From a virus (taxonomy: Duplodnaviria; Heunggongvirae; Uroviricota; Caudoviricetes): 37,277 nucleotides of DNA. Below are positions 1 through 37,277 of the stretch, one piece after another. A model generated the notes under the pieces. It had not been told where the DNA came from. It was given only the letters and a program-made list of their open reading frames with translations, and searched no databases. The position numbers and the translations under genes are program-made. The DNA lies in the IMG/VR virus record IMGVR_UViG_2711768166_000003; one strand, written 5' to 3'. The number at the start of each line of letters is the position of its first letter. Positions within the stretch are counted from its first letter, which is position 1.

Positions 1-341
1 GGCGTCACACCCGAAGAGACAATTACTTCTGGAACCCCATTGAGATGCTGGTAAAAGCGTTGGAACCACAATTCCAGATTCATACCATTGGCGAGAATCA
101 GTTGTGCCCCCTGCGCACGTTTAATATCGCCAGGGGTAGGCTGATACTCATGAATTTCTGCACCAGGCTTGGTTATGGATGAGACTTCTGCAGCATCTCC
201 CGCCACGTTTTTGGCCATATCCGCGATGATGGTAAATGTTGTAATGACCTTAAATTTTTCAGTTGCACTTGCCTGAAATGCGATCGAGCAGGTGAGTGCG
301 AGGCCCCCCAAGAGCATGGTTACTTTTTTTATTGAGCGCAT
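1..341 (-). CDS. sitA: Mn/Fe ABC transporter periplasmic substrate-binding protein SitA, N-terminal part (gene continues beyond window start)
   Basis: Reverse-strand translation from ATG at 339-341 reads MRSIKKVTMLLGGLALTCSIAFQASATEKFKVITTFTIIADMAKNVAGDAAEVSSITKPGAEIHEYQPTPGDIKRAQGAQLILANGMNLELWFQRFYQHLNGVPEVIVSSGVTP; signal peptide then conserved SitA/MntC-type N-terminus. Not in the ORF track because it runs off the window edge. Confidence 0.8.
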   Translation of the reverse strand, partial: MRSIKKVTMLLGGLALTCSIAFQASATEKFKVITTFTIIADMAKNVAGDAAEVSSITKPGAEIHEYQPTPGDIKRAQGAQLILANGMNLELWFQRFYQHLNGVPEVIVSSGVT

Positions 342-373
342 AATTTAGTACCTATAGTGAGCAAAATTAGAAC

Positions 374-395
374 AAACATAGCAACGGCTATGTTT
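374..395. promoter_or_regulatory. MntR-box-like perfect inverted repeat in the sitA upstream region
   Basis: AAACATAGC-aacg-GCTATGTTT, a 9-bp perfect inverted repeat with 4-bp spacer; matches the recalled MntR operator consensus found upstream of mntH/sitA. Confidence 0.6.
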
Positions 396-417
396 TATAG
401 CATAACCTATACAGAAT

Positions 418-436
418 GAAAATGATTATCATTAAC
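418..436. promoter_or_regulatory. Fur-box-like site in the sitA upstream region
   Basis: GAAAATGATTATCATTAAC matches the 19-bp Fur consensus GATAATGATAATCATTATC at 16 of 19 positions; palindromic core AATGAT-T-ATCATT. Confidence 0.5.
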
Positions 437-534
437 ATCTTTGAGGCCCAAAACAGGGATTAGTTTGTTTCCTGCTGGATGAAAGGACTCTTGGGATAGC
501 ACATGCCGCACGAAGAGCAGCATTACATGATGTT

Positions 535-774
535 TTGTCGAATGAGCTACGAATCCTGATAGAAATACGAAACAAGCTAGCACATGGACAATGGATCTAT
601 CCCTTCAATAATGAAGGAAATACTGTTGACCCTGATAAATATAAATTAATCAATAAAGAAAACTTGCAGTCACTCCAATTCAAATATTCATTAGCACAGC
701 ATTTAGTTGACGCTGTACATGATTTGGTTGTAAGTCCTACGACATTCGAACGAGATTTCGAAAGCCATTTTTAA
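535..774 (+). pseudogene. Short ORF with HEPN-like R-x4-H motif, possible remnant of an Abi-type HEPN protein
   Basis: 79-aa ORF in AT-rich DNA; contains EIRNKLAHGQW (R-x4-H plus flanking residues typical of HEPN active sites). Too short for a full HEPN protein; no clear RBS. Confidence 0.3.
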
Positions 775-1256
775 AAATTATATCAAGTACGAACAAACTT
801 AGTGACAAAAGACTACGAAAAATATAAAACAATTTTAGTATTAAGTAGAGAGAAATTTCGTTCTGCTAGGACGCAGCAATAGGTTCATGAGATTCTCTGA
901 TACTTGTTACCTTAGTAAGCCTTAAATTTTTAAAAATTCTTTTACGTCCACTCCTCGCTCATAACAGGCATTAACTACATTTATCTTCATTGGCTATGCA
1001 AGTCGTAATAAAAGGTGGGACAAAACTGAGACACATAAGCTCTCACAAAGGTCTGCAAGGCCTCACATGTATTGAGATGTTAATAAAATGTAGACTTGTA
1101 ATTTTGATATAAATGGTAGATAAAACCTTTCCCCAAAATAAAAACGAACGTCAATGAAATCAAATGGTTGAATAAAGTTGATTTTGGCTAATAAAAAAAC
1201 AATAAAATAATTTTTATTATTAAATATCAATGACTTAAACTTAATGTTTTTATATA

Positions 1257-1421
1257 CTGCTGCGCCATATGGGCTGGACTGAAGCTGCAGACCTGATTGT
1301 TAAAGGTATGGAAGGCGCAATCAATGCCAAGACCGTAACCTATGACTTCGAACGTCTGATGGAAGGCGCTAAACTGCTGAAATGTTCAGAGTTTGGTGAT
1401 GCGATCATCAAGAACATGTAA
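1257..1421 (+). pseudogene. icd: Isocitrate dehydrogenase 3'-terminal fragment (icdC-like), prophage attachment junction
   Basis: In-frame translation [54 protein letters not shown] matches the Icd C-terminus with a few substitutions; similarity starts abruptly at about 1257 with unrelated AT-rich DNA upstream, so no intact icd precedes it. Confidence 0.85.
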
Positions 1422-1444
1422 TTACTACATATGTTAAATATTGT

Positions 1445-1476
1445 AACGGGCGTATAACACGTCCGTTATTTTTTGT
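1445..1476 (+). terminator. Rho-independent terminator following the icd 3' fragment
   Basis: Stem AACGGGCGT / ACGTCCGTT (one mismatch) followed by ATTTTTTGTT. Confidence 0.55.
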
Positions 1477-1490
1477 TAGCCTGCTAACGG

Positions 1491-1523
1491 TTATCAAAAT
1501 TTTATCAAAACAAGTTATCAAAA
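1491..1523. repeat. Three direct copies of TTATCAAAA next to the att junction (candidate integrase arm-type or accessory-protein sites)
   Basis: TTATCAAAA at 1491-1499, 1502-1510 and 1515-1523. Confidence 0.5.
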
Positions 1524-1763
1524 CCCTTGGTAGTTGGCGGTGAGAGGGGGGGGGTTAAGCGCGTTAGTTTTTCATTACGAATTTCTCTGCTTTTCATGAT
1601 TAATGTTGGTGGATGCTTGCTAATATTTAGGCCTGTGTTGTGCCAGAAGCAGAAGTTGCCAGCATTAAATTGATGGGGTAATAAAATATGGTTTGTTGTT
1701 TGAAATTCTAATGGATTCAATTAATTAGGTTTTAATGTTTGACTAGCTCACAAGTATAATTAT

Positions 1764-3347
1764 TTGTTATTCAAAGGAACAAGACAATTGAACACTTTCA
1801 TATTCAGAAATAATGATGAAATCGGGAAGTTAGAGGCAGAATCAGACAATTACTTAGACTCATGTTTTTTAGAGACAAACATATTCAAAGGTATTATGAA
1901 CTTTGATCCATCTGAGAAAAATCCAGATTTTACGAAAAGAATCATCGTTGGAAGAACTGGTAGCGGAAAGTCAGCGATTTTAAGGAAGATTATCGACGAA
2001 GAAAGCATAAAGTTTTCTGATAAGATTGAAGCAGAAAACACTATTTTTGAACATGTTAAAAACAATGTCTTTATTTCATCCCTAAATGATAGTGGAATTG
2101 ACTTGAGAGTTTTTTATAAGTCTTTATGGTTACATGCGCTACTAATAAAAGTCATTCCAGCCTTACATCGGTCAACTTATCAAAGCTTTTTTAATAAAAT
2201 TCAAGACTTAATTGGTGGGAAAAAGAAGTCATATAATCCAGAGTTGGCAAATGAATATATCGAACAATTTAAGGACGTATTTTTTAATGACAAGGCTTTA
2301 GTGGAAATAAGCAACAAAATGCAGAGTGAATTATCTTCTAAGATAGGTATAAAAGGTATAGATCTTGGAGGTAAACTTGGTCGCGAAGACACTCAGAAAG
2401 TGCAGTCTGAAACATCCAGTTATGTAAGCAGAGAGTTAATCAGAAAACAAAAGGAATTAATAAAAATATTAAATGAAGAGTTTTCTGAAGTTGGACAGTT
2501 TAGGATAGTTATAAGCATTGATGATCTTGATCGTTCTTGGCTGAGCTCTAGCGATATAAGATATGATTTTATAAATGCACTATTAGAAGCATTTAGGGAG
2601 TTACTTGACGTCAAGTCAGTTAAAATATTAATTTCGATTAGAACTGATATACTAATGGGTATTTACAATAAAACATTAAGGCAAGATGAGAAGGACCAGT
2701 CTCTTATTTATCCTGTATCTTGGAATAAATCAGAGATCCGAGAAATAATTGACATGCGTATTAATCACTTAATTAAAAATAAATATCAAAGCTCTCGCAC
2801 TATTACAATGAAAGATATTTTCAATTTTGAAATTGATAACGTATATGCAGATGATTATATTTTAGACAGAACAATGTTAAGACCTAGAGATGCAATAAGT
2901 TTTGTAAATTATTGCTTAAAGGAGTGTGATGGGCACGTAAGTATTAATCAAGATATAGTTTTAATGGCAGAAGAGAAGTTTTTTTCTTCTAGGAAAAGAG
3001 CATTGGTGTCGGAATGGGGAACTATTTACAAAAATATTTCAGGTTACATAGACGCCTTATCTTTGTTGGAAAAACATGAATTTTCATTAGAATCAATTGG
3101 AGACGATAATAAAAATGACATTCTAACTTATATTCTTGATAGAGTTCCATCAGATATCGAAGATGATTTACACTCCAAAATAGTAATGAACTTTGATGAA
3201 TTAATAAAAGTATGGTTTATTGTTGGAATTATAGGGATAAAGAGGACTGAAACCTTAATAATATACTCTTCATATGATAAACCCGATCTTGATATCACTG
3301 ATATCAAACGCAACTTCGTCATTCATCCTTTGTTTAATAGAAGATGA
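1764..3347 (+). CDS. AT-rich cargo P-loop NTPase, KAP-like (Walker A GRTGSGKS, Walker B VISIDDLDR); candidate defence ATPase
   Basis: 527-aa ORF; Walker A near residue 63 and hhhhDDLDR Walker B near residue 250 (long A-to-B spacing as in KAP NTPases), further ISIRTD and LRPRDA motifs. Sits between att and int. Start uncertain: track start is TTG at 1764; first in-frame ATG is at 1896; a TATAAT hexamer lies at 1755-1760. Confidence 0.7.
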   Translation: MLFKGTRQLNTFIFRNNDEIGKLEAESDNYLDSCFLETNIFKGIMNFDPSEKNPDFTKRIIVGRTGSGKSAILRKIIDEESIKFSDKIEAENTIFEHVKNNVFISSLNDSGIDLRVFYKSLWLHALLIKVIPALHRSTYQSFFNKIQDLIGGKKKSYNPELANEYIEQFKDVFFNDKALVEISNKMQSELSSKIGIKGIDLGGKLGREDTQKVQSETSSYVSRELIRKQKELIKILNEEFSEVGQFRIVISIDDLDRSWLSSSDIRYDFINALLEAFRELLDVKSVKILISIRTDILMGIYNKTLRQDEKDQSLIYPVSWNKSEIREIIDMRINHLIKNKYQSSRTITMKDIFNFEIDNVYADDYILDRTMLRPRDAISFVNYCLKECDGHVSINQDIVLMAEEKFFSSRKRALVSEWGTIYKNISGYIDALSLLEKHEFSLESIGDDNKNDILTYILDRVPSDIEDDLHSKIVMNFDELIKVWFIVGIIGIKRTETLIIYSSYDKPDLDITDIKRNFVIHPLFNRR

Positions 3348-3477
3348 TATCTAAGGTATGATCTTAGTATAAACCTAGTTAAAATTATTAAGGCACATCC
3401 CTCGCTTAAACCAAATTGTTTGACTCTTTTTCATGAGTGGTGAGAAATTCAAGGTAGCGTTGAAAATATTAGATTTT

Positions 3478-4605
3478 TTACCACGCTACCTTGCTCCATC
3501 CTTTGCCTCGATCGTCATGATAACGATCGGTTTGTTGTTGCGTTTTATGGCCAAGTAGTTTTTGTGTGTCTACCCCCTGTTCTTTGTACAGACGTTCAGA
3601 TAAAGACCTTTGTTCATGGAATGTTGCTGGTGAGCCATTACCCCAGTCAATTTCTGCCAAATCTCTCGCTCTACTAAAATTCGTCGTCAATGTATTGGAT
3701 TTAACCTGCGCGCCACGTTCAGCCTGTGAAGTGGTACGAAAAAAATGCACAAGGTATGGGCTGACTGCATAGTCACGGCAGCGGGCGACTACATCGCGTA
3801 AACTCCAGTTAATTGCATTGAGGCGAAGGGAAAGCGGGATGGCGATTTTGCTCCCGGTTTTTTCTTGGATGACGTGAAGATGATCATCCCAAATATCGCT
3901 AAATTTCATTTTGGATATATCTCCCAAACGCTGCCCAGTGACCAAAGCTAGGAGCATGGCATTTCCCATGTAACGATGACTGGCGTCTGCTATATCGAAT
4001 ATTTTTTGCCATTCTTCCAGGCTGAGGCGTTGACGGGTAATTTTTCTTTTGGGTTGCTTCGTCGCAAGAGCAGGGTTATACCCTGGCGGAACTTCGCCAT
4101 AATGCTGTGCTTCCTTAAACACATCGATCAATACAGACCTAACGACTTGGGCCATTCTAGGCTGTCCAGCTGCAATATACTCATCAAGCAATTGTGCTAT
4201 ATCTCTAACATCAACGGATGAGATCAACTTCATTCCTGCTCGTTCTCTGAGCAAGGATACTGGTTTAGCTTTTTGCTTATAGGTGTTGAGTCTTATATCA
4301 CCACTTTTGAGCCTGTCATCCTGGATCGCTTGATAGCGATCTAACCAGGTTGACGTTGTGATCGCTTTTCCTTTGCTGGTTGCGATCCTATCACTGATAG
4401 CTAGAATCTGCCGGGTTCTTTGCTCAGCCAGACGAGTGTTAGCTTCAGTGGCAATAGCAATAGCTTCAGCTTCATTTGTGCCCAACGAATGAAATTTCCC
4501 GGTCACTGGATGCTTATATCGCCAATAGACTTTATTTACTTTTCTACTATAAAGCGGATACAAGTTAGGTACTGAAACATTATTTTTACGTGGTCTGGCT
4601 GCCAT
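3478..4605 (-). CDS. int: Phage integrase, tyrosine recombinase
   Basis: 375 aa; conserved catalytic elements TGQRLGD (Arg), HEQRSLSERLY (H-x-x-R) and C-terminal TDRYHD (Tyr); adjacent to att and excisionase. Confidence 0.95.
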   Translation of the reverse strand: MAARPRKNNVSVPNLYPLYSRKVNKVYWRYKHPVTGKFHSLGTNEAEAIAIATEANTRLAEQRTRQILAISDRIATSKGKAITTSTWLDRYQAIQDDRLKSGDIRLNTYKQKAKPVSLLRERAGMKLISSVDVRDIAQLLDEYIAAGQPRMAQVVRSVLIDVFKEAQHYGEVPPGYNPALATKQPKRKITRQRLSLEEWQKIFDIADASHRYMGNAMLLALVTGQRLGDISKMKFSDIWDDHLHVIQEKTGSKIAIPLSLRLNAINWSLRDVVARCRDYAVSPYLVHFFRTTSQAERGAQVKSNTLTTNFSRARDLAEIDWGNGSPATFHEQRSLSERLYKEQGVDTQKLLGHKTQQQTDRYHDDRGKGWSKVAW

Positions 4606-4846
4606 TGCTTAAAATCCTTTGCAGAATAATAGAATCACTTTTCTTGATTACTGGAGTAACTAATTCCCCAACTAACTCTGCGTCCTCACGTACTCGCCAG
4701 AGTCGACCTTGTTTCATTGCTGGTGGACAAAATAAATTCTGCTTAGCATAACGACGCAATGTGGACACACTTGGAGGATTACTCCTAAATTTTTCCGCAG
4801 CCCATTCCTCAAGTGTCAGCATTTGAAGCATTTTTGATAACCTCAT
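4586..4846 (-). CDS. xis: Excisionase (Xis)
   Basis: Small protein immediately upstream of and overlapping int; MLTLEEWAAEK...PSVSTLRRYAK...GRLWRVRED is typical of phage excisionase-type DNA-binding proteins. True start may be the internal Met at 4831, which has a GAGG RBS. Confidence 0.8.
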   Translation of the reverse strand: MRLSKMLQMLTLEEWAAEKFRSNPPSVSTLRRYAKQNLFCPPAMKQGRLWRVREDAELVGELVTPVIKKSDSIILQRILSNGSQTT

Positions 4847-4886
4847 TTCTTTTGCTACAAAACTATTTCACTAGTTAATTTCGCTG

Positions 4887-5423
4887 TCAGGATTGCTTAT
4901 GTATCTTATGCAGCTCTTTAAAACGTTCCATAAATATCTCGTAGGCATGGCCAGGAGCCAGAGGAACAACTTCGAACATCTCTGTTGCCGGGATACCTTC
5001 CAATACTGGCCAGAAAGAGCCATCATCAAGCCCGAGATCGCGGCGTTCGGTTGCCAGCATGATGAGATCGGCATATTTCACGGGCGTGCTCATAGCCTGA
5101 GGTAACCCGTATTTCTCACGGATTACGGCGTCTATTTTTTCTTCCATCCGTTTATAGTCAGGAAGAAGGCGTTTCAGTGCTGCGGGGATGTCCTGGCAAT
5201 ACGCTTCTGTTGCATCATGCATTAATGCTTCAAAAGCAAATTCCTGCGGTACCAGCATGCTGCAAAGCACCGCATGTTGGGCGACGCTATAGAAGTGTGA
5301 AAGGTGTCCTGCAAAGCGGCAGATATTTGAAAGGGAAACCGCGATATCGTTAATAACGATGTCGTCTTTATTTATCTTGTCATAATAAAAATGCTTCCCA
5401 GAAAAAGTTTTAATAAATGACAT
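4887..5423 (-). CDS. HD-domain phosphohydrolase (YfdR-like 5'-deoxynucleotidase)
   Basis: H...HD metal-binding signature (SVAQHAVL ... LMHDATEAY); start set at the Met preceded by GGAGAA RBS (MSFIKTFSGKH...), 178 aa. Confidence 0.8.
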   Translation of the reverse strand: MSFIKTFSGKHFYYDKINKDDIVINDIAVSLSNICRFAGHLSHFYSVAQHAVLCSMLVPQEFAFEALMHDATEAYCQDIPAALKRLLPDYKRMEEKIDAVIREKYGLPQAMSTPVKYADLIMLATERRDLGLDDGSFWPVLEGIPATEMFEVVPLAPGHAYEIFMERFKELHKIHKQS

Positions 5424-5551
5424 TTTGTTCTCCACGTTATATGCGCTGCACCGCGCTGAATTTTGGTTAAAGAAAACCCTCGCCATCAGGCGATTATTGA
5501 GTCAATTACGTTTCCATAAATGCCCCCGCAGGGGCATTTGCAGTAATGAAA

Positions 5552-6376
5552 TCAGGCGGTGAAAGTACCAATAAAGGTTTCTACTTTGCTGTCTTTGAAT
5601 TTATCAACAAGCAGATCACGAAATTCGTTAGCCATTTCCTCCTGCACTGCTTCCAGCTGAATAATGCGTAGTACCAGTACAGGACGATCGCCAGTGATAA
5701 TGCTGAGGCGTAATTTAAACGGACGTTCTTTCAGGCCTTCAAACGGAACGCATTTAAATTCAAATGCCACTGGCATAATGTCTTTGGTCTTCGCTTCGAC
5801 AGACTCCATCAGGGAGCGTTTGCCGCTGAAGTCATTGTCTTCAAAATCAGCAGTCTGGTTCGCTTCAATTGTGATTTTACGGATCGCCGCAGCCGCTTTG
5901 GTTGCCTGAATGGCGTCACCATTAGCATCAAAGCCCACAAGGTAGTCGGCCCAGTCTTCAATCCATTCTGCCAGTGACTTCTGGGAGTTACGCTCGCCGT
6001 TAACAGACAACAGTGCAGAGAACGGTGCTGTCTTTTTCAGTTTGAGAGTGGCGGTATTATCTGCGTGACCTGGTTCATCAATAGTACCCAGGTTAAGAAC
6101 ACTGACGGCACGCATATTATCGGCATCGATAAAGCAGCGGGTGCCTTCATCTGCAAGATCTTTAGAATAACGGGTAAAGTCATCGATGCAGGCAGTGGAA
6201 AGCGCGCCACGGAAACGGAAGCGATTTAAATTAAATTTTTCCAGATCATGAATGCGGAAATTTTCAGGTAATGCCACTGCGTCGGCACCAATCTTACTGA
6301 TAATTTCATTAACACCCTGAGCAGAAATAAGGGCATGGATTTGATTAATTGCGGTTGCGTCTAAGTTCTGAGACAT
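5552..6376 (-). CDS. Conserved prophage protein (YfdQ-like, DUF2303-type)
   Basis: 274-aa ORF co-oriented with the flanking early genes; size and order (120 aa, 274 aa, 178 aa) match the yfdP-yfdQ-yfdR prophage gene trio as I recall it. Confidence 0.7.
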
Positions 6377-6441
6377 AATAAGTCCTCACTATATAAAGAT
6401 ATTCAGTGATGAGGTAAATAATCAGTTAATTAAGAACGATA

Positions 6442-6804
6442 TTAATGACCTGCTGCGCGGAGTTTTCCGTCAGGCTCACCGGCAAGAGTCAGTAATTGTC
6501 CCTGGTCTTCCTGCAGAATAGTCAGGCGCCCACCGCGATTGACATACATCGGCGTTTCGGTGGTGTCTTCTTCGGAAATTTTCCCGCGGTTAGTCGGGCG
6601 AACATATGAGAGTTTGTGTTTGATTTTCACACGGTTCTCATCAAATGGTTCGATTTCCAGGTTGAGTGAGACCTTACCTTTGGTTTTCGTGTTCATCACA
6701 CCGGAAGCGACTTCACTGAGAACTGCGCCGATTTTGGTTTCAAATACGCCGCCGTCCAGCTCCCCGATAAATGCCTGCACATCAGTACCGCGTTCGCTAG
6801 CCAT
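6442..6804 (-). CDS. Conserved prophage protein (YfdP-like)
   Basis: Start chosen at the internal Met preceded by GAGGAG RBS (MASERGTDVQAF...), 120 aa; the longer track ORF to 7032 is rejected. Confidence 0.6.
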   Translation of the reverse strand: MASERGTDVQAFIGELDGGVFETKIGAVLSEVASGVMNTKTKGKVSLNLEIEPFDENRVKIKHKLSYVRPTNRGKISEEDTTETPMYVNRGGRLTILQEDQGQLLTLAGEPDGKLRAAGH

Positions 6805-7083
6805 TTTGCTGCTCCTCATCATATCGACCCTGCAAGGTCGGTTGGTTTCTCCACAAAACAGAGAAGAACACCTGCGGTGGCAGCCGCCCGGATGGATTGG
6901 GTTATGAGCCCGTCGTCCGGTGATGCTCTTCTCTGTTTTGTAAAAAGAGCGGTACCAGCCGGAAGCAAGGGTACAAACTGGTACCGCCAGGACTACACAC
7001 AGCAATGAAACTATTGCCTGTCTTTTCACCACTTCAGGCTCGGTGGTATGCTGGAGTTCTCACACAGCCAGCAAGGAAACCTA

Positions 7084-7425
7084 ATGAACCAGTTTTATGT
7101 TCACGTTCGTCTGTTTGAAGCAACAGCCGAACAGACCAAAAAATTTGAAGAATTAATGCTTAACTTTCTGTACCAGAAAACAATCAAAGAGTCTGACGAT
7201 AGCTGCTGCAGACTGATTCCAGAGGGATATATCCTCAAAAGCACAATGAACTGCCAACAAATCCTTGATCAAACTTTTTCCATTGCTAACAGTGCTGGTG
7301 TTGACGCAAATATATTTGTCTGCAAATTTGAACAAAGCGCATGCTTACTTCCGTCTGCTTCCTTAGTTGGCAACGATTTTGTTCATCACGATCTTACGCC
7401 TAAGCCCATCAAGCTCGATTCTTAA
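7084..7425 (+). CDS. Hypothetical prophage protein (e14 YmfI-like by size and position)
   Basis: Start at the Met preceded by AAGGAA RBS (MNQFYVHVRLFEA...), 113 aa; its 3' end overlaps the convergent ORF 7363..7671. Confidence 0.5.
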   Translation: MNQFYVHVRLFEATAEQTKKFEELMLNFLYQKTIKESDDSCCRLIPEGYILKSTMNCQQILDQTFSIANSAGVDANIFVCKFEQSACLLPSASLVGNDFVHHDLTPKPIKLDS

Positions 7426-7671
7426 TGCCTTAACCATTGTGTCGTGATAAACACGGCTCACCCTCTCTCCATTGCATGGCAGTGGGGTGATCGTGTTAGC
7501 CATGAAATTCATGAACTTGGTTCGATCAGGGTCTTGCGCCTCGCAAGTCTTTAATGCCTGTTTTGCTAACAAAATACGGGCCTCAGTGCCTGCATTTGGC
7601 TCTATCTGCTGCAAACGTTTAGCGTCTTCCAGCAACAATGCGATCACATGCTTCAAATCCTGCTCATTCAT
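7363..7671 (-). CDS. Hypothetical prophage protein, first gene of the leftward early operon (e14 YmfJ-like by size and position)
   Basis: 102 aa; GGAGAG RBS 7 nt upstream of ATG; lies directly downstream of the OL/pL-like operator pair. Confidence 0.55.
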   Translation of the reverse strand: MNEQDLKHVIALLLEDAKRLQQIEPNAGTEARILLAKQALKTCEAQDPDRTKFMNFMANTITPLPCNGERVSRVYHDTMVKALRIELDGLRRKIVMNKIVAN

Positions 7672-7858
7672 CTATTCTCTCCACTGAAATCATCCGCTAA
7701 CGAATCATCCTGGACTTCATATGCCCCAGGCTGTTACTTCGTGGGCGTCCTGCCTGTTCGTTTTTGACATTTACTGACCGCTTACGACACATGCACCGTT
7801 TTGCAACCAGATTTTGTTGTAATCCTGTAGTTGGTCTGGAACAAAAGATAAAATTAAA

Positions 7859-7894
7859 TTGCGAGATATGCAAGTAATATTGCGATATATGCAA
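7859..7894. promoter_or_regulatory. OL-like operator pair (two 15-bp TTGCG-N5-TGCAA sites) with candidate leftward promoter
   Basis: TTGCGAGATATGCAA (7859-7873) and TTGCGATATATGCAA (7880-7894), centres 21 bp apart; on the minus strand TTGCAT and TATCTT hexamers with 17-bp spacing overlap the sites. Confidence 0.5.
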
Positions 7895-7905
7895 AATGAT
7901 GGGTA

Positions 7906-7928
7906 ATAAAAAGCCACCTTTCGGTGGC
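7906..7928 (-). terminator. Rho-independent terminator downstream of the repressor gene
   Basis: Minus strand GCCACC-GAAA-GGTGGC followed by TTTTT, between the CI stop (7949) and the OL sites. Confidence 0.6.
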
Positions 7929-7948
7929 CGATGGATGGGATATTGAGG

Positions 7949-8641
7949 TTAATTATGTCTCTTAAGGGTTTGCGACTGACTGATTAAGACCTTTCCAAAG
8001 ACCATGAATCGGTGTTCGTTTTCGCTAGTAATTCCCCATTCACGGTAAATCTGGTTATCAGAAATCACCAGCAGTTTGTCAGGAATCATTTGAAGTCTTT
8101 TAACGTATATTTTGTCATCAAAACCAAAGACATATATACCATCACCATCAAACTGATTGATGCTGACATCAACGAAGATGAGATCTCCTGGCTCAATGGT
8201 TGGACACATACTGTCCCCACGAACGTTGATAACTTTGATGTGATTGGCTGGTCGTCCGCCGAACATTGATACAGCATTATCAGTTCTGTATTCGATGGCA
8301 TGAATCACATCAATGACATCACCGCCCTGGATAAGGCCATTTCCCGCACTGGCACTGATATCCAGCATTTCAATACGGAACACATCCTTCACCTGCGCAA
8401 CATCCTCATTATTACTGTTTTTATATACAGTATTACTTTTGAGGGCAGAGGTAAAGAGATCAGCAATATCAACACCTAAGCTCTTGGCAATATTACTCAG
8501 TGTTTGTTCGGTAAATTGTTTTTGCTTACCCGTTTCTAAGCGCGAGATGTTCGCCGCATCTACTCCTATTGCTTCAGCGAGATCGGCGATTTTCATGTTC
8601 TTCGCTTGGCGAAGTTGTCTGACTCGGTTTCCTATGTTCAT
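7949..8641 (-). CDS. CI-type prophage repressor (N-terminal HTH, C-terminal S24 LexA-like peptidase domain)
   Basis: 230 aa; N-terminal XRE-type HTH (KIADLAEAIGVDAANISRLETGK), C-terminal S24 motifs (GDSMCPTI ... KRL); divergent from cro. Confidence 0.9.
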   Translation of the reverse strand: MNIGNRVRQLRQAKNMKIADLAEAIGVDAANISRLETGKQKQFTEQTLSNIAKSLGVDIADLFTSALKSNTVYKNSNNEDVAQVKDVFRIEMLDISASAGNGLIQGGDVIDVIHAIEYRTDNAVSMFGGRPANHIKVINVRGDSMCPTIEPGDLIFVDVSINQFDGDGIYVFGFDDKIYVKRLQMIPDKLLVISDNQIYREWGITSENEHRFMVFGKVLISQSQTLKRHN

Positions 8642-8654
8642 GCGTTTATTACAT

Positions 8655-8725
8655 TTCTTTATTGCGTGATAAGCAAATCAACTTGCGCAAAATAATTGCG
8701 TGAAATAACATGCATAACGCGCAAT
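8655..8725. promoter_or_regulatory. OR-like operator/promoter region between cI and cro
   Basis: TTGCGTGATAAGCAA (8662-8676), which fits the TTGCG-N5-(A/T)GCAA pattern of the OL sites, plus further TTGCG / CGCAA half-sites (TTGCGCAA 8683-8690, TTGCGTG 8696-8702, CGCGCAA 8717-8723). Confidence 0.5.
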
Positions 8726-8738
8726 ATTTGGAGGGTAT

Positions 8739-8999
8739 ATGCAATCACCATTACGAAATGTGCGTAAGGCGCATGGTTTCACTTTGCAGCATGTTGCTGC
8801 GGGTGTTCAAGTCAATCCAGCGACGTTGAGTCGTATTGAGAGGCTGGAGCAGATTCCATCTATCGAGCTTGCAGAACGTTTAGCCAATTTTTTTAAGGGT
8901 GAAGTCAGCGAAATGCAGATTCTTTATCCGGCACGTTTTCAATCTAGCCAAAATCAGAATGGGTTTAAACCACAGGAACAGGAGGTGAACCGTGGGTAA
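8739..8999 (+). CDS. Cro-like HTH transcriptional regulator
   Basis: 86 aa, XRE-type HTH (HGFTLQHVAAGVQVNPATLSRIERLEQ); GGAGGG RBS; divergent from the repressor. Confidence 0.8.
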   Translation: MQSPLRNVRKAHGFTLQHVAAGVQVNPATLSRIERLEQIPSIELAERLANFFKGEVSEMQILYPARFQSSQNQNGFKPQEQEVNRG

Positions 9000-9549
9000 G
9001 CATCACTGGAAAATAGAAAAACAGCCTGAGTGGTACGTGAAAGCTGTCAGAAAAACTATCGCGGCGTTGCCGGGTGGTTACGCTGAAGCGGCTGACTGGC
9101 TCGATGTAACAGAAAACGCTTTATTCAACCGCCTTCGTGCAGATGGCGATCAGATTTTCCCGCTGGGATGGGCAATGGTTTTACAGCGTGCTGGTGGCAC
9201 TCACTTCATTGCTGATGCTGTGGCGCAGTCTGCAAATGGCGTCTTTGTGTCTCTTCCTGACGTCGAGGATGTGGACAACGCCGATATTAACCAGCGTCTG
9301 CTGGAAGTCATTGAACAGATCGGCAGTTATTCAAAACAGATTCGTTCAGCAATCGAAGACGGTGTAGTGGAACCGCATGAGAAGACAGCAATTAACGACG
9401 AGCTGTATCTCTCAATTTCGAAGCTGCAGGAGCATGCAGCACTTGTCTACAAAATTTTTTGCATTTCAGAAAGTAATGACGCCCGCGAGTGTGCAGCTCC
9501 GGGCGTCGTGGCGTCGATTGCTTCTGGTTGTGGAGAAACTAACGCATGA
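8992..9549 (+). CDS. Phage regulatory protein (CII-like / e14 YmfL-like)
   Basis: 185 aa; GTG start preceded by AGGAGG; position right after cro. Confidence 0.65.
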
Positions 9550-9884
9550 ACAGTTTAACAACACACTACCGTCGCTCGCAACTGATTGCGCTTCCGGTAC
9601 CGGGTGGAAAAGCGAAGGTGGAATATTGCTATGCAGTGAATGTACCAGGTGACAGGGAAATTGTAACCCACAGCTTTGCAGAGTGGGCTGTGGGTGATTT
9701 CAACCGGCAGAAGGAGACAGTCCTTTGCGACAAGTTAACCGCTGGTTCAAAGATCACTACGGAGTGCCCGTCAGAGTCATTCGTTGGGAGCCGGAAACAC
9801 AACGGGTTATCTACCTCCGCGAAGGTTATGAGCATGAATGCTTCAGTCCGCTCGAACAGTTTCGTCGTAAATTCAGGGAAATAG
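9546..9884 (+). CDS. Hypothetical phage protein (e14 YmfM-like)
   Basis: 112 aa; ATGA start/stop overlap with the upstream gene. Confidence 0.6.
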
Positions 9885-9893
9885 AGGTCGGTC

Positions 9894-10835
9894 ATGAGCA
9901 CTAAATTAACCGGCTATGTATGGGATGGTTGCGCTGCATCAGGCATGAAGTTATCCAGCGTGGCAATTATGGCCCGCCTGGCTGATTTCAGTAATGACGA
10001 AGGTGTGTGCTGGCCATCAATTAAAACCATTGCCCGTCAGATTGGCGCGGGGATGAGTACCGTCAGAACGGCTATCGCACGGCTGGAAGCAGAAGGCTGG
10101 TTAACGCGTAAGGCGCGTCGCCAGGGTAACCGCAATGCGTCGAATGTTTATCAGCTTAACGTTGCGAAGCTTCAGGCAGCGGCATTTTCTCAACTGTCAG
10201 ATTCTGACCCGTCAAAATCTGACGCATCAAAATCTGACCCGTCAAAATTTGATGCGTCGAAATCTGGCAAAAAAGCGGGTTTTCACCCGTCAGAATCTGG
10301 CGGGGATCCGTCAGTAAAATCAAAACATGATCCGTCAGATAAAAAAACTTCTCGTCCGGACGCTTCGCAACCGGACACGCAGACGGCTGAACAGGATTTT
10401 TTAACTCGCCATCCTGATGCGGTTGTATTCAGCCCTAAAAAGCGCCAGTGGGGGACGCAGGATGATTTGACCTGCGCACAGTGGCTCTGGAAAAAAATCA
10501 TCGCCCTGTACGAGCAGGCTGCCGAATGTGACGGCGAGGTGGTTCGTCCCAAAGAACCGAACTGGACAGCCTGGGCAAACGAAATTCGCCTGATGTGTGT
10601 GCAGGATGGTCGTACTCACAAACAAATCTGCGAGATGTACAGCCGCGTCAGCCGCGATCCGTTCTGGTGCCGTAACGTGCTCAGCCCGTCGAAGCTGCGG
10701 GAAAAATGGGATGAGCTTTCCCTGCGCTTATCGCCGTCCGTCAGCACGTACACAGAAAAACGCGAAGACCCGTACTTCAAAGCCAGTTACGACAATGTGG
10801 ACTACAGCCAGATCCCGGCAGGATTCAGGGGGTGA
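9894..10835 (+). CDS. Replication initiation protein (O-like, N-terminal winged-helix DNA-binding domain)
   Basis: 313 aa; N-terminal HTH (WPSIKTIARQIGAGMSTVRTAIARLEAEGWL); internal Ser/Asp/Lys repeat linker encoded by tandem DNA repeats. Confidence 0.8.
   Translation: MSTKLTGYVWDGCAASGMKLSSVAIMARLADFSNDEGVCWPSIKTIARQIGAGMSTVRTAIARLEAEGWLTRKARRQGNRNASNVYQLNVAKLQAAAFSQLSDSDPSKSDASKSDPSKFDASKSGKKAGFHPSESGGDPSVKSKHDPSDKKTSRPDASQPDTQTAEQDFLTRHPDAVVFSPKKRQWGTQDDLTCAQWLWKKIIALYEQAAECDGEVVRPKEPNWTAWANEIRLMCVQDGRTHKQICEMYSRVSRDPFWCRNVLSPSKLREKWDELSLRLSPSVSTYTEKREDPYFKASYDNVDYSQIPAGFRG
10195..10350. repeat. Candidate replication origin: iteron array plus A-rich tract inside the O-like gene
   Basis: Five tandem ~15-bp units (TGTCAGATTCTGAC, CCGTCAAAATCTGAC, GCATCAAAATCTGAC, CCGTCAAAATTTGAT, GCGTCGAAATCTGGC), then further CCGTCAG copies and an A-rich stretch (GATAAAAAAAC). 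Confidence 0.55.
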
Positions 10836-10837
10836 GC

Positions 10838-11326
10838 ATGAGTCTTTTGAATGACGTTCAGAAATTCATTGAAGCCCATCCGGGCTGTACTTCCGGAGAC
10901 ATTGCGGATGCTTTTGCAGGTTACTCACGGCAGCGCGTTCTGCAGTCAGCAAGCAAGTTACGTCAGAGTGGGCGTGTGGCTCACCGTTGTGAAGGAGATA
11001 CACGCAGACATTTCCCGCGCCTGACTGAGAGAGCGCAGGAGCCGGAACCACAACCAGTTCGTGAAACCAGACCTGTGCGCAATTTCTATGTCGGCACTAA
11101 CGATCCCCGGGTGATTTTATGCCTGACCCGCCAGGCTGAAGAACTGGAGTCAAGGGGCTTATACCGTCGTGCTGCAACCGTGTGGATGGCGGCATTCCGT
11201 GAAAGCCACTCCCAGCCAGAACGAAACAATTTTCTGGCACGTCGTGAGCGGTGCTTACGGAAAAGCAGCAAGCGCGCTGCATCGGGTGAAGAGTGGTATC
11301 TGTCAGGGAATTACGTGGGGGCTTAA
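10838..11326 (+). CDS. Hypothetical phage protein (Arg-rich, possible regulator)
   Basis: ATG at 10838 preceded by a GGGGGTGA RBS-like stretch; ends with TAATG overlap to the methylase gene. Confidence 0.55.
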   Translation: MSLLNDVQKFIEAHPGCTSGDIADAFAGYSRQRVLQSASKLRQSGRVAHRCEGDTRRHFPRLTERAQEPEPQPVRETRPVRNFYVGTNDPRVILCLTRQAEELESRGLYRRAATVWMAAFRESHSQPERNNFLARRERCLRKSSKRAASGEEWYLSGNYVGA

Positions 11327-11979
11327 TGAGTAATAAATATTGCCGGGCGCTGGTGGAACTGCGGAACAAACCAGCCCATGAACTGAAGGAAGTGGGCGAT
11401 CAGTGGCGCACGCCGGATAACATTTTCTGGGGAATTAACACCCTGTTTGGCCCGTTTGTCCTGGATCTGTTTACTGACGGTGATAACGCCAAATGTACCG
11501 CGTATTACACGGCGGAAGACAACGCGCTGGCGCATGACTGGTCAGAACGTCTTGCGGAGCTTAAAGGTGCTGCCTTTGGTAATCCCCCATACAGTCGCGC
11601 CAGTCAGCATGAGGGGCAATACATCACCGGCATGCGTTACATCATGAAACATGCCGGTGCCATGCGTGATAAAGGCGGGCGCTATGTTTTCCTGATCAAA
11701 GCTGCCACCAGCGAAGTGTGGTGGCCGGAAGATGCAGACCATATTGCTTTTATTCGCGGGCGTATTGGTTTTGAACTGCCTGCCTGGTTTATCCCGAAAG
11801 ATGAGAAGCAGGTGCCGACAGGCGCTTTCTTCGCTGGTGCTATTGCTGTTTTCGACAAGACCTGGAAGGGACCGGCAATCAGCTACATCGGGCGCGATGA
11901 ACTTGAGGCATGTGGTGAGGCCTTTCTGGCGCAGGTTCGCCAGCAGGCGGAAAAACTGGTCAGGGAGATGGCGGCATGA
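11326..11979 (+). CDS. Phage DNA N6-adenine methyltransferase (Dam-type orphan methylase)
   Basis: Catalytic motif IV FGNPPYS; upstream DQWRTPDNIF and LDLFTDG motifs typical of the phage Dam family; start at the MSNKY Met. Confidence 0.85.
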   Translation: MSNKYCRALVELRNKPAHELKEVGDQWRTPDNIFWGINTLFGPFVLDLFTDGDNAKCTAYYTAEDNALAHDWSERLAELKGAAFGNPPYSRASQHEGQYITGMRYIMKHAGAMRDKGGRYVFLIKAATSEVWWPEDADHIAFIRGRIGFELPAWFIPKDEKQVPTGAFFAGAIAVFDKTWKGPAISYIGRDELEACGEAFLAQVRQQAEKLVREMAA

Positions 11980-12302
11980 CGACGTTAACTCAATGCCAGC
12001 AGCAGGTGCTGGATATGCTGATTTCTTACCAGAAAGAACGTGGCTTCCCGCCAACCAATCAGGAGGTGGCAACCATGCTGGGATACCGTTCAGTGAATGC
12101 AGCGGTGGAGCATCTTCGCGCACTGGAGAAAAAAGGCGTCATCACGATAAAGCGTGGCGTGGCCCGGGGGATCACGCTTCATACCGCAGTGAAGGACGAC
12201 GACAGCGAAGCGGTCGGTATCATCCGCGCACTGCTTGCCGGTGAGGAGAACGCTAGGTTGCGTGCAGCCCACTGGTTACATGAGAGGGGCCTGAAAGTAT
12301 GA
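11976..12302 (+). CDS. LexA-type DNA-binding domain protein
   Basis: 108 aa; ERGFPPTNQEVATMLGYRSVNAAVEHLRALEKKGVITIKRGVARGI resembles the LexA N-terminal winged helix; no peptidase domain. Confidence 0.7.
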   Translation: MTTLTQCQQQVLDMLISYQKERGFPPTNQEVATMLGYRSVNAAVEHLRALEKKGVITIKRGVARGITLHTAVKDDDSEAVGIIRALLAGEENARLRAAHWLHERGLKV

Positions 12303-12688
12303 AGTTGATCCTTCCTTTCCCGCCCAGTGTGAACACGTACTGGCGACACCCCAACAAAGGGGCATTTGCTGGTAAGAGCCTGATAAGCGAGGCGGGGCGA
12401 AAATTTCAGAGCGCGGCGTGCGCAGCAATAGTTGAGCAGTTACGTCGTCTGCCGAAACCAACGTCGGCACCTGCTTCAGTGGAGATCGTGTTGTTTCCTC
12501 CGGATAACCGGATCCGCGATCTGGACAACTATAACAAGGCGCTGTTTGACGCCCTGACCCACGCGGGTGTGTGGGAAGACGACAGTCAGGTGAAAAGAAT
12601 GCTGGTGGAGTGGGGACCGGTTATCCCGGAAGGGAAGGTTGAGATCACTATCAGTAAGTACGAGAAACCGGCGGGTGCAGCCGCCTGA
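12299..12688 (+). CDS. rusA: Holliday junction resolvase RusA
   Basis: LPFPPSVNTYWR ... RDLDNYNKALFDALTHAGVWEDDSQV are characteristic RusA motifs; 129 aa. Confidence 0.9.
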   Translation: MKLILPFPPSVNTYWRHPNKGAFAGKSLISEAGRKFQSAACAAIVEQLRRLPKPTSAPASVEIVLFPPDNRIRDLDNYNKALFDALTHAGVWEDDSQVKRMLVEWGPVIPEGKVEITISKYEKPAGAAA

Positions 12689-12707
12689 TTAAGAGGAGAA
12701 ACGAAGT

Positions 12708-13505
12708 ATGAATAATCTGATGGTCATTGATGGTATTGAAGTTCGTCGTGATGCTTATGGTCGTTACAGCCTGAACGATCTGCACAGGGCTGCCGATTCT
12801 CTGGATAAGCATAAGCCTGCATTCTGGCTCCGCAATGAGCAAACTGAACGTTTAATAAGCGAGTTGCAGATTTGCAACTCGGTCAATATAGAGCCAGTTA
12901 ACGTTATTCGTGGCGGAAATAACCAGGGGACGTATGTCTGCAAAGAACTGGTGTATGCCTATGCAATGTGGATCAGCCCGTCATTCCATCTGAAGGTGAT
13001 CCGTACTTTCGACATGGTAACCAGCGCACCTGAAAAATTATCCGGACAGGCTGCTGACAAGATGCAGGCTGGCGTGATTCTGCTGGACTTTATGCGCCGG
13101 GAGTTAAATCTGTCTAACTCTTCAGTGCTTGGAGCCTGTCAGAAACTCCAGGAGGCTGTTGGCTTACCGAATCTGGCACCGCGCTATGCCATTGATGCTC
13201 CTGCTGACGCGCCTGATGGCTCAAGCCGCCCCACGCTGTCACTGAGTGCACTGCTGAAGCAGTATGGTATCCGCCTGACAGCTAATCAGGCATATCACCA
13301 GATGGTGAAGCTGGGGATCGTCGAGCAGCGCGAACGATACAGCCGTACCGCGATTAACAACATCAAAAAATTCTGGTCGCTGACGGCGAAAGGCTGCATG
13401 TTCGGCAAGAACATCACCAGTCCCGCAAATCCGCGCGAGACGCAGCCGCATTTCTTCGAATCCCGATTCCCTGAGCTGTTAAAGCTACTCGATACCGTTC
13501 ATTGA
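12708..13505 (+). CDS. KilA-N domain protein (antirepressor-like)
   Basis: N-terminal IDGIEVRRDAYGRYSLNDLHRAA ... PAFWLRNEQTERLISEL ... GTYVCKELVYAYAMWISPSFHLKV fits KilA-N; AAGAGGAGA RBS. Confidence 0.8.
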   Translation: MNNLMVIDGIEVRRDAYGRYSLNDLHRAADSLDKHKPAFWLRNEQTERLISELQICNSVNIEPVNVIRGGNNQGTYVCKELVYAYAMWISPSFHLKVIRTFDMVTSAPEKLSGQAADKMQAGVILLDFMRRELNLSNSSVLGACQKLQEAVGLPNLAPRYAIDAPADAPDGSSRPTLSLSALLKQYGIRLTANQAYHQMVKLGIVEQRERYSRTAINNIKKFWSLTAKGCMFGKNITSPANPRETQPHFFESRFPELLKLLDTVH

Positions 13506-13506
13506 G

Positions 13507-14502
13507 GTGACCGTGAGAGCACTACTGACGCCTGAAATTGCCCCGCGTATGGGGATCGTATTGTTCAGGCCAGGTTCAGAGCTGATGCCCCTGTTTATGC
13601 AGGGGCGTGTCCTGCTGGAGCCAGAGCCGGAACGTTATTCATCTTTCGCCAGTGGTGCCGTTCCGGCGGCATCACAACCGCTGGCGGATGATCCTGCCGT
13701 TCGGACCGTGTTCCGCAATGAGGCAGTGATCCGTCGTGCTGGTGGCGTGGAATGTCTTGAAAGCTGGTTACTTCGTGAAAAGGGCTGTCAGTGGCCTCAT
13801 TCTGACTGGCACAGCGAGAACATGACCACAATGCGGCACGCTCCGGGAGCAATTCGTCTGTGCTGGCACTGCGATAACCAGCTGCGTGACCAGTTCACGG
13901 AACGGCTGGAATCAATGGCAACGGATAACTGTGCCCGCTGGGTGTTGTCTGTCGTGCGTCGGGATCTCGGTTTTGATGACAGTCACGTTGTGACAATGCC
14001 GGAACTGTGCTGGTGGCTGGTTCGTAATGATCTGGCGGATGCCTTACCGGAAAGTGCAGCCCGTAAGGCACTGAGATTACCGAAGCCTGTTGTGCCATCT
14101 GTCACCCGGGAAAGTGACCTTGTGCCTTCGGTTCCTGCCACCAGCATCATCCAGGATAAAGCTAAAAAGGTGCTGGCGCTGAAAGTGGATCCGGAGTCGC
14201 CGGAGTCTTTTATGTTACGCCCAAAACGTCGCCGCTGGGTTAATGAAAAGTACACGCGCTGGGTTAAGACGCAGCCGTGTGCATGTTGTGGAAAGCCTGC
14301 TGATGATCCCCACCATCTGATAGGCCACGGTCAGGGGGGAATGGGTACAAAAGAGCATGATCTCTTTGTGCTGCCTTTGTGCAGAAAGCATCACGACGAG
14401 CTGCATGCGGATACCGTGGCATTTGAAGAGAAGTATGGCTCCCAGCTGGAGTTGATATTTCGTTTTATCGATCGTGCGCTGGCAATTGGTGTGTTGGCCT
14501 GA
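13507..14502 (+). CDS. DUF968-type phage protein (YdfU-like) with C-terminal Cys/His metal-binding motif
   Basis: 331 aa; C-terminal CACCGKPADDPHHLIGHGQGG ... LCRKHHDELH; GTG start. Confidence 0.65.
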   Translation: MTVRALLTPEIAPRMGIVLFRPGSELMPLFMQGRVLLEPEPERYSSFASGAVPAASQPLADDPAVRTVFRNEAVIRRAGGVECLESWLLREKGCQWPHSDWHSENMTTMRHAPGAIRLCWHCDNQLRDQFTERLESMATDNCARWVLSVVRRDLGFDDSHVVTMPELCWWLVRNDLADALPESAARKALRLPKPVVPSVTRESDLVPSVPATSIIQDKAKKVLALKVDPESPESFMLRPKRRRWVNEKYTRWVKTQPCACCGKPADDPHHLIGHGQGGMGTKEHDLFVLPLCRKHHDELHADTVAFEEKYGSQLELIFRFIDRALAIGVLA

Positions 14503-14519
14503 TTTTGTGGAGAAAGTTG

Positions 14520-14876
14520 ATGCGTGATATGTATGAAGTAATGGATCGTTGGGGAGCTTGGGCTGCTTCAGACAATAGCGGAGTGGACTGGCAGCCGATA
14601 GCGGCTGGTTTCAAGGGACTTTTACCTCATGGCAAAAAGTCACGGATTCAGTGTGATGATGACGAAGGCATCATGATAGACAGTTGTGTGGCTCGGTTGA
14701 GAAGGTATAAACCAGAGGAATATGAGCTCATCATCGCCCACTTTGTTATCGGTATCTCATTACGCACTATTGCGAAGAAGAGAAAATGCTCTGATGGCAC
14801 AATTAGGAAGGAACTGCAAACTGCAATGGGGTTTGTTGATGGCTGTTTAGCAATGTTAGCTTATAGTATGGCATAA
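14520..14876 (+). CDS. Late-gene antiterminator Q (QuuD-type)
   Basis: MRDMYEVMDRWGAWAA ... IAAGFKGL ... SRIQCDDDEG ... CSDGTIRKELQTAMGFVDG parallels the recalled QuuD-family sequence; start at ATG 14520 after a GGAGAAAG RBS. Confidence 0.85.
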   Translation: MRDMYEVMDRWGAWAASDNSGVDWQPIAAGFKGLLPHGKKSRIQCDDDEGIMIDSCVARLRRYKPEEYELIIAHFVIGISLRTIAKKRKCSDGTIRKELQTAMGFVDGCLAMLAYSMA

Positions 14877-16070
14877 AAAATAAAATAGATTTACTGCCGA
14901 TTTTTCAAAAAAGACTGGGAACTGTTTATATCCAACGTAAATAAGGCCTCCATAAAACATGGCTGATGCGAGATATTTAACAGTTCTCATCCTTTTTTTA
15001 GCTTTATCAATCAAACCTGTAATGCTACTCTTAATACTATCTGCATTATCTTTGATTTCTTTATTTTCTTCAAACTTTAAATACTTATCGAAAGCGGACT
15101 CCACTCGAGAACGTAAGTTGTCGAATGTTTCATTGAATATCTCAATAGAAATGTAATTGACTTTTTTTATCATCCAAAGTCCTGCGATAATCAATATTGC
15201 TTCGGTTGTTTCATTAGCCTTCACTAAGCCACCAGCTGCTATTAATGCACCGGGAATAGTCAATGCTTTTGTCTGATTAGATGATATGAATTCGTTAATT
15301 TTACTCGTGAACTCAAGATTTTTCTCATCGAGTTCGTTAAGAATTTTATTTACAGAAAACCTCTTTGTGTAAATCTCATATAGTTCATCATATTTTTTCC
15401 TGACGAGTTCAGTAGAGTTAAGCAAGTCAAAGAAATTGAACGTACCATTTGCTTTAAATACTTCGTTTATGGCTGAGCGTATAACGAGCTTGCGCTCGCT
15501 TTTGTGTAAATCATTGATTTTTATTGTGTCGAGAAGCTCCTTTACAATTTCATATTTAAGAGACGAGTTCGATAAGCGATTAATCTCGCTATATTGTAAA
15601 AAATGCGTGAGTTCGACTGTATAACTTTTGTCTTCATTGGTGAAAAATAAGACAGAGCAGTCACTGTTATGATGATCAGAAATTAATGAAAGGATATCTT
15701 TCCACATAAAGAAAATATGGATTTTTTCGATGCTTTCATTCTTAGAAGTAGGGAGTATTAACGGCGTTCCGATGATATAATTTTTCGGAAGAGCGTTTTG
15801 GGTGTTTACTCTAGACCAAAAAGACTCAACATTCTCATAAATTATAGCATCATCCCAAGATGAAGCTTGGCGATCTAGCCAAATTTCATTATTTTCGATG
15901 CAGGTTGTTGCCTTTTTATAACCTATAGATTGTAACAGTCTAATTATTTCAGAACTATTTACAATAACAATGCTTTCTTCAAGACTTATGACAGTGTAGT
16001 AGCCCTCAACTCTGCTTGAGGCTCCGTTAATAATCTGCGCTAATCTTGATAAGTCATCAGCAATTGTCAT
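14856..16070 (-). CDS. AT-rich cargo gene B: protein with predicted C-terminal transmembrane helices (candidate effector)
   Basis: 404 aa; hydrophobic segments ALTIPGALIAAGGLV, AILIIAGLWMI and YLASAMFYGGLIYVGY in the last third; start ATG 2 nt after the stop of gene A; 3' end overlaps the Q gene convergently by 21 bp. Confidence 0.75.
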   Translation of the reverse strand: MTIADDLSRLAQIINGASSRVEGYYTVISLEESIVIVNSSEIIRLLQSIGYKKATTCIENNEIWLDRQASSWDDAIIYENVESFWSRVNTQNALPKNYIIGTPLILPTSKNESIEKIHIFFMWKDILSLISDHHNSDCSVLFFTNEDKSYTVELTHFLQYSEINRLSNSSLKYEIVKELLDTIKINDLHKSERKLVIRSAINEVFKANGTFNFFDLLNSTELVRKKYDELYEIYTKRFSVNKILNELDEKNLEFTSKINEFISSNQTKALTIPGALIAAGGLVKANETTEAILIIAGLWMIKKVNYISIEIFNETFDNLRSRVESAFDKYLKFEENKEIKDNADSIKSSITGLIDKAKKRMRTVKYLASAMFYGGLIYVGYKQFPVFFEKSAVNLFYFLCHTIS

Positions 16071-16072
16071 TA

Positions 16073-17248
16073 TTAGCTGTCTCTATATCTTTTGAGTTCA
16101 TCATAATTTGCCTGACTCAATTTTATCACAATTTCGCATTTGTTGTCAGTGAGAATTACAGGCTTATTTGACTTTTCGTCTCCAATAGCTCCACGCATTA
16201 TTTTCAACTTAAAATTATTGTCGTTATCTGCCACTTCAATTGTAAGCGCGCTTTCAGCTGCTTTAGGAGTTGGTTCAAATTGAGGGTCAATCTGGAAACC
16301 ATTAAGATTAACAAAATCGACAAACGTTCCCTTACATTTGTGTGAATCAGTCAGGCATGAGTCAATTATTTTTGAAATATCCTCTATCTTAACGGACTTA
16401 TTTCCGTGTTTATCTTTTGATTTTTTTTCCAGTAAGGATTTAACTTCATTGTCAATAGTATCACGCAGTACACGACCGAGTGAGTTTTTACTAGCAAAAA
16501 TATCTATAGCACTGAATAATTGCTGAATGCTTCTTTTATTGTCCGAATCATGTCGGCAACCTAATGAGTCTTTGAAAAAATCGCTTTTAGATTTACCTTG
16601 CAAGAAATGTACATATGAGTCACCCTTGTTTTCTGGATAACTGGCTTCGAATAAAGTTAAATCGAACATCGCAGCCTGCCGTAAGGCATCGGTATTAATT
16701 GGATTTAATCTTGTTGGGGTCAACTTATCCGAATCAAAGTCATAGGCGCTTTGTTTATCAACCATTACGATTAGAAGTTTCCCCAAATCCTCTGGTTCGG
16801 TAGACTTATAGTGGATGAAAACAACGCTCCCCCCCTGAAGTTGGGCAACTCTCGATTCGTTATTAGCATTATGTTTAAGCTTCTCTATTATAGCTCTAGA
16901 TAAATCAATGAATTCATTATTTTTATTAATGTATTTTTTTAGGATCGTAGGAATGGATGAAGGGTTGTGATCTGAGTCTAGGAAGTTATGAAATTTGTTT
17001 TTTCGGCTAAATTTTTTCTCAATTCTGGTTATGAATTCAGATGTGACTTCATTTTTTAGATCCCAAACTTCACCTAATCGATAATCAAATGCTCTTGAAT
17101 CATTTTTTTCAAGATTTGCTGTTACAGCACCAATAGGAAAGTACGATTGTTTGCCCAGCACTACAACATGAGGCGTGGCACCGCATTTATCGCAAGCTAC
17201 AGTTGGGTCGTCAAGAACATTGCCACATTCTAAACAAGTTATATCCAT
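16073..17248 (-). CDS. AT-rich cargo gene A: N-terminal zinc ribbon plus NA37/YejK-like nucleoid-associated domain
   Basis: 391 aa; N-terminal CLECG-x12-CDKCG; central region aligns by eye to YejK (GGSVVFIHY vs GGFVLFCHY; ...DLT...FL.GK...). Family assignment is from memory, not a search. Confidence 0.7.
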   Translation of the reverse strand: MDITCLECGNVLDDPTVACDKCGATPHVVVLGKQSYFPIGAVTANLEKNDSRAFDYRLGEVWDLKNEVTSEFITRIEKKFSRKNKFHNFLDSDHNPSSIPTILKKYINKNNEFIDLSRAIIEKLKHNANNESRVAQLQGGSVVFIHYKSTEPEDLGKLLIVMVDKQSAYDFDSDKLTPTRLNPINTDALRQAAMFDLTLFEASYPENKGDSYVHFLQGKSKSDFFKDSLGCRHDSDNKRSIQQLFSAIDIFASKNSLGRVLRDTIDNEVKSLLEKKSKDKHGNKSVKIEDISKIIDSCLTDSHKCKGTFVDFVNLNGFQIDPQFEPTPKAAESALTIEVADNDNNFKLKIMRGAIGDEKSNKPVILTDNKCEIVIKLSQANYDELKRYRDS

Positions 17249-17365
17249 TATATATCCCGAATTATAAGAATGAATTTTTATGTGGCTGAAAATTCTATCA
17301 AAACACTAACGCGTACGCAAAAAATATCGTAATCTGTTAAGTGTGCTCACTTCGCCACACAGCTT

Positions 17366-17397
17366 AAACCCGCCATCGAGCGGGTTTTGTCGTTTCT
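17366..17397 (+). terminator. tR'-like rho-independent terminator upstream of the lysis cassette
   Basis: AAACCCGC-catcga-GCGGGTTT followed by TGTCGTTTC; about 145 bp upstream of the holin start. Confidence 0.6.
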
Positions 17398-17539
17398 GGG
17401 TCTGGGGATTCCTTGGTCCTAGCCTATCCCGCAGTTATCCATTGACTCGGCTTCTTTGACGTTTCCGCTTCTGATTTGCGGTACATGATGTTTCCTCAAT
17501 TTGCACCTGCTGTATCAGCGAGGTGAGAGATAACTACAA

Positions 17540-17866
17540 ATGCCTCATAACCCAAATACATGGCTGGAGTTGGTCCAGAGCTGGTGGCGTGGAGACACAC
17601 CGCTGGGCGCAGTGATTATGTCGATTGTTATGGCTGGTTTACGTATTGCCTATTTTGGCGGTGGTGGCGGCTGGAAGCGAAAAACACTCGAAATTCTACT
17701 CTGTGGCGCTCTGACGCTGACTTTTGCATCCGCTCTTGAGTATGTCGGATGGCCTAAATCACTATCTGTTGCCATTGGTGGTGGGGTGGGGCTGATCGGT
17801 GTTGATGCTATTCGTGGGGCTGCAATGAGAGTAATCGGTAACAAGTTTGGTGGCTCTAAGGAGTAA
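17540..17866 (+). CDS. Holin (lambda S-like)
   Basis: 108 aa with hydrophobic helices and a charged C-terminus; architecture parallels lambda S; immediately upstream of the endolysin gene. Confidence 0.8.
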   Translation: MPHNPNTWLELVQSWWRGDTPLGAVIMSIVMAGLRIAYFGGGGGWKRKTLEILLCGALTLTFASALEYVGWPKSLSVAIGGGVGLIGVDAIRGAAMRVIGNKFGGSKE

Positions 17867-17869
17867 TTT

Positions 17870-18346
17870 ATGCAGGTACTAAATTCCCAGCGTAAAGCTT
17901 TCCTGGATATGGTGGCATGGTCAGAGGGAACGGATAACGGGCGACAACCGACACGTAACCACGGTTATGACGTTATTGTCGGTGGAGAACTCTTCACTGA
18001 TTACTCCGATCACCCTCGCAAACTTGTCACGCTAAACCCGAAACTCAAATCAACAGCTGCAGGCCGTTATCAACTTCTTTCACGCTGGTGGGATGCTTAC
18101 CGCAAGCAGCTTGGCCTGAAAGACTTCTCTCCGAAAAGCCAGGACGCTGTGGCACTGCAACAGATTAAAGAGCGTGGCGCTTTACCGATGATTGATCGCG
18201 GTGATATTCGTCAGGCTATCGACCGTTGCAGCAATATCTGGGCTTCACTGCCGGGCGCTGGTTATGGTCAGTTCGAGCATAAGGCTGACAGCCTGATTGC
18301 AAAATTCAAAGAAGCGGGCGGAATGGTCAGAGAGATTGAGGTATGA
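17870..18346 (+). CDS. R: Endolysin R (lytic transglycosylase)
   Basis: Near-identical to lambda R as recalled: [56 protein letters not shown]... Confidence 0.95.
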
Positions 18347-18804
18347 ACAGATTAACCGCGATTATCTCCGCTCTGGTTATCTGCATCATCGTCTGTCTGT
18401 CATGGGCGGTTAATCATTACCGTGATAACGCCATTACCTACAAAGCCCAGCGCGACAAAAATGCCAGAGAACTGAAGCTGGCGAACTCGACAATTACTGA
18501 CATGCAGGTGCGCCAACGTGATGTCGCTGCGCTCGATGCAAAATACACGAAGGAGTTAGCTGATGCGAAAGCTGAAAATGATGCTCTGTGTGATGATGTT
18601 GCCGCTGGTCGTCGTCGGTTGCACATCAAAGCAGTCTGTCAGTCAGTGCGTGAAGCCACCACCGCCTCCGGCATGGATAATGCAGCCTCCCCCCGACTGG
18701 CAGACACCGCTGAACGGGATTATTTCACTCTCAGAGAGAGGCTGATCACTATGCAAAAACAACTGGAAGGAACCCAGAAGTATATTAATGAGCAGTGCAG
18801 ATAG
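18343..18804 (+). CDS. Rz: Spanin inner-membrane subunit Rz
   Basis: Near-identical to lambda Rz: [44 protein letters not shown]... Confidence 0.95.
18563..18745 (+). CDS. Rz1: Spanin outer-membrane lipoprotein Rz1 (embedded in Rz, +1 frame)
   Basis: 60 aa: lipobox LVVVGC and proline-rich [24 protein letters not shown], as in lambda Rz1; fully nested within Rz. Confidence 0.9.
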
Positions 18805-18838
18805 AGCTGCCCATATCGATGGGCAACTCATGCAATTA

Positions 18839-19129
18839 TTATGAGCAATACACCCGCGCTTCCAGCGGAGTATAAATGCCTAAAGTAATAAAACCGAGCA
18901 ATCCATTTACGAATGTTTGCTGGGTTTCTGTTTTAACAACATTTTCTGCGCCGCCACAAATTTTGGCTGCATCAACAGTTTTCTGCTGTCCAATTCCCGA
19001 AACGAAGAAATGATGGGTGATGGTTTCCTTTGGTGTTACTGCTGTCGGTTTGTTTCCAACAGTAAACGTCTGTTGAGCACATCCTGTAATAAGCATTGCC
19101 AGAGCGGCAGAAAACAACATTTTTTTCAT
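18839..19129 (-). CDS. bor: Bor lipoprotein (serum-resistance-associated)
   Basis: MKKMLFSAALAMLITGCAQQTFTV ... ETITHHFFVSGIGQQKTVDAAKICGGAENVVKTETQQTFVNGLLGFITLGIYTPLEARVYCS closely matches lambda Bor; start at the lipoprotein-signal Met, not the longer track ORF. Confidence 0.9.
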   Translation of the reverse strand: MKKMLFSAALAMLITGCAQQTFTVGNKPTAVTPKETITHHFFVSGIGQQKTVDAAKICGGAENVVKTETQQTFVNGLLGFITLGIYTPLEARVYCS

Positions 19130-19653
19130 CTTATTATCCTGCATTGTTAAAAACGGCAGAATCCTATGTGACAACAATTAAACGATAGTTAAATGGATTG
19201 ATGAAAATTAAAACTATATAGGTGTACGGTCAGACTATTGGAGGTAGTCAGGATTTGAATGTCAGTCTGTTGTCGGCATTCTGGCAATGCAATTTGGATA
19301 AAGCGGGGATTAAAAAGATAGAAGCGAGCCGGTCAGGTAGAAATGAATCAGGCTCAAAGTGAAGCGGAAAAGGTCTGTGGCACAAACTGATGCTGCCATA
19401 ATTACAGCCTGATGACTTGTGGAATGAAACATGTTGAACTTCCTTAATTGATGTGATTCGAGTGAGGAAGGCATTCTGTCCCTCTATAGTGTCCATTAAT
19501 TCAAACGGGAAATTTGTCTCATGCGTGAGACAAGTCTCTCCATTAGTGAGTTGTATTGATTGCGACTCTTCAAAGAATCCATTACTGCGTTGATGAAAAA
19601 GGTTTACTACGAATGAAGGCAGCTATTTCGCTGGTTTCTTCATTGGAGTACAT

Positions 19654-20004
19654 ATGCCCCCACGAACCCCAAAAGCCTGCCGTGTTCGCGGCTGCCGCTC
19701 TACAACCACGGACCCTTCAGGCTACTGCGAAAGCCACAAAAGCGAAGGCTGGAAGCAATACAAACCTGGACAATCCCGTCATCAGCGCGGCTACGGTTCG
19801 AAGTGGGACAGTATCCGCGCGCGTGTCCTGAAGCGTGACAAAGGCCTGTGTCAGTTATGTCTGCGTGCTGGTGTGGTGCGTGAGGCGAAGACCGTTGACC
19901 ACATCATCCCTAAATCGCATGGCGGCACTGATGCCGACTGTAATCTGCAGAGTCTGTGCTGGCCGTGTCATAAGGCGAAGACGGCCCGTGAACGGTTGAA
20001 GTGA
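19654..20004 (+). CDS. HNH endonuclease (packaging-associated)
   Basis: 116 aa; HNH motif DHIIPKSHGGTDADCNLQSLCWPCHKAKT; directly upstream of the small terminase gene, as in HK97-like cos phages. Confidence 0.9.
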   Translation: MPPRTPKACRVRGCRSTTTDPSGYCESHKSEGWKQYKPGQSRHQRGYGSKWDSIRARVLKRDKGLCQLCLRAGVVREAKTVDHIIPKSHGGTDADCNLQSLCWPCHKAKTARERLK

Positions 20005-20010
20005 TAATGA

Positions 20011-20071
20011 TTCTCAACTGCCTGAGGGGAGGGGCGGGTCAAATCCCTGCGGCCTGACGTCTTCCGGACTG
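20011..20071 (+). terminator. GC-rich hairpin with T-tract between HNH and terS (terminator and/or part of the cos region)
   Basis: GGGGCGGG ... CCCGCCCC inverted repeat with ~33-nt loop, followed by ATCGTTTTTTT. Confidence 0.45.
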
Positions 20072-20129
20072 CCCGCCCCATCGTTTTTTTATACCCGCGA
20101 AAAATGAAATTTAACCAGGAGTGCCGCAT

Positions 20130-20624
20130 ATGGCTGGAACGGCGGGGCGTTCCGGGCGTCGCCCCAAGCCAACGGCGCGCAAGGCGCTGGCCGGAAATCC
20201 CGGCAAGCGAGCCCTGAACAAAGATGAACCTGTTTTTACGCCCATCAAAGGTGTTGAGCCACCGGAGTGGTTCGCTGAAGAAGATCTCCCTCTCGCCACG
20301 ATCATGTGGCAACTGACAACCAAAGAACTCTGCGGTCAGGGCCTGCTGTGCGTGACTGACCTCGCGGTGCTTGAGCGGTGGTGCGTGGCCTATGAGTTCT
20401 GGCGACGTGCTGTGAAAAATATTGCCATACAGGGCAACACCATCACCGGCGCAATGGGCGGCAGGGTCAAAAATCCGGAGCTGACAGCCAAAAAAGAACA
20501 GGAGTCCGAGATGAGCAGCACGGGGGCAATGCTCGGACTCGACCCCAGCAGCCGCCAGCGTCTGATTGGCCTGGCGGGGCAGAAGAAAGCCACTAACCCG
20601 TTTCTGAAAATCATCGAATCATGA
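20130..20624 (+). CDS. Terminase small subunit (P27-type)
   Basis: Start ATG 20130 preceded by AGGAG (20117-20121); Arg/Lys-rich N-terminus; immediately upstream of and overlapping the large terminase gene. Confidence 0.8.
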
Positions 20625-22354
20625 GCCGGAAATCTTACCCCAACGTAAATGCTGCCAATCAGTATGCCCGGGATGTCGTGCGCGGAAAGATTGTGGCCTG
20701 CCAGTTTGTGATTCAGGCCTGCCAGCGCCATCTTGATGACCTGATGGCGGAAAAAAGTAAGTCGTTTCGTTACCGCTTCGACAAGGACCTGGCTGAACGG
20801 GCCGCCAAATTTATTCAGCTGTTGCCGCACACCAAGGGTGAGTGGGCATTCAAGAGGATGCCCATCACGCTGGAGCCGTGGCAGCTCTTTGTGATCTGCT
20901 GCGCGTTTGGCTGGGTCAATAAAGGCTCCCGGCTGCGCCGCTTCCGGGAGGTGTATACCGAAATCCCCCGTAAGAACGGCAAATCAGCAATCTCTGCCGG
21001 TGTCGCCCTGTATTGTTTTGCCTGTGATAACGAGTTCGGCGCGGAAGTGTATTCCGGTGCCACGACGGAGAAACAGGCATGGGAAGTCTTTCGTCCGGCA
21101 AGACTGATGTGTAAACGCACACCCATGCTGACGGAAGCGTTCGGGATTGAGGTTAACGCCTCAAACATGAATCGTCCGGAGGATGGCGCGCGGTTTGAAC
21201 CGCTGATCGGTAACCCCGGTGATGGTTCATCACCCCACTGTGCGGTGGTGGATGAATATCACGAGCACGCCACCGATGCGCTTTACACCACGATGCTTAC
21301 CGGGATGGGGGCGCGACGTCAGCCACTGATGTGGGCCATTACTACTGCCGGGTACAACATTGAGGGGCCGTGCTACGACAAGCGACGGGAAGTTATCGAG
21401 ATGCTCAACGGGTCGGTACCCAACGATGAACTGTTCGGGATCATCTATACCGTTGACGAAGGCGATGACTGGACTGACCCGCAGGTGCTGGAAAAAGCTA
21501 ACCCGAATATTGGCGTGTCGGTTTATCGCGAATTTTTGTTAAGTCAGCAGCAGCGTGCGAAAAATAACGCCCGTCTGGCAAACGTCTTTAAAACAAAACA
21601 CCTCAATATCTGGGTGTCGGCGCGTTCGGCGTATTTCAACCTGGTGAGCTGGCAGAGCTGCGAGGATAAATCACTGACCCTTGAGCAGTTCGAGGGGCAG
21701 CCGTGCATTCTGGCCTTTGACCTGGCGCGTAAGCTGGATATGAACAGCATGGCGCGACTTTATACCCGCGAGATTGACGGTAAAACGCATTACTACAGTG
21801 TGGCCCCGCGTTTCTGGGTACCGTATGACACGGTGTACAGCGTCGAGAAAAATGAAGATCGACGGACAGCCGAACGCTTTCAGAAATGGGTGGAAATGGG
21901 CGTTCTGACCGTTACCGATGGTGCGGAGGTGGATTATCGCTACATCCTCGAGGAGGCCAAAGCGGCGAACAAAATCAGCCCGGTCAGTGAGTCACCCATC
22001 GACCCCTTCGGGGCGACCGGGTTGTCACATGACCTTGCTGATGAAGACCTGAACCCCATCACTATCATTCAGAACTACACCAACATGTCCGACCCGATGA
22101 AAGAGCTGGAAGCGGCAATTGAATCGGGGCGCTTTCATCATGATGGCAATCCCATCATGACCTGGTGTATCGGCAACGTGGTCGGCAAAACCATTCCGGG
22201 TAACGATGATGTGGTGAAGCCCGTCAAAGAGCAGGCGGAAAACAAAATCGATGGTGCAGTTGCGCTGATTATGGCGGTTGGCAGAGCCATGCTGTACGAG
22301 AAAGAAGACACGCTGTCTGACCACATTGAGTCCTATGGGATCCGCTCGCTTTAA
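20621..22354 (+). CDS. Terminase large subunit (HK97-type)
   Basis: 577 aa; size and position typical; ATPase Walker A-like region [10 protein letters not shown] and a C-terminal nuclease-type region. Confidence 0.9.
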
Positions 22355-22365
22355 CTGAGGTAATT

Positions 22366-22548
22366 ATGATCATGCTGATTCTCGCGCCTCTGGTGGGCGT
22401 GCTGGGGGCGCTTTTGCTGGCGTATGGTGCCTGGCTGATTTATCCCCCGGCGGGGTTTGTTGTTGCCGGGGCGTTGTGCCTGTTCTGGTCGTGGCTGGTG
22501 GCGCGATATCTCGACCGTACACAGTCGTCTGTCGGCGGAGGTAAATAG
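22366..22548 (+). CDS. Small hydrophobic membrane protein
   Basis: 60 aa, two hydrophobic helices ([22 protein letters not shown] ... [17 protein letters not shown]); GAGGT RBS; between terminase and portal. Confidence 0.5.
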
Positions 22549-23789
22549 TGTTCTTTTCGGGATTATTTCAACAAAAAAGTGACGCACCGGTGACCACGCC
22601 AGCAGAGCTGGCGGATGCTATCGGGTTGTCCTACGACACCTATACCGGAAAGCAGATCAGCAGCCAGCGGGCCATGCGACTGACGGCGGTTTTTTCCTGT
22701 GTCAGGGTGCTGGCGGAGTCGGTCGGGATGTTGCCCTGCAACCTGTATCACCTGAACGGCAGCCTGAAGCAGAGAGCCACTGGCGAACGTCTGCATAAGC
22801 TGATCTCCACGCATCCCAATGGCTATATGACGCCGCAGGAGTTCTGGGAGCTGGTGGTCACCTGTCTGTGCCTGCGGGGAAACTTTTACGCCTACAAAGT
22901 GAAAGCATTTGGCGAAGTGGCTGAACTGCTGCCCGTCGATCCCGGCTGTGTGGTACCGAAGCTTAACAGTAGCTGGGAGCCGGTCTATCAGGTCACATTC
23001 CCGGATGGCTCCACGGATGTACTGAGCCAGGAGGATATCTGGCATGTGCGCACGCTGACGCTGGACGGACTGGTGGGGCTGAATCCCATCGCCTATGCCC
23101 GCGAGGCAATATCGCTGGCGGCAGCGACCGAAGAGCACGGGGCCAGACTGTTCAGCAATGGCGCGGTGACGTCGGGTGTGTTGCGTACAGAGCAGACGCT
23201 GTCAGATCAGGCTTATGAGCGCCTGAAGAAAGATTTTGAGGAGCGTCACACCGGGCTTGGCAATGCTCACCGCCCGATGATCCTTGAGATGGGGCTGGAC
23301 TGGAAGTCGATGGCGCTGAACGCCGAGGACAGCCAGTTCCTGGAAACCCGCAAGTTTCAGCTTGAAGAAATCTGTCGTCTGTTCCGGGTGCCGTTGCACA
23401 TGGTGCAGAACACCGATCGCGCCACCTTCAACAATATCGAAGAGCTGGGGCTGGGATTTATCAACTATTCACTGGTGCCGTATCTGACCCGCATCGAACA
23501 GCGGATCAACACCGGACTGGTACGAAAAAGTAAGCAGGGCGTTTATTACGCCAAATTTAACGCCGGGGCGTTACTGCGCGGGGATATGAAGTCCCGTTTT
23601 GAAGCCTACGCCACCGGGATTAACTGGGGAATTTACTCTCCCAATGACTGCCGCGACCTGGAAGATATGAATCCGCGTCCCGGTGGGGATGTCTATCTCA
23701 CACCGATGAACATGACCACGAAACCCTCCGATGGCAGTAAAGCCGGTAAGCAGAAGGATAACGCCAATGCAGACGAAACAACGTCTTGA
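22548..23789 (+). CDS. Portal protein (HK97-type)
   Basis: 413 aa; GTG start after GGAGG; position between terminase and prohead protease. Confidence 0.85.
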   Translation: MFFSGLFQQKSDAPVTTPAELADAIGLSYDTYTGKQISSQRAMRLTAVFSCVRVLAESVGMLPCNLYHLNGSLKQRATGERLHKLISTHPNGYMTPQEFWELVVTCLCLRGNFYAYKVKAFGEVAELLPVDPGCVVPKLNSSWEPVYQVTFPDGSTDVLSQEDIWHVRTLTLDGLVGLNPIAYAREAISLAAATEEHGARLFSNGAVTSGVLRTEQTLSDQAYERLKKDFEERHTGLGNAHRPMILEMGLDWKSMALNAEDSQFLETRKFQLEEICRLFRVPLHMVQNTDRATFNNIEELGLGFINYSLVPYLTRIEQRINTGLVRKSKQGVYYAKFNAGALLRGDMKSRFEAYATGINWGIYSPNDCRDLEDMNPRPGGDVYLTPMNMTTKPSDGSKAGKQKDNANADETTS

Positions 23790-24417
23790 TGTACCGCTGA
23801 GTCTGAAATCTGTCAGTGACTCCGGTGAGTTTGAAGGGTATGGCTCCGTCTTTGGTGTAAAGGACAGCCACGATGATGTGGTGATGTCCGGGGCATTTGC
23901 TGCTTCCCTGCGGGCGTGGAGTGACAGAAAAGCGTTACCTGCGCTGCTCTGGCAGCACCGCATGGATGAACCCATCGGTGTTTACACCGAAATGAAGGAA
24001 GACGATGTCGGGCTTTACGTCAGGGGACGGTTGCTTATTGATGATGATCCCCTCGCAAAACGCGCACATGCACACATGAAGGCCGGTTCGTTAACCGGCC
24101 TTTCTATTGGGTACGTCCTGAAAGACTGGGAATACGACCGGAGCAAAGAAGCCTTTCTGCTGAAAGAAATCGACCTCTGGGAAGTCAGCCTGGTGACGTT
24201 CCCGTCTAACGACGAGGCGCGGATCAGCGACGTCAAGAACGCACTGGCCCGCGGGGAAATCCCCGAACAGAAAAAAATCGAAAGAGTCCTGCGTGATGTC
24301 GGACTCTCCCGTACCCAGGCCAAAGCATTCATGGCCGGGGGCTATGGCGCACTGTCCCTGCGCGACGCTGAGGATGTGGGCTCTGCACTGAATGCACTGA
24401 AAAATCTGAACTTCTAA
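23767..24417 (+). CDS. Prohead protease (HK97-type)
   Basis: Start at the Met preceded by AAGGA (MQTKQRLDVPL...); N-terminal protease-domain region ...GYGSVFGVKDSHDDVVMSGAF...; sits between portal and capsid. Confidence 0.85.
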   Translation: MQTKQRLDVPLSLKSVSDSGEFEGYGSVFGVKDSHDDVVMSGAFAASLRAWSDRKALPALLWQHRMDEPIGVYTEMKEDDVGLYVRGRLLIDDDPLAKRAHAHMKAGSLTGLSIGYVLKDWEYDRSKEAFLLKEIDLWEVSLVTFPSNDEARISDVKNALARGEIPEQKKIERVLRDVGLSRTQAKAFMAGGYGALSLRDAEDVGSALNALKNLNF

Positions 24418-24431
24418 TCAGGAGAAATACG

Positions 24432-25637
24432 ATGGCGGTTGATATTAAAGATGTCGAACAGGTCGCGCAGGAGCTGCAGCAGAAGTTTGACGACTTCAAA
24501 GCAAAGAACGACAAGCGCGTGGATGCGATTGAGCAGGAAAAAGGCAAGCTTGCCGGGCAGGTGGAAACCCTGAACGGAAAACTCAGCGAGCTGGAAAACC
24601 TCAAAAGCGATCTTGAAAAAGAGCTGCTTGAGCTGAAACGTCCGGCAGGTGGTGCGCAAAATAAACTGACCACCGAGCATAAAGAAGCGTTTGTGGGCTT
24701 CCTGCGTAAAGGCCGTGAAGATGGTCTGCGCGATCTGGAGCGCAAGGCATTACAGGTGGGCACCGATGAAGACGGCGGCTATGCCGTGCCGGAAGCGCTG
24801 GATCGCAACATTCTGACCCTGCTGAAAGATGAAGTGGTGATGCGCCAGGAAGCCACGGTGATCACCGTTGGTGGTTCCGACTACAAAAAACTGGTGAATC
24901 TGGGCGGCACGGCTTCCGGATGGGTTGGCGAGACTGACGCGCGCTCCCAGACTGCCACCTCAAAACTGGGCCTGATTGAACCTTTCATGGGGGAAATCTA
25001 CGGTAACCCGCAGGCCACCCAGAAAATGCTGGATGATGCCTTTTTCAACGTGGAAGCATGGATCAACAGCGAGCTGGCAACCGAATTTGCCGAACAGGAA
25101 GAAATTGCCTTTACCACCGGCGATGGTACCAAGAAGCCGAAAGGGTTCCTGGCGTATGAATCCACGGATGAAACCGATAAGGTCCGGGCGTTCGGCAAAC
25201 TTCAGCATATTGTATCCGGCGACGCGACTGCGGTGACCGCAGACGCCATTATCAAACTGATTTACACGCTGCGTAAGGCACACCGCACCGGCGCGAAGTT
25301 CATGATGAACAACAACAGCCTGTTTGCCATCCGTCTGCTGAAAGACACCGAGGGTAACTATCTGTGGCGTCCGGGGCTGGAACTGGGGCAGCCGTCCTCT
25401 CTGGCGGGTTACGGTATCGCTGAAAACGAACAGATGCCGGATATCGCCGCTGATGCGAAAGCCATTGCATTTGGTAACTTCAAACGGGGTTACACCATCG
25501 TTGACCGTATCGGCACCCGCATTCTGCGTGACCCGTACACCAATAAACCGTTTGTCGGTTTTTATACCACCAAGCGCACCGGCGGGATGCTGGTCGATTC
25601 GCAGGCCATCAAACTGCTGAAGATTGCAGCGGCGTAA
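24432..25637 (+). CDS. Major capsid protein (HK97-fold) with N-terminal coiled-coil delta domain
   Basis: 401 aa; N-terminal ~100 residues coiled-coil-like (scaffold delta domain), then a capsid domain; AGGAG RBS. Confidence 0.9.
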   Translation: MAVDIKDVEQVAQELQQKFDDFKAKNDKRVDAIEQEKGKLAGQVETLNGKLSELENLKSDLEKELLELKRPAGGAQNKLTTEHKEAFVGFLRKGREDGLRDLERKALQVGTDEDGGYAVPEALDRNILTLLKDEVVMRQEATVITVGGSDYKKLVNLGGTASGWVGETDARSQTATSKLGLIEPFMGEIYGNPQATQKMLDDAFFNVEAWINSELATEFAEQEEIAFTTGDGTKKPKGFLAYESTDETDKVRAFGKLQHIVSGDATAVTADAIIKLIYTLRKAHRTGAKFMMNNNSLFAIRLLKDTEGNYLWRPGLELGQPSSLAGYGIAENEQMPDIAADAKAIAFGNFKRGYTIVDRIGTRILRDPYTNKPFVGFYTTKRTGGMLVDSQAIKLLKIAAA

Positions 25638-25642
25638 TCACT

Positions 25643-25667
25643 CAGGGGCGCGGAACCGCGCCCCCTG
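25643..25667 (+). terminator. Stem-loop after the major capsid gene (partial terminator)
   Basis: AGGGGCGCGG-aa-CCGCGCCCCT perfect hairpin followed by a weak T-tract (GTTCT). Confidence 0.45.
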
Positions 25668-25686
25668 TTCTGGCGGGTGAAGAATC

Positions 25687-25887
25687 ATGATCCTGAAACA
25701 AGATCTGAAATGGTCACCGGACGGTATGCGTGTTGAGGTCATTCGGGCCGGTGAGTATGACGACGGGGCGCTTCCTGCCCGGGTGCAGGAGATTGCACTT
25801 CAGGCCGGGTTAGCAGAGCGCGGAACCAGTGCAAAAAGCAGTAAAGCGGCAAAAGAGAAAAAAGCCACGACCAGTAAAGAGGGCTGA
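25687..25887 (+). CDS. Small hypothetical head-module protein
   Basis: 66 aa; lysine-rich C-terminus; co-oriented in the head operon. Confidence 0.45.
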   Translation: MILKQDLKWSPDGMRVEVIRAGEYDDGALPARVQEIALQAGLAERGTSAKSSKAAKEKKATTSKEG

Positions 25888-25889
25888 GT

Positions 25890-26213
25890 ATGCTTCTGAC
25901 AATGGAAGAGATTAAAGCCCAACTCCGGCTGGATGAGGATTTCGATGCTGATGACCGCCATCTGCAACTGCTGGCCTGTGCGGCACAAAAGCGGACGGAA
26001 ACGTATCTGAACCGGAAGCTCTATGCACCGGATGAAACCATTCCGGACAGCGATCCGGACGGGCTGCACCTGCCGGATGATATTCGTCTGGGGATGCTGA
26101 TGCTTATCAGCCATTTTTACGAAAACCGCTCGTCGGTTACGGAAGTGGAGAAACTCGACATGCCGCAGAGTTTTGGCTGGCTTGTCGGCCCGTACAGGTA
26201 CTTTCCGCAATGA
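25890..26213 (+). CDS. Head-tail connector protein (gp6-like)
   Basis: 107 aa; MEEIKAQLRLDEDFDADD ... typical N-terminus of this family; position after capsid. Confidence 0.75.
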   Translation: MLLTMEEIKAQLRLDEDFDADDRHLQLLACAAQKRTETYLNRKLYAPDETIPDSDPDGLHLPDDIRLGMLMLISHFYENRSSVTEVEKLDMPQSFGWLVGPYRYFPQ

Positions 26214-26620
26214 AAATTCGTCAGGCGCAGACCAGCGCAACCTACATTCTGCCGGACCCCGGTGAACTGAATAAACGCGTCCTGATCCGCCTGCGGGTGG
26301 ATATGCCCGCGGATAACTTTGGCGTGGAGCCTCAATACCCGGTTACGTTCCGGACATGGGCGAAGGTTATCCAGACCAGTGCCACCACCTGGCAGGAAAC
26401 CGCGCAGACAGGGGACGCCATCACCCATTACATCACCATTCGTTATCGCCGGGGGATCACCGCTGATTATGAGGTGGTCTGCGGTGACAGTGTGTACCGG
26501 GTGAAACGTCAGCGCGATCTGAACGGGGCGCGGCGCTTTCTGCTGCTGGAGTGTACGGAGCTGGGCGAATGTAGGCAGAGTCACGGAGGCAACAATGACG
26601 ACTTCCTTTTTGCACGTTGA
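26210..26620 (+). CDS. Head closure / head-tail adaptor protein
   Basis: 136 aa; start overlaps the upstream stop; conserved position in HK97-like head modules. Confidence 0.65.
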   Translation: MKIRQAQTSATYILPDPGELNKRVLIRLRVDMPADNFGVEPQYPVTFRTWAKVIQTSATTWQETAQTGDAITHYITIRYRRGITADYEVVCGDSVYRVKRQRDLNGARRFLLLECTELGECRQSHGGNNDDFLFAR

Positions 26621-27101
26621 TTTTCAGCAGCCCGCGGAGATGCGCTTTAACCGCGCCCGTGTCCGGCGGGCGTTTGTCACGATTGGTCAGCGTCATATGC
26701 GTGATGCCCGTCGGCTGGTGATGCGCCGTGCGCGGTCGGCACCGGGTGAAAACCCCGGTTATCAGACCGGACGCCTGGCTCGTTCGATTGGTTACATGGT
26801 ACCCAGAGCCAGTAAACATCGCCCTGGTTTTATGGCACGTATAGCCCCTAACCAGCGTAATGGAGAGGGAAACCGCCGTATCAGCGGTGATTTTTATCCG
26901 GCTTTTTTGTTCTATGGTGTGAGGCGAGGGGCAAAGCGTCGTCGCAGCCATCATCGTGGTGCATCCGGTGGCAGCGGCTGGCGACTGGCTCCACGTAATA
27001 ACTTCATGGTGGAAACGCTTGAAAAGAACCGCAGCTGGACACGCTATTTTCTGGCGCGGGAATTGCGTAAATCACTGAAGCCGGAGCGACGACACAGATG
27101 A
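26595..27101 (+). CDS. HK97 gp10-like tail-component protein
   Basis: 168 aa; GGAGG RBS; Arg-rich; position after the head closure gene. Confidence 0.7.
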   Translation: MTTSFLHVDFQQPAEMRFNRARVRRAFVTIGQRHMRDARRLVMRRARSAPGENPGYQTGRLARSIGYMVPRASKHRPGFMARIAPNQRNGEGNRRISGDFYPAFLFYGVRRGAKRRRSHHRGASGGSGWRLAPRNNFMVETLEKNRSWTRYFLARELRKSLKPERRHR

Positions 27102-27658
27102 AACTGACGCCTGTTATTGCTGCACTGCGTGCCCGCTGTCCGTATTTTGAAAACCGGGTTGCAGGCGCGGCCCAGTTCAAAAATCTGCCGGAGGTCGGAA
27201 AGCTGAAACTCCCGGCGGCATATGTTGTACCGGGTGATGATTCTCCGGGAGAAAACAAAAGCCAGACCGACTACTGGCAGGAGCTGAAAGAGGGTTTCTC
27301 CGTGGTTGTCATACTGAGTAACGGGCGTGATGAGCGCGGTCAGTTTGCCTCGTATGATGTGGTGGACGATGTCCGGCAGATGCTCTTTAAGGCCCTGCTG
27401 GGCTGGAACCCGGAGGCGTGCGGTAACCCGATTACCTATGACGGCGGCACGCTGCTGGATCTGAATCGTCATGAGCTGATTTATCAGTTCGATTTTTCGG
27501 TCATCAGCGAGCTGACCGAAGACGATACCCGCCAGCAGGATGATCTGAACAGTCTGGATGAACTGCGAACGCTGGCGATTGATGTTGATTATCTCGATCC
27601 CGGTAACGGGCCTGACGGCGATATCGAATATCACACCGAAATAACCCTTCCTTCCTGA
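27098..27658 (+). CDS. Tail completion / tail terminator protein
   Basis: 186 aa; directly upstream of the sheath gene. Confidence 0.65.
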   Translation: MKLTPVIAALRARCPYFENRVAGAAQFKNLPEVGKLKLPAAYVVPGDDSPGENKSQTDYWQELKEGFSVVVILSNGRDERGQFASYDVVDDVRQMLFKALLGWNPEACGNPITYDGGTLLDLNRHELIYQFDFSVISELTEDDTRQQDDLNSLDELRTLAIDVDYLDPGNGPDGDIEYHTEITLPS

Positions 27659-27666
27659 GAATCTTC

Positions 27667-27837
27667 ATGTTTGTGAAACCTGTTAAAGGGCGGTCAGTTC
27701 CTGACCCTGCCCGCGGCGACCTTTTGCCCGCCGAGGGGCGAAATGTTGATGAGAACAACTACTGGCTGCGCCGTGAAGCCGCGGGTGATATCCGGCGCGT
27801 GAATAAAAAGGTGAACACCGATGACGATAAGCTTTAA
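27667..27837 (+). CDS. Small conserved tail-module protein (below the track size cutoff)
   Basis: ATG at 27667 opens a 56-codon frame (MFVKPVKGRSVPDPARGDLLPAEGRNVDENNYWLRREAAGDIRRVNKKVNTDDDKL) ending by overlapping the sheath gene start. Confidence 0.45.
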   Translation: MFVKPVKGRSVPDPARGDLLPAEGRNVDENNYWLRREAAGDIRRVNKKVNTDDDKL

Positions 27838-29317
27838 CACCATTCCGTCGAATACGCTGGTTCCGCTGTTTTATGCGGAAATGGATAACCAGGCGGCGAA
27901 TACTGCACAGGACAGCGGGGCATCGTTGCTGATTGGTCACGCCAATAACGGTACAGAGATTGTTGCCAACAGTCTGGTGCTGATGCCGTCGGCAGACTAT
28001 GCACGCCAGATTTGTGGTGCGGGAAGTCAGCTGGCGCGTATGGTCGAGGCTTATCGCCAGACTGACCCGTTTGGCGAGCTGTATGTGATTGCCGTTCCGG
28101 AAGCCACAGGCGCGGCGGCAACGGTTACGCTGACGGTGACCGGGGCGGCAACCGAAACCGGCACGGTGAATGTTTATGTGGGACGTACCCGCGTGCAGGC
28201 ATCGGTGACCAACGGCGATAACGTCGCGACGATTGCCAGCAGTATCCAGGATGCCATCAATGCCGTTCCGGCCCTGCCGTTTACGGCCTCATCTTCGGCT
28301 GGCGTGGTCACACTGACCGCGCGTCATAAGGGGCTTTGCGGGAATGAAATTCCTGTCAGCCTCAATTACTACGGCTTTGGTGGGGGCGAAGTGCTGCCAG
28401 CGGGCGTACAGATTGCCGTGGCGACGGGGACCGCCGGAACGGGCGCTCCGGTTCTCACCGGCGCGGTGGCTGCAATGGCGGATGAGCCGTTTGATTATAT
28501 CGGCCTGCCGTTCAACGACACGGGCTCCGTTAACACGCTGGTGACCGAGATGAACGATACCAGCGGTCGCTGGAGCTATGCGCGTCAGCTGTATGGTCAT
28601 GTGTATACGGCAAAGATCGGCACGCTGTCAGAACTGGTGACCGCAGGTGACCAGTTTAACCAGCAGCACATTACCCTGGCGGGGTACGAAAAAGACACCC
28701 AGACGCCTGCCGACGAGCTGGCGGCAAGCCGTACCGCCCGCGCAGCGGTGTTTATTCGCAACGATCCTGCACGTCCCACGCAGACCGGTGAGCTGGTGGG
28801 TATGCTGCCTGCGCCGAAGGGGAAACGGTTCACGATGACCGAGCAGCAGACCCTGCTGTCTCATGGCGTGGCAACGGCGTATGTCGAAAGCGGGGTGCTG
28901 CGCATTCAGCGTGATGTCACCACGTACAGGAAAAACGCTTACGGGGTTGCGGATAACAGCTACCTCGACAGCGAGACGCTGCATACCAGTGCGTATGTAC
29001 TGCGCAAACTGAAATCCGTCATTACCAGTAAGTACGGGCGTCACAAGCTTGCCAGCGACGGTACCCGCTTTGGTCCCGGTCAGGCGATTGTCACCCCGGC
29101 GGTGATCAAAGGGGAACTGCTGGCAACCTACCGTCAGCTTGAGCGTGCGGGGATCGTGGAAAACTACGAACTTTTTAAGCAGTACCTGGTTGTGGAGCGT
29201 GATGCCAGCGATCCGAACCGCCTGAATACGCTGTTCCCGCCTGACTATGTTAACCAGTTGCGTGTCTTTGCCGTGGTTAATCAGTTCCGTCTTCAGTATT
29301 CAGAGGAGTCTGCATAA
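27821..29317 (+). CDS. Contractile tail sheath protein (Mu gpL-type)
   Basis: 498 aa; immediately followed by the tail tube gene. Confidence 0.9.
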   Translation: MTISFNTIPSNTLVPLFYAEMDNQAANTAQDSGASLLIGHANNGTEIVANSLVLMPSADYARQICGAGSQLARMVEAYRQTDPFGELYVIAVPEATGAAATVTLTVTGAATETGTVNVYVGRTRVQASVTNGDNVATIASSIQDAINAVPALPFTASSSAGVVTLTARHKGLCGNEIPVSLNYYGFGGGEVLPAGVQIAVATGTAGTGAPVLTGAVAAMADEPFDYIGLPFNDTGSVNTLVTEMNDTSGRWSYARQLYGHVYTAKIGTLSELVTAGDQFNQQHITLAGYEKDTQTPADELAASRTARAAVFIRNDPARPTQTGELVGMLPAPKGKRFTMTEQQTLLSHGVATAYVESGVLRIQRDVTTYRKNAYGVADNSYLDSETLHTSAYVLRKLKSVITSKYGRHKLASDGTRFGPGQAIVTPAVIKGELLATYRQLERAGIVENYELFKQYLVVERDASDPNRLNTLFPPDYVNQLRVFAVVNQFRLQYSEESA

Positions 29318-29673
29318 TGGCCCGTATCGGGGGAACCTGTTATTTCAAAATTGACGGTCAGCAGCTATCGCTGACCGGCGGCATTGAGGTGCCCATGAAC
29401 AGGACGGTCAATGATGACATCATCGGCCTGGATGGTTCAGTGGACCGCAAGGAAACTCACCGTGCGCCTTATGTTAAAGGGACCTTCAAGGTGCCGAAGA
29501 ATTTTCCGGTGAGCAAAATCACCTCGTCTGATGAGATGACCATCACTGCCGAGCTGGCGAACGGTCAGGTCTATGTACTGTCGTCTGCCTGGCTGCACGG
29601 CGAAGCGAACCATAATGCCGAAGAAGGCACGGTCGATATTGAGTTCCACGGTGAAGAAGGGGATTACCAGTAA
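29317..29673 (+). CDS. Tail tube protein (Mu gpM-type)
   Basis: 118 aa; between sheath and chaperone genes. Confidence 0.85.
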   Translation: MARIGGTCYFKIDGQQLSLTGGIEVPMNRTVNDDIIGLDGSVDRKETHRAPYVKGTFKVPKNFPVSKITSSDEMTITAELANGQVYVLSSAWLHGEANHNAEEGTVDIEFHGEEGDYQ

Positions 29674-29942
29674 TGAAAGAGCTTGAGTTAAAGAAATCGA
29701 TTACTGCTCATGGCGAGACACTCTCCGTACTGGAGTTTGATGAGCCCACCGGGAAGGATGTCCGCGAGCTGGGGTATCCCTACCAGATGAATCAGGATGA
29801 GTCCGTCAGACTTCTGGCGCATGTGGTGTCGAAATACATTGTGCGGCTGGCGAAAGTGCCGCAAAGCTCTGTCGACCAGATGTCTCCCGCAGATCTGAAT
29901 GCGGCGGCGTGGCTTGTGGCCGGTTTTTTCCTCCAGGCCTGA
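29673..29942 (+). CDS. Tail assembly chaperone (short form)
   Basis: 89 aa; lies between the tube and tape measure genes; ends just after a slippery heptamer. Confidence 0.75.
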   Translation: MKELELKKSITAHGETLSVLEFDEPTGKDVRELGYPYQMNQDESVRLLAHVVSKYIVRLAKVPQSSVDQMSPADLNAAAWLVAGFFLQA

Positions 29943-30091
29943 CGGCTGAATACCTCACTGATCGCTTCTTTGACTGCGCCAGCTACTGGCGCATTAATCC
30001 CTTCGAATTGCTGAATATGCCGATCAGTGAAATTCCCTTACTGGTCAGTCAGGCAAACAGGATAGAGCAGGAGAAACGCACACATGGCTGA
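29673..30091 (+). CDS. Tail assembly chaperone, frameshift-extended form (G/GT-like)
   Basis: Fusion of frame 29673 up to the slippery site with the -1 frame ORF (...GRFFPPGLTAEYLTDRFFDCASYWRINPFELLNMPISEIPLLVSQANRIEQEKRTHG). Confidence 0.55.
29924..29930 (+). promoter_or_regulatory. Programmed -1 ribosomal frameshift site (slippery heptamer T_TTT_TTC) in the tail assembly chaperone
   Basis: In the frame of 29673 the codons are GGT TTT TTC; a -1 slip enters the frame of ORF 29909..30091, which runs to a stop at 30089-30091, overlapping the tape measure start. Confidence 0.6.
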
Positions 30092-31919
30092 ATTTGAGCT
30101 TAAGGCGTTGATCACCGGTGTCGACAGGCTTTCTCCCGCACTGTCGAAAATGCAAAAGAAAATCCGGGGATTTAAACGTCAGGCGGAAGAAGCGTCACAG
30201 GGTGGGCTGGCGCTTGGTGGCGGGCTGGCAGCGGGTCTGACGCTTTCCCTGAAATCTTATGCCGATCAGGAAAACGCCGCCACCGGGCTGAAAGTTGCCA
30301 TGATGGATGCGAACGGTGAGGTCGGAAAGAGCTTTCAGGACATCAATAAACTGGCTATTGGCCTGGGTAACCAGCTACCCGGCACAACGGCTGATTTTCA
30401 GAATATGATGCAGATGCTGGTGCGTCAGGGGATCCCGGCAGAAAACATTCTTGGCGGTGTGGGTAAAGCGACGGCTTATCTTGCGGTACAACTGAAAAAA
30501 ACACCGGAAGCGGCTGCTGAGTTTGCCGCAAAGATGCAGGATGCTACCGGAACGGCATCAGAAGACATGATGGGGCTGTTCGACACAATTCAGAAGGCGT
30601 TTTATCTGGGCGTTGACGATACCAACATGTTGTCCTTTTTCACTAAAACCAGTTCTATTCTGAAGATGGTGAATAAGGACGGTCTTCAGGCTGCCCAGAG
30701 CCTTGCCCCCATCAGCGTCATGATGGATCAGATGGGGATGAACGGGGAGTCGGCAGGTAATGCCCTGCGAAAAGTTATTCAGTCTGGATTAAGCGTTAAG
30801 AAAATCAGGGACGTCAATAAAGTCATGGCCCGCCAGAAACTCGGGGTACAGCTCGATTTTACTGACAGCAAAGGAAGTTTTGGCGGTCTTGATAACATGT
30901 TTAAGCAACTGACAAAGCTGCGAAAACTGACCGACGTTAAGCGAACAGGTGTACTTAAGGCAATATTTGGTGATGATGCCGAAACCCTTCAGGTGGTCAA
31001 TGCGCTGATCGATAAAGGAAAGGATGGTTACGATCAGATCCAGCAAAAGATGAATAAACAGGCCAGCCTGAATAAACGTGTTCAGGCACAGCTTGGTACG
31101 CTGTCCAACCTGTGGGAGGCAATGACGGGGACCGCAACTAACGGCCTTGCGGCTATTGGTGGCGCATTTTCTGATGACGCTAAAAACATCACGCAGTGGC
31201 TGGGGGAGTTGGGGGAAAAATTCACGAAGTTTGCGGATGAAAATCCCCGGGTTATTCGCGGCGTCGTCGGGCTTGCTGCCGGTCTTGCGATTCTGAAACT
31301 GGGATTGATGGGCGTTGGCGGTGCCATCAGTATTGTCAGCAGGATTATGTCGATGACGCCGATTGGCATGATTGCGACGGCGATAGCCCTGGCTGCGGGA
31401 TTAATTATCACTAACTGGGATGTTGTCGGACCTTATTTTAAGAAACTCTGGGAAACCATTGGTCCTTATTTTGAGGCTGGCTGGGAACTCCTTAAGAAAG
31501 TTTTTGCCTGGTCGCCGCTGGGTATGGTGATCAATAACTGGGGGCCGGTTGTTAAGTGGTTTCAGGATATGTGGGACAAGCTGAAGCCAATTATTGAGTG
31601 GTTTACCGACAGTTCCGGTGACACGGTCGATGCCATTAACTCTGCGCAGTGGGGCGCGGGTGCTTATGATGCTTATGGGACGGGAATACCGGCGCGGGGA
31701 TACACACCTTATCCGGCGGTAGATCTGGCTCAGTCAAACAACGCCTCCGATGCCACAGGCCCGAATCCCTTCATGATTAACAAAGCTTCTGCGCCAAAAG
31801 TTGATGGTGAGATCAAGGTCTCTTTTGTGAATTCGCCTCCGGGTATGCGGGTTATGGAAACGCGATCCAGCGGTTTTGATGTCAGCCATGATGTTGGCTA
31901 TACGCGCTTTGGCAGGTAA
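30084..31919 (+). CDS. Tail tape measure protein
   Basis: 611 aa, largely alpha-helical and Gly/Ala-rich with hydrophobic C-terminal segments; follows the frameshifted chaperone. Confidence 0.9.
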   Translation: MAEFELKALITGVDRLSPALSKMQKKIRGFKRQAEEASQGGLALGGGLAAGLTLSLKSYADQENAATGLKVAMMDANGEVGKSFQDINKLAIGLGNQLPGTTADFQNMMQMLVRQGIPAENILGGVGKATAYLAVQLKKTPEAAAEFAAKMQDATGTASEDMMGLFDTIQKAFYLGVDDTNMLSFFTKTSSILKMVNKDGLQAAQSLAPISVMMDQMGMNGESAGNALRKVIQSGLSVKKIRDVNKVMARQKLGVQLDFTDSKGSFGGLDNMFKQLTKLRKLTDVKRTGVLKAIFGDDAETLQVVNALIDKGKDGYDQIQQKMNKQASLNKRVQAQLGTLSNLWEAMTGTATNGLAAIGGAFSDDAKNITQWLGELGEKFTKFADENPRVIRGVVGLAAGLAILKLGLMGVGGAISIVSRIMSMTPIGMIATAIALAAGLIITNWDVVGPYFKKLWETIGPYFEAGWELLKKVFAWSPLGMVINNWGPVVKWFQDMWDKLKPIIEWFTDSSGDTVDAINSAQWGAGAYDAYGTGIPARGYTPYPAVDLAQSNNASDATGPNPFMINKASAPKVDGEIKVSFVNSPPGMRVMETRSSGFDVSHDVGYTRFGR

Positions 31920-31979
31920 TGAAAAATTAATCTGTTAATGAGTCCCACTCCGGTGGGATTTTTTATGTACGGAGTTTAT

Positions 31980-33308
31980 ATGACGTGGAAAGACAGACTT
32001 CAGGACGCGTCATTTCGCGGTGTGCCGTTTAAGGTTGAAGAAGAAAGTGCGGGAACCGGTCGTCGTGTGGAAACGCACGAATACCCGAACCGCGACAAAC
32101 CCTATACCGAAGACCTGGGGAAAATCACTTTCCGCCCGTCCATCACGGCTTATGTGGTGGGAGATGACTGCTTTGACCAGCGCGATCGCCTGATTGACGC
32201 GCTGAATAAACCCGGTCCCGGCACGCTTGTCCATCCGACATACGGTGAGCTGAAAGTCTGTGTTGACGGGGAAGTTCGGGTCAGCACATCGAAAAGTGAA
32301 GGGCGTATTGTCCGCTTTGACCTAAAGTTTGTCGAAGCAGGAGAGCTCTCTTACCCCATATCAGGTGCGGCGACGGCGCAGACGCTGATGTCATCCTGTT
32401 CTGCACTGGATGACTGCATCAGTGACAGCTTCAGCGGTTTCAGTATCGATGGCGTGGCGGATTTTGTGCAGAACGACGTCGTTGGTAATGTCAGCACAAT
32501 GCTTGGGTATGTTTCTGATGCGATGAAAGTGGTGGATTCTGCCGTATCGGATGCGGCCAGGCTGTTGCAGGGGGATATCTCGGTACTTCTGCCGCCACCA
32601 TCGTCAGGCAAAAATTTCGTTGAGCAGGTGCAGAAAATGTGGCGTACCGGGAAACGCCTTTACGGTAACGCCAGCGACCTGGTCACCATGATCAAAACGC
32701 TTTCTGGTGTCAGCCTTGGCAGCGATCTGCAACCGCGCGGCGTCTGGAAAACGGACAGTAAAACCACCGCCACGGCGACGCAGCAGCGTAACGTGGTTGC
32801 CAGCACCCTTCGTACGACTGCAATCAGCGAAGCGGCGTATGCCGTTACCCGATTGCCTGCGCCAACAACTTCCGCGGTGATGCAGAATGCCGCAGTGGGG
32901 CAGGCAACAACACCCGCGCAGAGCACTGGCTGGCCTTCCGTCACGCATCCGGCACTGAACAATGCACCGGCGGTGAAAAGCACGGTTGACCTGCCGACGT
33001 GGGAAGAACTGACTGACATTCGCGACACACTGAATACGGCAATTGATAAGGAGTTGTCCCGTACAACCAGTGATGCGCTGTTTCTGGCGCTGCGCCGGGT
33101 GAAAGCAGATCTGAATGCGGATATCAACACGCGCCTTGAACAGTCTGCACGGATCATTCAGCGCACGCCGGATGAGGTTTTACCCGCGCTGGTGCTGGCG
33201 GCGACCTGGTTTGATAACGCGGCGCGTGACGCGGACATTATCCGGCGTAATGCCATTACGCATCCCGGCTTTGTGCCGGTGATCCCTCTGAAGGTGCCAG
33301 TGCAATGA
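31980..33308 (+). CDS. Mu gpN-like tail / DNA circulation protein
   Basis: Start at ATG 31980 after GGAG; N-terminus MTWKDRLQDASFRGVPFKVEEES typical of this family. Confidence 0.8.
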   Translation: MTWKDRLQDASFRGVPFKVEEESAGTGRRVETHEYPNRDKPYTEDLGKITFRPSITAYVVGDDCFDQRDRLIDALNKPGPGTLVHPTYGELKVCVDGEVRVSTSKSEGRIVRFDLKFVEAGELSYPISGAATAQTLMSSCSALDDCISDSFSGFSIDGVADFVQNDVVGNVSTMLGYVSDAMKVVDSAVSDAARLLQGDISVLLPPPSSGKNFVEQVQKMWRTGKRLYGNASDLVTMIKTLSGVSLGSDLQPRGVWKTDSKTTATATQQRNVVASTLRTTAISEAAYAVTRLPAPTTSAVMQNAAVGQATTPAQSTGWPSVTHPALNNAPAVKSTVDLPTWEELTDIRDTLNTAIDKELSRTTSDALFLALRRVKADLNADINTRLEQSARIIQRTPDEVLPALVLAATWFDNAARDADIIRRNAITHPGFVPVIPLKVPVQ

Positions 33309-34384
33309 ACGATAACGTCACGCTACGGGTAAATGGCCGGGAGTGGAATGGCTGGACATCGGTGCGCATCGGTGCCGGTATTGAACGGCTGGCGCGGGAT
33401 TTCAGTGTGGAGATCACCCGCCAGTGGCCGGGAGATGAGGGTATCACCACGCTTCAGCCGCGTATTAAAAACGGTTCAAAAGTGGAAGTGCTGATTGGTG
33501 ATGAGCTGGTGATCACTGGCTGGGTGGAAGCGACCCCCGTTCGTTACGATGCCCGTTCGGTCAGCACCGGTATTGCCTGGCGTAGTCTGACCGCTGACCT
33601 GATTGACTGTGCAGCCGAACCGACACAGTTTAACGGACGATCGCTGGTTCAGATTGCGCAGGCGCTTGCTGCGCCTTTCGGCATTGAGGTGGTGAACAGC
33701 GGTGCGCCGTCGGGTGTTATTCCTGATGTCCAGCCTGATCACGGCGAAACGGTGATTGAGGTGATCAACAAAATACTCGGTCAGCAGCAGGCACTGGCTT
33801 ACGACGACCCGCACGGCAGGCTGGTGATTGGCGGTATTGGCTCAACGCGGGCACATACCGCGCTGGTACTCGGGGAAAACATCCTTTCCTGCGATACGGA
33901 GAAGAGTATCCGGGAGCGGTTTTCAGTTTACCAGGTGGCGGGGCAGCGTGCCGGAAACGACGATGATTTCGGTGAGGCTACCACCACCGCGCTGCGGGCC
34001 CGCACAGAGGACGCATTTATTGCCCGTTACCGTCCGATGTATATCAGGCAGACAGGGCAGGCTACGGGGGCAGGCTGTATTGCCCGTGCTGACTTTGAAG
34101 CCCGACAACGGGCGGCGCGGACGGATGAAACCACCTATGTGGTGCAGGGCTGGCGACAGGGTAACGGTACGCTGTGGCAGCCCAACCAGCGGGTGATTGT
34201 CTTCGATCCGGTCTGTGGTTTCGATAATACCGAACTGCTTGTTTCGGAAGTCACGTTTACTCAGGACCAGAACGGCACCCTGACGGAAATCCGTGTCGGC
34301 CCGTCTGATGCTTATCTGCCTGAACCCGAAGCCCCCGGCGCGCGGAAAAAGAAAAAAGCCAGAGTACAGGAGGACCCGTTCTGA
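33305..34384 (+). CDS. Mu gpP-like baseplate hub protein
   Basis: 359 aa; overlapping start/stop with neighbours. Confidence 0.8.
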   Translation: MNDNVTLRVNGREWNGWTSVRIGAGIERLARDFSVEITRQWPGDEGITTLQPRIKNGSKVEVLIGDELVITGWVEATPVRYDARSVSTGIAWRSLTADLIDCAAEPTQFNGRSLVQIAQALAAPFGIEVVNSGAPSGVIPDVQPDHGETVIEVINKILGQQQALAYDDPHGRLVIGGIGSTRAHTALVLGENILSCDTEKSIRERFSVYQVAGQRAGNDDDFGEATTTALRARTEDAFIARYRPMYIRQTGQATGAGCIARADFEARQRAARTDETTYVVQGWRQGNGTLWQPNQRVIVFDPVCGFDNTELLVSEVTFTQDQNGTLTEIRVGPSDAYLPEPEAPGARKKKKARVQEDPF

Positions 34385-34932
34385 TGAGGACGATTGAAGC
34401 CATGCAGCGACAACTCCTCGGCCTGATTGGGCGGGCCGTGGTGAAAAGCATCAGTGCCGCCACGAAATGTCAGACCGTGGATGTGTCCCTGATTGCCGGT
34501 GAACCCAAAGCCGGGGTTGAGCATCTTGAACCCTACGGTTTTACCGCAAGGGCAAACAGCGGTGCGGAAGCGGTGGTGTTGTTTCCGGATGGCGACCGTT
34601 CTCATGCGGTGGTTGTTACGGTGTCGGACCGGCGCTACCGCCTGAAAGGGCTGCAGACGGGTGAGGTGGCTGTCTATGACGATCAGGGGCAGTCCGTGAC
34701 GCTGACCCGGGAGGGGATCGTGGTGGACGGTGCAGGTAAAACGATCACGTTTCGCAATTCACCTAAAGCACGTTTTGAAATGGACCTGGAAGTGACAGGA
34801 CAGGTGAAAGACCTGTGCGACTCCAGCGGCACTACCATGTCAGCGATGCGGCTTGCCTATAACGGGCATCGTCACAGAGAGAACGGTCAGGGCAGTAACA
34901 CCGACAAACCTGATAAAGCGATGGAGGCATGA
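34384..34932 (+). CDS. Baseplate assembly protein V / spike (Mu gp45-like)
   Basis: 182 aa; conserved order in the baseplate module. Confidence 0.8.
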   Translation: MRTIEAMQRQLLGLIGRAVVKSISAATKCQTVDVSLIAGEPKAGVEHLEPYGFTARANSGAEAVVLFPDGDRSHAVVVTVSDRRYRLKGLQTGEVAVYDDQGQSVTLTREGIVVDGAGKTITFRNSPKARFEMDLEVTGQVKDLCDSSGTTMSAMRLAYNGHRHRENGQGSNTDKPDKAMEA

Positions 34933-35357
34933 TGGAACTGTGGCTGACGGTGAACGGTAAACGCACCTGCGCCAGCGCACCGCTGGATCCGCTGACCCGC
35001 GCCGTGGTGATTTCCCTGTTTACCTGGCGGCGGGCGGAGCCTGATGACAACGCCGACGTCCCGATGGGATGGTGGGGGGATACCTGGCCTGCGGTACAGA
35101 ATGACCGTTACGGCTCCCGACTGTGGCTGCTTCAGCGCAGCAAACTGACCAATCAGCTGGTGCAGACGGTAAGGGGGTATATCCGCGAATGCCTGCAATG
35201 GATGATTGATGACGGCGTGGTGTCCCGTATTGATCTGGATATCCGCCGCACTGGGATTAATGAACTGGGTAACAGTATCACTCTCTGGCGTCGTGACGGA
35301 CCGGTAATGATTTCTTTTGATGATCTGTGGAGTGCGATAACGCATGGCGGACAGTGA
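34929..35357 (+). CDS. Baseplate protein (gp46 / GPW-like)
   Basis: 142 aa; position between the V-like and J-like genes. Confidence 0.8.
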   Translation: MMELWLTVNGKRTCASAPLDPLTRAVVISLFTWRRAEPDDNADVPMGWWGDTWPAVQNDRYGSRLWLLQRSKLTNQLVQTVRGYIRECLQWMIDDGVVSRIDLDIRRTGINELGNSITLWRRDGPVMISFDDLWSAITHGGQ

Positions 35358-36402
35358 ATTTCAGCGCCCGACGCTGGCAGAAAATATCAGTATGCTCCGT
35401 AACGATTTATTCGCCAGGCTGGACGTCAGCGACACGCTCCGGCGCATGGATGAAGACGTGCGGGCAAAGGTGTATGCGGCGGCGCTGCATACGGTTTACG
35501 GGTACATCGATTATCTGGCGATGAACATGCTGCCTGACCTGTGCGATGAGTCCTGGCTGGCGCGACATGCTGCGATGAAACGGTGTCCGCGCAAGGGGGC
35601 CACTGCTGCCAGCGGGTATATGCGCTGGGAAGGTGTCAGCGATGGCCTGAAGGTGACCGCCGGGAGTGTTATTCAGCGCGATGACCTGGTTCAGTACACG
35701 GCAACTGCCGATGCAACCAGCTCCGGTGGTGTCCTGCGCGTGCCGATCGCCTGCTCAAGTGCAGGCGCGGTCGGTAACGCTGACGACGGTACGTCATTAA
35801 TCCTGGTCACGCCGGTTAATGGTCTGCCGTCTTCCGGCGTGGCAGATACCCTGACAGGTGGATTTGATACTGAAGAGCTGGAAACGTGGCGAGCCCGCGT
35901 CATTGAGCGGTATTACTGGACGCCGCAGGGCGGGGCTGACAGGGACTATGTCGTCTGGGCTAAAGAAGTGCCCGGCATTACCCGCGCATGGACATACCGT
36001 CACTGGATGGGAACGGGGACTGTCGGTGTGATGATTGCCAGCAGTGACCTGATTAATCCCATTCCGGAAGAATCAACGGAAACGGCAGCAAGACAACATA
36101 TCGGGCCACTGGCCCCGGTGGCAGGCTCTGATTTGTATGTGTTCAGGCCGGTGGCACATACGGTGGATTTTCATATCCGTGTGACGCCGGACACACCGGA
36201 AATACGGGCTGCCATCACCGCGGAGTTGCGTTCGTTCCTGCTGCGTGATGGTTATCCGCAGGGAGAACTGAAGGTATCGCGTATCAGTGAGGCGATTTCC
36301 GGTGCGAACGGGGAATACAGCCATCAGTTGCTTGCACCGGCAGACAATATCTCCATTGCAAAAAATGAACTGGCGGTACTGGGGACGATTTCATGGACGT
36401 GA
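35344..36402 (+). CDS. Baseplate J-like protein (Mu gp47-like)
   Basis: 352 aa; conserved order. Confidence 0.85.
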
Positions 36403-36977
36403 CAAACGATGATTACATCCGTCTGTTGTCGGCACTGTTGCCCCCCGGTCCGGCGTGGTCAGCCAGCGATCCGGCGATTGCCGGTGCGGCACCGTCATTA
36501 TCCCGCGTTCATCAGCGTGCGGATGCCCTGATGCGGGAGCTGGATCCGCGCACCACCACTGAACTGATAAACCGCTGGGAGCGTCTGTGCGGTCTGCCGG
36601 ATGAATGTATTCCCGCAGGGACACAGACCCTTCGCCAGCGTCAGCAACGGCTGGATGCGAAGGTTAACCTGGCGGGCGGCATCAACGAGGATTTTTATCT
36701 TGCACAGCTTGCTGCCCTGGGCAGACCAGATGCCACTATCACGCGATACGACAAAAGCACGTTCACCTGCTCATCGGCCTGTACTGACGCTGTGAACGCG
36801 CCTGAATGGCGGTATTACTGGCAGGTCAACATGCCAGCCGCCACCAACACCACCTGGATGACATGTGGCGATCCCTGTGATTCCGCACTGCGTATCTGGG
36901 GCGACACAGTTGTCGAATGTGTGCTTAACAAACTCTGCCCGTCGCATACCTACGTAATTTTTAAATATCCGGAGTAA
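36393..36977 (+). CDS. Tail protein (Mu gp48-like, DUF2313; e14 YmfQ-like)
   Basis: 194 aa, the same size as e14 YmfQ as I recall it; precedes the tail fibre gene. Confidence 0.75.
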
Positions 36978-36980
36978 TCC

Positions 36981-37277
36981 ATGCATCGTATAGACACGAA
37001 AACCGCGCAGAAGGATAAGTTCGGCGCGGGTAAGAACGGTTTTACCCGTGGTAACCCCCAGACCGGCACGCCTGCCACCGATCTGGATGATGACTACTTT
37101 GACATGTTGCAGGAAGAGCTCTGCAGCGTGGTGGAGGCATCCGGTGCCAGCCTGGAGAAGGGGCGGCATGACCAGCTGCTTACCGCGCTTCGTGCGCTGC
37201 TGTTAAGTCGCAAAAATCCGTTTGGCGATATCAAATCGGACGGCACGGTGAAAACGGCTCTTCAAAACCTTGGTTTG
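36981..37277 (+). CDS. Side tail fibre protein, N-terminal part (continues beyond window end)
   Basis: ATG 36981 after GGAG; N-terminus [47 protein letters not shown] typical of enterobacterial prophage tail fibre proteins. Confidence 0.6.

Follow-up and report, generated by a model that had tools for sequence, protein, structure and literature searches.

Iteron-like repeats in the linker-coding part of an O-like initiator gene: a probable replication origin of SfII/SfIV/CPS-53-type prophages

The DNA analysed here, a stretch of 37,277 nucleotides from a virus of the Caudoviricetes (IMG/VR record IMGVR_UViG_2711768166_000003) that we refer to as the window, carries one recognisable replication gene according to domain searches of its early genes. 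This gene, at 9894 to 10835, encodes a product of 313 amino acids that matches the PHROG 391 family, 'replication initiation O-like', over its entire length (E 2.9e-135, residues 1–313 on profile positions 1–298 of 298). It is located in an operon with the organisation of a lambdoid early-right region, preceded by cI, cro, a cII-like gene and a DUF4222 gene, and followed by a PerC-like gene (yfdN), dam, a gene resembling the LexA DNA-binding domain, rusA, a KilA-N gene and a DUF968 gene. Domain searches found no helicase, helicase-loader or primase domain in the early region of the window. Across related loci, a loader gene adjoins the initiator in just about 9 of 77 cases, and the relative AR_0058 has a DnaC-like gene; a DNA methyltransferase gene is found one or two genes away from the initiator in many of these loci.

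The initiator consists of two recognisable domains. At the N-terminus, the Pfam family HTH_36 (PF13730) matches residues 23–70 (E 7.4e-11), with a predicted recognition helix, STVRTAIARLE, at residues 55–65. An AF2 model of the protein, built from the single sequence and of low confidence (mean pLDDT 42), places helices at residues 43–50 and 54–66. The C-terminal domain shares homology with the P-interacting C-terminal domain of lambda O (BLASTP E 3e-26, residues 173–277 on lambda residues 178–270; 31–39% identity to lambda O overall), and tblastn recovers both lambda O and gene 15 (gp15) of phi80 at 35–39% identity (E 1e-19; 39% for lambda O). Neither Phage_rep_O (PF04492), which lambda O itself matches at E 5.7e-36, nor a Rep_3-type domain was found in the initiator by Pfam. 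A sequence search of the PDB gave just marginal matches to winged-helix proteins of the MarR type (E ~0.008), and the NCBIfam search gave nothing informative. The features of the locus, with strand where one applies, are listed here.

9894 to 10835, plus strand: O-like replication initiator gene, 313 aa (PHROG 391 and lambda O matches)
9894 to 10184, plus strand: N-terminal winged-helix DNA-binding domain, aa 1–97 (Pfam HTH_36)
10194 to 10373, no strand: cis-constrained element, full extent (synonymous change suppressed in 54 non-redundant homologues)
10194 to 10268, no strand: iteron units 1–5, each a 3-nt variable spacer and a 12-nt core, TCA-rAw-TyT-GAy
10287 to 10301, no strand: sixth iteron, CCGTCAGAATCTGGC, a full unit
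10305 to 10338, no strand: two GATCCGTCAG boxes, both consisting of a Dam site followed by a half-iteron (repeat family and GATC positions)
10313 to 10352, no strand: A-rich segment, candidate unwinding region (nearest-neighbour stability)
10345 to 10375, no strand: mosaic joint between the module formed by the N-terminal domain and the repeats and the module of the C-terminal domain (comparison with mEp460_4F5)
10410 to 10724, plus strand: C-terminal domain, aa 173–277, homologous to the lambda O C-terminal domain

The repeats occupy the part of the gene that encodes the linker between the two domains. Five units of 15 bp, starting at 10194, 10209, 10224, 10239 and 10254, follow each other head to tail up to 10268, each of them a near-palindrome of the form GTCA-N5-TGAC. 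The sixth unit is separated from this tandem array, and its core, with the palindromic centre CAGAATCTG, is more symmetric than those of the other five. Tandem Repeats Finder reported a period of 15 with 4.3 copies between 10203 and 10266, with an alternative reading of period 30 at 88% match. A first-pass annotation of the same DNA had described five tandem repeats of about 15 bp, with the consensus CCGTCARAATYTGAC, inside the coding sequence of the replication initiator and encoding a repetitive Ser/Asp/Lys linker. All of this is borne out by the present analysis: allowing up to two mismatches, the consensus gives eight strand-matches, all at 10194–10303, against 0.39 expected, and none of 100 shuffled controls had eight; the units are in frame with the open reading frame, the six of them corresponding to codons 101–136 of 313, and the encoded peptide is SDSDPSKSDASKSDPSKFDASKSG. 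The one part of the consensus that does not stand is its leading 'CCG', which is a variable spacer codon placed before the conserved core TCA(A/G)A(A/T)TCTGA(C). The palindromic core TCARAWTCTGA forms a single cluster in the 37-kb window, and that cluster is the array.

To establish at which level this region is conserved, we collected 80 related loci from GTDB species genomes, spanning many genera of the Enterobacterales, with N-terminal domains 61–99% identical; 54 genes were left after near-duplicates were dropped. In these 54 homologues, synonymous change is suppressed along a continuous element. Among homologues with the majority amino acid, the majority codon has a frequency of 0.82–0.97 over 10194–10373, compared with 0.46–0.60 upstream (9894–10193) and 0.59–0.65 downstream. 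The element had previously been placed at 10195–10350, a location that agrees with ours except for the right end, where the constraint reaches ~10373. The dispersed copies of CCGTCAG noted earlier fall into two sets: the copies at 10287, 10308 and 10332 are part of the element, while the ones at 10034, 10060 and 10738, retained by only 8, 2 and 1 of the 54 homologues, respectively, look like chance occurrences.

Five pairwise comparisons, with phages of Klebsiella, Citrobacter and Yersinia and two more distant relatives, gave the same picture. At identical residues, 81–100% of the codons are identical in the linker, against 40–50% in the N-terminal domain, and in all five pairs the amino-acid identity of the linker is below that of the N-terminal domain. 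Codon usage within the units is very restricted. Lysine is encoded by AAA in 211 of 211 cases (62% in the background) and serine by TCA or TCT, with AGC dominating the background. Where residues are exchanged, the DNA pattern is kept, Lys, Glu and Asn appearing as AAA, GAA and AAT, and Ser and Phe as TCT and TTT. A position matrix built from 210 units of 49 homologues reads nnn-TCA-rAw-TyT-GAy, with a fixed 12-nt core in which the third codon positions (6, 9 and 12 of the unit) are 80–95% conserved. The 3-nt spacer, on the other hand, is as variable as neutral third positions (0.47–0.75 against 0.54). Divergence of the spacers around unchanged cores rules out a recent exchange or homogenisation of the segment as the cause of this pattern. 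Selection thus acts on a repeated 12-nt DNA motif and not on the peptide that it encodes. The number of units itself ranges from 3 to 8 across genera, with five in tandem here and eight in E. coli EC-16-35.

The constrained element continues to the right of the array. Nucleotide conservation, as seen in the column alignment, is highest at ~10283–10345, a stretch that takes in the A-run together with unit 6 and both GATCCGTCAG boxes. The GATC sites that precede the half-iterons, at 10305 and 10329, lie 24 bp apart, and the pair is kept at this distance in ~42 of the 54 homologues; GATC density is 11.1 per kb inside the element and 2.7 per kb elsewhere in the homologue genes. The A-rich tract that had been proposed next to the repeats corresponds to 10313–10352, a strongly conserved segment with ~72% A+T. 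Its nearest-neighbour dG of -46.2 kcal/mol (window mean -55.3, sd 5.1) makes it the least stable 40-mer in the gene, but in the whole window it falls only within the top 6%. This instability is modest, much weaker than that of a classical unwinding element, so that an unwinding function for the segment is plausible rather than striking. Consensus scans for DnaA boxes and IHF sites gave nothing near the element. A terminator-like hairpin on the minus strand, at 10289–10276, was dismissed, as conservation is poor where it lies, between units 5 and 6.

Comparison with other initiators indicates that the repeats travel with the N-terminal domain. The gene of mEp460_4F5 is near-identical to that of the window from CTTCTCGTCCGGACGC onwards (~10347) and unrelated upstream, where a different N-terminal domain is accompanied by five other repeats, CATCGGGTCAAAATGaCc, spaced 23/23/23/24 bp. 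This period is out of frame, and hence the mEp460 repeats are not protein repeats. The reciprocal arrangement is observed in phiNP, YeP2 and KpnBHU6, in which another C-terminal domain takes over at this joint, ~10345–10375. One type of N-terminal domain and unit is therefore combined with two unrelated C-terminal domains: the lambda-O-like domain in the window, Klebsiella phage Kp4872-1 and AR_0058, and Phg_2220_C in most genomic loci as well as in phiNP and YeP2. Direct repeats of their own are also present in HTH_36 initiators that are more distant (F451, ST15-VIM1phi2.1 and 1720a-02), at the corresponding position of the linker, with a spacing of 21–24 bp in F451 and ST15-VIM1phi2.1, where they appear palindromic by eye from the sequence.

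The repeats also covary with the predicted recognition helix. Where this helix carries an arginine (ST(V/I)R; 77 loci, 355 units), the units are flanked by G...C, and at the five loci with an isoleucine instead (STVI), all 19 units have T...A flanks. A symmetric change of this kind is the one expected if a dimer reads both half-sites. The covariation is supportive and not decisive, given that the isoleucine loci may form one clade and represent a single evolutionary event. Taken together, these comparisons of sequence indicate that the repeats are inherited, exchanged and covarying with the N-terminal DNA-binding domain.

The features described above lead us to propose, with good though not full confidence, that 10194–10373 is the cis-acting replication origin of a prophage of the SfII/SfIV/CPS-53 type, located inside the part of the initiator gene that encodes its linker. 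Mechanistically, dimers of the N-terminal winged-helix domain would bind the six palindromic units (core TCAGAATCTGA), with the arginine at the start of the recognition helix reading the outer G/C pair of each half-site. The resulting nucleoprotein complex would in turn destabilise the adjoining conserved A-rich segment (10313–10352), and the lambda-O-like C-terminal domain would recruit the replicative helicase of the host, presumably in the form of its DnaB-DnaC, given that the window has no phage loader gene and that a loader is a neighbour of the initiator in so few of the related loci. Binding, unwinding, helicase recruitment and origin activity are all steps that we infer from sequence, and the helicase step beyond initiator binding is a guess, no loader being encoded.

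The reading that competes best with an origin is that the units are initiator-binding sites used for autoregulation, handcuffing or the control of copy number, with the strands being opened and the replisome assembled elsewhere in the genome. Evidence for binding sites, taken alone, fits an origin or an operator equally, and the modest instability of the A-rich segment is comparable to that of 40-mers at 8645 and 9441 in the same operon. Against this, neither Tandem Repeats Finder nor the core-motif scan found a second repeat array or core cluster in the 37-kb window, and the constraint at the DNA level does not stop at the binding units, extending through the A-rich block to ~10373. Moreover, the position of the array matches that of the lambda ori relative to the homologous domain, and a scan of 8500–11500 for sigma-70-like promoters found none, leaving no promoter-like site adjoining the repeats to be regulated. 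We consider a purely regulatory role quite unlikely.

Less probable still is a role as a structured RNA, or as a DNA cruciform or hairpin formed by inverted repeats, in place of an array that binds protein. Both strands of the region do fold better than shuffled controls (z = -5.3 and -4.0), and long imperfect inverted repeats run across 10196–10304; any tandem array of palindromic units, however, would fold in this way. A specific fold would be altered by a copy number that ranges from 3 to 8, and the constraint includes the block 10305–10373, which is not palindromic. In addition, the half-sites hold to one consensus with no compensatory pair changes, and the one match in Rfam, to mir-5880, is spurious (30.7 bits against a gathering score of 97).

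A further explanation would see in the repeats only a slippage-prone, low-complexity Ser/Asp/Lys linker of the protein, with no function for the DNA. The period is indeed a multiple of three with the units in frame, copy number is variable among genera, and the AF2 model leaves residues 104–161 without secondary structure, a weak hint from a model too poor for a fold search. Yet compared with the folded domain, this segment is much more conserved at synonymous sites and less conserved in its amino acids, codon choice is fixed and kept across amino-acid replacements, and conservation follows the 12+3 pattern of the DNA and not codon position. The equivalent repeats of mEp460 and ST15-VIM1phi2.1 are moreover out of frame, with periods of 22–24 bp. 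The codon data largely refute the linker explanation, which now seems scarcely credible to us. Hardly more tenable is the idea of a conserved recombination joint kept similar by frequent exchange, or of an overlapping gene in another frame: there is a module boundary at ~10347, whose flank CCTTCTyGTCCGG...CAACC is common to genes with different C-terminal domains, and open reading frames in other frames exist at 10135–10317 (plus strand) and 10156–10323 (minus strand), but recent recombination as the cause of the low synonymous divergence is rejected by the saturated spacer positions, which vary about as much as third positions of the N-terminal domain around fixed cores and mark the segment as old and under selection, and the overlapping frame is rejected as no alternative frame is conserved as open across homologues (the proportion of them in which a given frame is open along 90% or more of the region never exceeds 56%, with a minimum of 23–31%).

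An origin at this place within an O-like gene, as the first-pass annotation had suggested by analogy with lambda, is supported by homology, position, the constraint on the DNA and the covariation with the DNA-binding domain. In lambda O, four iterons are found at codons 117–145 of 299, to be compared with units at codons 101–136 of 313 here, and a mid-gene location of the repeats, where the interdomain linker is encoded, is shared with phi80, P22 gene 18 and the Stx phages 933W and P27. The two systems also have in common several direct repeats with internal dyad symmetry, an A-rich tract 3' of them that is only moderately unstable here, a location in the rightward early operon downstream of cro and cII, and a C-terminal domain that is truly homologous to that of lambda O. 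The number of repeats varies among the relatives of lambda (four in lambda, six in Stx phages; PMC7466680) as it does among the relatives of this element. The mechanism of the lambda origin has been reviewed (PMC7466680), and an analogous inference of an origin has been made for phages L and P22 (PMC8022706).

The differences from lambda are equally clear. The N-terminal domain is HTH_36 here and Phage_rep_O in lambda O, the iteron sequences are unrelated, the A-rich tract is weaker, and no P-like or other helicase-loader gene lies downstream. The period is 15 bp, in contrast to the 20/24/23 bp between lambda iterons, a spacing of roughly two turns that would keep bound initiators on a single face. 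A phasing of 15 bp, about 1.4 helical turns, would place neighbouring sites on opposite faces of the helix, so that a wrapped O-some of the lambda type cannot simply be assumed and the shape of the complex may differ. Pushed further, these differences suggest a threefold departure from lambda, a speculative combination that we think unlikely to hold as a whole. First, palindromic iterons phased at 15 bp could lead dimers to sit on alternating faces and to form a straight filament and not a wrapped O-some. Second, origin firing could be linked to Dam methylation or SeqA through the conserved pair of GATC sites, which lie 24 bp apart within the block of highest conservation. Third, the C-terminal domain of the lambda O type might recruit host DnaB-DnaC directly, without a phage P protein.

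Initiators of the HTH_36 type, comprising PHROG 391 and its relatives, are often labelled 'primosomal protein I', 'replication protein O' or 'helix-turn-helix domain-containing protein', and both the sequences and the periods of their repeats differ between subfamilies. In the searchable literature, we found no member of the family whose origin has been defined by experiment.

The iteron origins of theta plasmids such as pPS10, pSC101, RK2 and R6K offer a second point of comparison, as they likewise combine a winged-helix initiator with an array of sites beside an A+T-rich region, and extra sites could, as in those plasmids, serve copy control. In theta plasmids, the iterons lie between genes at a spacing of ~22 bp, are usually recognised by Rep monomers and have DnaA boxes in their vicinity. 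The array described here differs in lying within a coding sequence, in its 15-bp period, in its palindromic units and in having no DnaA box. The presence of the initiator gene alone, with no accompanying helicase or helicase-loader gene, is a trait shared with the 'initiator-solo' phage replication modules, reportedly a category used by Weigel and Seitz in FEMS Microbiol Rev in 2006.

Regarding the prior record, the annotated entries of SfII, phiNP, YeP2 and mEp460_4F5 have no origin feature in the corresponding stretch, and none of the product names of the other matching phage records refers to an origin. Our literature search found no published description of this origin, returning just general background on lambda and Stx phages and the inference for L and P22. 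The element is a well-supported addition to a textbook class, that of iterons inside the initiator gene, and not a new kind of origin; as the principle is textbook, the gain is incremental. Knowing the origin together with its recognition code would nevertheless improve the annotation of prophages, help to predict replication incompatibility or cross-activation of co-resident prophages, and allow small cassettes of initiator plus ori to be used as vectors. The module would also represent a natural system for studying how a C-terminal domain of the lambda O type operates when P is absent.

The module is widely distributed. It is 98–99% identical in phages isolated as virions (SfII, SfIV, SKA5, Kati and PhiR49_1), all of them without another initiator; the Shigella phages SfII and SfIV are serotype-converting. 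Among 5426 complete E. coli genomes, 1944 (~36%) hold at least 80% of the query segment. The CPS-53 prophage of E. coli K-12 has a truncated copy in which the N-terminal domain is missing and the repeats are kept. A suggestive side observation, given no weight in the argument above, is that a few circular E. coli records of 37–44 kb, deposited as 'plasmids' and with no replicon type, also carry the module; these are probably excised phage circles.

The number of tandem 15-bp units within the O-like initiator gene (window 9894-10835, plus strand) differs between relatives. The E. coli EC-16-35 gene (locus L011, 395-1381), otherwise near-identical to that of the window, carries eight tandem units as opposed to five, the surplus consisting of three additional copies of GCATCAAAATCTGAC. 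Across genera the count varies from 3 to 8, so that copy number evidently alters via slippage or unequal exchange. Two further loci illustrate how the parts of the module (N-terminal domain, repeats and C-terminal domain) are found in other E. coli prophages:

L012 2502-3209, 5'-truncated initiator pseudogene in the CPS-53/KpLE1 prophage of the K-12-type strain 6A
L013 739-2454, sister module in a prophage of strain AR_0058

The truncated pseudogene, which is present in K-12-lineage genomes, has lost the DNA-binding domain, but every repeat unit is retained, as are the GATC boxes. The remnant is an orphan origin-like element adjoining yfdN.

The AR_0058 sister module combines an N-terminal domain 67% identical to that of the window with units reading TTGACCCGTCAAnnn and the same lambda-O-like C-terminal domain. 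A DnaC-like loader gene comes next (NCBIfam PRK12377, E 1.4e-152), and this C-terminal domain is therefore found both with and without a loader.

Within the most conserved part of the proposed origin lies a conserved pair of GATC sites, at window 10305 and 10329, 24 bp apart. Many of the related initiator loci (L014-L093) also have a DNA methyltransferase gene no more than one or two genes away from the initiator. Dam is encoded by the gene directly after it in 20 of 77 loci, and several further loci have apparent methyltransferases of other kinds nearby, as judged by their motifs. In the window, Dam (11293-11979) follows the PerC-like gene. Methylation might conceivably be tied to origin firing.

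The initiator of the window is flanked by the following reading frames:

9546-9884, ORF of 112 aa matching phrog_1170 (E 7.6e-70)
9725-9904, ORF of 59 aa matching Pfam DUF4222 (E 8.6e-19)
10832-11326, yfdN-like gene overlapping the initiator stop codon

The yfdN-like product joins an N-terminal MarR-like winged helix to a C-terminal PerC domain, and its gene is next after the initiator in 22/77 related loci; a role in replication is conceivable. Upstream, the two ORFs (9546-9904) lie in different frames with an overlap of about 160 nt, and both have family matches. The first 63 aa of the longer one also match phrog_20047, a separate family of 63 aa. For SfII, GenBank annotates the longer ORF and RefSeq the shorter. 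One or the other may be the real gene, or the two may be linked by a frameshift.

Initiator genes of the Enterobacterales prophage type (66-88% identity) were also found in assemblies labelled Vagococcus, Chryseobacterium, Martelella and Pseudomonas lundensis (L023, L046, L051, L084), which are probably contaminated or mislabelled. The module is likewise carried by two circular E. coli records deposited as plasmids, NZ_CP081716.1 (37.7 kb) and CP085522.1 (41.5 kb) (L095, L096). Neither has a replicon type, and both appear to be phage genomes that were excised and then assembled in circular form.

Elsewhere in the window, a KAP-family P-loop NTPase gene is located at the left end, past the integrase (1764-3347), and the late-regulatory region holds two cargo-like minus-strand genes (14856-17248). 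One encodes a 404-aa product without a Pfam domain and the other a homologue of the 37-kDa nucleoid-associated protein (NA37). All three are possible defence or moron genes.

Follow-up and report, generated by a model that had tools for sequence, protein, structure and literature searches.

T1 Dam, a DNA methyltransferase encoded by a phage, is GATC-specific. The role of phage Dam enzymes has been described in a paper from 2020 as not well understood. Among phage-encoded truncated homologues of LexA, a single one has been characterised, namely gp6 of the Bacillus thuringiensis tectivirus GIL01, which binds the non-SOS palindrome GaCACAnnTGTGaC as an activator of the late promoter P3 (PMC6182141). 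In LexA itself, the residues that contact DNA are Ser39, Asn41, Ala42, Glu44 and Glu45 (PMC3091678). A Dam-type enzyme and a short LexA-like protein are encoded next to each other in Shigella phage SfV by dam and orf42 (GenBank U82619), in the order perC-like, dam, orf42, rusA, KilA-N, DUF968 and Q. The orf42 product is labelled 'unknown' in SfV and 'LexA family transcriptional regulator' in later records, and is sometimes mislabelled as 'SOS-response repressor and protease LexA' or 'RecA-mediated autopeptidases'; a literature search found no study of the SfV orf42 family.

The window analysed here is the whole stretch of 37,277 nucleotides of the IMG/VR record IMGVR_UViG_2711768166_000003, and its host element is a lambdoid prophage of the SfV type. 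The gene order is identical to that of SfV, and the proteins show no material difference (97.7% identity for Dam and 96% for Orf42). The same module is found in SfII, the cdtI phage, Stx2c, Stx2k and 1720a-02 phages and in E. coli prophages, including the yfdM remnant in CPS-53. Neither gene is thus new as a sequence, and both already carry these annotations. Taken as a whole, the account favoured here, which is held tentatively and with somewhat less than even confidence, is that of a stand-alone Dam methylase and a RecA-insensitive LexA derivative, which form two independent cassettes of the early operon.

Gene layout and independence of the two cassettes

Both genes lie on the + strand in the delayed-early (replication-to-Q, 'nin') operon of the prophage, at 11326..11979 and 11976..12302, where the initial annotation had correctly placed them. 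The features of the locus that are referred to below are as follows:

8413..8432: near-consensus SOS box TACTGTTTTTATATACAGTA, inside the cI-like repressor gene
10832..11326, + strand: PerC-like (YfdN-type) regulator gene (Pfam PerC, E 7.9e-09; PGAP name 'yfdN: PerC family')
11326..11979, + strand: gene for a phage N6-adenine DNA methyltransferase of the Dam family, 217 aa (SfV dam; PF05869, TIGR01712)
11581..11592, + strand: NPPY catalytic motif IV of the methylase, aa 86-89
11976..12302, + strand: gene for a LexA-derived DNA-binding protein without protease domain, 108 aa (SfV orf42; PHROG 362; PF01726)
11976..12182, + strand: winged helix-turn-helix domain of the LexA-like protein, aa 1-69 (from AlphaFold2, Foldseek and alignment)
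12093..12131, + strand: recognition helix of the LexA-like protein, aa 40-52
12198..12284, + strand: C-terminal two-helix tail of the LexA-like protein, aa 75-103 (helices 75-88 and 93-103)
12299..12688, + strand: gene for a RusA Holliday-junction resolvase (Pfam RusA, E 5e-15)

The reading frames overlap from one gene to the next: the TAA of the perC-like gene overlaps the ATG of dam (TAATG), the dam stop codon overlaps the ATG of the LexA-like gene (ATGA), and the stop codon of the LexA-like gene overlaps the ATG of rusA (ATGA). A Shine-Dalgarno-like GGAG precedes the LexA-like gene. A promoter scan found no sigma-70-like promoter on the + strand between 10.8 and 12.7 kb or at the cI SOS box, and gave no support in the window to the dam promoter that is annotated in SfV; the block without such an internal promoter fits expression from the early operon. 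The neighbours of the pair encode PerC-like, RusA, KilA-N, DUF968 (HNH-like) and Q proteins, and no restriction endonuclease is among them.

The profile matches of both genes are well above anything that chance would give. Of 5426 complete E. coli genomes, 2656 carry the pair with 95-100% DNA identity, 50 phage records have it at the same level, and the LexA-like gene is intact in thousands of genomes. A scan of contigs with a degenerate pattern retrieved mostly the host lexA of marine Gammaproteobacteria, and the short family only in Shigella, Citrobacter and Kosakonia, so that it does not serve as a taxonomic survey of the family. Downstream of the LexA-like gene the arrangement is constant, with rusA directly 3' in all 78 IMG/VR loci, and the order LexA-like, RusA, DUF968, Q is conserved. 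In eight of nine distant relatives rusA follows at once or after one small ORF; the contig of the ninth (L257), at 1.4 kb, is too short for a decision. One locus (L254) has the LexA-like gene and lacks rusA, and many prophages carry rusA without the LexA-like gene.

Upstream, dam-lexA-rusA is found in 50 of the 78 loci and perC-lexA-rusA in 27, with identical TAATG and ATGA junctions, so that in the relatives without dam the TAA of the perC-like gene directly overlaps the ATG of the LexA-like gene. SfIV lacks the methylase, and the converse arrangement, in which dam is directly followed by rusA with no LexA-like gene, also occurs (H30). dam is therefore a precise, ORF-sized insertion, and dam and the LexA-like gene are independent accessory cassettes. 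The initial annotation had called the methylase an orphan, and this agrees with the absence of an adjoining nuclease partner and with the clean gain and loss of the dam ORF, which leaves the neighbours, including the HNH-like DUF968 gene, unchanged. The pairing of methylase and LexA-like gene that its title implied is contradicted by the same clean indel, which marks the two as independent modules.

The methylase

The methylase matches the Pfam Dam profile PF05869 with an E-value of 3.9e-45 and 154 bits (cut-off 28.1) over profile positions 3-167 of 169, the NCBIfam profile TIGR01712 (phage_N6A_met) with 251.9 bits (cut-off 97.05) over all positions (1-165 of 165), and PADLOC MTase_II PDLC03263 over its full length. 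The residues N86-P87-P88-Y89-S90-R91 are invariant in the alignment of methylases, T1 Dam included. The assignment to a Dam-type methylase with an NPPY motif, as originally proposed, is thereby confirmed by both family profiles and by the motif at aa 86-89. A sequence search of the PDB yielded no solved relative, and the single-sequence AlphaFold2 model (pLDDT 33) was too poor for use. Judged by its sequence, the protein is an ordinary stand-alone m6A enzyme of the phage Dam family.

Going by reports on other phage Dam enzymes, its target may be GATC-like, though at only 24% identity to T1 Dam over 138 residues the GATC specificity is not transferable with confidence. GATC is not depleted in the window, with 147 sites observed against 145 expected from base composition or 185 from a Markov model. 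The initial annotation had suggested anti-restriction self-methylation as the function. Since GATC is methylated by the E. coli host in any case and the window is not short of such sites, a purely anti-restriction role is not obvious for an enzyme of this specificity. The methylase is presumably produced in lytic growth and would then modify the replicating phage DNA, from which the phage might gain protection against restriction, or against nicks at sites that lack methylation.

The LexA-like protein and its candidate roles

Residues 1-65 of the LexA-like protein match PF01726 (LexA_DNA_bind; E 2.9e-19), and searches against the PDB return chains of E. coli LexA with E-values of about 1e-15; 35 of the first 69 residues (51%) are identical to E. 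coli LexA. The full-length LexA profile TIGR00498, by contrast, reaches 70.5 bits, under its cut-off of 110.95, and is matched over only positions 1-91 of 203, whereas phrog_362 is matched over its full length, C-terminal tail included (1-106 of 106 positions, E 1.6e-59). Pfam finds no Peptidase_S24 match in the protein, and the chain stops at residue 108. In the AlphaFold2 model, which was computed for the monomer only (pLDDT 83), the predicted domain superposes on the LexA DNA-binding domain in 3JSO and 1LEA with an rmsd of 1.0-1.3 A over 67-69 residues (Foldseek), and the predicted tail helices 75-88 and 93-103 have a pLDDT of about 85.

The tail on its own has no match in Pfam and is not covered by any LexA in the PDB, but it is kept in relatives that are down to 40-50% identical, with A97 and L101 invariant, and because it is conserved down to 40% identity it is regarded as a real domain, which may serve dimerisation or partner binding. 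The initial annotation had described the protein as a LexA DNA-binding domain only, without S24; the peptidase is indeed absent, but a conserved two-helix tail of 35 aa is present in addition to the domain.

A88-G89 of the LexA-like protein aligns with A84-G85 of LexA and falls within a predicted helix. Relatives in Citrobacter and elsewhere have A-N here, and distant ones lack the pair. As the site is not conserved, a LexA-type cleavage site at A88-G89, by which the protein would act as a substrate or decoy for cleavage in trans, was rejected. Titration of activated RecA was rejected as well, since LexA binds RecA filaments through its C-terminal domain, and this domain is missing here. With neither an S24 protease nor a conserved cleavage site, the protein cannot be inactivated by RecA-stimulated self-cleavage.

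Within the syntenic block the LexA-like gene is the most divergent, with 45-52% identity against 64-82% for its neighbours, and its dN is 1.4 to 5 times theirs. Where an estimate of its dN/dS could be made, it is about 0.15-0.18, and this value, along with the length and synteny that are kept across the family, shows that the gene is functional and under purifying selection. Fold, domain content, family, synteny, purifying selection and translational coupling to rusA are thus established for the LexA derivative.

At the five DNA-contacting positions of LexA the protein has S39, N41, A42, V44 and E45, so that four of five are kept, and S39, N41 and E45 are retained in every relative with an identity of 82% or more. 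No member of the short family keeps Glu44, which is V, A, T, F or L instead, and Glu45 is lost in P0086, P0123, P0172 and P0191. The family is variable at positions 42-46 of the recognition helix, which contact bases, and invariant at structural positions, and canonical full-length LexAs mostly have NAAE[EDQS]HL at 42-46. The replacement of Glu44 and the losses of Glu45 look like a diversifying DNA specificity rather than faithful mimicry of binding to SOS boxes. The binding to SOS boxes that the initial annotation had suggested is also argued against by the missing dimerisation domain of LexA and by gp6 with its non-SOS palindrome.

In the most distant subclade a near-consensus SOS box heads the unit with the LexA-like gene in four of four loci, just downstream of hexamers that were read by eye as -35/-10-like; one of these units also contains dinI, and another a RecA_C-like ORF. 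The SOS-headed operons of these distant relatives and the kept contact residues support a putative link to the SOS system. In the window's own clade no SOS box is found upstream of the LexA-like gene, and CTGT/ACAG palindromes with spacings of 0-20 are not enriched in the window. The only strong LexA-type site in the window is TACTGTTTTTATATACAGTA (chance expectation about 0.002, by our own estimate), which makes it the only candidate cis target there. This box is present in 80 of 80 loci with the same cI allele, as well as in phiSTEC1575-Stx2k and 1720a-02, and the LexA-like gene is found in 57 of the 61 loci with this allele that extend to rusA. However, the LexA-like gene also accompanies several other immunity types that have no SOS box; the box tracks the cI allele and not the LexA-like gene, so that no link between them can be claimed.

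In the favoured account, the LexA derivative consists of the winged-helix domain, a flexible linker and the conserved two-helix tail, and would bind DNA as a dimer joined through the tail, with CTGT-type palindromes that resemble SOS boxes as its sites. After the early operon has been switched on it would stand in for LexA in a RecA-insensitive form, and once host LexA has been destroyed its targets could be host SOS boxes, those of co-resident prophages or the one in the phage's own cI. In its most far-reaching form, which we consider rather unlikely to hold as it stands, the Orf42 family would be a RecA-proof LexA substitute, the tail dimer of which re-occupies the vacated SOS boxes after the early or SOS-induced operon has fired and silences the host SOS regulon and the LexA-controlled antirepressors or toxins of rival prophages; in this phage it would also, on the box in its own cI, make induction irreversible. 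If so, this would be a widespread and overlooked layer of SOS control, as about every second E. coli genome and Stx2 phages carry the gene. While the methylase is routine, the LexA-like gene is also carried by serotype-converting Shigella phages and by Shiga-toxin phages, and if its product binds SOS boxes and is uncleavable, induced prophages would rewrite the DNA-damage response of their host, with a bearing on the induction of Shiga-toxin phages, competition between co-resident prophages and SOS-driven mutagenesis under antibiotics.

Alternatively, the LexA-like protein could be a phage-specific transcription factor, the specificity of which has diverged from that of LexA, and which acts as activator or repressor on one or more operators of the phage itself and leaves the host SOS regulon untouched. 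This is on the unlikely side. In its favour, gp6 provides a precedent by its binding of GaCACAnnTGTGaC and activation of P3 (PMC6182141), positions 42-46 vary within the family where canonical LexAs mostly keep their motif, and the LexA-like gene tops the block in amino-acid divergence. On the other hand, no conserved non-SOS palindrome emerged in the window, late control is run by Q antitermination, so that a late activator like gp6 is not needed, S39, N41 and E45 are conserved in the window's clade, and SOS elements dominate the context in the distant subclade.

The protein might instead be a DNA-binding accessory of the adjoining recombination and replication functions (RusA and the DUF968/HNH-like protein), for instance by targeting or restraining the resolvase. 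Such a role is improbable, although the linkage to rusA is the strongest genomic signal of the LexA-like gene: stop and start codons overlap in 78 of 78 close loci, rusA adjoins or lies one small ORF away in eight of nine distant relatives down to 40% identity, and the order of the LexA-like, RusA, DUF968 and Q genes is conserved. In lambda, the gene for the small Fis-like DNA-binding protein NinH adjoins the resolvase gene ninG/rap, which can be counted in favour of this role. However, gene order in the nin region is conserved for many unrelated genes, the LexA-like gene of L254 does without rusA, as many rusA-carrying prophages do without the LexA-like gene, and the sequence gives no sign of a protein-protein contact with RusA.

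That the methylase and its LexA-like neighbour work as a single unit, for example with C-protein-like control of the methylase or with DNA binding that is modulated by methylation, is very improbable. Such a unit would agree with the ATGA overlap of dam and the LexA-like gene in the window. It would also agree with the methyltransferase genes that lie directly 5' of the LexA-like gene in 50 of the 78 close loci and at several of the distant ones. The enzymes are of more than one family: L086 has a Dam, L087 a Dam together with a C5-type enzyme, and L252 a C5/D12 enzyme of 609 aa, and an enzyme of 673 aa is encoded nearby in L089. However, 27 of the 78 close loci, as well as several of the distant ones, have the LexA-like gene and no methylase, dam can precede rusA without a LexA-like gene and is a clean indel between identical junctions, and Dam is about 80% conserved where the adjoining LexA-like protein is about 49% conserved; the slot 5' of the LexA-like gene is more plausibly a hot spot for cassettes that encode methylases. 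Finally, a functionless, decaying remnant of a captured 5' fragment of host lexA is most improbable. The phmmer and NCBIfam alignments do extend into the LexA hinge and cleavage region (VGRVAAGE versus VGIIRALLAGE), as those of a truncated copy would. Against a remnant, length, tail and synteny are kept down to 40% identity, dN/dS is well under 1 where estimable, the gene has a Shine-Dalgarno-like GGAG and translational coupling and is intact in thousands of genomes, and the 'AG' is not conserved, being AN in Citrobacter relatives.

Comparison with known systems

The methylase belongs to the same family (PF05869/TIGR01712) as the phage Dam methyltransferases of T1, HP1 and VT-2, with which it also shares a stand-alone organisation and a location in the phage early region. 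With T1 Dam it has in common the invariant motifs WxTP, LD and NPPYSR. Some relatives carry long C-terminal extensions or fusions to PAPS reductase, whereas the methylase of the window has neither.

The LexA-like protein has the same N-terminal winged helix as E. coli LexA (PDB 1LEA, 3JSO and 1JHH; rmsd about 1.1 A), and the two have S39, N41, A42, E45, K53 and R64-G65-I66 in common. Unlike E. coli LexA, it lacks the S24 protease and dimerisation domain with Ser119 and Lys156, it has Val in place of Glu44, and its two-helix tail stands where LexA has the hinge and cleavage region.

Like the LexA-like protein, GIL01 gp6 is an early product encoded by a phage, with a LexA-type DNA-binding domain and no protease, and each of the two resembles the LexA of its own host (gp6 is 44% identical to B. 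thuringiensis LexA, the LexA-like protein 51% to E. coli LexA). BLASTP gave no alignment between the LexA-like protein and gp6 at E <= 100, and an independent origin of gp6 is concluded from this. gp6 has 66 aa and is tail-less, whereas the LexA-like protein has 39 extra residues with two conserved helices, and the virus type, the host phylum and the logic of late-gene expression, which relies on Q antitermination here, differ as well. If the LexA-like protein were to act on an operator of its own phage instead of SOS boxes, it would be a second, independently evolved case, after gp6, in which a phage uses the LexA head as a private regulator.

The early-right operon and its methylase cassette

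The window is a lambdoid prophage, and 11326..12302, where the initial annotation had placed an orphan Dam-type methylase and a LexA-like gene at positions that match the called ORFs exactly, has a match of 100% identity in the E. coli A42 chromosome. Both genes belong to the early-right operon, which runs from a cII-like gene to Q.

Features of the window
1764..3347 (+), KAP-family NTPase-like gene, and 3478..4605 (-), lambda-type integrase gene
7949..8641 (-), cI-like repressor (HTH and S24 protease)
8413..8432, near-consensus 20-bp SOS box TACTGTTTTTATATACAGTA inside cI, the one outstanding LexA-type site
8992..9549 (+), cII-like, first gene of the early-right operon
9894..10835 (+), replication protein with HTH_36
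10832..11326 (+), PerC-like, directly 5' of dam
11326..11979 (+), Dam
11976..12302 (+), LexA-like
12299..12688 (+), RusA
12708..13505 (+), KilA-N
13507..14502 (+), DUF968/HNH-like
14505..14876 (+), Q, end of the early-right operon
14856..16070 (-) and 16073..17248 (-), two leftward genes between Q and the lysis genes

Starts and stops overlap at perC/dam (TAATG), dam/LexA-like (ATGA) and LexA-like/rusA (ATGA), and a promoter scan found no sigma-70-like promoter within this four-gene block, so that dam and the LexA-like gene are most simply read as part of a delayed-early transcript.

The 217-aa methylase matches Pfam PF05869 Dam (E 3.9e-45), NCBIfam TIGR01712 'phage N-6-adenine-methyltransferase' (251.9 bits; cut-off 97), PHROG 111 and, over its full length, a PADLOC/REBASE-derived Type II methyltransferase model. 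Its NPPY motif occupies residues 86-89, and W27, T29-P30, L46-D47 and N86-PPYSR-91 are invariant in an alignment with T1 Dam and three closer relatives. Identity is only 24% to T1 Dam, 97.7% to the annotated Dam of SfV and about 98% to the Dams of the cdtI and Stx2c phages; relatives occur in 333 phage records, and a PDB sequence search returned no solved relative. The window holds 147 GATC sites and hence shows no avoidance; the E. coli host itself methylates GATC. Judged by its sequence, the methylase is an ordinary, previously annotated phage Dam-family enzyme and an orphan.

The dam ORF is a clean presence/absence cassette. Among 78 related IMG/VR loci with sufficient upstream DNA, 50 have the order perC-dam-lexA-rusA and 27 perC-lexA-rusA, with an identical TAATG junction in both; the methylase of SfII and SfV is reportedly missing from SfIV (PMC3851460), and in some E. 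coli genomes dam is followed directly by rusA, with no LexA-like gene between. Since the neighbouring genes include no nuclease partner and dam comes and goes cleanly, the description of the methylase as an orphan is borne out. The slot directly 5' of the LexA-like gene often holds a methyltransferase, of varying families, and is often empty, so it is read as a cassette hot spot; the methylase and the LexA-like gene are not a functional pair.

Several neighbouring genes deserve mention. The 10832..11326 product is of the YfdN type, with an HTH-like N-terminal region and a PerC domain; prophage-encoded PerC/Pch-family activators control virulence loci in EPEC and EHEC. In one related locus (L005), a deletion has produced a perC'-'dam fusion. 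The two leftward genes occupy a 'moron' slot, which in relatives carries stx or an M.EcoGII-like methylase; one product (404 aa) has no family match, the other (391 aa) matches the NA37 nucleoid-associated family (E 1.2e-23), PADLOC gave no match for either, and the pair may represent cargo or a defence candidate. Absent from the window is a 350-aa DPPY methyltransferase whose gene lies after Q and before the lysis genes in L004 (14030..15082) and about 35 further related loci, with an SOS box, TACTGTAAAAATAAACAGTG, overlapping its first codons. The phage 1720a-02 enzyme (L259:9777..10835) is 81% identical to it and, in the M.EcoGII paper, is described as very similar to M.EcoGII, a non-specific adenine methylase, with no mention of LexA; the SOS box at the methyltransferase start might explain the silence of M.EcoGII in lysogens. 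At the prophage left end, the integrase gene adjoins the KAP-family gene, whose 527-aa product resembles P-loop NTPases and gives weak matches to STAND/AAA.

A LexA head with a conserved helical tail

Residues 1-65 of the LexA-like protein match PF01726, and a gap-free alignment to E. coli LexA spans residues 2-70 (35/69 identical); the lexA equivalog model is covered only at positions 1-91 of 203, with a score under the cut-off, and an S24 domain is missing. Modelled by AlphaFold2 from 18 family members (mean pLDDT 83), the protein folds into three helices with a two-stranded wing (residues 6-68) and, beyond a poorly predicted linker (about residues 70-74), a tail of two more helices (75-88 and 93-103); the 67-69 N-terminal residues fit LexA of the DNA complex 3JSO at 1.0-1.3 Å rmsd. 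The tail has no PDB match and, searched alone, no Pfam match. It is not junk: relatives as distant as 40-50% identity retain it, A97 and L101 never change, and positions 83, 86 and 87 stay hydrophobic. The initial description as 'LexA-DBD-only' was right about a LexA DNA-binding domain without S24, but not about 'only', since a conserved helical hairpin follows. An 'AG' aligned with LexA Ala84-Gly85 was ruled out as a cleavage site because it is 'AN' in Citrobacter relatives and missing further out. Because the isolated N-terminal domain of LexA binds operators weakly, represses well once joined to a dimerisation module, and is removed by ClpXP after cleavage, the tail would matter if it dimerises.

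The family is widespread and already annotated, and literature searches returned no study of it. SfV Orf42 (annotated 'unknown') is 96% identical, PHROG 362 matches end to end, and PGAP uses the name 'LexA family transcriptional regulator' for clusters that hold thousands of sequences. Of 5426 complete E. coli genomes, 2656 match the dam and LexA-like stretch in whole or in part, and 1662 match it over 80% or more of its length; the stretch recurs in the Stx2c, Stx2k and 1720a-02 phages. Among 1.84 billion representative proteins searched, short chains that keep the tail turned up at 40-53% identity (P0123, P0126, P0127, P0131, P0137, P0160, P0172, P0191 and P0230). Proteins from public metagenomes (P0133, P0134, P0148, P0151, P0152, P0157 and P0161) carry tandem LexA DNA-binding domains in a single chain without a protease, which would be a single-chain pseudo-dimer answer to the same problem.

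In the close set, rusA lies immediately 3' of the LexA-like gene in 78/78 loci; on distant contigs the gene again sits in a lambdoid early operon, with 0 or 1 small ORF before RusA-DUF968-Q, the exceptions being L254, where rusA is missing, and L257, for which the contig is too short to show neighbours. The LexA-like gene is the block's most divergent (e.g. 45-52% identity where RusA has 69-78%, DUF968 64-69% and Dam 79-82%); its dN is 1.4- to 5-fold that of the adjoining genes, and its dN/dS, where dS is estimable, is about 0.15-0.18. The gene is therefore functional, though fast-changing or often exchanged.

Links to the SOS circuit

LexA contacts DNA through Ser39, Asn41, Ala42, Glu44 and Glu45 (PMC3091678); in the LexA-like protein the corresponding residues are S, N, A, V and E. 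All family members share K53 and R64-G65-I66, and S39, N41 and E45 are constant in relatives at least 82% identical; position 44 is acidic in no member of the whole family, and Glu45 gives way to G in P0086, D in P0123, L in P0172 and I in P0191. Full-length canonical LexAs mostly keep NAAE[EDQS]HL.

Within the window, TACTGTTTTTATATACAGTA is the only exact CTGT-N8-ACAG with an A/T-rich spacer, and no other CTGT palindromes are enriched. It falls in the cI linker between the HTH and S24 protease domains (codons N-T-V-Y-K-N-S) and tracks the cI allele (80/80 loci with the allele, plus phiSTEC1575-Stx2k and 1720a-02). The LexA-like gene also accompanies other immunity types without the box, so no specific link between the two can be claimed. 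Beside the box, scanning for promoters gave no clear sigma-70 site; an in-frame GVG/ATG with GAGGA lies just 3' of it and could yield a cI fragment of the C-terminal domain only.

In the most distant subclade, all four loci with sufficient upstream DNA (L088:4560, L089:4561, L254:513 and L255:4242) have a near-consensus SOS box (ACCTGTACATTCATACAGTA, TACTGTTTATATATACAGTG, TACTGTTTATTTATACAGTA and TACTGTATAAAAATACAGTT) heading the LexA-like unit, just 3' of -35/-10-like hexamers identified by eye. A conserved 75-82-aa ORF, the LexA-like gene, a conserved 66-67-aa ORF and then RusA, DUF968 and Q follow, except that L254 lacks rusA and L089 has no called 66-67-aa ORF; the unit head includes dinI in L254 and an ORF matching the RecA C-terminal domain in L255. 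The window has no homologues of these partner ORFs. From such SOS-headed units, the LexA-like gene of this subclade is predicted to be LexA-repressed and damage-induced, among known SOS modulators. This context connects the family with the SOS circuit without proving binding to the same boxes, and Glu45 is lost in two of the four proteins. The L088 immunity repressor has no S24 domain, which makes the 75-82-aa ORF a candidate LexA-controlled antirepressor. Two relatives, L027 and L054, each have an SOS box (TACTGTATTTATGAACAGTG) at 10765, in the gap from rusA to a variant KilA-N gene; there the LexA-like-rusA pair seems to be followed directly by a KilA-N/antirepressor-type gene under LexA control.

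The best single guess, held tentatively, is that the LexA-like protein is a RecA-insensitive LexA surrogate, because it joins a LexA head to a two-helix tail without a protease, is tightly coupled to rusA and occurs in SOS-themed contexts. A close rival, somewhat less likely, is that it is a diverged private regulator.

Comparison with GIL01 gp6

Literature searches found a single characterised phage protein of the truncated-LexA kind, gp6 of the Bacillus tectivirus GIL01, which is 44% identical to host LexA and activates the late promoter P3, binding GaCACAnnTGTGaC across its -35 region (PMC6182141). The LexA-like protein adds a variant of the 'truncated LexA homologue' idea and no new kind of system. 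The concept is the same, and each protein is closest to the LexA of its own host; however, the two give no BLASTP alignment, and gp6 lacks the tail that the window protein has. The LexA-like protein is an independent capture of a LexA head, apart from gp6.

Follow-up and report, generated by a model that had tools for sequence, protein, structure and literature searches.

The two minus-strand genes that separate the antiterminator Q from the lysis genes in the phage DNA analysed here (the window, that is, the whole 37,277-nt stretch of IMG/VR record IMGVR_UViG_2711768166_000003) almost certainly constitute the known prophage-borne anti-phage system DS-1, which is already published, validated, and used by NCBI for annotation, and it is very likely that the pair protects against phage. 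As to how this protection might come about, the best explanation, and one that we regard as fairly probable, is that DS-1 is transcribed from a promoter of its own and works by a mechanism akin to that of the type II PANGU systems.

The upstream gene A (DS-1A; 16073..17248, minus strand) encodes a YejK-like (NA37) nucleoid-associated anti-phage protein of 391 aa and is followed on the same strand by gene B (DS-1B; 14856..16070), which encodes its effector partner of 404 aa. Both open reading frames lie exactly where two translationally coupled genes had been predicted, with the TAA stop codon of A separated by two nucleotides from the ATG of B (TAATAATG). The cargo is AT-rich, as had also been proposed, its GC content being 34.9 % over 14877-17248 as compared to 50.8 % in the remainder of the window. 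On one side it is flanked by the convergent phage gene for Q (14505..14876, plus strand; PF06530, E 3e-47), whose coding sequence overlaps the 3' end of B by 21 bp (14856-14876), and on the other by an intrinsic terminator (stem at 17366-17387, plus strand, with a T tract up to 17397; RNA fold -19.6 kcal/mol, z -2.2) and the phage gene for a lambda-S-type holin S (17540..17866, plus strand; PF05106, E 6e-25). The overlap with Q and the site between Q and the terminator and holin are both as given in the original prediction.

Curated protein families place the two genes unambiguously: A matches NCBIfam NF053868 (DS1_1_antiphage) with 451.4 bits at a cutoff of 330 (E 2e-135; profile positions 3-369 of 369) and B matches NF053869 (DS1_2_antiphage) with 374.9 bits at a cutoff of 315 (E 4e-112; positions 1-337 of 337), E-values that mark both as real genes and not chance ORFs. 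All 391 residues of A are identical to those of DS-1A (WP_000355468.1). B differs from DS-1B (WP_000150292.1) by S131A and V176I, with 397 of 399 residues identical over the part of DS-1B printed in Table S8, which omits the final five; the exact sequence of B is that of WP_045133316.1, and B furthermore matches phrog_5023 (E 6e-158). The gene order with the NA37 gene first, the span of 2,393 bp, and the protein lengths of 391 and 404 aa all agree with DS-1 as reported in the DefensePredictor study (DeWeirdt, Mahoney and Laub, bioRxiv 10.1101/2025.01.08.631726; Science 2026, PMC13092281), although the reference operon originates from a different strain of E. coli (NZ_RRVY01000002.1) and is set apart by the two substitutions in B, both conservative. 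The original prediction had recognised no named defence system in the pair, a view that has to be given up, as the proteins belong to the NCBIfam equivalogs of DS-1 and their architecture also matches type II PANGU. PADLOC-DB v2 (2023) returned no family for A or B at E-values of up to 1; since this library predates DS-1, the blank does not amount to novelty, and a claim of novelty built on it was rejected because both NCBIfam and the literature name the pair.

The protective effect itself was recorded in E. coli MG1655 with DS-1 on a low-copy plasmid under its native promoter (PMC13092281). Under these conditions, Bas1 formed no plaques and weaker effects were seen for Bas26, Bas3, T3, T5, and T7, with -log10 EOP values of 7.6 (Bas1), 2.7 (Bas26), 1.7 (Bas3), 1.7 (T3), 1.0 (T5), and 0.9 (T7) (Table S7; PMC13092281), and the system is marked as replicated in the DefensePredictor table (PMC13092281). 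As the proteins tested there are essentially the same sequences as those in the window, the earlier reading of the pair as phage defence was correct, and a real defence system had in fact been inferred from raw sequence alone. It is highly improbable that the pair instead represents a nucleoid protein of the prophage together with a membrane protein as its accessory, both serving gene regulation in prophage or host or lysogenic conversion, the plating effects then being cloning artefacts. YejK-family proteins are indeed genuine nucleoid proteins, DS-1 is listed with only one screen entry for each phage, and neither A nor B contains a recognisable catalytic domain; yet the replicate flag, the drops in EOP by up to seven logs from a native promoter on a low-copy plasmid, and the finding of the separate PANGU study that NA37 operons with TM effectors are defensive argue against such a role, as do Kiwa and PDC-M53 in the same slot of sister prophages and the distant homologues in defence islands.

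A is, judged by its sequence, a paralogue of YejK. Its NA37/YejK core (16121..17059, minus strand; aa 64-376) scores 84.5 bits against PF04245 (cutoff 24.6; E 1.2e-23), and phmmer aligns aa 64-324 with chain 9be2_A. When the AlphaFold model of A (pLDDT 85, pTM 0.79) was compared with solved structures by Foldseek, E. coli YejK (9be2) was the sole match (E 1.9e-14, probability 1.0; 359 aligned columns, TM-score 0.43-0.49, ~19 % identity), the next match having an E-value of 0.15. The resemblance to NA37 that had been noticed by eye is thus borne out by both profile and structure. The possibility that A is YejK itself was rejected, as it reaches only 81.4 bits against the equivalog NF001557 with its cutoff of 341. 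YejK acts as a clamp on DNA and has a basic pore, and proteins of its family are bona fide nucleoid proteins (structure 9be2). Besides fold and family, A may share with it part of the basic patch of the N-domain: its GKSKSDFFK motif (K219, K221, K226) aligns with the DNA-binding patch R173/R176/K177 of YejK, with K219 and K221 at or beside R176/K177 and K226 nearby, and within the A family neither G218 nor S220 varies and K226 hardly does. The C-domain patch of YejK (R276/R280/K284) lies outside the confident alignment. In contrast to yejK, which is a stand-alone housekeeping gene, A comes with the partner B and with an additional putative zinc ribbon at its N-terminus (17183..17236, minus strand; aa 5-22), read from the sequence as CxxC-x10-CxxC. 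The four cysteines (C5, C8, C19, and C22) are where a zinc ribbon had been proposed, but their spacing is x10 and not x12. Zinc-ribbon matches of A in Pfam are all sub-threshold (E 0.07-0.28), the region is modelled with low confidence (pLDDT 51-65), and an HHpred hit to NinF-like proteins at 86 % is given for the corresponding region of DS-1A in the DefensePredictor supplement (PMC13092281). The ribbon is found in 46 of the 51 NA37 ORFs that are paired with a B homologue and is missing from the Pseudomonas-type members.

B is a helical protein according to its structural model and probably inserts into the membrane. Its N-terminal alpha/beta domain (15426..16070, minus strand; aa 1-215; model pLDDT ~90) is variable, with the residue of the window matched by 23-51 % of family members per 20-aa block, and acidic (pI 5.2, net charge -8; family median pI 5.0, net charge -9). 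It is followed by a near-invariant core (15216..15410, minus strand; aa 221-285: KKYDELYEIYTKRFSVNK...TSKINEF...QTKALTIPGALIAAGGLVK), which holds 17 of the 23 invariant columns, has its residues matched by 67-84 % of the family per 20-aa block, and makes up most of a long helix (220-282) in the model. A hydrophobic helical hairpin (15156..15272, minus strand; aa 267-305: TKALTIPGALIAAGGLV / KANETTE / AILIIAGLWMIKKV) is placed at the turn between this helix and helix 288-333 and gives Kyte-Doolittle values of 1.89 and 1.51 in 15-residue windows (family mean 1.61 in a 19-residue window). Hydropathy and model also agree on C-terminal hydrophobic helices (14859..14984, minus strand; aa 363-404), formed in the model by the end of helix 337-383 together with helix 385-403, with 15-residue values of 1.25 and 1.23 and a family-mean peak of 1.35 at aa 367-385. 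Overall, the C-terminal part is basic, with hydrophobic helix tips. From the earlier picture of a soluble N-terminus and C-terminal transmembrane helices, the hydrophobic segments are retained as the tips of very long predicted helices, while their transmembrane nature is borderline by hydropathy, the sole measure applied, with Kyte-Doolittle maxima of 1.56 (19 residues) and 1.89 (15 residues). Apart from the DS1_2 model, B has no match in Pfam, NCBIfam, or the PDB. An assignment as a CorA/ClyA-type membrane protein was rejected, as there was no specific fold match and no CorA GMN signature.

The pairing of an NA37 protein with this effector is near-universal across the large B family, which comprises 731 representative clusters. 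Of 51 related loci, 49 have an NA37 gene immediately preceding B, in the same gene order, and this arrangement recurs in all three informative distant members of the family. Homologues of the pair co-occur in prophages and defence islands, for example, in P. aeruginosa and in a marine defence island; both this co-occurrence and the conserved pairing had been expected of a defence operon. Of 55 related loci, 42 have a Q of the PF06530 type close downstream of B. The cassette is carried by 45 viral contigs in IMG/VR, and no sequenced phage record in INPHARED contains it.

A possible mode of action is offered by the PANGU systems (Li et al., 2026 preprint, bioRxiv 10.64898/2026.04.06.716658). In type II PANGU (Pag2A and Pag2B), a YejK-like nucleoid-associated protein (NAP) quits the damaged nucleoid and binds the acidic domain of a transmembrane effector, whereupon infection is aborted (10.64898/2026.04.06.716658). 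For PANGU-Ecu, both genes were shown to be needed, neither was toxic alone, and the phenotype resembled abortive infection, growth being arrested when the MOI was high; its NAP relocates on T4 infection, and NAP and acidic domain bind with a KD of 19 nM (10.64898/2026.04.06.716658). NAP-effector operons are furthermore described as polyphyletic with at least ten effector types, 'Cluster 2' being the major TM-effector type (10.64898/2026.04.06.716658). Compared by description only, DS-1 shares with type II PANGU a bicistronic E. coli operon in which a YejK-like NAP comes first and the effector has an acidic N-terminus and a C-terminal hydrophobic region; with its acidic N-terminal domain, basic C-terminal part, and hydrophobic helix tips, B matches the description of Pag2B. 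Type II PANGU is also a large and widely distributed operon type, in line with the size of the B family. The assays differ, however: PANGU-Ecu was challenged with T4 after induction of a codon-optimised construct, and DS-1, expressed from its native promoter, has no T4 entry. A zinc ribbon is not mentioned in the preprint, in the text of which the word 'zinc' does not occur. Type I PANGU (the NAP Pag1A and the GRel toxSAS Pag1B) resembles DS-1 in the proposed logic, by which the NAP departs from the nucleoid once this is degraded and binds an effector domain that mimics DNA, but its effector is a nucleotide pyrophosphokinase toxin, and B has no such domain. A literature search found no paper linking DS-1 with PANGU.

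Applied to the window, this logic suggests the following course of events. DS-1 would be expressed in the lysogen from its own leftward promoter, independently of Q, and A would sit as a YejK-type dimeric DNA clamp on the host nucleoid. An infecting phage that degrades or remodels host DNA would set A free, and freed A would bind the acidic N-terminal domain of B, the long-helix/hydrophobic-hairpin module of which would then act on the inner membrane and abort the infection. T5, T7, and T3 degrade host DNA, and a trigger that responds to genome damage fits with this. We infer that DS-1 belongs to type II PANGU and that B inserts into the membrane and acts there; the route from NAP release through activation of B to the membrane seems to us slightly better than an even chance.

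Since the zinc ribbon is kept in paired homologues and absent from housekeeping YejK, it suggests an added recognition function, and superinfection exclusion or another early block could be imagined in which A recognises phage DNA or a phage protein, perhaps through the ribbon, and B blocks entry or early steps so that the cell survives. Total loss of Bas1 plaques (EOP below 1e-7) is typical of early blocks, DS-1 is prophage-encoded and shares its slot with Kiwa, another two-gene defence system, and the N-terminal domain of B evolves fastest, as would be expected of a surface that touches phage factors. We nevertheless consider an early block unlikely: type II PANGU, which matches DS-1 in architecture, behaves as an abortive-infection system in which growth stops at high MOI, the partial small-plaque phenotypes on several unrelated phages are better suited to a general trigger, and the Pseudomonas-type members retain a B partner despite lacking the ribbon.

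The logic could also be reversed, with DS-1 forming an independent NA37-effector lineage in which A restrains B within a complex, in the manner of a guard or an antitoxin, and loss or titration of A caused by the phage, for example, onto phage DNA, frees the effector. Such an arrangement would accommodate the differing phage spectra on record (T4 and Bas34 for PANGU; Bas1, Bas26, and T3 for DS-1), the likeness of DS-1 to Pag2A/Pag2B being one of description only, and the polyphyly of the NAP-effector operons, and tight translational coupling and co-occurrence are also typical of toxin-antitoxin-like pairs. On the other hand, single genes showed no toxicity in either of the two PANGU types tested, the NAP of type I is an activator, and a large B family paired with NA37 is what would be expected of the major 'TM effector' cluster, so that we regard this alternative as quite improbable. 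The type II PANGU-like reading is retained as the most likely, and its remaining element, a promoter belonging to DS-1 itself, leads to the surroundings of the operon.

Homology of the window with four prophages that carry other cargo stops at 14821-14865 in three of them and at 14562 in the fourth (L009), and restarts at 17300-17316 in all four. These breakpoints delimit an exchangeable cargo cassette (14866..17299) that consists of the DS-1 genes and 51 bp of upstream DNA. It abuts a conserved Q-linked block (17300..17397, plus strand) that ends in the intrinsic terminator and is kept in five of five relatives, including a Klebsiella prophage with different post-terminator DNA and lysis genes. 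The block is the probable pR'/qut/tR' region, with pR' assigned only from its linkage with Q. As the cloned operon is active, a native DS-1 promoter must exist, and a candidate sigma-70 promoter is located at 17274..17301 on the minus strand (TTGATA, a 16-nt spacer, and AAAAAT; 9/12 in a consensus scan). Its TTGATA element is shared by the Klebsiella DS-1 locus but not by loci with other cargo. On the plus strand, no promoter passed the consensus scan at 17249-17365 or just after Q.

In lambdoid phages, stx lies downstream of pR'-tR'. DS-1 resembles an Stx-type moron in being AT-rich cargo that separates Q from the lysis genes in a lambdoid prophage, but it is encoded on the other strand and lies upstream of the terminator (17366-17397). 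With this orientation and position, and being contained in the cassette, it is probably not dependent on Q, and an stx-like, Q-dependent moron of the late operon was rejected. The analogy with the stx insertion point that the original prediction had drawn therefore fails, because DS-1 differs from stx in both strand and terminator side relative to the late transcription signals.

In sister prophages, the slot is occupied by Kiwa (KwaA/KwaB), by PDC-M53, and by two cassettes that carry no annotation, one in E. coli C9 (locus L010, 789-1789) and one in MINF_1D (locus L009, 1022-2172). Kiwa and PDC-M53 are, like DS-1, two-gene minus-strand cassettes with the same boundaries at Q and at the conserved block, but their proteins are unrelated to those of DS-1. 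Among the papers searched, none had described the slot between Q and holin as a hotspot of defence systems.

What is added to the published system is thus mainly context, namely the association of DS-1 with a single Q family and its place in an exchangeable cassette that has Q on one side and the probable target promoter of Q on the other. Beyond this, B-type effectors may be NAP-gated membrane effectors of a new class, the clade-specific zinc ribbon of A may provide a second sensing input in addition to what is known from YejK and the published PANGU model, and the slot between Q and pR' may be a systematic defence hotspot; we put this reading forward tentatively and with some doubt. If the slot is such a hotspot, the C9 and MINF_1D cassettes would be new defence systems, and these two unannotated pairs are cheap candidates for screening.

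The AT-rich gene pair on the minus strand is the already known, named and experimentally validated anti-phage system DS-1, for which curated annotation models exist. Gene A (16073-17248; 391 aa) and gene B (14856-16070; 404 aa) lie exactly where the original prediction had placed them, and the proposed translational coupling is borne out by the sequence, with the TAA stop of A followed after 2 bases by the ATG of B (junction TAATAATG). Likewise, the pair was correctly positioned between the antiterminator Q on its left (14505-14876, plus strand; PF06530, E 3e-47), whose final 21 bp are indeed shared with the 3' end of B, and an intrinsic terminator (17366-17397, plus) and a lambda-type holin (starting at 17540, plus) on its right. 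The predicted AT-richness is evident from a GC content of 34.9% for 14877-17248, the remainder of the window being at 50.8%. A second AT-rich moron (18839-19177, minus; GC ~0.40) is located just past the Rz-like lysis gene; its annotation in the near-identical prophage of APEC O2-211 is increased-serum-survival lipoprotein Iss (Bor-like).

The pair was originally not recognised as any named defence system, but both proteins pass the cutoffs of curated equivalog models in NCBIfam release 20, namely NF053868 ('DS1_1_antiphage, nucleoid-associated anti-phage protein'; A, 451 bits, cutoff 330) and NF053869 ('DS1_2_antiphage'; B, 375 bits, cutoff 315), while PADLOC v2 (2023) returned zero matches for the pair. 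The name DS-1 stems from the DefensePredictor study by DeWeirdt, Mahoney and Laub (bioRxiv January 2025; Science 2026; PMC13092281), in whose tables the system (working ID D390) corresponds to NZ_RRVY01000002.1 220602-222994, a span of 2,393 bp and thus of the same length as 14856-17248. DS-1A is given there as WP_000355468.1 (391 aa; HHpred assigns YejK/NA37 and a NinF-like zinc ribbon) and DS-1B as WP_000150292.1 (404 aa, labelled hypothetical) (PMC13092281). Gene A is 100% identical to the printed DS-1A, B differs from DS-1B just by S131A and V176I over 399 printed residues, and the window B is an exact sequence match to WP_045133316.1.

In the published assay, a low-copy plasmid carried the DS-1 operon together with its native promoter, and MG1655 cells bearing this clone were exposed to 24 phages (PMC13092281). 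Plating values (-log10 EOP, Table S7) were 7.6 against Bas1 (no plaques), 2.7 against Bas26, 1.7 against both Bas3 and T3, 1.0 against T5 and 0.9 against T7, with small plaques for Bas26, Bas3, T3 and T7, whereas the effect on SECphi27 (about 0) consisted of small plaques only (PMC13092281). DS-1 furthermore carries a 'replicated' flag, and YejK is listed among the domains newly implicated in defence, with the paper not dissecting DS-1 any further (PMC13092281). These data support the anti-phage role originally proposed for the pair, and a non-defence role appears highly improbable in their light.

The suspected NA37/YejK resemblance of A was confirmed by its AlphaFold model (pLDDT 85, pTM 0.79; 49 homologues in the input), which resembles just one PDB entry significantly, E. 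coli YejK 9be2 (Foldseek E 1.9e-14; next E 0.15), a relationship also found by sequence profile (E 1.9e-19). Judged by its sequence, A is a paralogue of YejK and not YejK itself, because it scores 81 bits against the YejK equivalog NF001557 (cutoff 341). YejK is a dimeric DNA clamp with a basic pore that binds DNA via R173/R176/K177 and R276/R280/K284; the conserved GKSKSDFFK of A (K219, K221, K226) aligns to the first of these patches, and the second falls outside the confident part of the alignment. The predicted N-terminal zinc ribbon is present (C5, C8, C19, C22), but with the spacing CxxC-x10-CxxC instead of x12, and is modelled at low confidence (pLDDT 51-65). Of 51 NA37 genes that have a B homologue as partner, 46 encode it, marine relatives included; Pseudomonas-type members are devoid of it and still keep their B partner.

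The model of B (pLDDT 82, pTM 0.61) comprises a confident N-terminal alpha/beta domain (aa 1 to ~215) followed by very long helices (220-282, 288-333, 337-383 and 385-403). Among 45 homologues, the N-domain is variable (window residue matched by 23-51% of members per block), whereas residues 221-280 are nearly invariant (67-84%) and run directly into the hydrophobic hairpin ALTIPGALIAAGGLV-KANETTE-AILIIAGLWMI; a second pair of hydrophobic helix ends lies at aa 363-404. By hydropathy, the transmembrane helices foreseen for B are no more than borderline. The N-domain is acidic family-wide (median pI 5.0, net -9), in contrast to a basic C-terminal part (pI about 9).

A recent preprint described operons encoding nucleoid-associated proteins (NAPs) that resemble YejK as abortive-infection systems termed PANGU, in which the NAP sits on the nucleoid, is freed as phage nucleases degrade host DNA and then binds an acidic 'DNA-mimicking' effector domain (Li et al., April 2026, 10.64898/2026.04.06.716658). 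In type II PANGU from E. coli UPEC, the NAP (Pag2A) is paired with an effector that has an acidic domain at its N-terminus and a TM region at its C-terminus; neither gene can be dispensed with and neither is toxic alone, T4 infection drives Pag2A-GFP off the nucleoid, the affinity of the acidic domain for Pag2A corresponds to a KD of 19 nM, and the effector activation mode is stated by the authors to be unknown (10.64898/2026.04.06.716658). Feature by feature, DS-1 appears to have the same architecture when the two descriptions are compared, and this analogy makes it likely that DS-1 belongs to type II PANGU. The recorded phage spectra of the two differ. DS-1 might conceivably recognize phages directly or act by exclusion, which we consider unlikely; slightly less probable still is an inverted, guard-type or toxin-antitoxin-like logic, with DS-1 representing an independent lineage. 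The full model, according to which A would act as a sensor that is released and B would then act as membrane effector, is modestly favoured by the same analogy.

Co-occurrence of the two genes elsewhere, suggested originally as a check, was assessed in 55 loci with B homologues (10 species-representative genomes and 45 from IMG/VR). A same-strand NA37 gene lies directly upstream of B in 49 of the 51 loci with enough room, both exceptions having a broken B ORF, and immediately upstream in 3/3 informative distant members of the B family. The latter is large: an exhaustive profile search gave 731 representative clusters at an E cutoff of 1e-3 and 315 at one of 1e-10. The pair was found in a Pseudoteredinibacter defence island with AAA_15/21, DUF4145 and AbiEii genes and in P. 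aeruginosa, where an NA37 gene precedes a B homologue of 425 aa (hhalign probability 100%, E 1e-54), representing the same pair in a different mobile-element context. The P. aeruginosa pair (L004-L006, 5001-7422; NA37 without zinc ribbon) adjoins a Pf-like filamentous prophage (Zot, DUF2523). Just one genome match is labelled as something other than a gammaproteobacterium, a 'Lactobacillales' MAG (JAATEZ010000277.1; ~37% identity to B); as its 2.6-kb contig bears only the two genes, it probably reflects contamination during binning and does not point to a Firmicutes host. In three of the 45 viral-contig copies (L034, L040, L041), the stop-free NA37 segment is shortened to 121-270 aa with B intact, suggesting inactivation of gene A in some lysogens.

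In 42 of the 55 loci, a Q gene of the window's family is found just downstream of B. In a diverged-allele group (L011, L055-L061, L063, L065), Q remains 73-84% identical even where B is just 41-51% identical to the window B (A roughly 55%); divergence is therefore much faster in the defence genes than in the backbone, which suggests fast diversification or allele exchange within one phage backbone. The full Q-DS-1-holin layout was found in 106 of 5,426 complete E. coli genomes and on 3 plasmid records; none of the phage records in INPHARED has it. Compared to four sister prophages, Q-side homology stops at 14821-14865 in three and at 14562 in the fourth, and restarts at 17300-17316 in all four, delimiting an exchangeable cassette at ~14866-17299. 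This slot, flanked by Q and the conserved terminator block, is an exchangeable defence hotspot: it holds Kiwa in E. coli MIN6 (KwaA and KwaB; PADLOC E 2e-83 and 2e-150) and the PADLOC candidate PDC-M53 in phage SfII (orf49/50), with the same boundaries (L002, 2990-4401; L008, 736-2350). In E. coli C9 (L010, 789-1789) it contains two unannotated genes (246 aa and 87 aa) with no credible family match, just a chance-level PADLOC hit to DndH (E 0.003), and in E. coli MINF_1D (L009, 1022-2172, plus) a 175-aa hypothetical protein and a 214-aa PBP-type transglycosylase-domain protein (PF00912, E 2e-23). Both cassettes lack a defence annotation and are candidates for uncharacterised genes acting in defence or exclusion.

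The Q-linked block itself (17300-17397, plus), which ends in the terminator, is kept in all slot loci compared and in a Klebsiella pBio30 prophage with differing lysis genes, and therefore travels with Q. From this linkage, we infer that it probably holds pR'/qut/tR', the target of Q, with a leader that would be unusually short; it features an invariant TGTTAA, several -10-like hexamers and the terminator hairpin, and no consensus promoter was detected within it. If this placement of pR' is right, the cargo would occupy the opposite strand in the interval from Q to pR' and would be driven by its own candidate promoter (TTGATA, 16-nt spacer, AAAAAT; 17301-17274, minus), an arrangement differing from that of stx.

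With DS-1 itself already described, what still merits attention is how the B effector becomes activated, the unexplained zinc ribbon on A, and a Q-adjacent hotspot with two uncharacterised cassettes (C9 and MINF_1D).

Follow-up and report, generated by a model that had tools for sequence, protein, structure and literature searches.

Where does the late promoter of a lambdoid prophage lie when its antiterminator gene Q is held apart from the lysis genes by cargo facing the other way, and how much DNA must that promoter share with the promoter of the cargo? The window examined here, by which we mean the whole 37,277-nucleotide stretch (IMG/VR record IMGVR_UViG_2711768166_000003), is a lambdoid prophage of E. 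coli; a 3.5-kb segment around the region in question was 100% identical in APEC O2-211 and further strains, and most of this segment was present in 99 of 5426 complete genomes. Its genes run in the order DUF968 gene, Q, two minus-strand ORFs, an intergenic region (17249-17539), and then S, R, Rz and bor. The lysis genes S (holin; PF05106, E = 5.7e-25), R (endolysin) and Rz are the first late genes and occupy 17540..18804 on the plus strand, and phage SfII carries the same S/R/Rz annotation. An earlier note on this DNA had reasoned from two landmarks, a cargo operon whose first gene starts at 17248 and a tR'-like terminator at 17366..17397 upstream of the holin gene, that the Q-dependent late promoter and its qut site should fit into 17249-17365, in a back-to-back arrangement with the promoter of the cargo. 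Both landmarks were recovered: the first cargo ORF spans 16073-17248 on the minus strand, and a terminator scan placed a hairpin followed by a T-tract exactly where the note had put it.

The Q gene (14520..14876, plus strand) encodes 118 aa from its ATG, with a TTG at 14505 as a possible alternative start. Its product matched PF06530 (E = 2.7e-47, profile positions 1-115 of 118 covered) and, distantly, the solved phage 21 Q protein (E = 1e-3); it belongs to the Q21/933W family, as the subtype that we call W, and was 92% identical to the Q of Stx2a_1447. The two minus-strand genes that follow have a GC content of ~0.29-0.40, compared with ~0.5 in their flanks. The first gene of this operon (16073..17248, 391 aa) contains a YejK/NA37-like nucleoid-associated domain (PF04245, E = 1.2e-23) and scored 451.4 bits against NF053868 DS1_1_antiphage (cut-off 330), while the second (14856..16070, 404 aa, GC ~0.31-0.36) scored 374.9 bits against NF053869 DS1_2_antiphage (cut-off 315). 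With both proteins exceeding the NCBIfam equivalog cut-offs, the profile scores identify the cargo as a two-gene DS-1 anti-phage system. A PADLOC 2023 search of the cargo proteins returned no match, that release being without a DS-1 model; DS-1 stems from the DefensePredictor study, in which the YejK nucleoid-associated domain was validated in defence (PMC13092281). The last 21 nt of the second cargo gene overlap the 3' end of Q, and the terminator scan found no terminator between Q and the cargo in the window.

To locate the late control elements by comparison, we drew up a set of 80 viral loci per subtype for four subtypes of Q, namely W, D (DLP12/2G7b, 44-46% identical to W), S (933W/Sakai, 46% identical to W) and F (SfIV/mEp390, 55-57% identical to W), and compared 303 loci. 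BLAST of 17249-17539 against phage genomes gave matches that began only at 17300, with identities of 91.7% for SfII, 86% for SfIV and ~74% for PA-2, 2G7b and many lambda-like phages. In pairwise comparison, homology with SfII and Stx2a_1447 stopped within the 3' end of Q (14830-14847) and restarted exactly at 17300, with different minus-strand genes between these points in each phage. Lambda itself showed no similarity to the intergenic region by BLAST or pairwise comparison, and an identification of the hairpin as lambda tR' or as a tandem lambda terminator was rejected on this ground. The block was present in 78 of the 87 loci first examined, and 17300-17397 is kept among phages with unrelated flanks: downstream of the ~90-bp block stand the holin gene here and a methylase, tRNAs and stx2 in Stx2a_1447, while in Klebsiella phage P7641 a long untranslated region follows. 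Since it stands upstream of such different genes, we regard it as a portable unit. It aligned with the features annotated in VT2-Sakai as 'putative late promoter', 'putative Q-utilization' and 'terminator', which there come directly after Q.

The part of the block most widely shared is a 32-bp core at 17336..17367 (plus strand; GTTAAGAGTGGTTACTTCGCCACACAGCTTAA), covering the discriminator and the initial transcribed region and common to the four Q subtypes. W, D and F subtypes were identical at 31-32 of its 32 positions, and the window copy carries 3 substitutions in this otherwise conserved sequence. This core is presumed to be the Q-loading and pause region. No clear sigma-dependent pause element was found within 17336-17367; the candidates AAGTGT (17339-17344) and CACTTC (17348-17353) fit poorly in position or in key bases when judged against the phage 21 reference, TAAGCT at +2 to +7. 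A pattern scan of one genome per species gave a single match, in Pectobacterium, which says little on host range.

The intrinsic terminator that closes the block (17366..17397, plus strand) was the one strong terminator-like site that the scan reported on the plus strand at this place. Its stem, AAACCCGC/GCGGGTTT, spans 17366-17387 with 8 pairs, 5 of them G-C, and a loop of 6, and a T-rich tail, TGTCGTTTCT, runs to 17397, ~ +56 from the predicted late start and 142 nt from the holin ATG (17540). Of 129 distinct leaders, 102 had a hairpin with a T-tract under strict criteria, and the hairpin mostly began at +23 to +28. As many as 57 different hairpin sequences were found at the same place, the structure being kept while the sequence drifts.

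The late promoter itself is far less conspicuous. The earlier note had seen no convincing sigma-70 pair, and a generic sigma-70 scan agreed: the region was not enriched (12 sites vs 10.8 expected), and no plus-strand pair fell within 17249-17365. Alignment was more informative. The hexamer TAATCT (17330..17335, plus strand) aligns with the TATCAT of the Sakai pR', and the pattern T-A-n-n-n-T was present at this position in 99 of 100 distinct sequences from four Q subtypes, in more than 12 hexamer variants. That the outer bases are kept and the inner ones vary is the signature of a -10 element. By itself the W-subtype -10 has only 3/6 matches, and no convincing -35 accompanies it; a weak -35 region, CTAACG (17306..17311, plus strand; 3/6 matches, 18-nt spacer), aligns with the TTTACG annotated as the -35 in VT2-Sakai. 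An alternative -10, TATCGT at 17325-17330, would have a phage-21-like spacing to TAAG; it was rejected because it is not conserved in D, S, F and several W loci. A sigma-E promoter of the kind reported for DLP12 was likewise rejected, neither the window nor DLP12 containing a match by the criteria applied.

In the Stx phages of Sakai, dRNA-seq and Term-seq have mapped the start of PR' transcription and a transcript of 258 nt (PMC7547250). With the 3' end of this transcript set at the U-tract of Sakai's second terminator, the Sakai start falls 5-9 nt after TATCAT, and homology transfer from Sakai predicts the late start of the window at 17341..17343 (plus strand); the published coordinates refer to an older record version, and the transfer is good only to a few bases. 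Roughly 35 to 20 nt upstream of this predicted start (-35 to -20) lies a 16-bp element, TAACGCGTACGCAAAA (17307..17322), built around the palindrome GCGTACGC at 17311-17318. It was invariant in 48 of 55 distinct W sequences. The window holds a single exact copy of this element, and the 32-bp core is likewise single. The comparative evidence places both the late promoter and the qut site at 17300-17365, inside the interval that the earlier note had delimited, and supports its inference.

On the opposite strand, TATAAT-like hexamers had also been noticed before, and two are present, a perfect TATAAT at 17265-17260 and TAGAAT at 17297-17292. The latter holds its place across cargo cassettes. When W loci were anchored on the palindrome, a -10-like hexamer, defined by A at position 2, T at position 6 and at least 4/6 matches, had precisely this offset in 13 of 22 unrelated cassette clusters and was displaced by +1 nt in 5 more (18/22), against a background of 3.2% per position (binomial P = 1.5e-14 for the fixed-offset -10), and beyond the hexamer the cassette sequences are unrelated. 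This leftward -10 is missing where there is no cargo, namely in the S subtype (Sakai) and in Stx2d_112808 sequences. Its partner, at a 17-nt spacer, is the -35 hexamer TTGCGT (17320-17315, minus strand), which lies within the invariant block, read on the minus strand as TTTTTGCGTACGCGTTAG. TTGCGT overlaps the palindrome by 4 bp and is invariant in all W-subtype loci; only its TTG matches the -35 consensus (3/6). A Shine-Dalgarno sequence and an ATG follow 28-65 nt after the cargo -10, which leaves many cassettes without room for another promoter. In the window, the position of the -10 predicts a start at ~17285-17287 and a 5' untranslated region of the cargo mRNA at 17249..17287 (minus strand).

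On this comparison, the conserved block most likely supplies the -35 of the cargo promoter, which would thereby overlap the candidate Q site; the late and cargo promoters are predicted to interdigitate, with start sites ~56 bp apart. The back-to-back arrangement proposed in the earlier note would then be tighter than it had supposed, the best cargo -35 falling inside the conserved block. Seen against the definition of a moron, which has its own promoter and its own terminator, the predicted promoter is partly shared with the conserved block, and no terminator follows the cargo.

It is unlikely, in our estimate, that the cargo instead has a separate promoter inside the cassette-specific 51 bp (17249-17299), overlapping neither the late promoter nor the Q site. 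The scan did offer a candidate for this, TTGATA-16-AAAAAT (17301..17274; minus strand), with 9/12 matches, the perfect TATAAT at 17265-17260 is another, and the -35 that we favour has only 3/6. Yet neither candidate is position-conserved across cassettes, unlike the hexamer at 17297-17292, and in many cassettes only 28-45 nt lie between the fixed -10 and the ATG. Moreover, the TATAAT at 17265 would give a 5-nt leader with no ribosome-binding site, and the TTGATA at 17301-17296 still abuts the conserved block.

The palindromes follow the Q subtypes. W loci carried GCGTACGC (74/74), D loci ACGTACGT (72/72), S loci ACGATCGT (80/80) and F loci GCGGTCCGC (73/77, the other 4 being one-base variants), all at the same position, giving a one-to-one match of four Q subtypes with four palindromes in 299 of 303 loci. 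On this basis, we take TAACGCGTACGCAAAA as the candidate Q-binding element, with the qualification that it is an inverted and not a direct repeat and that the association could reflect linkage. Phage 21, whose Q belongs to the same family (PF06530), has the geometry proposed for the window, with its Q-binding element (QBE) between -35 and -10 and the pause region directly after the start; its pause element lies at +2 to +8 and its terminator ends at +50, compared with ~ +56 in the window, and its -35 to terminator end measures 85 bp. According to the Q21 paper, positions -40 to -1 plus the pause element are a sufficient loading template. Phage 21 differs in having no DNA homology to the block of the window, a QBE that is a direct repeat (ATTGAGCA AATGAGCA) whereas the window element is an inverted repeat, a consensus -35 (TTGACA), a clear pause element (TAAGCT), and a cassette that directly follows Q.

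That the palindrome is no Q-binding element at all, being the operator of another regulator or plain promoter sequence whose match with the subtypes is due to linkage, seems to us quite improbable. The direct repeat of the phage 21 QBE speaks for it, as does the presence of the -35 TTTACG within the D and S palindromes, and no cargo common to different Q subtypes was found, in W and F contexts for example, that would provide a natural recombination swap. Against linkage, the association holds across 303 loci, while subtypes share or exchange the core and terminator beside the palindrome. Even S loci, which lack cargo, retain the palindrome; it occupies the position of the phage 21 QBE, and the Q helix-turn-helix is most alike in D and S, the two subtypes that share the half-site TTTACG.

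Taken with these comparisons, 17300-17397 is, in our judgement, probably a Q-dependent late control cassette, separated from Q by inverted cargo whose leftward promoter overlaps it. Read rightward, the block would consist of the Q-binding candidate, a sigma-70 promoter, a start at ~17342, a 25-nt conserved initial transcribed region and the terminator. In the absence of Q, transcripts would end at 17397; once Q had loaded at the promoter, polymerase would, by analogy with the family, continue past the terminator to transcribe S, R, Rz and the morphogenetic genes. The DS-1 cargo would be driven leftward from TTGCGT (17320-17315) and TAGAAT (17297-17292). Given the known footprints of RNA polymerase, two promoters ~56 bp apart should exclude each other. 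Two polymerases could thus probably not occupy both promoters together, and Q bound at the palindrome would be expected to cover the cargo -35. A regulatory coupling of cargo expression to late activation is plausible from this layout. Tight packing alone is normal for the Q21/933W family of Q; what is unusual is a conserved, always-inverted slot between Q and pR' together with a cargo promoter overlapping the presumed Q site.

A bolder version of this proposal, which we consider possible but doubtful, is that the gap between Q and pR' is a slot into which defence genes are plugged for expression and which carries its own off switch. The subtype palindrome would then be a single operator for both directions: Q would load at pR', where it might replace the missing -35 given its sigma-region-4-like fold, and would simultaneously cover the leftward -35 TTGCGT. 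Any cassette in the slot would be on in the lysogen and off once the late genes start, and, if this is true, the induced phage would be spared from its own defence system. How lysogens express prophage defence genes without harm to the induced phage is a general problem, for which interlocked promoters would offer a concrete and easily tested mechanism; if the two promoters are independent, the locus is an ordinary member of its family.

Downstream of the terminator, the lysis-operon leader (17398..17539, plus strand) was 92% identical to that of SfII up to the S gene, with a Shine-Dalgarno region, GAGGTGAGAG, at 17520-17529. The terminator scan found no second terminator before S in the window. 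In Sakai the mapped transcript ends at the second terminator, at 258 nt, which implies that the first hairpin is leaky and at least partly read through. A long-range pairing of the leader with the S Shine-Dalgarno (-20.1 kcal/mol) ranked only in the top 1.3% of windows and was set aside as unconvincing. In Stx phages, processing of the PR' transcript yields StxS, an Hfq-binding small RNA (PMC7547250), and this precedent, along with a leader conserved far beyond the needs of a spacer, would favour reading the promoter and terminator of the window as mainly a gene for a ~55-nt small regulatory RNA of the StxS kind. We think this very unlikely: StxS is formed by the 3' 74 nt before the second terminator, the corresponding Sakai region (690-905) has no homologue in the window, and an Rfam search of 17200-17600 gave chance-level matches only, with no family recognised. 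A small RNA would in any case be compatible with Q control.

In other respects, the late control block resembles that of 933W/VT2-Sakai closely, with the palindrome, an A-tract, the TAnnnT -10, the TAAGAGTGGTTAC core and the GC hairpin with its T-tract at equal spacing, under a Q of the same Pfam family and 46% identity. It differs in location, following Q by 18 nt in 933W/Sakai whereas in the window it lies 2.4 kb away beyond the inverted cargo. It also differs in its palindrome, which is ACGATCGT with the -35 TTTACG in 933W/Sakai and GCGTACGC with no recognisable -35 in the window; and Sakai has a second terminator and a StxS region, whereas the window has neither.

The distance between Q and the block is characteristic of each subtype. 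In the window, 2423 bp of inverted cargo separate the Q stop (14876) from the block (17300). Among 74 W loci, the conserved core of the block lay 656-3783 bp from the Q stop and was never adjacent to it, and no complete E. coli genome had a Q 3' end and the block within 770 nt of each other. In all 80 S loci the block begins 18 nt past the Q stop, a porin gene (~1.67 kb) is the sole cargo in 72 of 72 D loci, and the Q-to-block distance ranges from 41 to 2760 bp in the F subtype. The sequence after Q is cassette-specific, with a hairpin terminator right there in most cassettes. A late promoter just after Q (~14880-15000), the scenario that the earlier note had named as counting against its own, or early readthrough through Q, with the cargo transcribed antisense in either case, is hardly credible: early transcripts could enter the cargo antisense, given the 21-nt overlap and no terminator between the two, but we found no plus-strand promoter-like pair at 14877-15000 and no copy of the conserved elements near Q (they occur only at 17307-17367), and both the cassette-specific, mostly terminator-bearing sequence after Q and the invariably distal block of the W loci speak against it.

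The inverted-cargo layout as such is already known for DLP12 and PA-2. In these, quuD (Q) is followed by an inverted porin gene, nmpC or lc, then by a homologous block and the holin gene (essD), the block of DLP12 standing 110 nt upstream of essD. Work cited in PMC7918800 has the DLP12 lysis operon controlled by its Q-type antiterminator. The same source reports RpoE control for DLP12, whereas no sigma-E-like motif was found in the window. PA-2 differs from the window in that its porin starts ~400 nt from the block, with CRP sites annotated between, and its porin promoter consequently need not overlap the block.

Two further systems share the logic of the locus and not its sequence. Lambda pR' is a constitutive promoter with a 194-nt transcript that ends at a terminator overcome by Q. 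The lambda pR'-qut-tR' arrangement (6S RNA) thus matches the proposed one in its constitutive promoter, Q site in the promoter, early pause and Q-overcome terminator; it differs in that lambda Q is of an unrelated family, the cassette directly follows Q, and there is no sequence match. In tetR/tetA of Tn10, overlapping divergent promoters share one operator, and the likeness lies in back-to-back promoters with starts tens of bp apart and a palindrome between them that could control both. The difference is that the presumed binder in the window is an antiterminator acting on paused polymerase, not a repressor, and that repression of the leftward promoter is what we infer.

A literature search gave no description of a Q-to-pR' defence hotspot or of the generality of this layout, which is not proof of absence. 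The four palindromes supply candidate sites of Q binding in the medically important 933W family, in which this promoter drives Shiga toxin. Within the W subtype, the gaps fell into 22-30 unrelated clusters, depending on the threshold, representing at least 22 cassettes, with a GC of 0.30-0.43 and almost every ORF on the minus strand, and marking the slot as a rich hotspot. Cassette representatives matched Kiwa (KwaB), PDC-M53, an NsnA/PD-T4-2-like protein, PDC-S42 and PDC-S60. About one third of the cassettes, DS-1 included, matched known or candidate defence systems, and most matched nothing; these latter are candidates for new defence systems.

Homology between phages at the boundary of the cargo slot, the position between the antiterminator gene Q and the late promoter pR', ends within the 3' end of Q itself (14830-14876 in the window). 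Past the GF[IV][DE]G motif, the C-terminal 8-12 residues of the Q protein vary according to the cargo cassette, both in the window and in the loci compared at this end of the gene. The break lies inside Q, so each cargo cassette is swapped along with its Q tail.

Q and the cargo meet differently from one cassette to another. In most other cassettes, a hairpin that is apparently bidirectional directly follows the Q stop codon. In the window, the second gene of the DS-1 defence pair converges on Q and overlaps its 3' end by 21 nt (14856-14876), and no terminator was found between the two genes in that interval. Cargo transcripts there would continue antisense into Q, and this predicted transcription resembles that of lambda paQ.

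Among other occupants of the slot, the largest protein had no PADLOC match in 12 cassettes (L017, L024, L004, L023, L019, L065, L083, L039, L052, L063, L068 and L072), and in the first six of these it had no NCBIfam match either. We regard all 12 as candidates for uncharacterised defence systems because of their position in the slot.

The geometry of the putative cargo promoter was compared among loci. In the F subtype (SfIV/mEp390; L172-L251), minus-strand −10-like hexamers peak at a fixed offset of 42, not 27, in 55% of contexts, which suggests either another cargo-promoter geometry or one cassette dominating the sample. A Pectobacterium jejuense locus (L334, 4380-4560) carries a W-type palindrome, as in the window, with its −10, and TATTCT occupies the fixed leftward −10 offset. 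Two minus-strand ORFs of 414 and 381 aa lie immediately left of this palindrome, and the downstream core is more divergent. The ORFs listed upstream of the pair include none of Q size (90 aa or more) on the plus strand.

The window core, the conserved segment after pR', differs from the near-invariant form elsewhere by three substitutions (17342, 17346 and 17348; AAGAGTGGTTAC to AAGTGTGCTCAC). These raise its complementarity to the Shine-Dalgarno region of the holin gene S (17519-17529), with a duplex predicted at −20.1 kcal/mol; among windows, this value ranks no higher than the top 1.3%.

In the Sakai Stx2 prophage (L088, 673-690), the first hairpin past PR' resembles a strong terminator. 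The StxS paper (PMC7547250) reports a 258-nt transcript that extends to the second terminator and leaves the first hairpin undiscussed; either this hairpin is leaky, or RNAs of ~50 nt were missed by detection.

Immediately upstream of Q in the window lies a DUF968/HNH-like gene (13507-14502), a synteny shared with SfII, Stx2a_1447, mEp390 and Stx2d_112808. A minus-strand bor-like lipoprotein gene (18839-19177) follows Rz, and an HNH endonuclease ORF (19654-20004) lies just upstream of the small terminase gene; both are frequent among lambdoid phages.

Follow-up and report, generated by a model that had tools for sequence, protein, structure and literature searches.

What kind of phage carries in one genome lysis genes akin to those of lambda, whose tail is non-contractile, head genes of HK97 type and a contractile tail like that of Mu? 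The question is raised by a stretch of DNA of 37,277 nucleotides (IMG/VR virus record IMGVR_UViG_2711768166_000003), here called the window, for which the first-pass annotation, dealing with positions 17540-37277, had proposed a module-exchange mosaic and an intact relative of the defective e14 element of E. coli K-12. From sequence comparison we are confident that most of a temperate prophage, apparently complete and of the SfV-like lambdoid myovirus group, lies in the window, located at icd, and equally so that this group is that of SfV, SfII, SfI and SfIV, with ST64B and phiP27 more remote. The prophage is an apparently intact one, of E. coli, and an ordinary member of a group whose SfV/SfII type has long been known. 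A lambda-style genome with an HK97-style head and a Mu-style contractile tail is the standard architecture of the "SfV-like lambdoid myoviruses", phages defined as lambdoid Myoviridae (PMC3603311), and electron microscopy has shown SfI, SfII, SfIV and SfV to be myoviruses, their head proteins being of the HK97 family (PMC3851460). All the named genes in 17540-37277 are intact ORFs, on the + strand save for bor/iss on the - strand (Table 1).

Table 1. Features of the prophage, in window coordinates
Feature	Position	Strand	Evidence
attL side, left prophage end: phage-borne copy of icd 3' end	1255..1421	+	93% aa identity to K-12 icd end
Tyrosine integrase, e14-type	3478..4605	-	96% aa identity over 100% of K-12 IntE
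Excisionase	4586..4831	-	94% aa identity to K-12 XisE
CI-like repressor, SfII immunity type, not e14 YmfK type	7949..8641	-	SfII alignment
ymfL (185 aa, CII-like regulator) and ymfM (112 aa)	8992..9884	+	both 99% to K-12
Late-gene antiterminator Q	14520..14876	+	PF06530, E 2.7e-47
DS-1 anti-phage pair: two low-GC cargo genes lying between Q and S	14856..17248	-	NF053869, NF053868
Candidate tR': terminator-like hairpin and T run, upstream of S	17366..17387	+	best site, consensus scan
Holin S	17540..17866	+	PF05106 and TIGR01594 (lambda holin family)
Endolysin R, lambda-type transglycosylase	17870..18346	+	94% aa to lambda R
Spanin Rz	18343..18804	+	95% to lambda Rz; PF03245/PF06085 (Rz and Rz1)
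Rz1, embedded in Rz in another reading frame	18563-18745	+	97% to lambda Rz1
Bor/Iss serum-resistance lipoprotein, lysogenic-conversion gene	18839..19129	-	92% to lambda Bor; PF06291
HNH endonuclease adjoining cos	19654..20004	+	PF01844; 94% to SfV orf53
cos cohesive-end sequence TGCCCGCCCC	20070..20079	+	single occurrence in window
Small terminase subunit (TerS), P27 family	20130..20624	+	TIGR01558 72.2 bits (cut-off 45.6); 98% to SfV
Large terminase subunit (TerL)	20621..22354	+	PF03354 and PF20441; 98% to SfV
ymfR, 60 aa	22366..22548	+	100% to K-12 YmfR
Portal protein, HK97 family	22548..23789	+	TIGR01537 260 bits; 32% to HK97 gp3
Prohead protease, HK97 family	23767..24417	+	TIGR01543 158 bits; 36% to HK97 gp4
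Major capsid protein, HK97 family	24432..25637	+	TIGR01554 385 bits
Head-tail joining genes	25687..27658	+	PF05135, PF05521, PF23840; TIGR01560, TIGR01563
DUF2635 protein, Mu gp38 counterpart	27667..27837	+	PF10948; 42% to Mu gp38
Contractile tail sheath	27821..29317	+	3 Pfam sheath domains; 36% over 100% of Mu L/gp39
Tail tube	29317..29673	+	PF10618; Mu gp40 in same family
Tail assembly chaperone	29673..30091	+	PF10109
Tape measure protein	30084..31919	+	PF10145; 99% to SfV orf14
DNA circulation protein, Mu gp43/N counterpart	31938..33308	+	PF07157; 26% to Mu gp43
Baseplate genes: counterparts of Mu gp44/P hub, gp45 spike, gp46, gp47/J, gp48 (= YmfQ)	33305..36977	+	
Tail fibre gene, N-terminal part, cut by window end	36981..37277	+	98% to e14 StfP, 97% to SfV orf21

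One prophage at icd

Fragments of icd lie on both sides of the prophage, and the flanks are K-12-like (ycgX, bluR, bluF). On the left, DNA homology to the left end of e14 begins at window 1258 (= L002 1711), and at the position of the icd copy in Table 1 an icd pseudo-fragment is annotated in an identical public genome. Window positions 1-1254 are part of a neighbouring element. Because the window stops inside the tail fibre gene, the right end is known only from MS1657, a near-identical strain; there the invertase gene pin is cut down to a 144-bp fragment, and a DUF262 gene is found in place of the truncated invertase. The integrase is only 35% identical to lambda Int and, as part of the whole reading, very probably inserted the prophage at the attachment site in icd, that of e14 and phage 21.

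Could a lambda-like remnant, contributing the lysis genes, have come to lie beside a separate myovirus prophage and the two been read as one? The closest complete genome does have a true lambda-like prophage next to this one, in tandem across attL, with a 906-bp Rz-iss segment shared between the two at 96.7%. Juxtaposition is nevertheless scarcely credible, as the element is bracketed by a single set of icd repeats and a single int/xis pair, and its lambdoid gene order runs unbroken from int to the tail fibre, with collinearity to SfII over the part that begins at cI. Furthermore, S and R are of SfII/SfV type, what follows the Rz-iss block is SfII's HNH-cos-terS, and neither att site, integrase nor host genes were seen within 17249-20130. 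Strain A42 has the same prophage alone at icd, directly adjoining the real icd.

Lysis, packaging and head

The close similarity of R, Rz, Rz1 and bor to lambda, which had been noticed at first reading, is borne out by the protein identities of 92-97% (Table 1) and, at the DNA level, by the correspondence of window 17888-19183 to lambda 45511-46809 at 92.2% over 1.3 kb. The holin S belongs to the lambda family too, but is only 24% identical to lambda S, as against 95% to its counterpart in SfV. R is also 96% identical to that of HK97 and 92% to that of SfV, and the Rz of SfV gave no match to that of the prophage. In identical public genomes the gene named bor is annotated iss. Lambda shares the overall gene order, but its head, tail, terminase, repressor and Q genes are all absent from the prophage.

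The assignment of packaging and head to the HK97/P27 type also stands, with curated cut-offs passed for TIGR01558 (P27 small terminase) and for TIGR01537, TIGR01543 and TIGR01554 (HK97 portal, prohead protease and capsid), and with the HNH protein in PF01844. The cos sequence is identical to the 10-nt cos found experimentally for SfI (PMC3636060), and both ends of the SfV record meet at window 20062/20063. HK97 has the same portal, protease and capsid families, at 26-36% amino acid identity for the head proteins, and likewise an HNH gene beside its terminase genes; however, its tail is siphoviral and unrelated, and at the DNA level only the lysis genes are similar (85% over window 17888-18612). 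As the Pfam capsid domain starts at residue 115, the major capsid protein may well have an N-terminal delta (scaffolding) domain. The joining genes that follow comprise a 66-aa ORF and those for a head-tail connector, a head closure protein, a 168-aa protein and the tail terminator.

The contractile tail

Recognition of a Mu-like tail with sheath, tube and baseplate proved well founded: family matches (sheath, tube, Mu Gp45, GP46, Baseplate_J, Mu Gp48, GpP/gp44, DNA_circ_N) accompany collinearity with Mu gp38-gp48 at 26-42% amino acid identity. For the baseplate proteins (PF21683, PF22255, PF21929, PF06890, PF07409, PF04865, PF10076) identity to Mu gp44-gp48 is 27-41%, with the order conserved. 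The tube and chaperone are in the same Pfam families as those of Mu, but the tape measure is in another family than Mu gp42, and the transposase, head and lysis genes of Mu are absent. With no DNA-level similarity to Mu detected in the prophage and protein identity so low, the Mu relationship is therefore ancient. Read directly from the sequence are a slippery heptamer, T_TTT_TTC, at 29926-29932 and a -1-frame ORF at 29909-30091; frameshifting there would extend the chaperone product 29673-29942 to 30091.

Mosaicism and its age

Is the mosaicism real and, if so, is it recent? It is real, as was proposed at the outset, because its boundaries are sharp at the DNA level, and three blocks illustrate this: the lambda-like R-Rz-Rz1-bor block already described; a ymfR-portal-protease-capsid cassette (22337-25763) common at 96.8% to Stx phage phi467, the tail genes of which are annotated as siphovirus type; and the Mu-like tail (25889-37277), common at 96.7% to SfV.

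A recent cross of a lambda-like siphovirus with a Mu-like myovirus, giving a new architecture rather than membership of an established group, would account for the DNA identity of the R-Rz-Rz1-bor block to lambda and for a Rz-iss-HNH-terS junction that is spanned by no deposited phage record. (In the phage collection no record covers 80% or more of that junction's length.) Such a novelty is very improbable. The lambdoid order, HK97 head and Mu-like tail occur together at 97% in SfII, SfI, SfIV and SfV, phages whose isolation and description date back 10-20 years; the resemblance to Mu is of the remote kind just described; and 196 complete E. coli genomes have exactly this junction. Of 5,426 such genomes, 845 contain 80% or more of the region. 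A single ungapped block of 17.3 kb, window 20005-37277 against SfII (NC_021857) 1-17273 at 97.5%, already contradicts a recent cross.

The established-group reading gains from the rest of the comparison with SfII: DNA identity is 92-97.5% from HNH to tail fibre (19654-37277), head cassette included, 90% for S and R, and 96.3% from cI through Q (window 7699-14830 with SfII 28452-35537). The SfII group, with SfI and SfIV, packages from cos and is myoviral by electron microscopy (PMC3636060, PMC3851460). SfII differs in integrating at tRNA-thrW with another integrase, in its gtr O-antigen genes, lacking in the prophage, in having other Rz/Rz1 and no bor, in its Q-S cargo and, partly, in the early-left genes (5536-7698). 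DNA matches of SfI, SfIV, SfV and vB_EcoM-689R6 to the region are at 97.0-97.5%. SfV (NC_003444) is 96-97% identical in DNA for TerS, TerL and connector to tail fibre, and in protein 88-98% for nin-region genes, 95% for S and 92% for R, but its portal-protease-capsid is another HK97-family allele (26-28% identity or no match), and its Q, Rz/Rz1, integrase and gtr cargo differ. Phage vB_EcoM-689R6 (ON470584), also at icd with e14-type int/xis, covers 93% of 17540-37277 at 97.4%, but has an SfV-type Rz, no bor/iss, another Q and Q-S cargo, DUF262 beside int, and intact pin and mcrA. What distinguishes the prophage from SfII and SfV is thus a lambda-type Rz/Rz1/iss block, an e14 integration module, the lack of gtr genes and different cargo, DS-1 included.

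The notion that the modules do not all come from one phage type accordingly needs qualification: 19654-37277 together with S and R aligns at 90-97.5% with one well-described phage type, SfII/SfI/SfV. Passages in PMC3603311, PMC3636060 and PMC3851460 cite publication of the combination of lambdoid genome, HK97 head and contractile tail since 2002-2003. As nearly the whole region aligns with these phages, the earlier interpretation, a mosaic and an e14 relative, is supported by the alignments as correct but not new.

Intact or cryptic?

An SfV-type prophage could be defective, like e14, yielding no infectious particles and being kept for its cargo (iss, DS-1 and a P-loop ATPase). Decay is common among icd prophages, e14 being an example, the invertase at the MS1657 right end is truncated with a DUF262 gene instead, and a tandem neighbour may hamper excision. 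Yet defectiveness seems unlikely: no pseudogene or frameshift is annotated in the 100%-identical late region of a public genome, the ORFs of all 22 late genes from TerS to gp48 equal those of SfII in length, and the cos 10-mer, chaperone frameshift site, int, xis, repressor, replication gene and Q are all intact.

For the apparently intact prophage a life cycle may be proposed from its gene set and characterised relatives. Lysogeny would be kept by the CI-type repressor, with iss/bor and the DS-1 pair (NF053869, 374.9 bits, cut-off 315; NF053868, 451.4 bits, cut-off 330; GC 0.33-0.36) as cargo of benefit to the host. After induction, late transcription, starting just upstream of S, would be antiterminated by Q; the hairpin listed in Table 1 may function as tR', and the search for a late promoter identified none, promoter-like matches being no commoner than in shuffled sequence. 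HNH, TerS and TerL would cut concatemers at the 10-nt cos, the DNA being packaged into an HK97-fold capsid made of portal, protease and capsid protein, which connector proteins would link to the Mu-like contractile tail of baseplate gp44-48, tape measure, frameshifted chaperone, tube, sheath and terminator, before lysis by S, R, Rz and Rz1. Historically, the mosaic noticed at first reading is very probably ancient and defines the phage group, with the Rz-Rz1-iss block, integration module, gtr loss and cargo genes as newer exchanges relative to SfII/SfV.

Relation to e14

K-12 e14 is the remnant of a prophage of this kind that has lost two internal segments. This derivation, at the icd site that the two have in common, is strongly confirmed by sequence alignment, as the suggestion of an intact e14 relative had anticipated. 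Missing from e14 are the stretches corresponding to window 10128-21217 and 22956-35614, each deletion joined at a microhomology of 3-4 bp; the three remaining blocks align at 96.5-99%, with the deletion junctions exact. Attachment site and orientation are the same, Int is 96% and Xis 94% identical, and identity is 91-100% for YmfI, YmfJ, YmfL, YmfM, YmfR and YmfQ. What e14 has as the fragments oweE, aaaE, beeE and jayE are end pieces of genes of this prophage, those for replication, TerL, the portal and baseplate J, aaaE being 99% identical to the C-terminal 66% of TerL and beeE 98% identical to the N-terminal 34% of the portal protein. ORF sizes of 185, 112 and 194 aa had been equated with those of ymfL, ymfM and ymfQ, and rightly so, at 99, 99 and 98% identity to the K-12 proteins; only ymfQ lies in 17540-37277, however, ymfL (PF06892, NF041471) and ymfM being outside it. 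The literature already has a comparison of SfI, at 97%, with an 'e14' prophage that is intact, in E. coli S88 (PMC3636060). For its part, e14 has its own repressor, YmfK, which the CI-like repressor matches at 38% over 21% of the protein only, and it differs also in having ymfD-ymfE-lit beside int and pin-mcrA at the far end.

Composition of the late region

From 17540 to 37277 the prophage is an unbroken run of plus-strand ORFs with bor/iss as its single minus-strand gene, and all the genes listed for it below fall in the expected Pfam or NCBIfam family with scores above the curated cut-offs. The first-pass annotation had seen here a lambda-type lysis module joined to HNH/P27 packaging genes, an HK97-type head and a Mu-type tail, and as the results of tblastn against reference genomes agree with the family assignments, that description is accurate.

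Features of the late region, and the blocks shared with the K-12 e14 locus (L002)
Feature	Position in window	Strand	Family or match
Holin S	17540-17866	+	lambda holin family
Endolysin R	17870-18346	+	94% aa to lambda R
Spanin Rz	18343-18804	+	95% aa to lambda Rz
Rz1, embedded in Rz	18563-18745	+	97% aa to lambda Rz1
bor/iss	18839-19129	-	92% aa to lambda Bor
HNH endonuclease	19654-20004	+	PF01844
Small terminase TerS, P27 family	20130-20624	+	TIGR01558
Large terminase TerL	20621-22354	+	26% aa to HK97
ymfR	22366-22548	+	100% aa to K-12 YmfR
Portal, prohead protease, major capsid protein	22548-25637	+	TIGR01537, TIGR01543, TIGR01554
Five head-tail joining genes	25687-27658	+	
DUF2635, sheath, tube, tail chaperone, tape measure, DNA-circulation protein, five baseplate genes	27667-36977	+	
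Tail fibre gene, N-terminal start only (window ends inside gene)	to 37277	+	
e14 block 1	8964-10127		L002 8741-9904, 99.0% DNA
e14 block 2	21218-22955		L002 9902-11639, 97.3% DNA
e14 block 3	35615-37277		L002 11636-13298, 96.5% DNA

What the prototypes have in common with the prophage differs greatly in depth. Portal, protease, capsid, the HNH protein (PF01844) and a P27-family TerS together make up an HK97-type head and packaging module, with TIGR01537, TIGR01543, TIGR01554 and TIGR01558 each scoring above its own equivalog cut-off, and the amino acid identities to HK97 in tblastn are 26% for TerL, 32% for portal, 36% for protease and 26% for capsid. The Mu tail and baseplate proteins gp38, sheath and gp43-gp48 are matched collinearly at 26-42%, and the tube and chaperone share Pfam families with Mu gp40 and gp41. 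Outside 27667-36977 no window protein has a Mu match by tblastn, and so there is no Mu transposase in the window; Muviruses have transposase A/B, transpositional replication and Mu head genes, whereas this prophage is without these and has O-like replication and a tyrosine integrase. Matches between lambda and window proteins are limited to R, Rz, Rz1, Bor, Int (35%) and O (31%), and the lambda structural region, both head (Nu1/A/B/C/D/E) and non-contractile tail (V, H, J), gave no tblastn match. Such values make the head (HK97) and tail (Mu) relationships, as judged from sequence, ancient ones at family level. Kinship with lambda R, Rz, Rz1 and bor is recent, and at the DNA level 17888-19183 matches lambda 45511-46809 at 92.2%; holin identity, in contrast, is 24% to lambda S and 95% to SfV S. 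Between iss and the HNH gene, the approximately 400 bp at 19249-19653 are non-coding, match neither lambda nor SfV nor SfII, and are common only, at 88%, to some vB_EcoS prophage-derived records, e.g., ON470612.

Membership of the SfV-like group

Do the modules all derive from one well-described phage type, which would tell against the mosaic reading? The answer has two sides: the region is of the SfV/SfII type, with a 97.5% block, but its module boundaries are still visible. Megablast against 50,697 phage records found SfII, SfI, SfIV, SfV and vB_EcoM-689R6 to be 97.0-97.5% identical across 68-93% of the region, and 20005-37277 aligns with SfII 1-17273 (17,273 bp) as that single block. The other SfII matches are from cI to Q (7699-14830, 96.3%), in S-R (90%) and in the HNH gene (92%), the SfV nucleotide match is 96.7% over 11.4 kb, and all late ORF lengths equal those of the SfII counterparts. 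As in SfV-like phages, HK97-family head genes are combined with those of a contractile tail (sheath, tube, Mu-like baseplate), by Pfam and NCBIfam. The lambdoid order of int-xis, early-left, cI/cro, replication, nin region, Q, lysis, cos, terminase, head and tail is present, as shown by the ORF map, by collinearity with SfII and by how an identical genome is annotated. By electron microscopy SfII, SfI, SfIV and SfV are cos-packaging myoviruses, and they have HK97-family head proteins (PMC3851460, PMC3636060); in PMC3603311, with reference to Allison 2002 and Mmolawa 2003, the ‘SfV-like’ phages are set apart as a group of their own among the lambdoid Myoviridae. A difference is that in the Shigella serotype-converting phages gtrA/gtrB/gtr(type) adjoin int and the site is tRNA-thrW, whereas the prophage has an icd attachment site and a P-loop ATPase gene adjoining int; among the window proteins, none has a match in the gtr region of SfV.

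Of 5,426 complete E. coli genomes, 845 carry at least 80% of the region, and the copies in strains MS1657, VTB96929v, A42 and S87 show 100% identity. Near-identical prophages are common in public genomes, and there is nothing new in the architecture, in how its evolution is read or in the link to e14. The mosaic, the module prototypes and the e14 relationship have been published for the SfV-like group and would not surprise a specialist.

Module boundaries and the tandem neighbour

Module exchange, as initially proposed, is borne out by sharp boundaries directly visible at the DNA level in comparisons with SfV, phi467 and lambda. SfV matches 20063-22293 and 25889-37277, and the intervening ymfR-portal-protease-capsid cassette is unmatched by it; 22337-25763, holding that cassette, is instead 96.8% identical to Stx phage phi467, whose genes downstream of the cassette are annotated as a siphovirus-type tail (minor tail proteins and a 3.2-kb tape measure gene). 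SfV, SfII and vB_EcoM-689R6 have other Rz/Rz1 genes and are without bor, whereas in the window the stretch from mid-R to bor is lambda-like. The resulting Rz-iss-HNH-cos-terS junction is found in 196 complete E. coli genomes and, at a coverage of at least 80%, is absent from deposited phage records.

Positions 1-1254 form the right end of an adjacent element. In MS1657, the closest complete genome, this neighbour (L008, NZ_CP135957.1 2930000-2979000) is a siphovirus prophage of lambda-like type that carries sitABCD and ompC as well as a second iss, in tandem at icd with three copies of the icd 3′ end, and it is the counterpart of ‘PAI-icd (Iss, Sit)’, described in PMC7545054. The window does not itself come from MS1657: over its first 5 kb the identity to that strain is 99.2%, with indels, and 479-976 has no counterpart there. 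In MS1657 the two prophages share a direct repeat of 906 bp spanning Rz-Rz1-iss (window 18343-19248, L008 29963-30866), 96.7% identical and approximately 47 kb apart, and so closer between the tandem prophages than to lambda itself (92%). The repeat could be a substrate for recombination between them. That the lambda-type Rz-Rz1-iss was acquired through recombination between tandem icd prophages, and is perhaps still exchangeable in that way, is a speculative and rather improbable proposal. Were it true, one crossover at the repeat would join the packaging, head and contractile tail genes of SfV-like type to early and lysis genes of lambda-like type, while deleting the neighbour's structural genes and sitABCD together with the integration, early and regulatory genes of the SfV-like prophage; tandem lysogeny at icd would then be a workshop for hybrids of lambdoid siphoviruses and myoviruses, and would spread iss.

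Origin of K-12 e14

The suggestion of an intact relative of the defective e14 element, made at first from ORF sizes, has fared well: the element is at icd, and its ymfL, ymfM and ymfQ are 99, 99 and 98% identical to those of e14. An icd fragment lies at 1255-1421, in MS1657 a second one is found at the far end so that two icd 3′ fragments enclose the element and one side has the same flank as e14 in K-12 (ycgX, bluR, bluF), and in strain A42, a single lysogen at this site, the prophage abuts the real icd; integration is thus of e14 type, into the icd 3′ end with duplication of that end. The IntE/XisE-type module has 87% DNA identity to e14 (Int 96%, Xis 94% at the amino acid level), and, collinear with e14, amino acid identities are 97% for YmfI, 91% for YmfJ, 99% for YmfL and YmfM, 100% for YmfR, and 98% for YmfQ and StfP. 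Immunity is where they differ, for in place of YmfK/YmfT the prophage has an SfII-type repressor (38% over 21% of YmfK), and no match for a cro/YmfT counterpart was found among window proteins.

One gain from the window is a base-level picture of how K-12 e14 arose. Judging by the alignment, e14 is derived from an SfV-like lambdoid myovirus at icd by two deletions of approximately 11.1 and 12.7 kb. Given the three collinear blocks, oweE, aaaE, beeE and jayE of K-12 are stumps of replication, TerL, portal and baseplate J genes. The deletion points, 10127/21218 and 22955/35615, carry microhomologies of 3 bp (GGT) and 4 bp (GGTA), which suggests illegitimate recombination. Mehta, Casjens and Krishnaswamy (2004) are said to have argued for e14 as a lambdoid relative of SfV that has suffered deletion. 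In the comparison of Sun et al. 2013 (PMC3636060), SfI and an intact ‘e14’ prophage from E. coli S88 aligned at 97%.

A separate observation concerns 9546-9904, where ymfM (112 aa, ‘cell-division inhibitor’ in the K-12 annotation) overlaps, in another frame, a 59-aa DUF4222 ORF at 9725-9904. Both are 99-100% conserved with respect to K-12, and PGAP's choice is ymfM for K-12 and the DUF4222 ORF for MS1657.

Predicted life cycle

The gene set and characterised relatives permit a life cycle to be proposed. Lysogeny would be kept by the CI-type repressor, and late transcription, antiterminated by Q, would probably start within 17249-17366, with a strong terminator-like hairpin, found by consensus scan, following downstream at 17366-17387. 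For the late promoter the consensus scan gave 12 promoter-like matches against 12.0 expected from shuffled sequence, and as this is no better than chance none is claimed. HNH, TerS and TerL would cleave DNA at a predicted cos between the HNH gene and terS, where the experimentally defined cohesive end of SfI, TGCCCGCCCC (PMC3636060), has its single occurrence in the window (20070-20079). The capsid presumably adopts the HK97 fold, and with its Pfam domain beginning at residue 115, the residues before it leave room for a delta domain. The tail would be Mu-like and contractile; its chaperone gene has a classical −1 slippery site, T_TTT_TTC (29926-29932), with predicted frameshifting into an ORF ending at 30091. 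Lysis would be by S, R, Rz and Rz1, and as cargo the lysogen would express Iss/Bor and the DS-1 pair. Scans for tRNAs and Rfam families over the entire window gave nothing, neither an SfI-like tRNA pair nor the e14 C0293 sRNA.

Cargo and variable slots

Between Q and holin S, a two-gene cargo of low GC (0.33-0.36) occupies the minus strand at 14856-17248. Its products, of 404 aa and of 391 aa (with a YejK/NA37 nucleoid-associated domain), exceed the cut-offs of the NCBIfam equivalogs DS1_2_antiphage and DS1_1_antiphage, respectively; PADLOC 2023 gave no significant match for these genes and it was NCBIfam that identified DS-1, a name of the DS-n series originating in the DefensePredictor paper (PMC13092281). 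At an identity of at least 99% the pair is in 106 of the 5,426 complete E. coli genomes and in 0 of the 50,697 phage records. A recently validated defence pair is thereby placed in the Q-S cargo slot.

The slot between icd and int holds ymfD-ymfE-lit in e14, a DUF262 gene in vB_EcoM-689R6, and in the prophage a P-loop ATPase gene of GC 0.31 (1764-3347, plus strand, 527 aa; annotated as a shorter protein of 428 aa in MS1657), and it seems to be a site of variable cargo or defence genes. Assignment of the ATPase to DS-41 was rejected, and with a DS41_1 score of 48 bits, far under the cut-off of 370, it is kept only as a member of the Sll1717/KAP family. What looks like a second variable defence slot is at the far end in MS1657, beyond the right edge of the window (L001 5444-9400, i.e., NZ_CP135957.1 2890443-2894400), where a 1.9-kb DUF262 gene is in the site at which e14 and vB_EcoM-689R6 have mcrA. 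There the pin invertase gene is down to a 144-bp fragment, and the MS1657 prophage probably no longer has a tail-fibre inversion switch. As to bor/iss, the ExPEC/APEC serum-resistance gene is carried on this prophage type also, besides the lambda-like ones.

Follow-up and report, generated by a model that had tools for sequence, protein, structure and literature searches.

The stretch of DNA analyzed here (the window) comprises 37,277 nucleotides from a virus of the class Caudoviricetes (IMG/VR record IMGVR_UViG_2711768166_000003). A gap of 125 bp (20005–20129) in the window separates a gene for an HNH endonuclease from the gene for the small terminase (terS). An earlier note, made from the sequence alone, pointed out a GC-rich hairpin and a T-tract in this gap and proposed that they either mark the cohesive end site (cos) used for DNA packaging or simply terminate the transcription arriving from upstream. 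The locus therefore raises the question of which of these functions it serves and whether the hairpin itself takes part in it. We addressed this question by comparing the gap with the mapped genome ends of related phages and with homologous loci from a wide range of hosts.

Genes and sequence elements around the gap

The gene upstream of the gap (19654–20004, plus strand) encodes a protein of 116 amino acids that matches Pfam PF01844 (E 2.2e-15) and the HNH endonuclease family PHROG 144, and its copy in a 100% identical prophage of E. coli strain EC28 is annotated as an HNH endonuclease. It is of the packaging-associated type found upstream of cos. On the other side of the gap, terS (20130–20624, plus strand) encodes a P27-family small terminase of 164 amino acids (PF05119). 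A Shine-Dalgarno sequence, AGGAG (20117–20121, plus strand), can be read 8 nt before its ATG codon at 20130, and terS of SfV is annotated from the equivalent ATG. The following gene, terL (20621–22354, plus strand), encodes the large terminase with its ATPase and nuclease parts (PF03354 and PF20441), and the protein is 26% identical to HK97 gp2 over 522 amino acids (E 2e-29). Pfam matches after terL (PF04860 and PF04586) complete the gene order as HNH, P27-family TerS, TerL, portal, and S78 (HK97-type prohead) protease. The premise of the earlier note, that an HK97-like cos lies between the HNH and terminase genes, holds here according to the order of the ORFs and their Pfam matches. A promoter scan found no sigma-70-like promoter in 19000–21000. 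With no promoter-like site between the HNH gene and terS, the expression of terS and the structural genes depends on transcription that crosses the cos site.

The locus belongs to a common type of prophage. Of 5426 complete E. coli genomes, 1121 (approximately 20%) carry the 250 bp around cos. Strains EC28 and A42 match the window at 100% identity over 19950–20200, and the EC28 copy belongs to a lambdoid prophage that adjoins icd and combines lambda-like early genes with an HK97-like head module and a contractile tail. In a megablast search of phage genomes, the cos region was 95–98% identical to those of SfV, SfI, SfII, SfIV, Escherichia phage SKA5, and Salmonella phage 118970_sal3. Two minus-strand genes upstream of the gap were also observed. 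An ORF of 391 amino acids (16073–17248) belongs to the 37-kD nucleoid-associated protein family (PF04245), has an N-terminus that looks zinc-ribbon-like by eye (CxxC...CxxC), and gave no match in PADLOC. Its neighbours are the Q antiterminator region on one side and the lysis genes on the other. The EC28 prophage, identical in other respects, has an OmpC-like porin here, and the location is a variable "moron" slot. A gene for a Bor/Iss lipoprotein (18839–19177, PF06291) is located between Rz and the HNH gene in the opposite orientation, and its copy in EC28 is annotated as the serum-survival factor Iss.

The hairpin and the T-run described in the earlier note were confirmed. A repeat search showed that GGGGCGGG (20031–20038) and CCCGCCCC (20072–20079) form an inverted repeat of 8 bp that is 100% complementary, with 33 nt between the arms. 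The 3′ arm is followed by ATCG and then by seven T residues (T7, 20084–20090). The window contains 34 distinct perfect inverted repeats of at least 8 bp with loops of 3–40 nt, compared with 18.0 ± 4.5 in dinucleotide shuffles. Repeats of at least 8 bp with arms made entirely of G and C and loops of up to 40 nt occur twice, whereas 0.14 are expected per window and approximately 0.0005 per 125 nt. Because such repeats are rare by chance, the GGGGCGGG/CCCGCCCC repeat is not random background. The local stretch nevertheless folds no more stably than its own shuffles, either as RNA (z 0.18 for 125 nt and −1.0 for 69 nt) or as DNA (z −0.6). The plus strand of the window contains ten T7 runs in all, including this one. 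A second, imperfect inverted repeat, CGCCCCATCGTT (20074–20085) and AACGGCGGGGCG (20138–20149), is matched at 10 of 12 positions and joins the cos end to codons 3–7 of terS, which encode part of a basic N-terminal arm; it is probably compositional.

The cut site and the conserved segments beside it

The 3′ arm CCCGCCCC constitutes the last eight bases of the 10-mer TGCCCGCCCC (20070–20079), which is identical to the mapped cohesive end of SfI. In SfI, run-off sequencing of both ends of the virion DNA, compared with the prophage, revealed a 10-nt gap, 5′-TGCCCGCCCC-3′ (PMC3636060). A gap instead of an overlap is the result expected of 3′ overhangs. The SfI record ends with ...CTGCCCGCCCC and begins with GTCGTTTTTTT. 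In the phiP27 record, a misc_feature "cos-site" is placed on CGCCCGCCCC, at the position aligned with 20070–20079, and the record ends of SfI, Edwardsiella phage EPP-1, Burkholderia phage phi644-2, and HK97 all align to 20079|20080. [quoted passage not shown] For the Variovorax phage VarioGold, PhageTerm called a 10-nt 3′ end, CGATCGGTTC, that resembles the CGACCGTTCC variants of two IMG/VR loci.

The cos reading proposed in the earlier note is thus right and its location exact, in that the ends of SfI, phiP27, phi644-2, EPP-1, and HK97 all align here. On the basis of this sequence and positional identity, 20024–20114 is very probably the cos site of a lambdoid prophage of the SfV/SfI/phiP27 type, in which the packaging module is HK97-like. 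The cut region is GAC|TGCCCGCCCC| (20067–20079, plus strand), as placed by the SfI run-off, the phiP27 annotation, and the record ends of the relatives. The nicks are expected at 20079|20080 on the top strand and at 20069|20070 on the bottom strand, and they would leave 10-nt 3′ overhangs; this polarity is suggested by phi644-2, HK97, and the gap in the SfI run-off. Sites of this kind are already known, and in near-identical phages their ends have been determined by experiment. The site teaches nothing new about the biology of packaging itself, and the one lead that it offers is comparative. What it provides is the physical genome ends of a very common type of E. coli prophage, in that the left end would start at 20080 and the right end would finish with the 3′ overhang TGCCCGCCCC. 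They may be useful for predicting virion genomes, for reading PhageTerm-style pile-ups, for designing cosmid-like vectors, and for detecting satellites with the same signal.

GenBank records of this phage group start at various positions off the SfI-mapped end. Those of SfV (U82619.2) and SfIV (KC814930.1) start at the equivalent of 20063, 17 nt upstream, while that of SfII starts at 20005 and that of ST64B at 20115. According to the SfI and SfIV papers, the points at which their own records were linearised are conventions, and the SfV cos is termed "postulated" in the SfI paper (PMC3636060). The record starts of SfV, SfII, and ST64B are assumed to be conventions likewise. Record ends in the SfV-type phage group should not be taken as termini.

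A site homologous to cos may also be a relic that is no longer used because the prophage is cryptic. Many E. coli prophages are defective, and the presence of the element in about one fifth of the complete E. coli genomes would be compatible with such a relic. However, the core 10-mer and the block at +14 to +35 described below are identical to those of the plaque-forming or inducible phages SfI, SfV, and SKA5. The ORFs for HNH, TerS, TerL, portal, and protease are intact, and in EC28, the 100% identical prophage comprises head and tail genes as well as a complete lambdoid early region. A relic is therefore unlikely.

To map conservation, relatives of the locus were collected by an exact search of IMG/VR for the downstream block, which gave more than 115 loci, and phages were added by BLAST or by similarity of the TerS protein. 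Identities were calculated against Klebsiella, phiP27, Pseudomonas, Burkholderia, Edwardsiella, and Moraxella phages. A G-rich box, GAGGGGAGGGGCGGGTCAAATC (20024–20045, plus strand), lies at −56 to −35 from the top-strand cut, contains the 5′ arm of the inverted repeat (20031–20038), and is 77–95% identical to its relatives. It is followed by a variable spacer (20046–20066) with small length differences among the relatives and an identity of 48–67%, the lowest of all segments. The block at +14 to +35 (20093–20114, plus strand) is 68–100% identical, although the conservation of +16 to +35 among the IMG/VR loci is partly forced by the search pattern and its unbiased support comes from the loci found by protein or BLAST searches. 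The coding flanks, namely the 3′ end of the HNH gene and the 5′ end of terS, are 54–81% identical. The G-box and the +14 to +35 block are thus islands of conservation relative to the spacer and the coding flanks.

Single columns were examined in an alignment of 25 diverse cos regions. At the cut site, A−12, C−11, and G−9 are invariant, and C−8 and C−4 are at least 90% conserved. The invariant columns straddle the bottom-strand nick (AC|YGC), whereas the flanks of the top-strand nick vary. In the G-box, G−48, G−47, A−38, and A−37 are invariant, and the counterpart in HK97 is GGGGGGGGGGATCAAATC.

The downstream block, ACCCGCGAAAAATGAAATTTAA, is near-invariant and is a candidate cosB-like recognition site for TerS, as judged from its conservation and from the layout of HK97. 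It is identical at 22 of 22 positions in Klebsiella phage ST101-KPC2phi6.3, at 21 of 22 in phi644-2, and at 20 of 22 in EPP-1; the TerS of phi644-2 has a protein identity of only 52%, though its block is almost unchanged. In HK97, the minimal TerS site is +15 to +29, Arg128 reads the G:C pair at 21, and an adjacent 9-bp A-tract is essential (PMC11331095). The HK97 record has ACCCG and a 9-bp A/T tract at +18 to +31. Numbering this record from its first base reproduced the T16, the C:G pair at 21, and the A-tract at 23–31 of the paper, which validates the alignment. In the window, ACCCG is located at +14 to +18 and is followed by CG, A5, and AAATTTAA, a HK97-like layout that lies 2–4 bp closer to the cut. 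ACCCGCGAAAAATGAAATTTAA at +14 to +35 is likely to be the TerS binding site. No sequence relation was detected between the TerS of the window and HK97 gp1.

Alternative readings of the inverted repeat and the T-run

If the repeat and the T-run are read as RNA, they resemble a Rho-independent terminator, in which a GC stem and U7 would halt transcription from the HNH and lysis region before the structural genes. The GC-rich 8-bp stem does form in the minimum-free-energy fold of the RNA, the U7 run lies downstream of it, and, with no promoter in 19000–21000, such an element could gate transcription of terS from upstream in the prophage state. However, the loop of 33 nt is much longer than the approximately 3–8 nt of this class of terminators, and the four nucleotides ATCG stand between the stem end (20079) and the T7 run, where 0–2 nt are expected. 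A terminator scan of 19000–21000 called nothing at the site, and the RNA fold is no steadier than its shuffles, as described above. The stem is not kept in the relatives and shows no compensatory changes. In lambdoid phages, Q antiterminates late transcription, and the transcripts have to pass through cos before they reach the head genes, which also counts against a terminator.

The T-run itself points in the same direction. It occupies +5 to +11 (20084–20090, plus strand) and belongs to a conserved tract, rich in A and T, that lies immediately within the left end of the genome. In this tract, T is at least 90% conserved at +7 to +10 and A+12 is invariant in the 25 aligned regions. The tract of the relatives reads AATTTTT, GAATTTAA, or an A-run (GAAAAAAC in locus L024 and AAAAAAAATTTTT in Moraxella). 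L024, Moraxella phage Mcat30, and HK97 have an A-run or mixed A/T sequence in place of the T-run, which is incompatible with a conserved U-tract; a role in DNA shape fits the tract better. The terminator suggested in the earlier note is thus not supported, and we regard it as very improbable.

The repeat may instead be functional as DNA, by forming a cruciform or by providing two-fold half-sites, the G-box and the cohesive end, that are read by a dimeric nuclease. An all-G/C repeat of 8 bp is rare by chance, as noted above, and in the divergent locus L110, which has the cohesive end CGCGCCCTCC, the G-box is still complementary over 8 nt. When boxes and ends were permuted among loci, the native combinations scored 4.92 for complementarity against 4.71 ± 0.10, a value reached by 2.8% of the permutations; however, this signal is small and the sequences are related. 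The alignment of the 25 cos regions revealed no covariation. Across the eight stem pairs, 66.5% of the cells are paired, compared with 72.3% after shuffling of columns and 62–65.5% when the registers were slid by 1–3 columns, and a double change was seen in one stem pair only. Several relatives have lost the pairing with no compensation: GGGGGAGG occurs with CCCGCCCC in L032, L054, and L120, GGGGCGGG occurs with CCCGCCTC in L027 and L029, and G10 occurs with CGCCGCCAAA in HK97. Furthermore, the symmetry center (approximately 20055) lies away from the cut, the 33-nt loop would make cruciform extrusion unlikely, and the DNA fold is close to that of its shuffles. The chance that the repeat acts as DNA in this way is very slight.

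A third possibility is a tRNA-like remnant of an attachment site or another structured RNA. The segment GGGTCAAATCCC (20036–20047) superficially resembles a T-arm and T-loop. ARAGORN found no tRNA or tmRNA in the whole window, and Rfam gave no match in 19400–20700 at E values up to 10. The integrase and the icd junction of the identical prophage in EC28 are located about 19 kb away, which argues against an attachment remnant. The tRNA-like or noncoding RNA idea was dropped after the empty Rfam and ARAGORN scans, and we give it practically no weight.

The hairpin as a functional element is therefore not supported, since its stem shows no covariation and is lost with no compensation in relatives, and only the 3′ arm lies within the cut site. 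Among the matches listed, only members of the SfV/phiP27 subgroup and, as a sole exception, L110 have a G-box that is complementary to the cohesive end over 8 nt. The two arms are independently conserved, and their pairing is not kept up in relatives; thus, the inverted repeat arises from a G-box that faces a C-rich cohesive end. The preferred reading remains a cos site, whose conserved parts happen to be complementary in this subgroup.

Modular cos loci and comparison with known systems

A search for the left part of the HK97-type site (GGGGGGATCAAATC...GACCGCCGCC) revealed no fewer than four kinds of right part attached to it. The first is the HK97 block followed by a gp1-type TerS, the second is the SfV/P27 block followed by a P27 TerS, and the third is CCTTTTTTCACACCGCCGCAGGTTAGAAAAC followed by a TerS with a P27 N-terminal motif, as judged by eye; others make up the remainder. 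Mosaic cos loci of this kind were seen in L017, L049, L051, L123, L137, L142, L145, L158, L189, and L249, and a recombination joint appears to lie at or beside the cut. The right part changes with the TerS lineage, while the left part stays the same. Because the right parts follow TerS whereas TerL is homologous between the window and HK97, we infer that the right part is specific to TerS and that the left part, consisting of the G-box and the nick region, is read by something shared. The cos site is thus modular, and its left part recurs in lineages ranging from E. coli to Burkholderia and Moraxella.

Only the G-box upstream of the cut is under-described. No paper in the literature open to searching contained the sequence strings of the G-box or the TerS block, and a cf-PICI preprint does not mention cos subsites. 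A G-rich box followed by T(C/A)AAA(T/G)(C/T) was observed approximately 35–55 bp upstream of the cut from HK97 to Burkholderia, Pseudomonas, and Moraxella phages, whatever the TerS lineage; examples are L012 and L013 (HK97), L135 (Moraxella Mcat30), L136 (Pseudomonas SC_8), and L138 (Klebsiella ST147-VIM1phi7.2). We tentatively suggest, as a possibility rather than an expectation, that the G-box (GGGGAGGGGCGGGTCAAATC, −56 to −35) is a distinct and required cos subsite common to sequence-unrelated TerS lineages (HK97 gp1, P27, and the third type). If so, it would be read by the conserved TerL/HNH nuclease side and not by TerS, and it could serve as a cosQ-like signal for termination or nick positioning on the last-packaged end. 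The invariant AC|YGC and the variable flanks of the top-strand nick would then imply that one nick is specified by sequence and the other is measured 10 nt away.

In L099, a 4.6-kb locus, the G-box, TGCCCGCCCC, and ACCCGCGAAAAATGAAATTTAA are all kept (approximately 2195–2295), and no HNH or terminase match was found among the eight ORFs scanned. This locus may be a phage satellite that borrows the packaging signal. Beside its cos lies a small gene with matches to PHROG 994 and to "transcriptional activator" families. Other IMG/VR loci with no immediate terS were considered as satellites and dropped, so that L099 is the only candidate kept; in L107, for example, a longer leader is followed by ORFs that resemble terS (164 aa), terL (576 aa), and portal (409 aa) in size and order. 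Vibrio phage H8 (L134) and Streptococcus phage phi-SsuFJSM7_rum (L139) were found by tblastn with the P27-family TerS, and the annotation of their terS genes says no more than small terminase. No recognisable G-box/cos pattern was found upstream of terS in either phage, and the HNH and terS genes of H8 are 6 nt apart. Therefore, the cos architecture is not universal to this TerS family.

From these comparisons, the following course of packaging can be proposed. During lytic growth, TerS and TerL, helped by the adjacent HNH protein, would recognise cos on concatemeric DNA. Two nicks 10 bp apart, after 20079 on the top strand and after 20069 on the bottom strand, would produce 10-nt 3′ overhangs, with TGCCCGCCCC on the right genome end, and packaging would then run rightward, into terS and beyond. 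Three conserved parts make up the site. The first is the cut region, GAC|YGCCCGCCCC|. The second is the +14 to +35 block ACCCGCGAAAAATGAAATTTAA, most likely the TerS site, with a GC element beside an A-tract as in HK97. The third is the G-box at −56 to −35, which is most likely a subsite for the TerL/HNH nuclease side or for termination, like lambda cosQ.

Among known systems, lambda is comparable in its general plan. Its cosQ-cosN-cosB is likewise a tripartite signal, in which the nick site has the TerS site to one side, toward the end packaged first, and an upstream element to the other, toward the end packaged last, and the G-box may be likened to cosQ by analogy only. In lambda, the overhangs are 5′ and 12 nt long, TerS is of the Nu1 type and is served by R sites and an IHF site, and there is no HNH partner. 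A search for the IHF consensus with up to one mismatch found none in 20005–20129. A lambda-type cos with an IHF-assisted cosB was rejected on the grounds of the P27-family TerS (PF05119), the lack of an IHF site, and the 3′ overhangs of the relatives.

The closest systems are the Shigella serotype-converting phages SfI, SfV, SfII, and SfIV, whose DNA is 97–99% identical over the shared part. The 10-mer TGCCCGCCCC, the T-run, the ACCCGCGAAAAATGAAATTTAA block, and the order of HNH gene, cos, and terS are all shared with the window. The window differs in a few substitutions in the spacer, in the 3′ flank of the HNH gene, and at base +1, which is A in the window and G in SfI. Moreover, the window is an E. 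coli prophage, with its identical counterpart in EC28 adjoining icd, rather than a Shigella phage, and its cut is placed by homology. The Stx2e phage phiP27, the founder of the "P27 family" of TerS, has the order HNH-like L34, cos, and terS, as in the window, its G-box (GGGGAGGGGCGGGTCAAATCCCTGC) is identical, and its cos 10-mer CGCCCGCCCC differs in the first base of the overhang, which is C in phiP27 and T in the window. Its downstream block, ACCCGCGAAATTAAAAATTT, is identical at 16 of 22 positions, and its terS DNA is 57% identical.

The Burkholderia phages phiE125, phi1026b, and phi644-2 share the order of HNH gene, cos, and P27-family TerS, and they have the 10-base 3′ extensions 5′-CGCCCGCTTC-3′ at the aligned position and an almost identical +12 to +35 block (21 of 22 positions). 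They differ in having a betaproteobacterial host, a TerS that is 52% identical, the G-box variant GGGGAGGGGGGTGAAAAAGTC, and no complementarity between the arms.

HK97 has the 10-nt 3′ overhang that is predicted for the window. Its TerS site is located at +15 to +29, and its cleavage is stimulated by the HNH protein gp74. How TerL and HNH place the two nicks is a question in HK97 for which the modularity of cos offers a testable target. The two sites differ in the cohesive end, which is CGCCGCCAAA in HK97 and TGCCCGCCCC in the window, and in the junction of ACCCG and the A-tract, which is 2–4 bp closer to the cut in the window. The distance from the end of the HNH gene to the cut is 319 nt in HK97 and 75 nt in the window.

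What the first reader, a model, noticed from the sequence alone, without database searches (positions are those of the whole stretch)
29673..30091. Programmed -1 frameshift in the tail assembly chaperone (slippery T_TTT_TTC at 29924..29930)
The chaperone frame ends 12 nt after a canonical X_XXY_YYZ heptamer (GGT TTT TTC read as T TTT TTC), and the -1 frame continues for about 53 more codons up to the tape measure start. This reproduces the conserved G/GT-type frameshift found between tail tube and tape measure genes in long-tailed phages.
Basis: partly seen in the sequence, partly recalled or inferred. Interest (0 to 1): 0.45.

Follow-up and report, generated by a model that had tools for sequence, protein, structure and literature searches.

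The report
Tail chaperone −1 frameshift, P2-type
An SfV-like prophage of E. coli carries the well-known ribosomal "slip back one base" signal that lets one tail-assembly chaperone gene make a short and a long protein. The signal is real and strongly conserved, but it is an ordinary, merely unannotated, example of a known mechanism.

Summary
An 89-codon tail assembly chaperone gene (29673-29942, Pfam PF10109) lies between the tail tube and tape measure genes. It contains T_TTT_TTC (29924-29930) in the correct register, 9 nt before its TGA. The -1 frame then runs 53 codons to TGA 30089-30091, overlapping the tape measure ATG (30084) by 8 nt.

Comparative evidence is strong:
- All 23 related loci from other genomes and 4 further phages (99% down to 38% chaperone identity) keep NNT TTT TTY at the same codon. 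The preceding residue changes (Gly/Arg/Asn) and neighbouring synonymous sites vary freely.
- The -1 frame always stays open to the tape measure start, although the zero-frame stop moves 9-63 nt.
- The extension is under purifying selection only in the -1 frame (dN/dS 0.13 against 1.2-1.5).
- It has no conserved start codon.
- The site aligns with the annotated P2 E/E+E' frameshift (GGTTTTTTG).

No conserved stimulatory structure lies at canonical spacing. A clade-limited long-range helix 17-24 nt downstream is unexplained. None of the ten public records I inspected annotates the fusion.

Verdict: a genuine programmed -1 frameshift giving 9.9 and 15.8 kDa products. It is a new, unannotated member of a well-known kind, and of low interest.

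The parts
29317..29673 (+). Tail tube gene (118 aa). Its TAA (29671-29673) overlaps the chaperone ATG by 1 nt (TAATG).
   Evidence: PF10618 Tail_tube, E=6e-33; annotated 'phage tail tube protein' in EC28 and SfV; sequence read.
29673..29942 (+). Zero-frame tail assembly chaperone ORF (89 aa, 9.9 kDa; analogue of P2 gpE and lambda gpG), ending ...VAGFFLQA*.
   Evidence: PF10109 Phage_TAC_7, 54.7 bits against cut-off 25; phrog_166 tail protein; translation; mass.
29924..29930 (+). Slippery heptamer T_TTT_TTC (zero-frame codons GGT TTT TTC). P-site tRNA-Phe moves from UUU to UUU and A-site tRNA-Phe from UUC to UUU after a -1 slip.
   Evidence: NNT TTT TTY is invariant at this codon in 23/23 loci from other genomes and in SfIV, ST64B, phiP27, BgVeeders33 and P2. 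U_UU.U_UU.C is listed among the efficient E. coli motifs (PMC4066793).
29930..30091 (+). -1 frame extension (53 codons PPGLTAEYLTDRFFDCASYWRINPFELLNMPISEIPLLVSQANRIEQEKRTHG plus TGA). It is the analogue of P2 E' and the lambda T domain. Full product is join(29673..29930, 29930..30091): 139 aa, 15.8 kDa.
   Evidence: Conserved motif F-D-x-A-x-[YF]-W-[RK]-[IL]-x-P...Q-A-x-R-I across relatives. dN/dS 0.13 in this frame against 1.2-1.5 in the others. No conserved start codon. Matches phrog_32181 'unknown function'.
30069..30074 (+). Shine-Dalgarno-like AGGAGA for the tape measure gene, lying inside the -1 extension, 10 nt before the ATG.
   Evidence: Read from the sequence; inference.
30084..31919 (+). 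Tape measure protein gene (611 aa). Its ATG overlaps the stop of the -1 extension by 8 nt (ATGGCTGA), the same geometry as P2 E'/T (ATGAGTAA).
   Evidence: PF10145 PhageMin_Tail, E=1.4e-26.
29948..30035 (+). Possible clade-specific long-range RNA structure. Helix 29955-29964 / 30021-30030 encloses hairpin UGCGCCAG-CUA-CUGGCGCA (29975-29993). Role unresolved and not at canonical stimulator spacing.
   Evidence: z=-3.44 for 29931-30030. 12 pairs with changes on both sides against 6.4±1.8 in shuffles. The helix is kept only in the close clade and L097, and is lost in L095, L096 and L098-L103. RNAalifold keeps only the inner hairpin, without covariation.

Best explanation
This is a programmed -1 ribosomal frameshift in the tail assembly chaperone gene of an SfV-like (Mu-like tail) prophage, homologous to P2 E/E+E'.

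Most ribosomes translate 29673-29942 and release an 89-aa chaperone. A minority pause with tRNA-Phe in both the P and A sites on T_TTT_TTC (29924-29930) and slip one base back. Both tRNAs can re-pair with UUU. These ribosomes continue in the -1 frame for 53 codons to TGA 30089-30091, giving a 139-aa fusion (...VAGFF|PPGLTAEY...).

By analogy with lambda gpG/gpGT, the shared N-terminal domain would coat the tape measure protein, and the rare C-terminal extension would recruit the tube protein. A fixed low ratio of long to short product would then control tail assembly, and neither product would end up in the virion.

Shown here: the sequence architecture, its conservation, selection on the -1 frame, and nucleotide-level selection on the heptamer. 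Inferred: that the slip is ribosomal, its efficiency, and the roles of the two products.
For: (1) Architecture. The heptamer is in register 9 nt before the stop. The -1 frame is open for 53 codons and ends at the tape measure start, while the +1 frame is closed.

(2) Family and position. The chaperone is PF10109 and lies between tube (PF10618) and tape measure (PF10145) in a sheath, tube, chaperone, tape measure, DNA-circulation, gp44-like hub order.

(3) Conservation. In 23 loci from other species (Shigella, Edwardsiella, Buttiauxella, Kluyvera, Citrobacter, Pantoea, Kosakonia, Derxia and others; 99 to 38% identity) T_TTT_TTC/T sits at the same codon. The -1 frame stays open for 50-59 codons to the tape measure start, although the zero-frame stop moves from 9 to 63 nt downstream. 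The same holds in SfIV, ST64B, phiP27 and BgVeeders33.

(4) Selection on nucleotides, not residues. The Gly codon is GGT and the first Phe codon is TTT in 23/23 loci. Background usage in the window is 32% GGT and 59% TTT. The adjacent Ala and Val codons use all synonymous variants. In SfIV/phiP27 and ST64B the preceding residue is Arg (CGT) or Asn (AAT), and its third base is still T.

(5) The extension is coding in the -1 frame. dN/dS is 0.13 against 1.54 and 1.24 in the other frames. Variable sites by codon position are 28/18/40. A conserved peptide motif is present.

(6) The extension cannot be an independent gene. No ATG/GTG/TTG precedes the conserved part of the extension in 13 of the 23 loci, and three of them have no in-frame start codon anywhere in the -1 ORF. 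Upstream -1-frame stops lie as close as 18 nt. In a library of 1.8 billion proteins the extension appears only as short orphan ORF calls of 53-70 aa that span the FF site. The one long hit that truly contains it (P0001) is an indel-ridden assembly product, and the other long hits are unrelated repeat proteins.

(7) Homology to a documented case. P2 E+E' is annotated with a -1 shift at GGTTTTTTG. A profile of the fused proteins aligns with it over 118 columns spanning both domains, with the GF site in register (hhalign E=6.8e-5). The 8-nt overlap with the tape measure ATG is the same.

(8) Literature. U_UU.U_UU.C is among the efficient E. coli -1 motifs (PMC4066793). The tail chaperone frameshift is widely conserved (PMC5009743, PMC3091744).
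Against: - No protein-level evidence exists for this locus, and none of the ten public records I inspected annotates it.
- No conserved stimulatory hairpin or pseudoknot lies 5-9 nt downstream (z=0.15 for the first 60 nt). There is no conserved SD-like element upstream.
- In one reporter context, UUUUUUC without stimulators gave only 0.121% shifting, against 7.6% with the IS3 pseudoknot (supplement of PMC4066793). The efficiency here therefore cannot be predicted and could be low.
- Three of 80 nearly identical IMG/VR loci carry variants that break the canonical heptamer (GGGTTTTTC twice, GGGTTTTTTCT once), and two carry a 1-nt insertion that fuses the frames. These may be sequencing errors or decaying prophages.
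- Homology of the extension alone to P2 E' is weak (hhalign E=0.0035, probability 9%; no Pfam hit).
- Sequence alone cannot separate ribosomal from transcriptional slippage on the T6 run.
Confidence: 0.9

Rival explanations
1. Transcriptional slippage. RNA polymerase occasionally adds one extra U on the T6 run (29924-29929), producing mRNAs in which the chaperone and the extension are in one frame. The same 139-aa-type fusion is then made by standard translation.
For: The site is a homopolymer run (T6 here, T7 in L101, L102, L105, L106, SfIV, ST64B and phiP27). Conservation of GGT and TTT would also preserve run length. Runs of U/A are discussed as transcriptional slippage sites (PMC4066793, PMC5009743). 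A genomic 1-nt insertion (L005/L006) does give an in-frame fusion, which shows the outcome is equivalent.
Against: From my own knowledge, known productive bacterial slippage sites are longer, typically 8 or more A/T. The run is always in exact X_XXY_YYZ register, which matters only for the ribosome, although register is also tied to the conserved G-F-F residues. The homologous P2 site is annotated and described as a translational frameshift (PMC3091744 citing Christie 2002 and Xu 2004). U_UU.U_UU.C is an experimentally efficient ribosomal motif (PMC4066793).
Confidence: 0.05
2. The -1 ORF is an independent small gene, the 60-aa 'hypothetical protein' 29909-30091 starting at GTG 29909. It would be translated from its own start with no recoding.
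For: Some annotators call it this way (WP_001314907.1 in JNEC-KY203, URC08943.1 in vB_EcoM-689R6; phrog_32181). A GTG exists at 29909.
Against: No start codon precedes the conserved part of the extension in 13 of 23 relatives. Where a start exists it is a TTG/ATG/GTG that falls on the conserved Trp codon region, with no Shine-Dalgarno sequence. Conservation of the peptide begins directly at the heptamer. The synonymous-site invariance of GGT TTT is not explained by this model.
Confidence: 0.02
3. Chance or relic. The heptamer and the open -1 frame are fortuitous or a decaying remnant, and only the 89-aa chaperone is functional.
For: In-register heptamers are common (38 in the window). The motif alone is weakly shifty without stimulators. 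A few close relatives lack the canonical heptamer.
Against: dN/dS is 0.13 specifically in the -1 frame. The -1 frame is open in 23/23 loci from other genomes and in 4 further phages and P2, despite saturated synonymous divergence. The heptamer is invariant at synonymous sites.
Confidence: 0.02

Closest known systems
Phage P2 gpE / gpE+E' programmed -1 frameshift (TTTTTTG; Christie et al. 2002, as cited in PMC3091744; annotated in NC_001895)
   Same: - Same Pfam family for the N-terminal domain (PF10109).
- Same local context GG-TTTTTT-N at the ...V-x-G-F... position near the C-terminus of that domain.
- -1 extension of 53-57 codons with a shared motif (D-x-A-x-x-[FYH]-W-x-x-x-P-x-E-L...A-x-R).
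- The extension stop overlaps the tape measure ATG by 8 nt.
- No stimulatory hairpin reported or found.
- Contractile-tail phage (PMC3091744).
   Different: - The seventh base is C or T rather than G.
- Sequence identity is only about 23% (BLASTP not significant, E=0.61).
- The extension does not hit any Pfam model.
- The surrounding tail and baseplate module is Mu-like (DNA circulation protein, gp44-like hub), not P2-like.
Phage lambda gpG / gpGT -1 frameshift (G_GGA_AAG; Levin et al. 1993; Xu et al. 2004, 2013, 2014, as summarised in PMC5009743)
   Same: Same gene position (between the major tail protein and the tape measure), the same two-product logic, a low-level shift without an obligatory downstream structure, and the presumed division of labour (the N-domain binds the tape measure, the extension binds the tube subunit).
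   Different: No detectable sequence similarity, a different heptamer and different tRNAs (Phe/Phe against Gly/Lys), and a non-contractile against a contractile tail. The functions of the two products are not demonstrated for this family.
Phage Mu gp41 tail assembly chaperone with a -2 frameshift (Xu et al. 2004, as cited in PMC5009743 and PMC2628397)
   Same: Same Pfam family name ('E, or 41 or 14'). Same Mu-type tail module: gp38-like DUF2635, sheath L, tube M, chaperone, tape measure, DNA circulation N, hub P. The Mu extension shows a faint match to the extension profile (hhalign E=0.0015).
   Different: Mu shifts to the other frame (+1/-2). In this window that frame is closed by stops at 29947, 29959, 29971 and beyond. 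Mu gp41 is 145 aa with a G-rich site (…CGGGGGCGA…) rather than a T-run.

Membership tests
Tail assembly chaperone programmed frameshift (lambda G/GT type, Xu et al. 2004) | Located between the major tail/tube gene and the tape measure gene | tested here: met
   Tube PF10618 at 29317-29673, chaperone at 29673-29942, tape measure PF10145 at 30084-31919.
Tail assembly chaperone programmed frameshift (lambda G/GT type, Xu et al. 2004) | Two overlapping ORFs; the downstream one is in the -1 frame, has no start of its own and ends at or near the tape measure start | tested here: met
   -1 frame open 29801-30091 and ending 8 nt into the tape measure gene. No start codon before the conserved part of the extension in 13/23 relatives.
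Tail assembly chaperone programmed frameshift (lambda G/GT type, Xu et al. 2004) | X_XXY_YYZ slippery heptamer in zero-frame register inside the overlap | tested here: met
   T_TTT_TTC at 29924-29930. It is the only slippery motif in the window bounded by the nearest upstream -1 stop in any relative (-18 nt) and the zero-frame stop (+9 nt).
Tail assembly chaperone programmed frameshift (lambda G/GT type, Xu et al. 2004) | Site and two-ORF arrangement conserved among relatives regardless of sequence divergence | tested here: met
   23/23 loci from other genomes, plus 4 further phages and P2. dN/dS 0.13 in the -1 frame.
Tail assembly chaperone programmed frameshift (lambda G/GT type, Xu et al. 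2004) | Both a short and a frameshift-extended protein are made, at a low fixed ratio | not testable with these tools
   Needs a western blot, mass spectrometry, a reporter or Ribo-seq. Predicted masses are 9,921 and 15,770 Da.
Tail assembly chaperone programmed frameshift (lambda G/GT type, Xu et al. 2004) | Both products are required for tail assembly and absent from virions | not testable with these tools
   Genetic and biochemical test only.
P2 gpE / gpE+E' family (Pfam PF10109 Phage_TAC_7) | N-terminal domain matches PF10109 above the gathering score | tested here: met
   54.7 bits against cut-off 25, residues 4-86.
P2 gpE / gpE+E' family (Pfam PF10109 Phage_TAC_7) | Frameshift site GGTTTTTTN at the homologous position at the end of the domain | tested here: met
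   P2 reads GTC GGT TTT TTG and the window reads GCC GGT TTT TTC. hhalign puts VAGF and VVGF in the same columns.
P2 gpE / gpE+E' family (Pfam PF10109 Phage_TAC_7) | -1 extension homologous to P2 E' | tested here: inconclusive
   Full-length profile against P2 E+E': E=6.8e-5, probability 63%. Extension alone: E=0.0035, probability 9%. No Pfam family matched the extension at E up to 10 except a spurious hit. The shared motif is visible by eye.
Mu gp41 type (-2 frameshift) | Extension encoded in the +1/-2 frame | tested here: not met
   The +1 frame has stops at 29947, 29959, 29971, 29995 and 30028. In Mu the extension is in the +1/-2 frame.
Programmed transcriptional slippage sites | Long homopolymeric A/T run (typically 8 or more, from my own knowledge), independent of reading register | tested here: not met
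   The run is T6 (T7 in some relatives) and always in X_XXY_YYZ register. This lowers the slippage reading but does not exclude it.
Canonical stimulated -1 PRF signals (dnaX / IS3 / IS911 type) | Conserved hairpin or pseudoknot 5-9 nt downstream, and/or an SD-like element 6-17 nt upstream | tested here: not met
   The first 60 nt downstream give z=0.15. The consensus structure keeps only a hairpin 45 nt downstream, without covariation. No Rfam hit. The upstream G-rich tract is not a conserved SD.

The most novel reading that the evidence does not exclude
In the SfV/E. coli clade, the long-range helix (29955-29964 with 30021-30030, extendable to 29948-30035) that encloses the conserved GCGCCAG/CUGGCGC hairpin may be a functional RNA element. 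It would act at a non-canonical distance (17-24 nt) from the slippery site. It could tune the short-to-long chaperone ratio, or couple chaperone decoding to translation of the tape measure gene. This would be a lineage-specific add-on to an otherwise stimulator-free P2-type signal.
Probability: 0.1. Interest if true: 0.4.

Novelty: new member of a known kind. Interest (0 to 1): 0.2.

Why it matters
The main value is for annotation. This prophage family occurs in about 1,090 of 5,426 complete E. coli genomes and in the Shigella serotype-converting phages SfI, SfII, SfV and SfIV. In every record I inspected, the 139-aa fusion product is missing. The extension is either left as a 140-nt 'intergenic gap' or called as an orphan 60-aa hypothetical protein (phrog_32181, 'unknown function').

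Recognising the fusion gives a function to that orphan family. It also supplies a clean comparative example in which selection acts on the nucleotide heptamer (NNT TTT TTY) rather than on the encoded residues. Finally, it shows that Mu-like tail modules can carry a P2-type -1 signal, whereas Mu itself uses -2. It does not change the understanding of the mechanism.

Tried and rejected
- **Pfam for the extension.** Scanning the extension alone at E up to 10 gave only a spurious GalP_UDP_tr_C hit, so no Pfam family covers it.
- **PDB sequence search.** A profile of the fused proteins gave nothing meaningful (E of 0.16 or worse).
- **Structure prediction.** I did not pursue it because it would not decide the question.
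- **'Fused' database proteins.** P0001-P0006 looked like natural in-frame fusions. Their sequences show indels at different places, so they are error-ridden assemblies. I rejected them as evidence.
- **Representative-library hits.** P0123-P0125 are repetitive proteins with summed weak repeats, and I rejected them as spurious.
- **Terminator-like hit.** TGGCTTGTGGCCG + T-run at 29910-29922 is a weak 5-bp stem. The hit count (2) is within the shuffle expectation (0.8±1.0), and the stem is absent in relatives. I rejected it.
- **Small hairpin GGCC-UGAC-GGCU, 5 nt after the heptamer.** It is not significant and is broken in L088 and others.
- **Rfam scan of 29600-30300.** Only a sub-threshold CRISPR-DR hit.
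- **Upstream SD-like stimulator.** Only L098 has GGGAGGTGG, so it is not conserved.
- **Literature.** Xu et al. 2004 and Christie et al. 2002 are not held in the library. Full-text searches for SfV or ST64B together with frameshift terms found no description of this locus. I could not check whether Xu et al.'s survey tables already list SfV.
- **PADLOC scan of the low-GC cargo genes.** No hits.
Full report
**What the window is.** Over 27800-32000 the window is 97-98% identical to the Shigella/E. coli temperate myophages SfI, SfII and SfV. Over 29600-30200 it is 100% identical to a prophage in the E. coli EC28 chromosome. Related sequence occurs in 1,086 of 5,426 complete E. coli genomes. The local gene order is:
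- sheath, 27821-29317 (Phage_sheath domains)
- tube, 29317-29673 (PF10618)
- an 89-codon ORF, 29673-29942 (PF10109, 'Phage tail assembly chaperone proteins, E, or 41 or 14'; 54.7 bits against a cut-off of 25)
- tape measure, 30084-31919 (PF10145)
- DNA circulation protein, then a Mu gp44-like hub

**The observation.** The zero-frame codons are GCC GGT TTT TTC CTC CAG GCC TGA. T_TTT_TTC therefore lies at 29924-29930 in X_XXY_YYZ register, three sense codons before the stop at 29940-29942. The -1 frame is open from 29801 to TGA 30089-30091. From the heptamer it encodes 53 residues (PPGLTAEYLTDRFFDCASYWRINPFELLNMPISEIPLLVSQANRIEQEKRTHG). Its stop overlaps the tape measure ATG (30084) by 8 nt (ATGGCTGA). 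The +1/-2 frame is full of stops.

In-register heptamers are common: 38 in about 10,500 codons of the window. Only this one sits next to a stop, opens a long -1 extension and ends at the next gene.

**Comparative test.** A scan of one genome per species with an alignment of chaperone homologues returned 23 loci from Shigella, Edwardsiella, Buttiauxella, Kluyvera, Citrobacter, Atlantibacter, Scandinavium, Erwinia, Pantoea, Kosakonia, Enterobacter and Derxia. Chaperone identity ranged from 99% to 38%.
- In all 23 loci, T_TTT_TTC or T_TTT_TTT lies at the same codon in the same register.
- The -1 frame remains open for 50-59 codons and ends at or beside the tape measure start.
- The zero-frame stop wanders between 9 and 63 nt downstream of the heptamer.
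- The same holds in SfIV, ST64B, phiP27 and Burkholderia phage BgVeeders33.

**Selection on the nucleotides.** The Gly codon before the Phe pair is GGT in 23/23 loci, and the first Phe codon is TTT in 23/23. Window-wide usage is 32% GGT and 59% TTT. The neighbouring Ala and Val codons use every synonymous variant. In SfIV/phiP27 and ST64B the preceding residue is Arg (CGT) or Asn (AAT), yet its third base is still T. Selection is therefore on the nucleotide heptamer, not on the amino acids.

**Is the extension translated, and how is it reached?** I used 11 sequences with an ungapped 53-codon extension and took only the part downstream of the zero-frame stop. dN/dS was 0.13 in the -1 frame, against 1.54 and 1.24 in the other two frames. 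Variable sites by codon position were 28/18/40. The translated extensions share a motif, F-D-x-A-x-[YF]-W-[RK]-[IL]-x-P...L...Q-A-x-R-I, down to the most distant loci.

The extension has no start codon of its own that relatives conserve:
- 13 of 23 loci have no ATG/GTG/TTG before the conserved part of the extension.
- Three of them have no in-frame start codon anywhere in the -1 ORF.
- In some loci the nearest upstream -1-frame stop is only 18-24 nt before the heptamer.

Taken together with the zero-frame stop, the frame change must occur within about 30 nt centred on the heptamer. An exhaustive HMMER search of 1.8 billion representative proteins found the extension only as short orphan ORF calls (53-70 aa) that begin just upstream of the FF site. 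One 137-aa hit proved to be an indel-ridden assembly product, and three long hits were unrelated repetitive proteins.

**Relation to known cases.** P2 (NC_001895) is annotated with gene E, E+E' and a '-1 translational frameshift' site. Its sequence there is GTC GGT TTT TTG. The -1 extension has 57 codons, and its stop overlaps the T (tape measure) ATG by 8 nt.
- A profile of the fused proteins from this family aligns with P2 E+E' over 118 columns spanning both domains. The G-F residues of the slippery site fall in the same columns (hhalign E=6.8e-5).
- Pairwise BLASTP is not significant (E=0.61), and the extension alone aligns only weakly (E=0.0035).
- The extension matches phrog_32181 ('unknown function') and no Pfam family.
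- The literature describes the lambda G/GT frameshift, its conservation in long-tailed phages, the higher efficiency in P2-like phages, and the absence of a stimulatory hairpin in P2 (PMC5009743, PMC3091744).
- Phage Mu, whose tail module this prophage resembles, is reported to use a -2 shift (PMC5009743, PMC2628397). In Mu the open extension is indeed in the +1/-2 frame after a G-rich site.

This locus is therefore a P2-type signal inside a Mu-type tail module.

**Stimulators.** The 60 nt after the heptamer fold no better than shuffles (z=0.15). RNAalifold on 16 relatives keeps only a hairpin, UGCGCCAG-NUA-CUGGCGCA, 45 nt downstream. It coincides with the conserved codons C-A-S-Y-W-R and shows no covariation. 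Rfam has nothing. No SD-like element is conserved upstream.

In the reporter of Sharma et al., U_UU.U_UU.C belongs to the efficient class. It gave 0.121% shifting without a stimulator, 0.89% with the IS911 stimulators and 7.6% with the IS3 pseudoknot. The P2 motif UUUUUUG gave 0.118%, 0.25% and 0.77% (PMC4066793 supplement). The efficiency at this locus therefore cannot be predicted from sequence.

**One loose end.** In the window, 29955-29964 can pair perfectly with 30021-30030 around the inner hairpin (z=-3.44 for 29931-30030). On the 16-sequence alignment this structure has 12 pairs with changes on both sides, against 6.4±1.8 in shuffles (0/500). Cells paired are 78.8%, against 24-40% in slid controls. 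Several points argue for caution:
- The structure was derived from the window itself.
- The helix is kept only in the close clade and L097.
- It is lost in L095, L096 and L098-L103, which still keep the heptamer and the ORF.
- It starts 17-24 nt from the heptamer, too far for a canonical stimulator.

I leave it unexplained.

**Variation among near-identical copies.** Of 80 IMG/VR loci at about 99% identity, 75 keep GGTTTTTTC. Two carry an extra G that fuses the two frames. Three have variants (GGGTTTTTC twice, GGGTTTTTTCT once) that break the canonical heptamer. Whether these are sequencing errors or decaying prophages cannot be told.

**Annotation status.** None of the ten records I inspected annotates a joined CDS: SfV, vB_EcoM-689R6, EC28, JNEC-KY203, SfIV, ST64B, phiP27, BgVeeders33, AH07 and F1055. 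The region is either left empty or called as a 60-aa hypothetical protein. I could not read Xu et al. 2004, so I could not check whether SfV-type phages were already in their survey.

**Verdict.** The finding is correct in both observation and interpretation. The best explanation (confidence about 0.9) is a programmed -1 ribosomal frameshift on T_TTT_TTC that yields an 89-aa (9.9 kDa) and a 139-aa (15.8 kDa) tail assembly chaperone, homologous to P2 E/E+E'. Transcriptional slippage on the T6 run is the only rival that sequence analysis cannot exclude (about 0.05). This is an ordinary, unannotated member of a well-known kind, and interest is low (0.2).

Noticed in passing
L005:1745-1765 and L006:1745-1765 (IMG/VR UViG_2585427747_000001 and 2585427730_000011): A 1-nt G insertion (GCT GGG TTT TTT CCT CCA) puts the chaperone and the extension in one frame, so these two copies encode only the 139-aa fusion. 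This is either a sequencing error or a natural fusion-only mutant.
   Followed up: partly
L030, L061, L067 (about positions 1745-1765): Three of 80 near-identical copies break the canonical heptamer. L061 and L067 read GGG TTT TTC, a synonymous GGT to GGG change that leaves only five T's. L030 reads GGG TTT TTT CTC. It is unknown whether these prophages are functional.
   Followed up: partly
window 29948-30035: Long-range helix (29955-29964 with 30021-30030) around a conserved GCGCCAG/CUGGCGC hairpin inside the -1 extension. It scores z=-3.44 and has more double-sided changes than shuffles, but it is clade-limited and too far from the heptamer to be a canonical stimulator.
   Followed up: partly
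window 29930-29938: The first codons after the slip encode Pro-Pro-Gly (FF|PPG). From general knowledge, this is a strong EF-P-dependent stalling motif. It is present only in the closest clade; relatives have PA, PQ, PS, PR or PG. It could lower the yield of the long product but is not conserved.
   Followed up: no
window 29909-30091; JNEC-KY203 WP_001314907.1; vB_EcoM-689R6 URC08943.1; phrog_32181: The -1 extension is called as a stand-alone 60-aa 'hypothetical protein' in some records and forms a PHROG of 'unknown function'. In other records the 140 nt between the chaperone and the tape measure gene are left unannotated.
   Followed up: yes
window 14856-17248 (- strand): A low-GC (33-36% against about 55% around it) two-gene cassette lies between the early/regulatory genes and the lysis genes. 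It comprises a 403-aa ORF with no Pfam hit and a 390-aa ORF with PF04245 (NA37 nucleoid-associated protein). It is probably acquired cargo (a moron). PADLOC gave no hit.
   Followed up: partly
window 1764-3347 (+ strand): A low-GC (31-35%) 527-aa ORF with a weak KAP-family P-loop NTPase / STAND-like match lies just outside the lambda-type integrase gene (3478-4605, - strand). PADLOC gave no hit.
   Followed up: partly
window 14880 (- strand), near the 3' end of ORF 14856-16070: This is the only other in-register heptamer (T_TTT_TTA) in the window that lies close to a stop and extends past it in the -1 frame (23 codons, 53 nt beyond the stop). It lies in AT-rich DNA, was not examined in relatives, and is probably chance.
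   Followed up: no
window 29317 and 29671-29675; 30084-30091: The late tail genes are tightly coupled. The sheath/tube and tube/chaperone junctions overlap by 1 nt (TAATG at the tube/chaperone junction). The extension and the tape measure gene overlap by 8 nt (ATGGCTGA), the same geometry as P2 E'/T.
   Followed up: yes
P0123, P0124, P0125: Three long repetitive proteins (998, 216 and 561 aa) scored E of 1e-9 or better against the 53-aa extension through many summed weak repeat matches. This is a reminder that multi-stretch phmmer E-values for short queries can mislead.
   Followed up: yes
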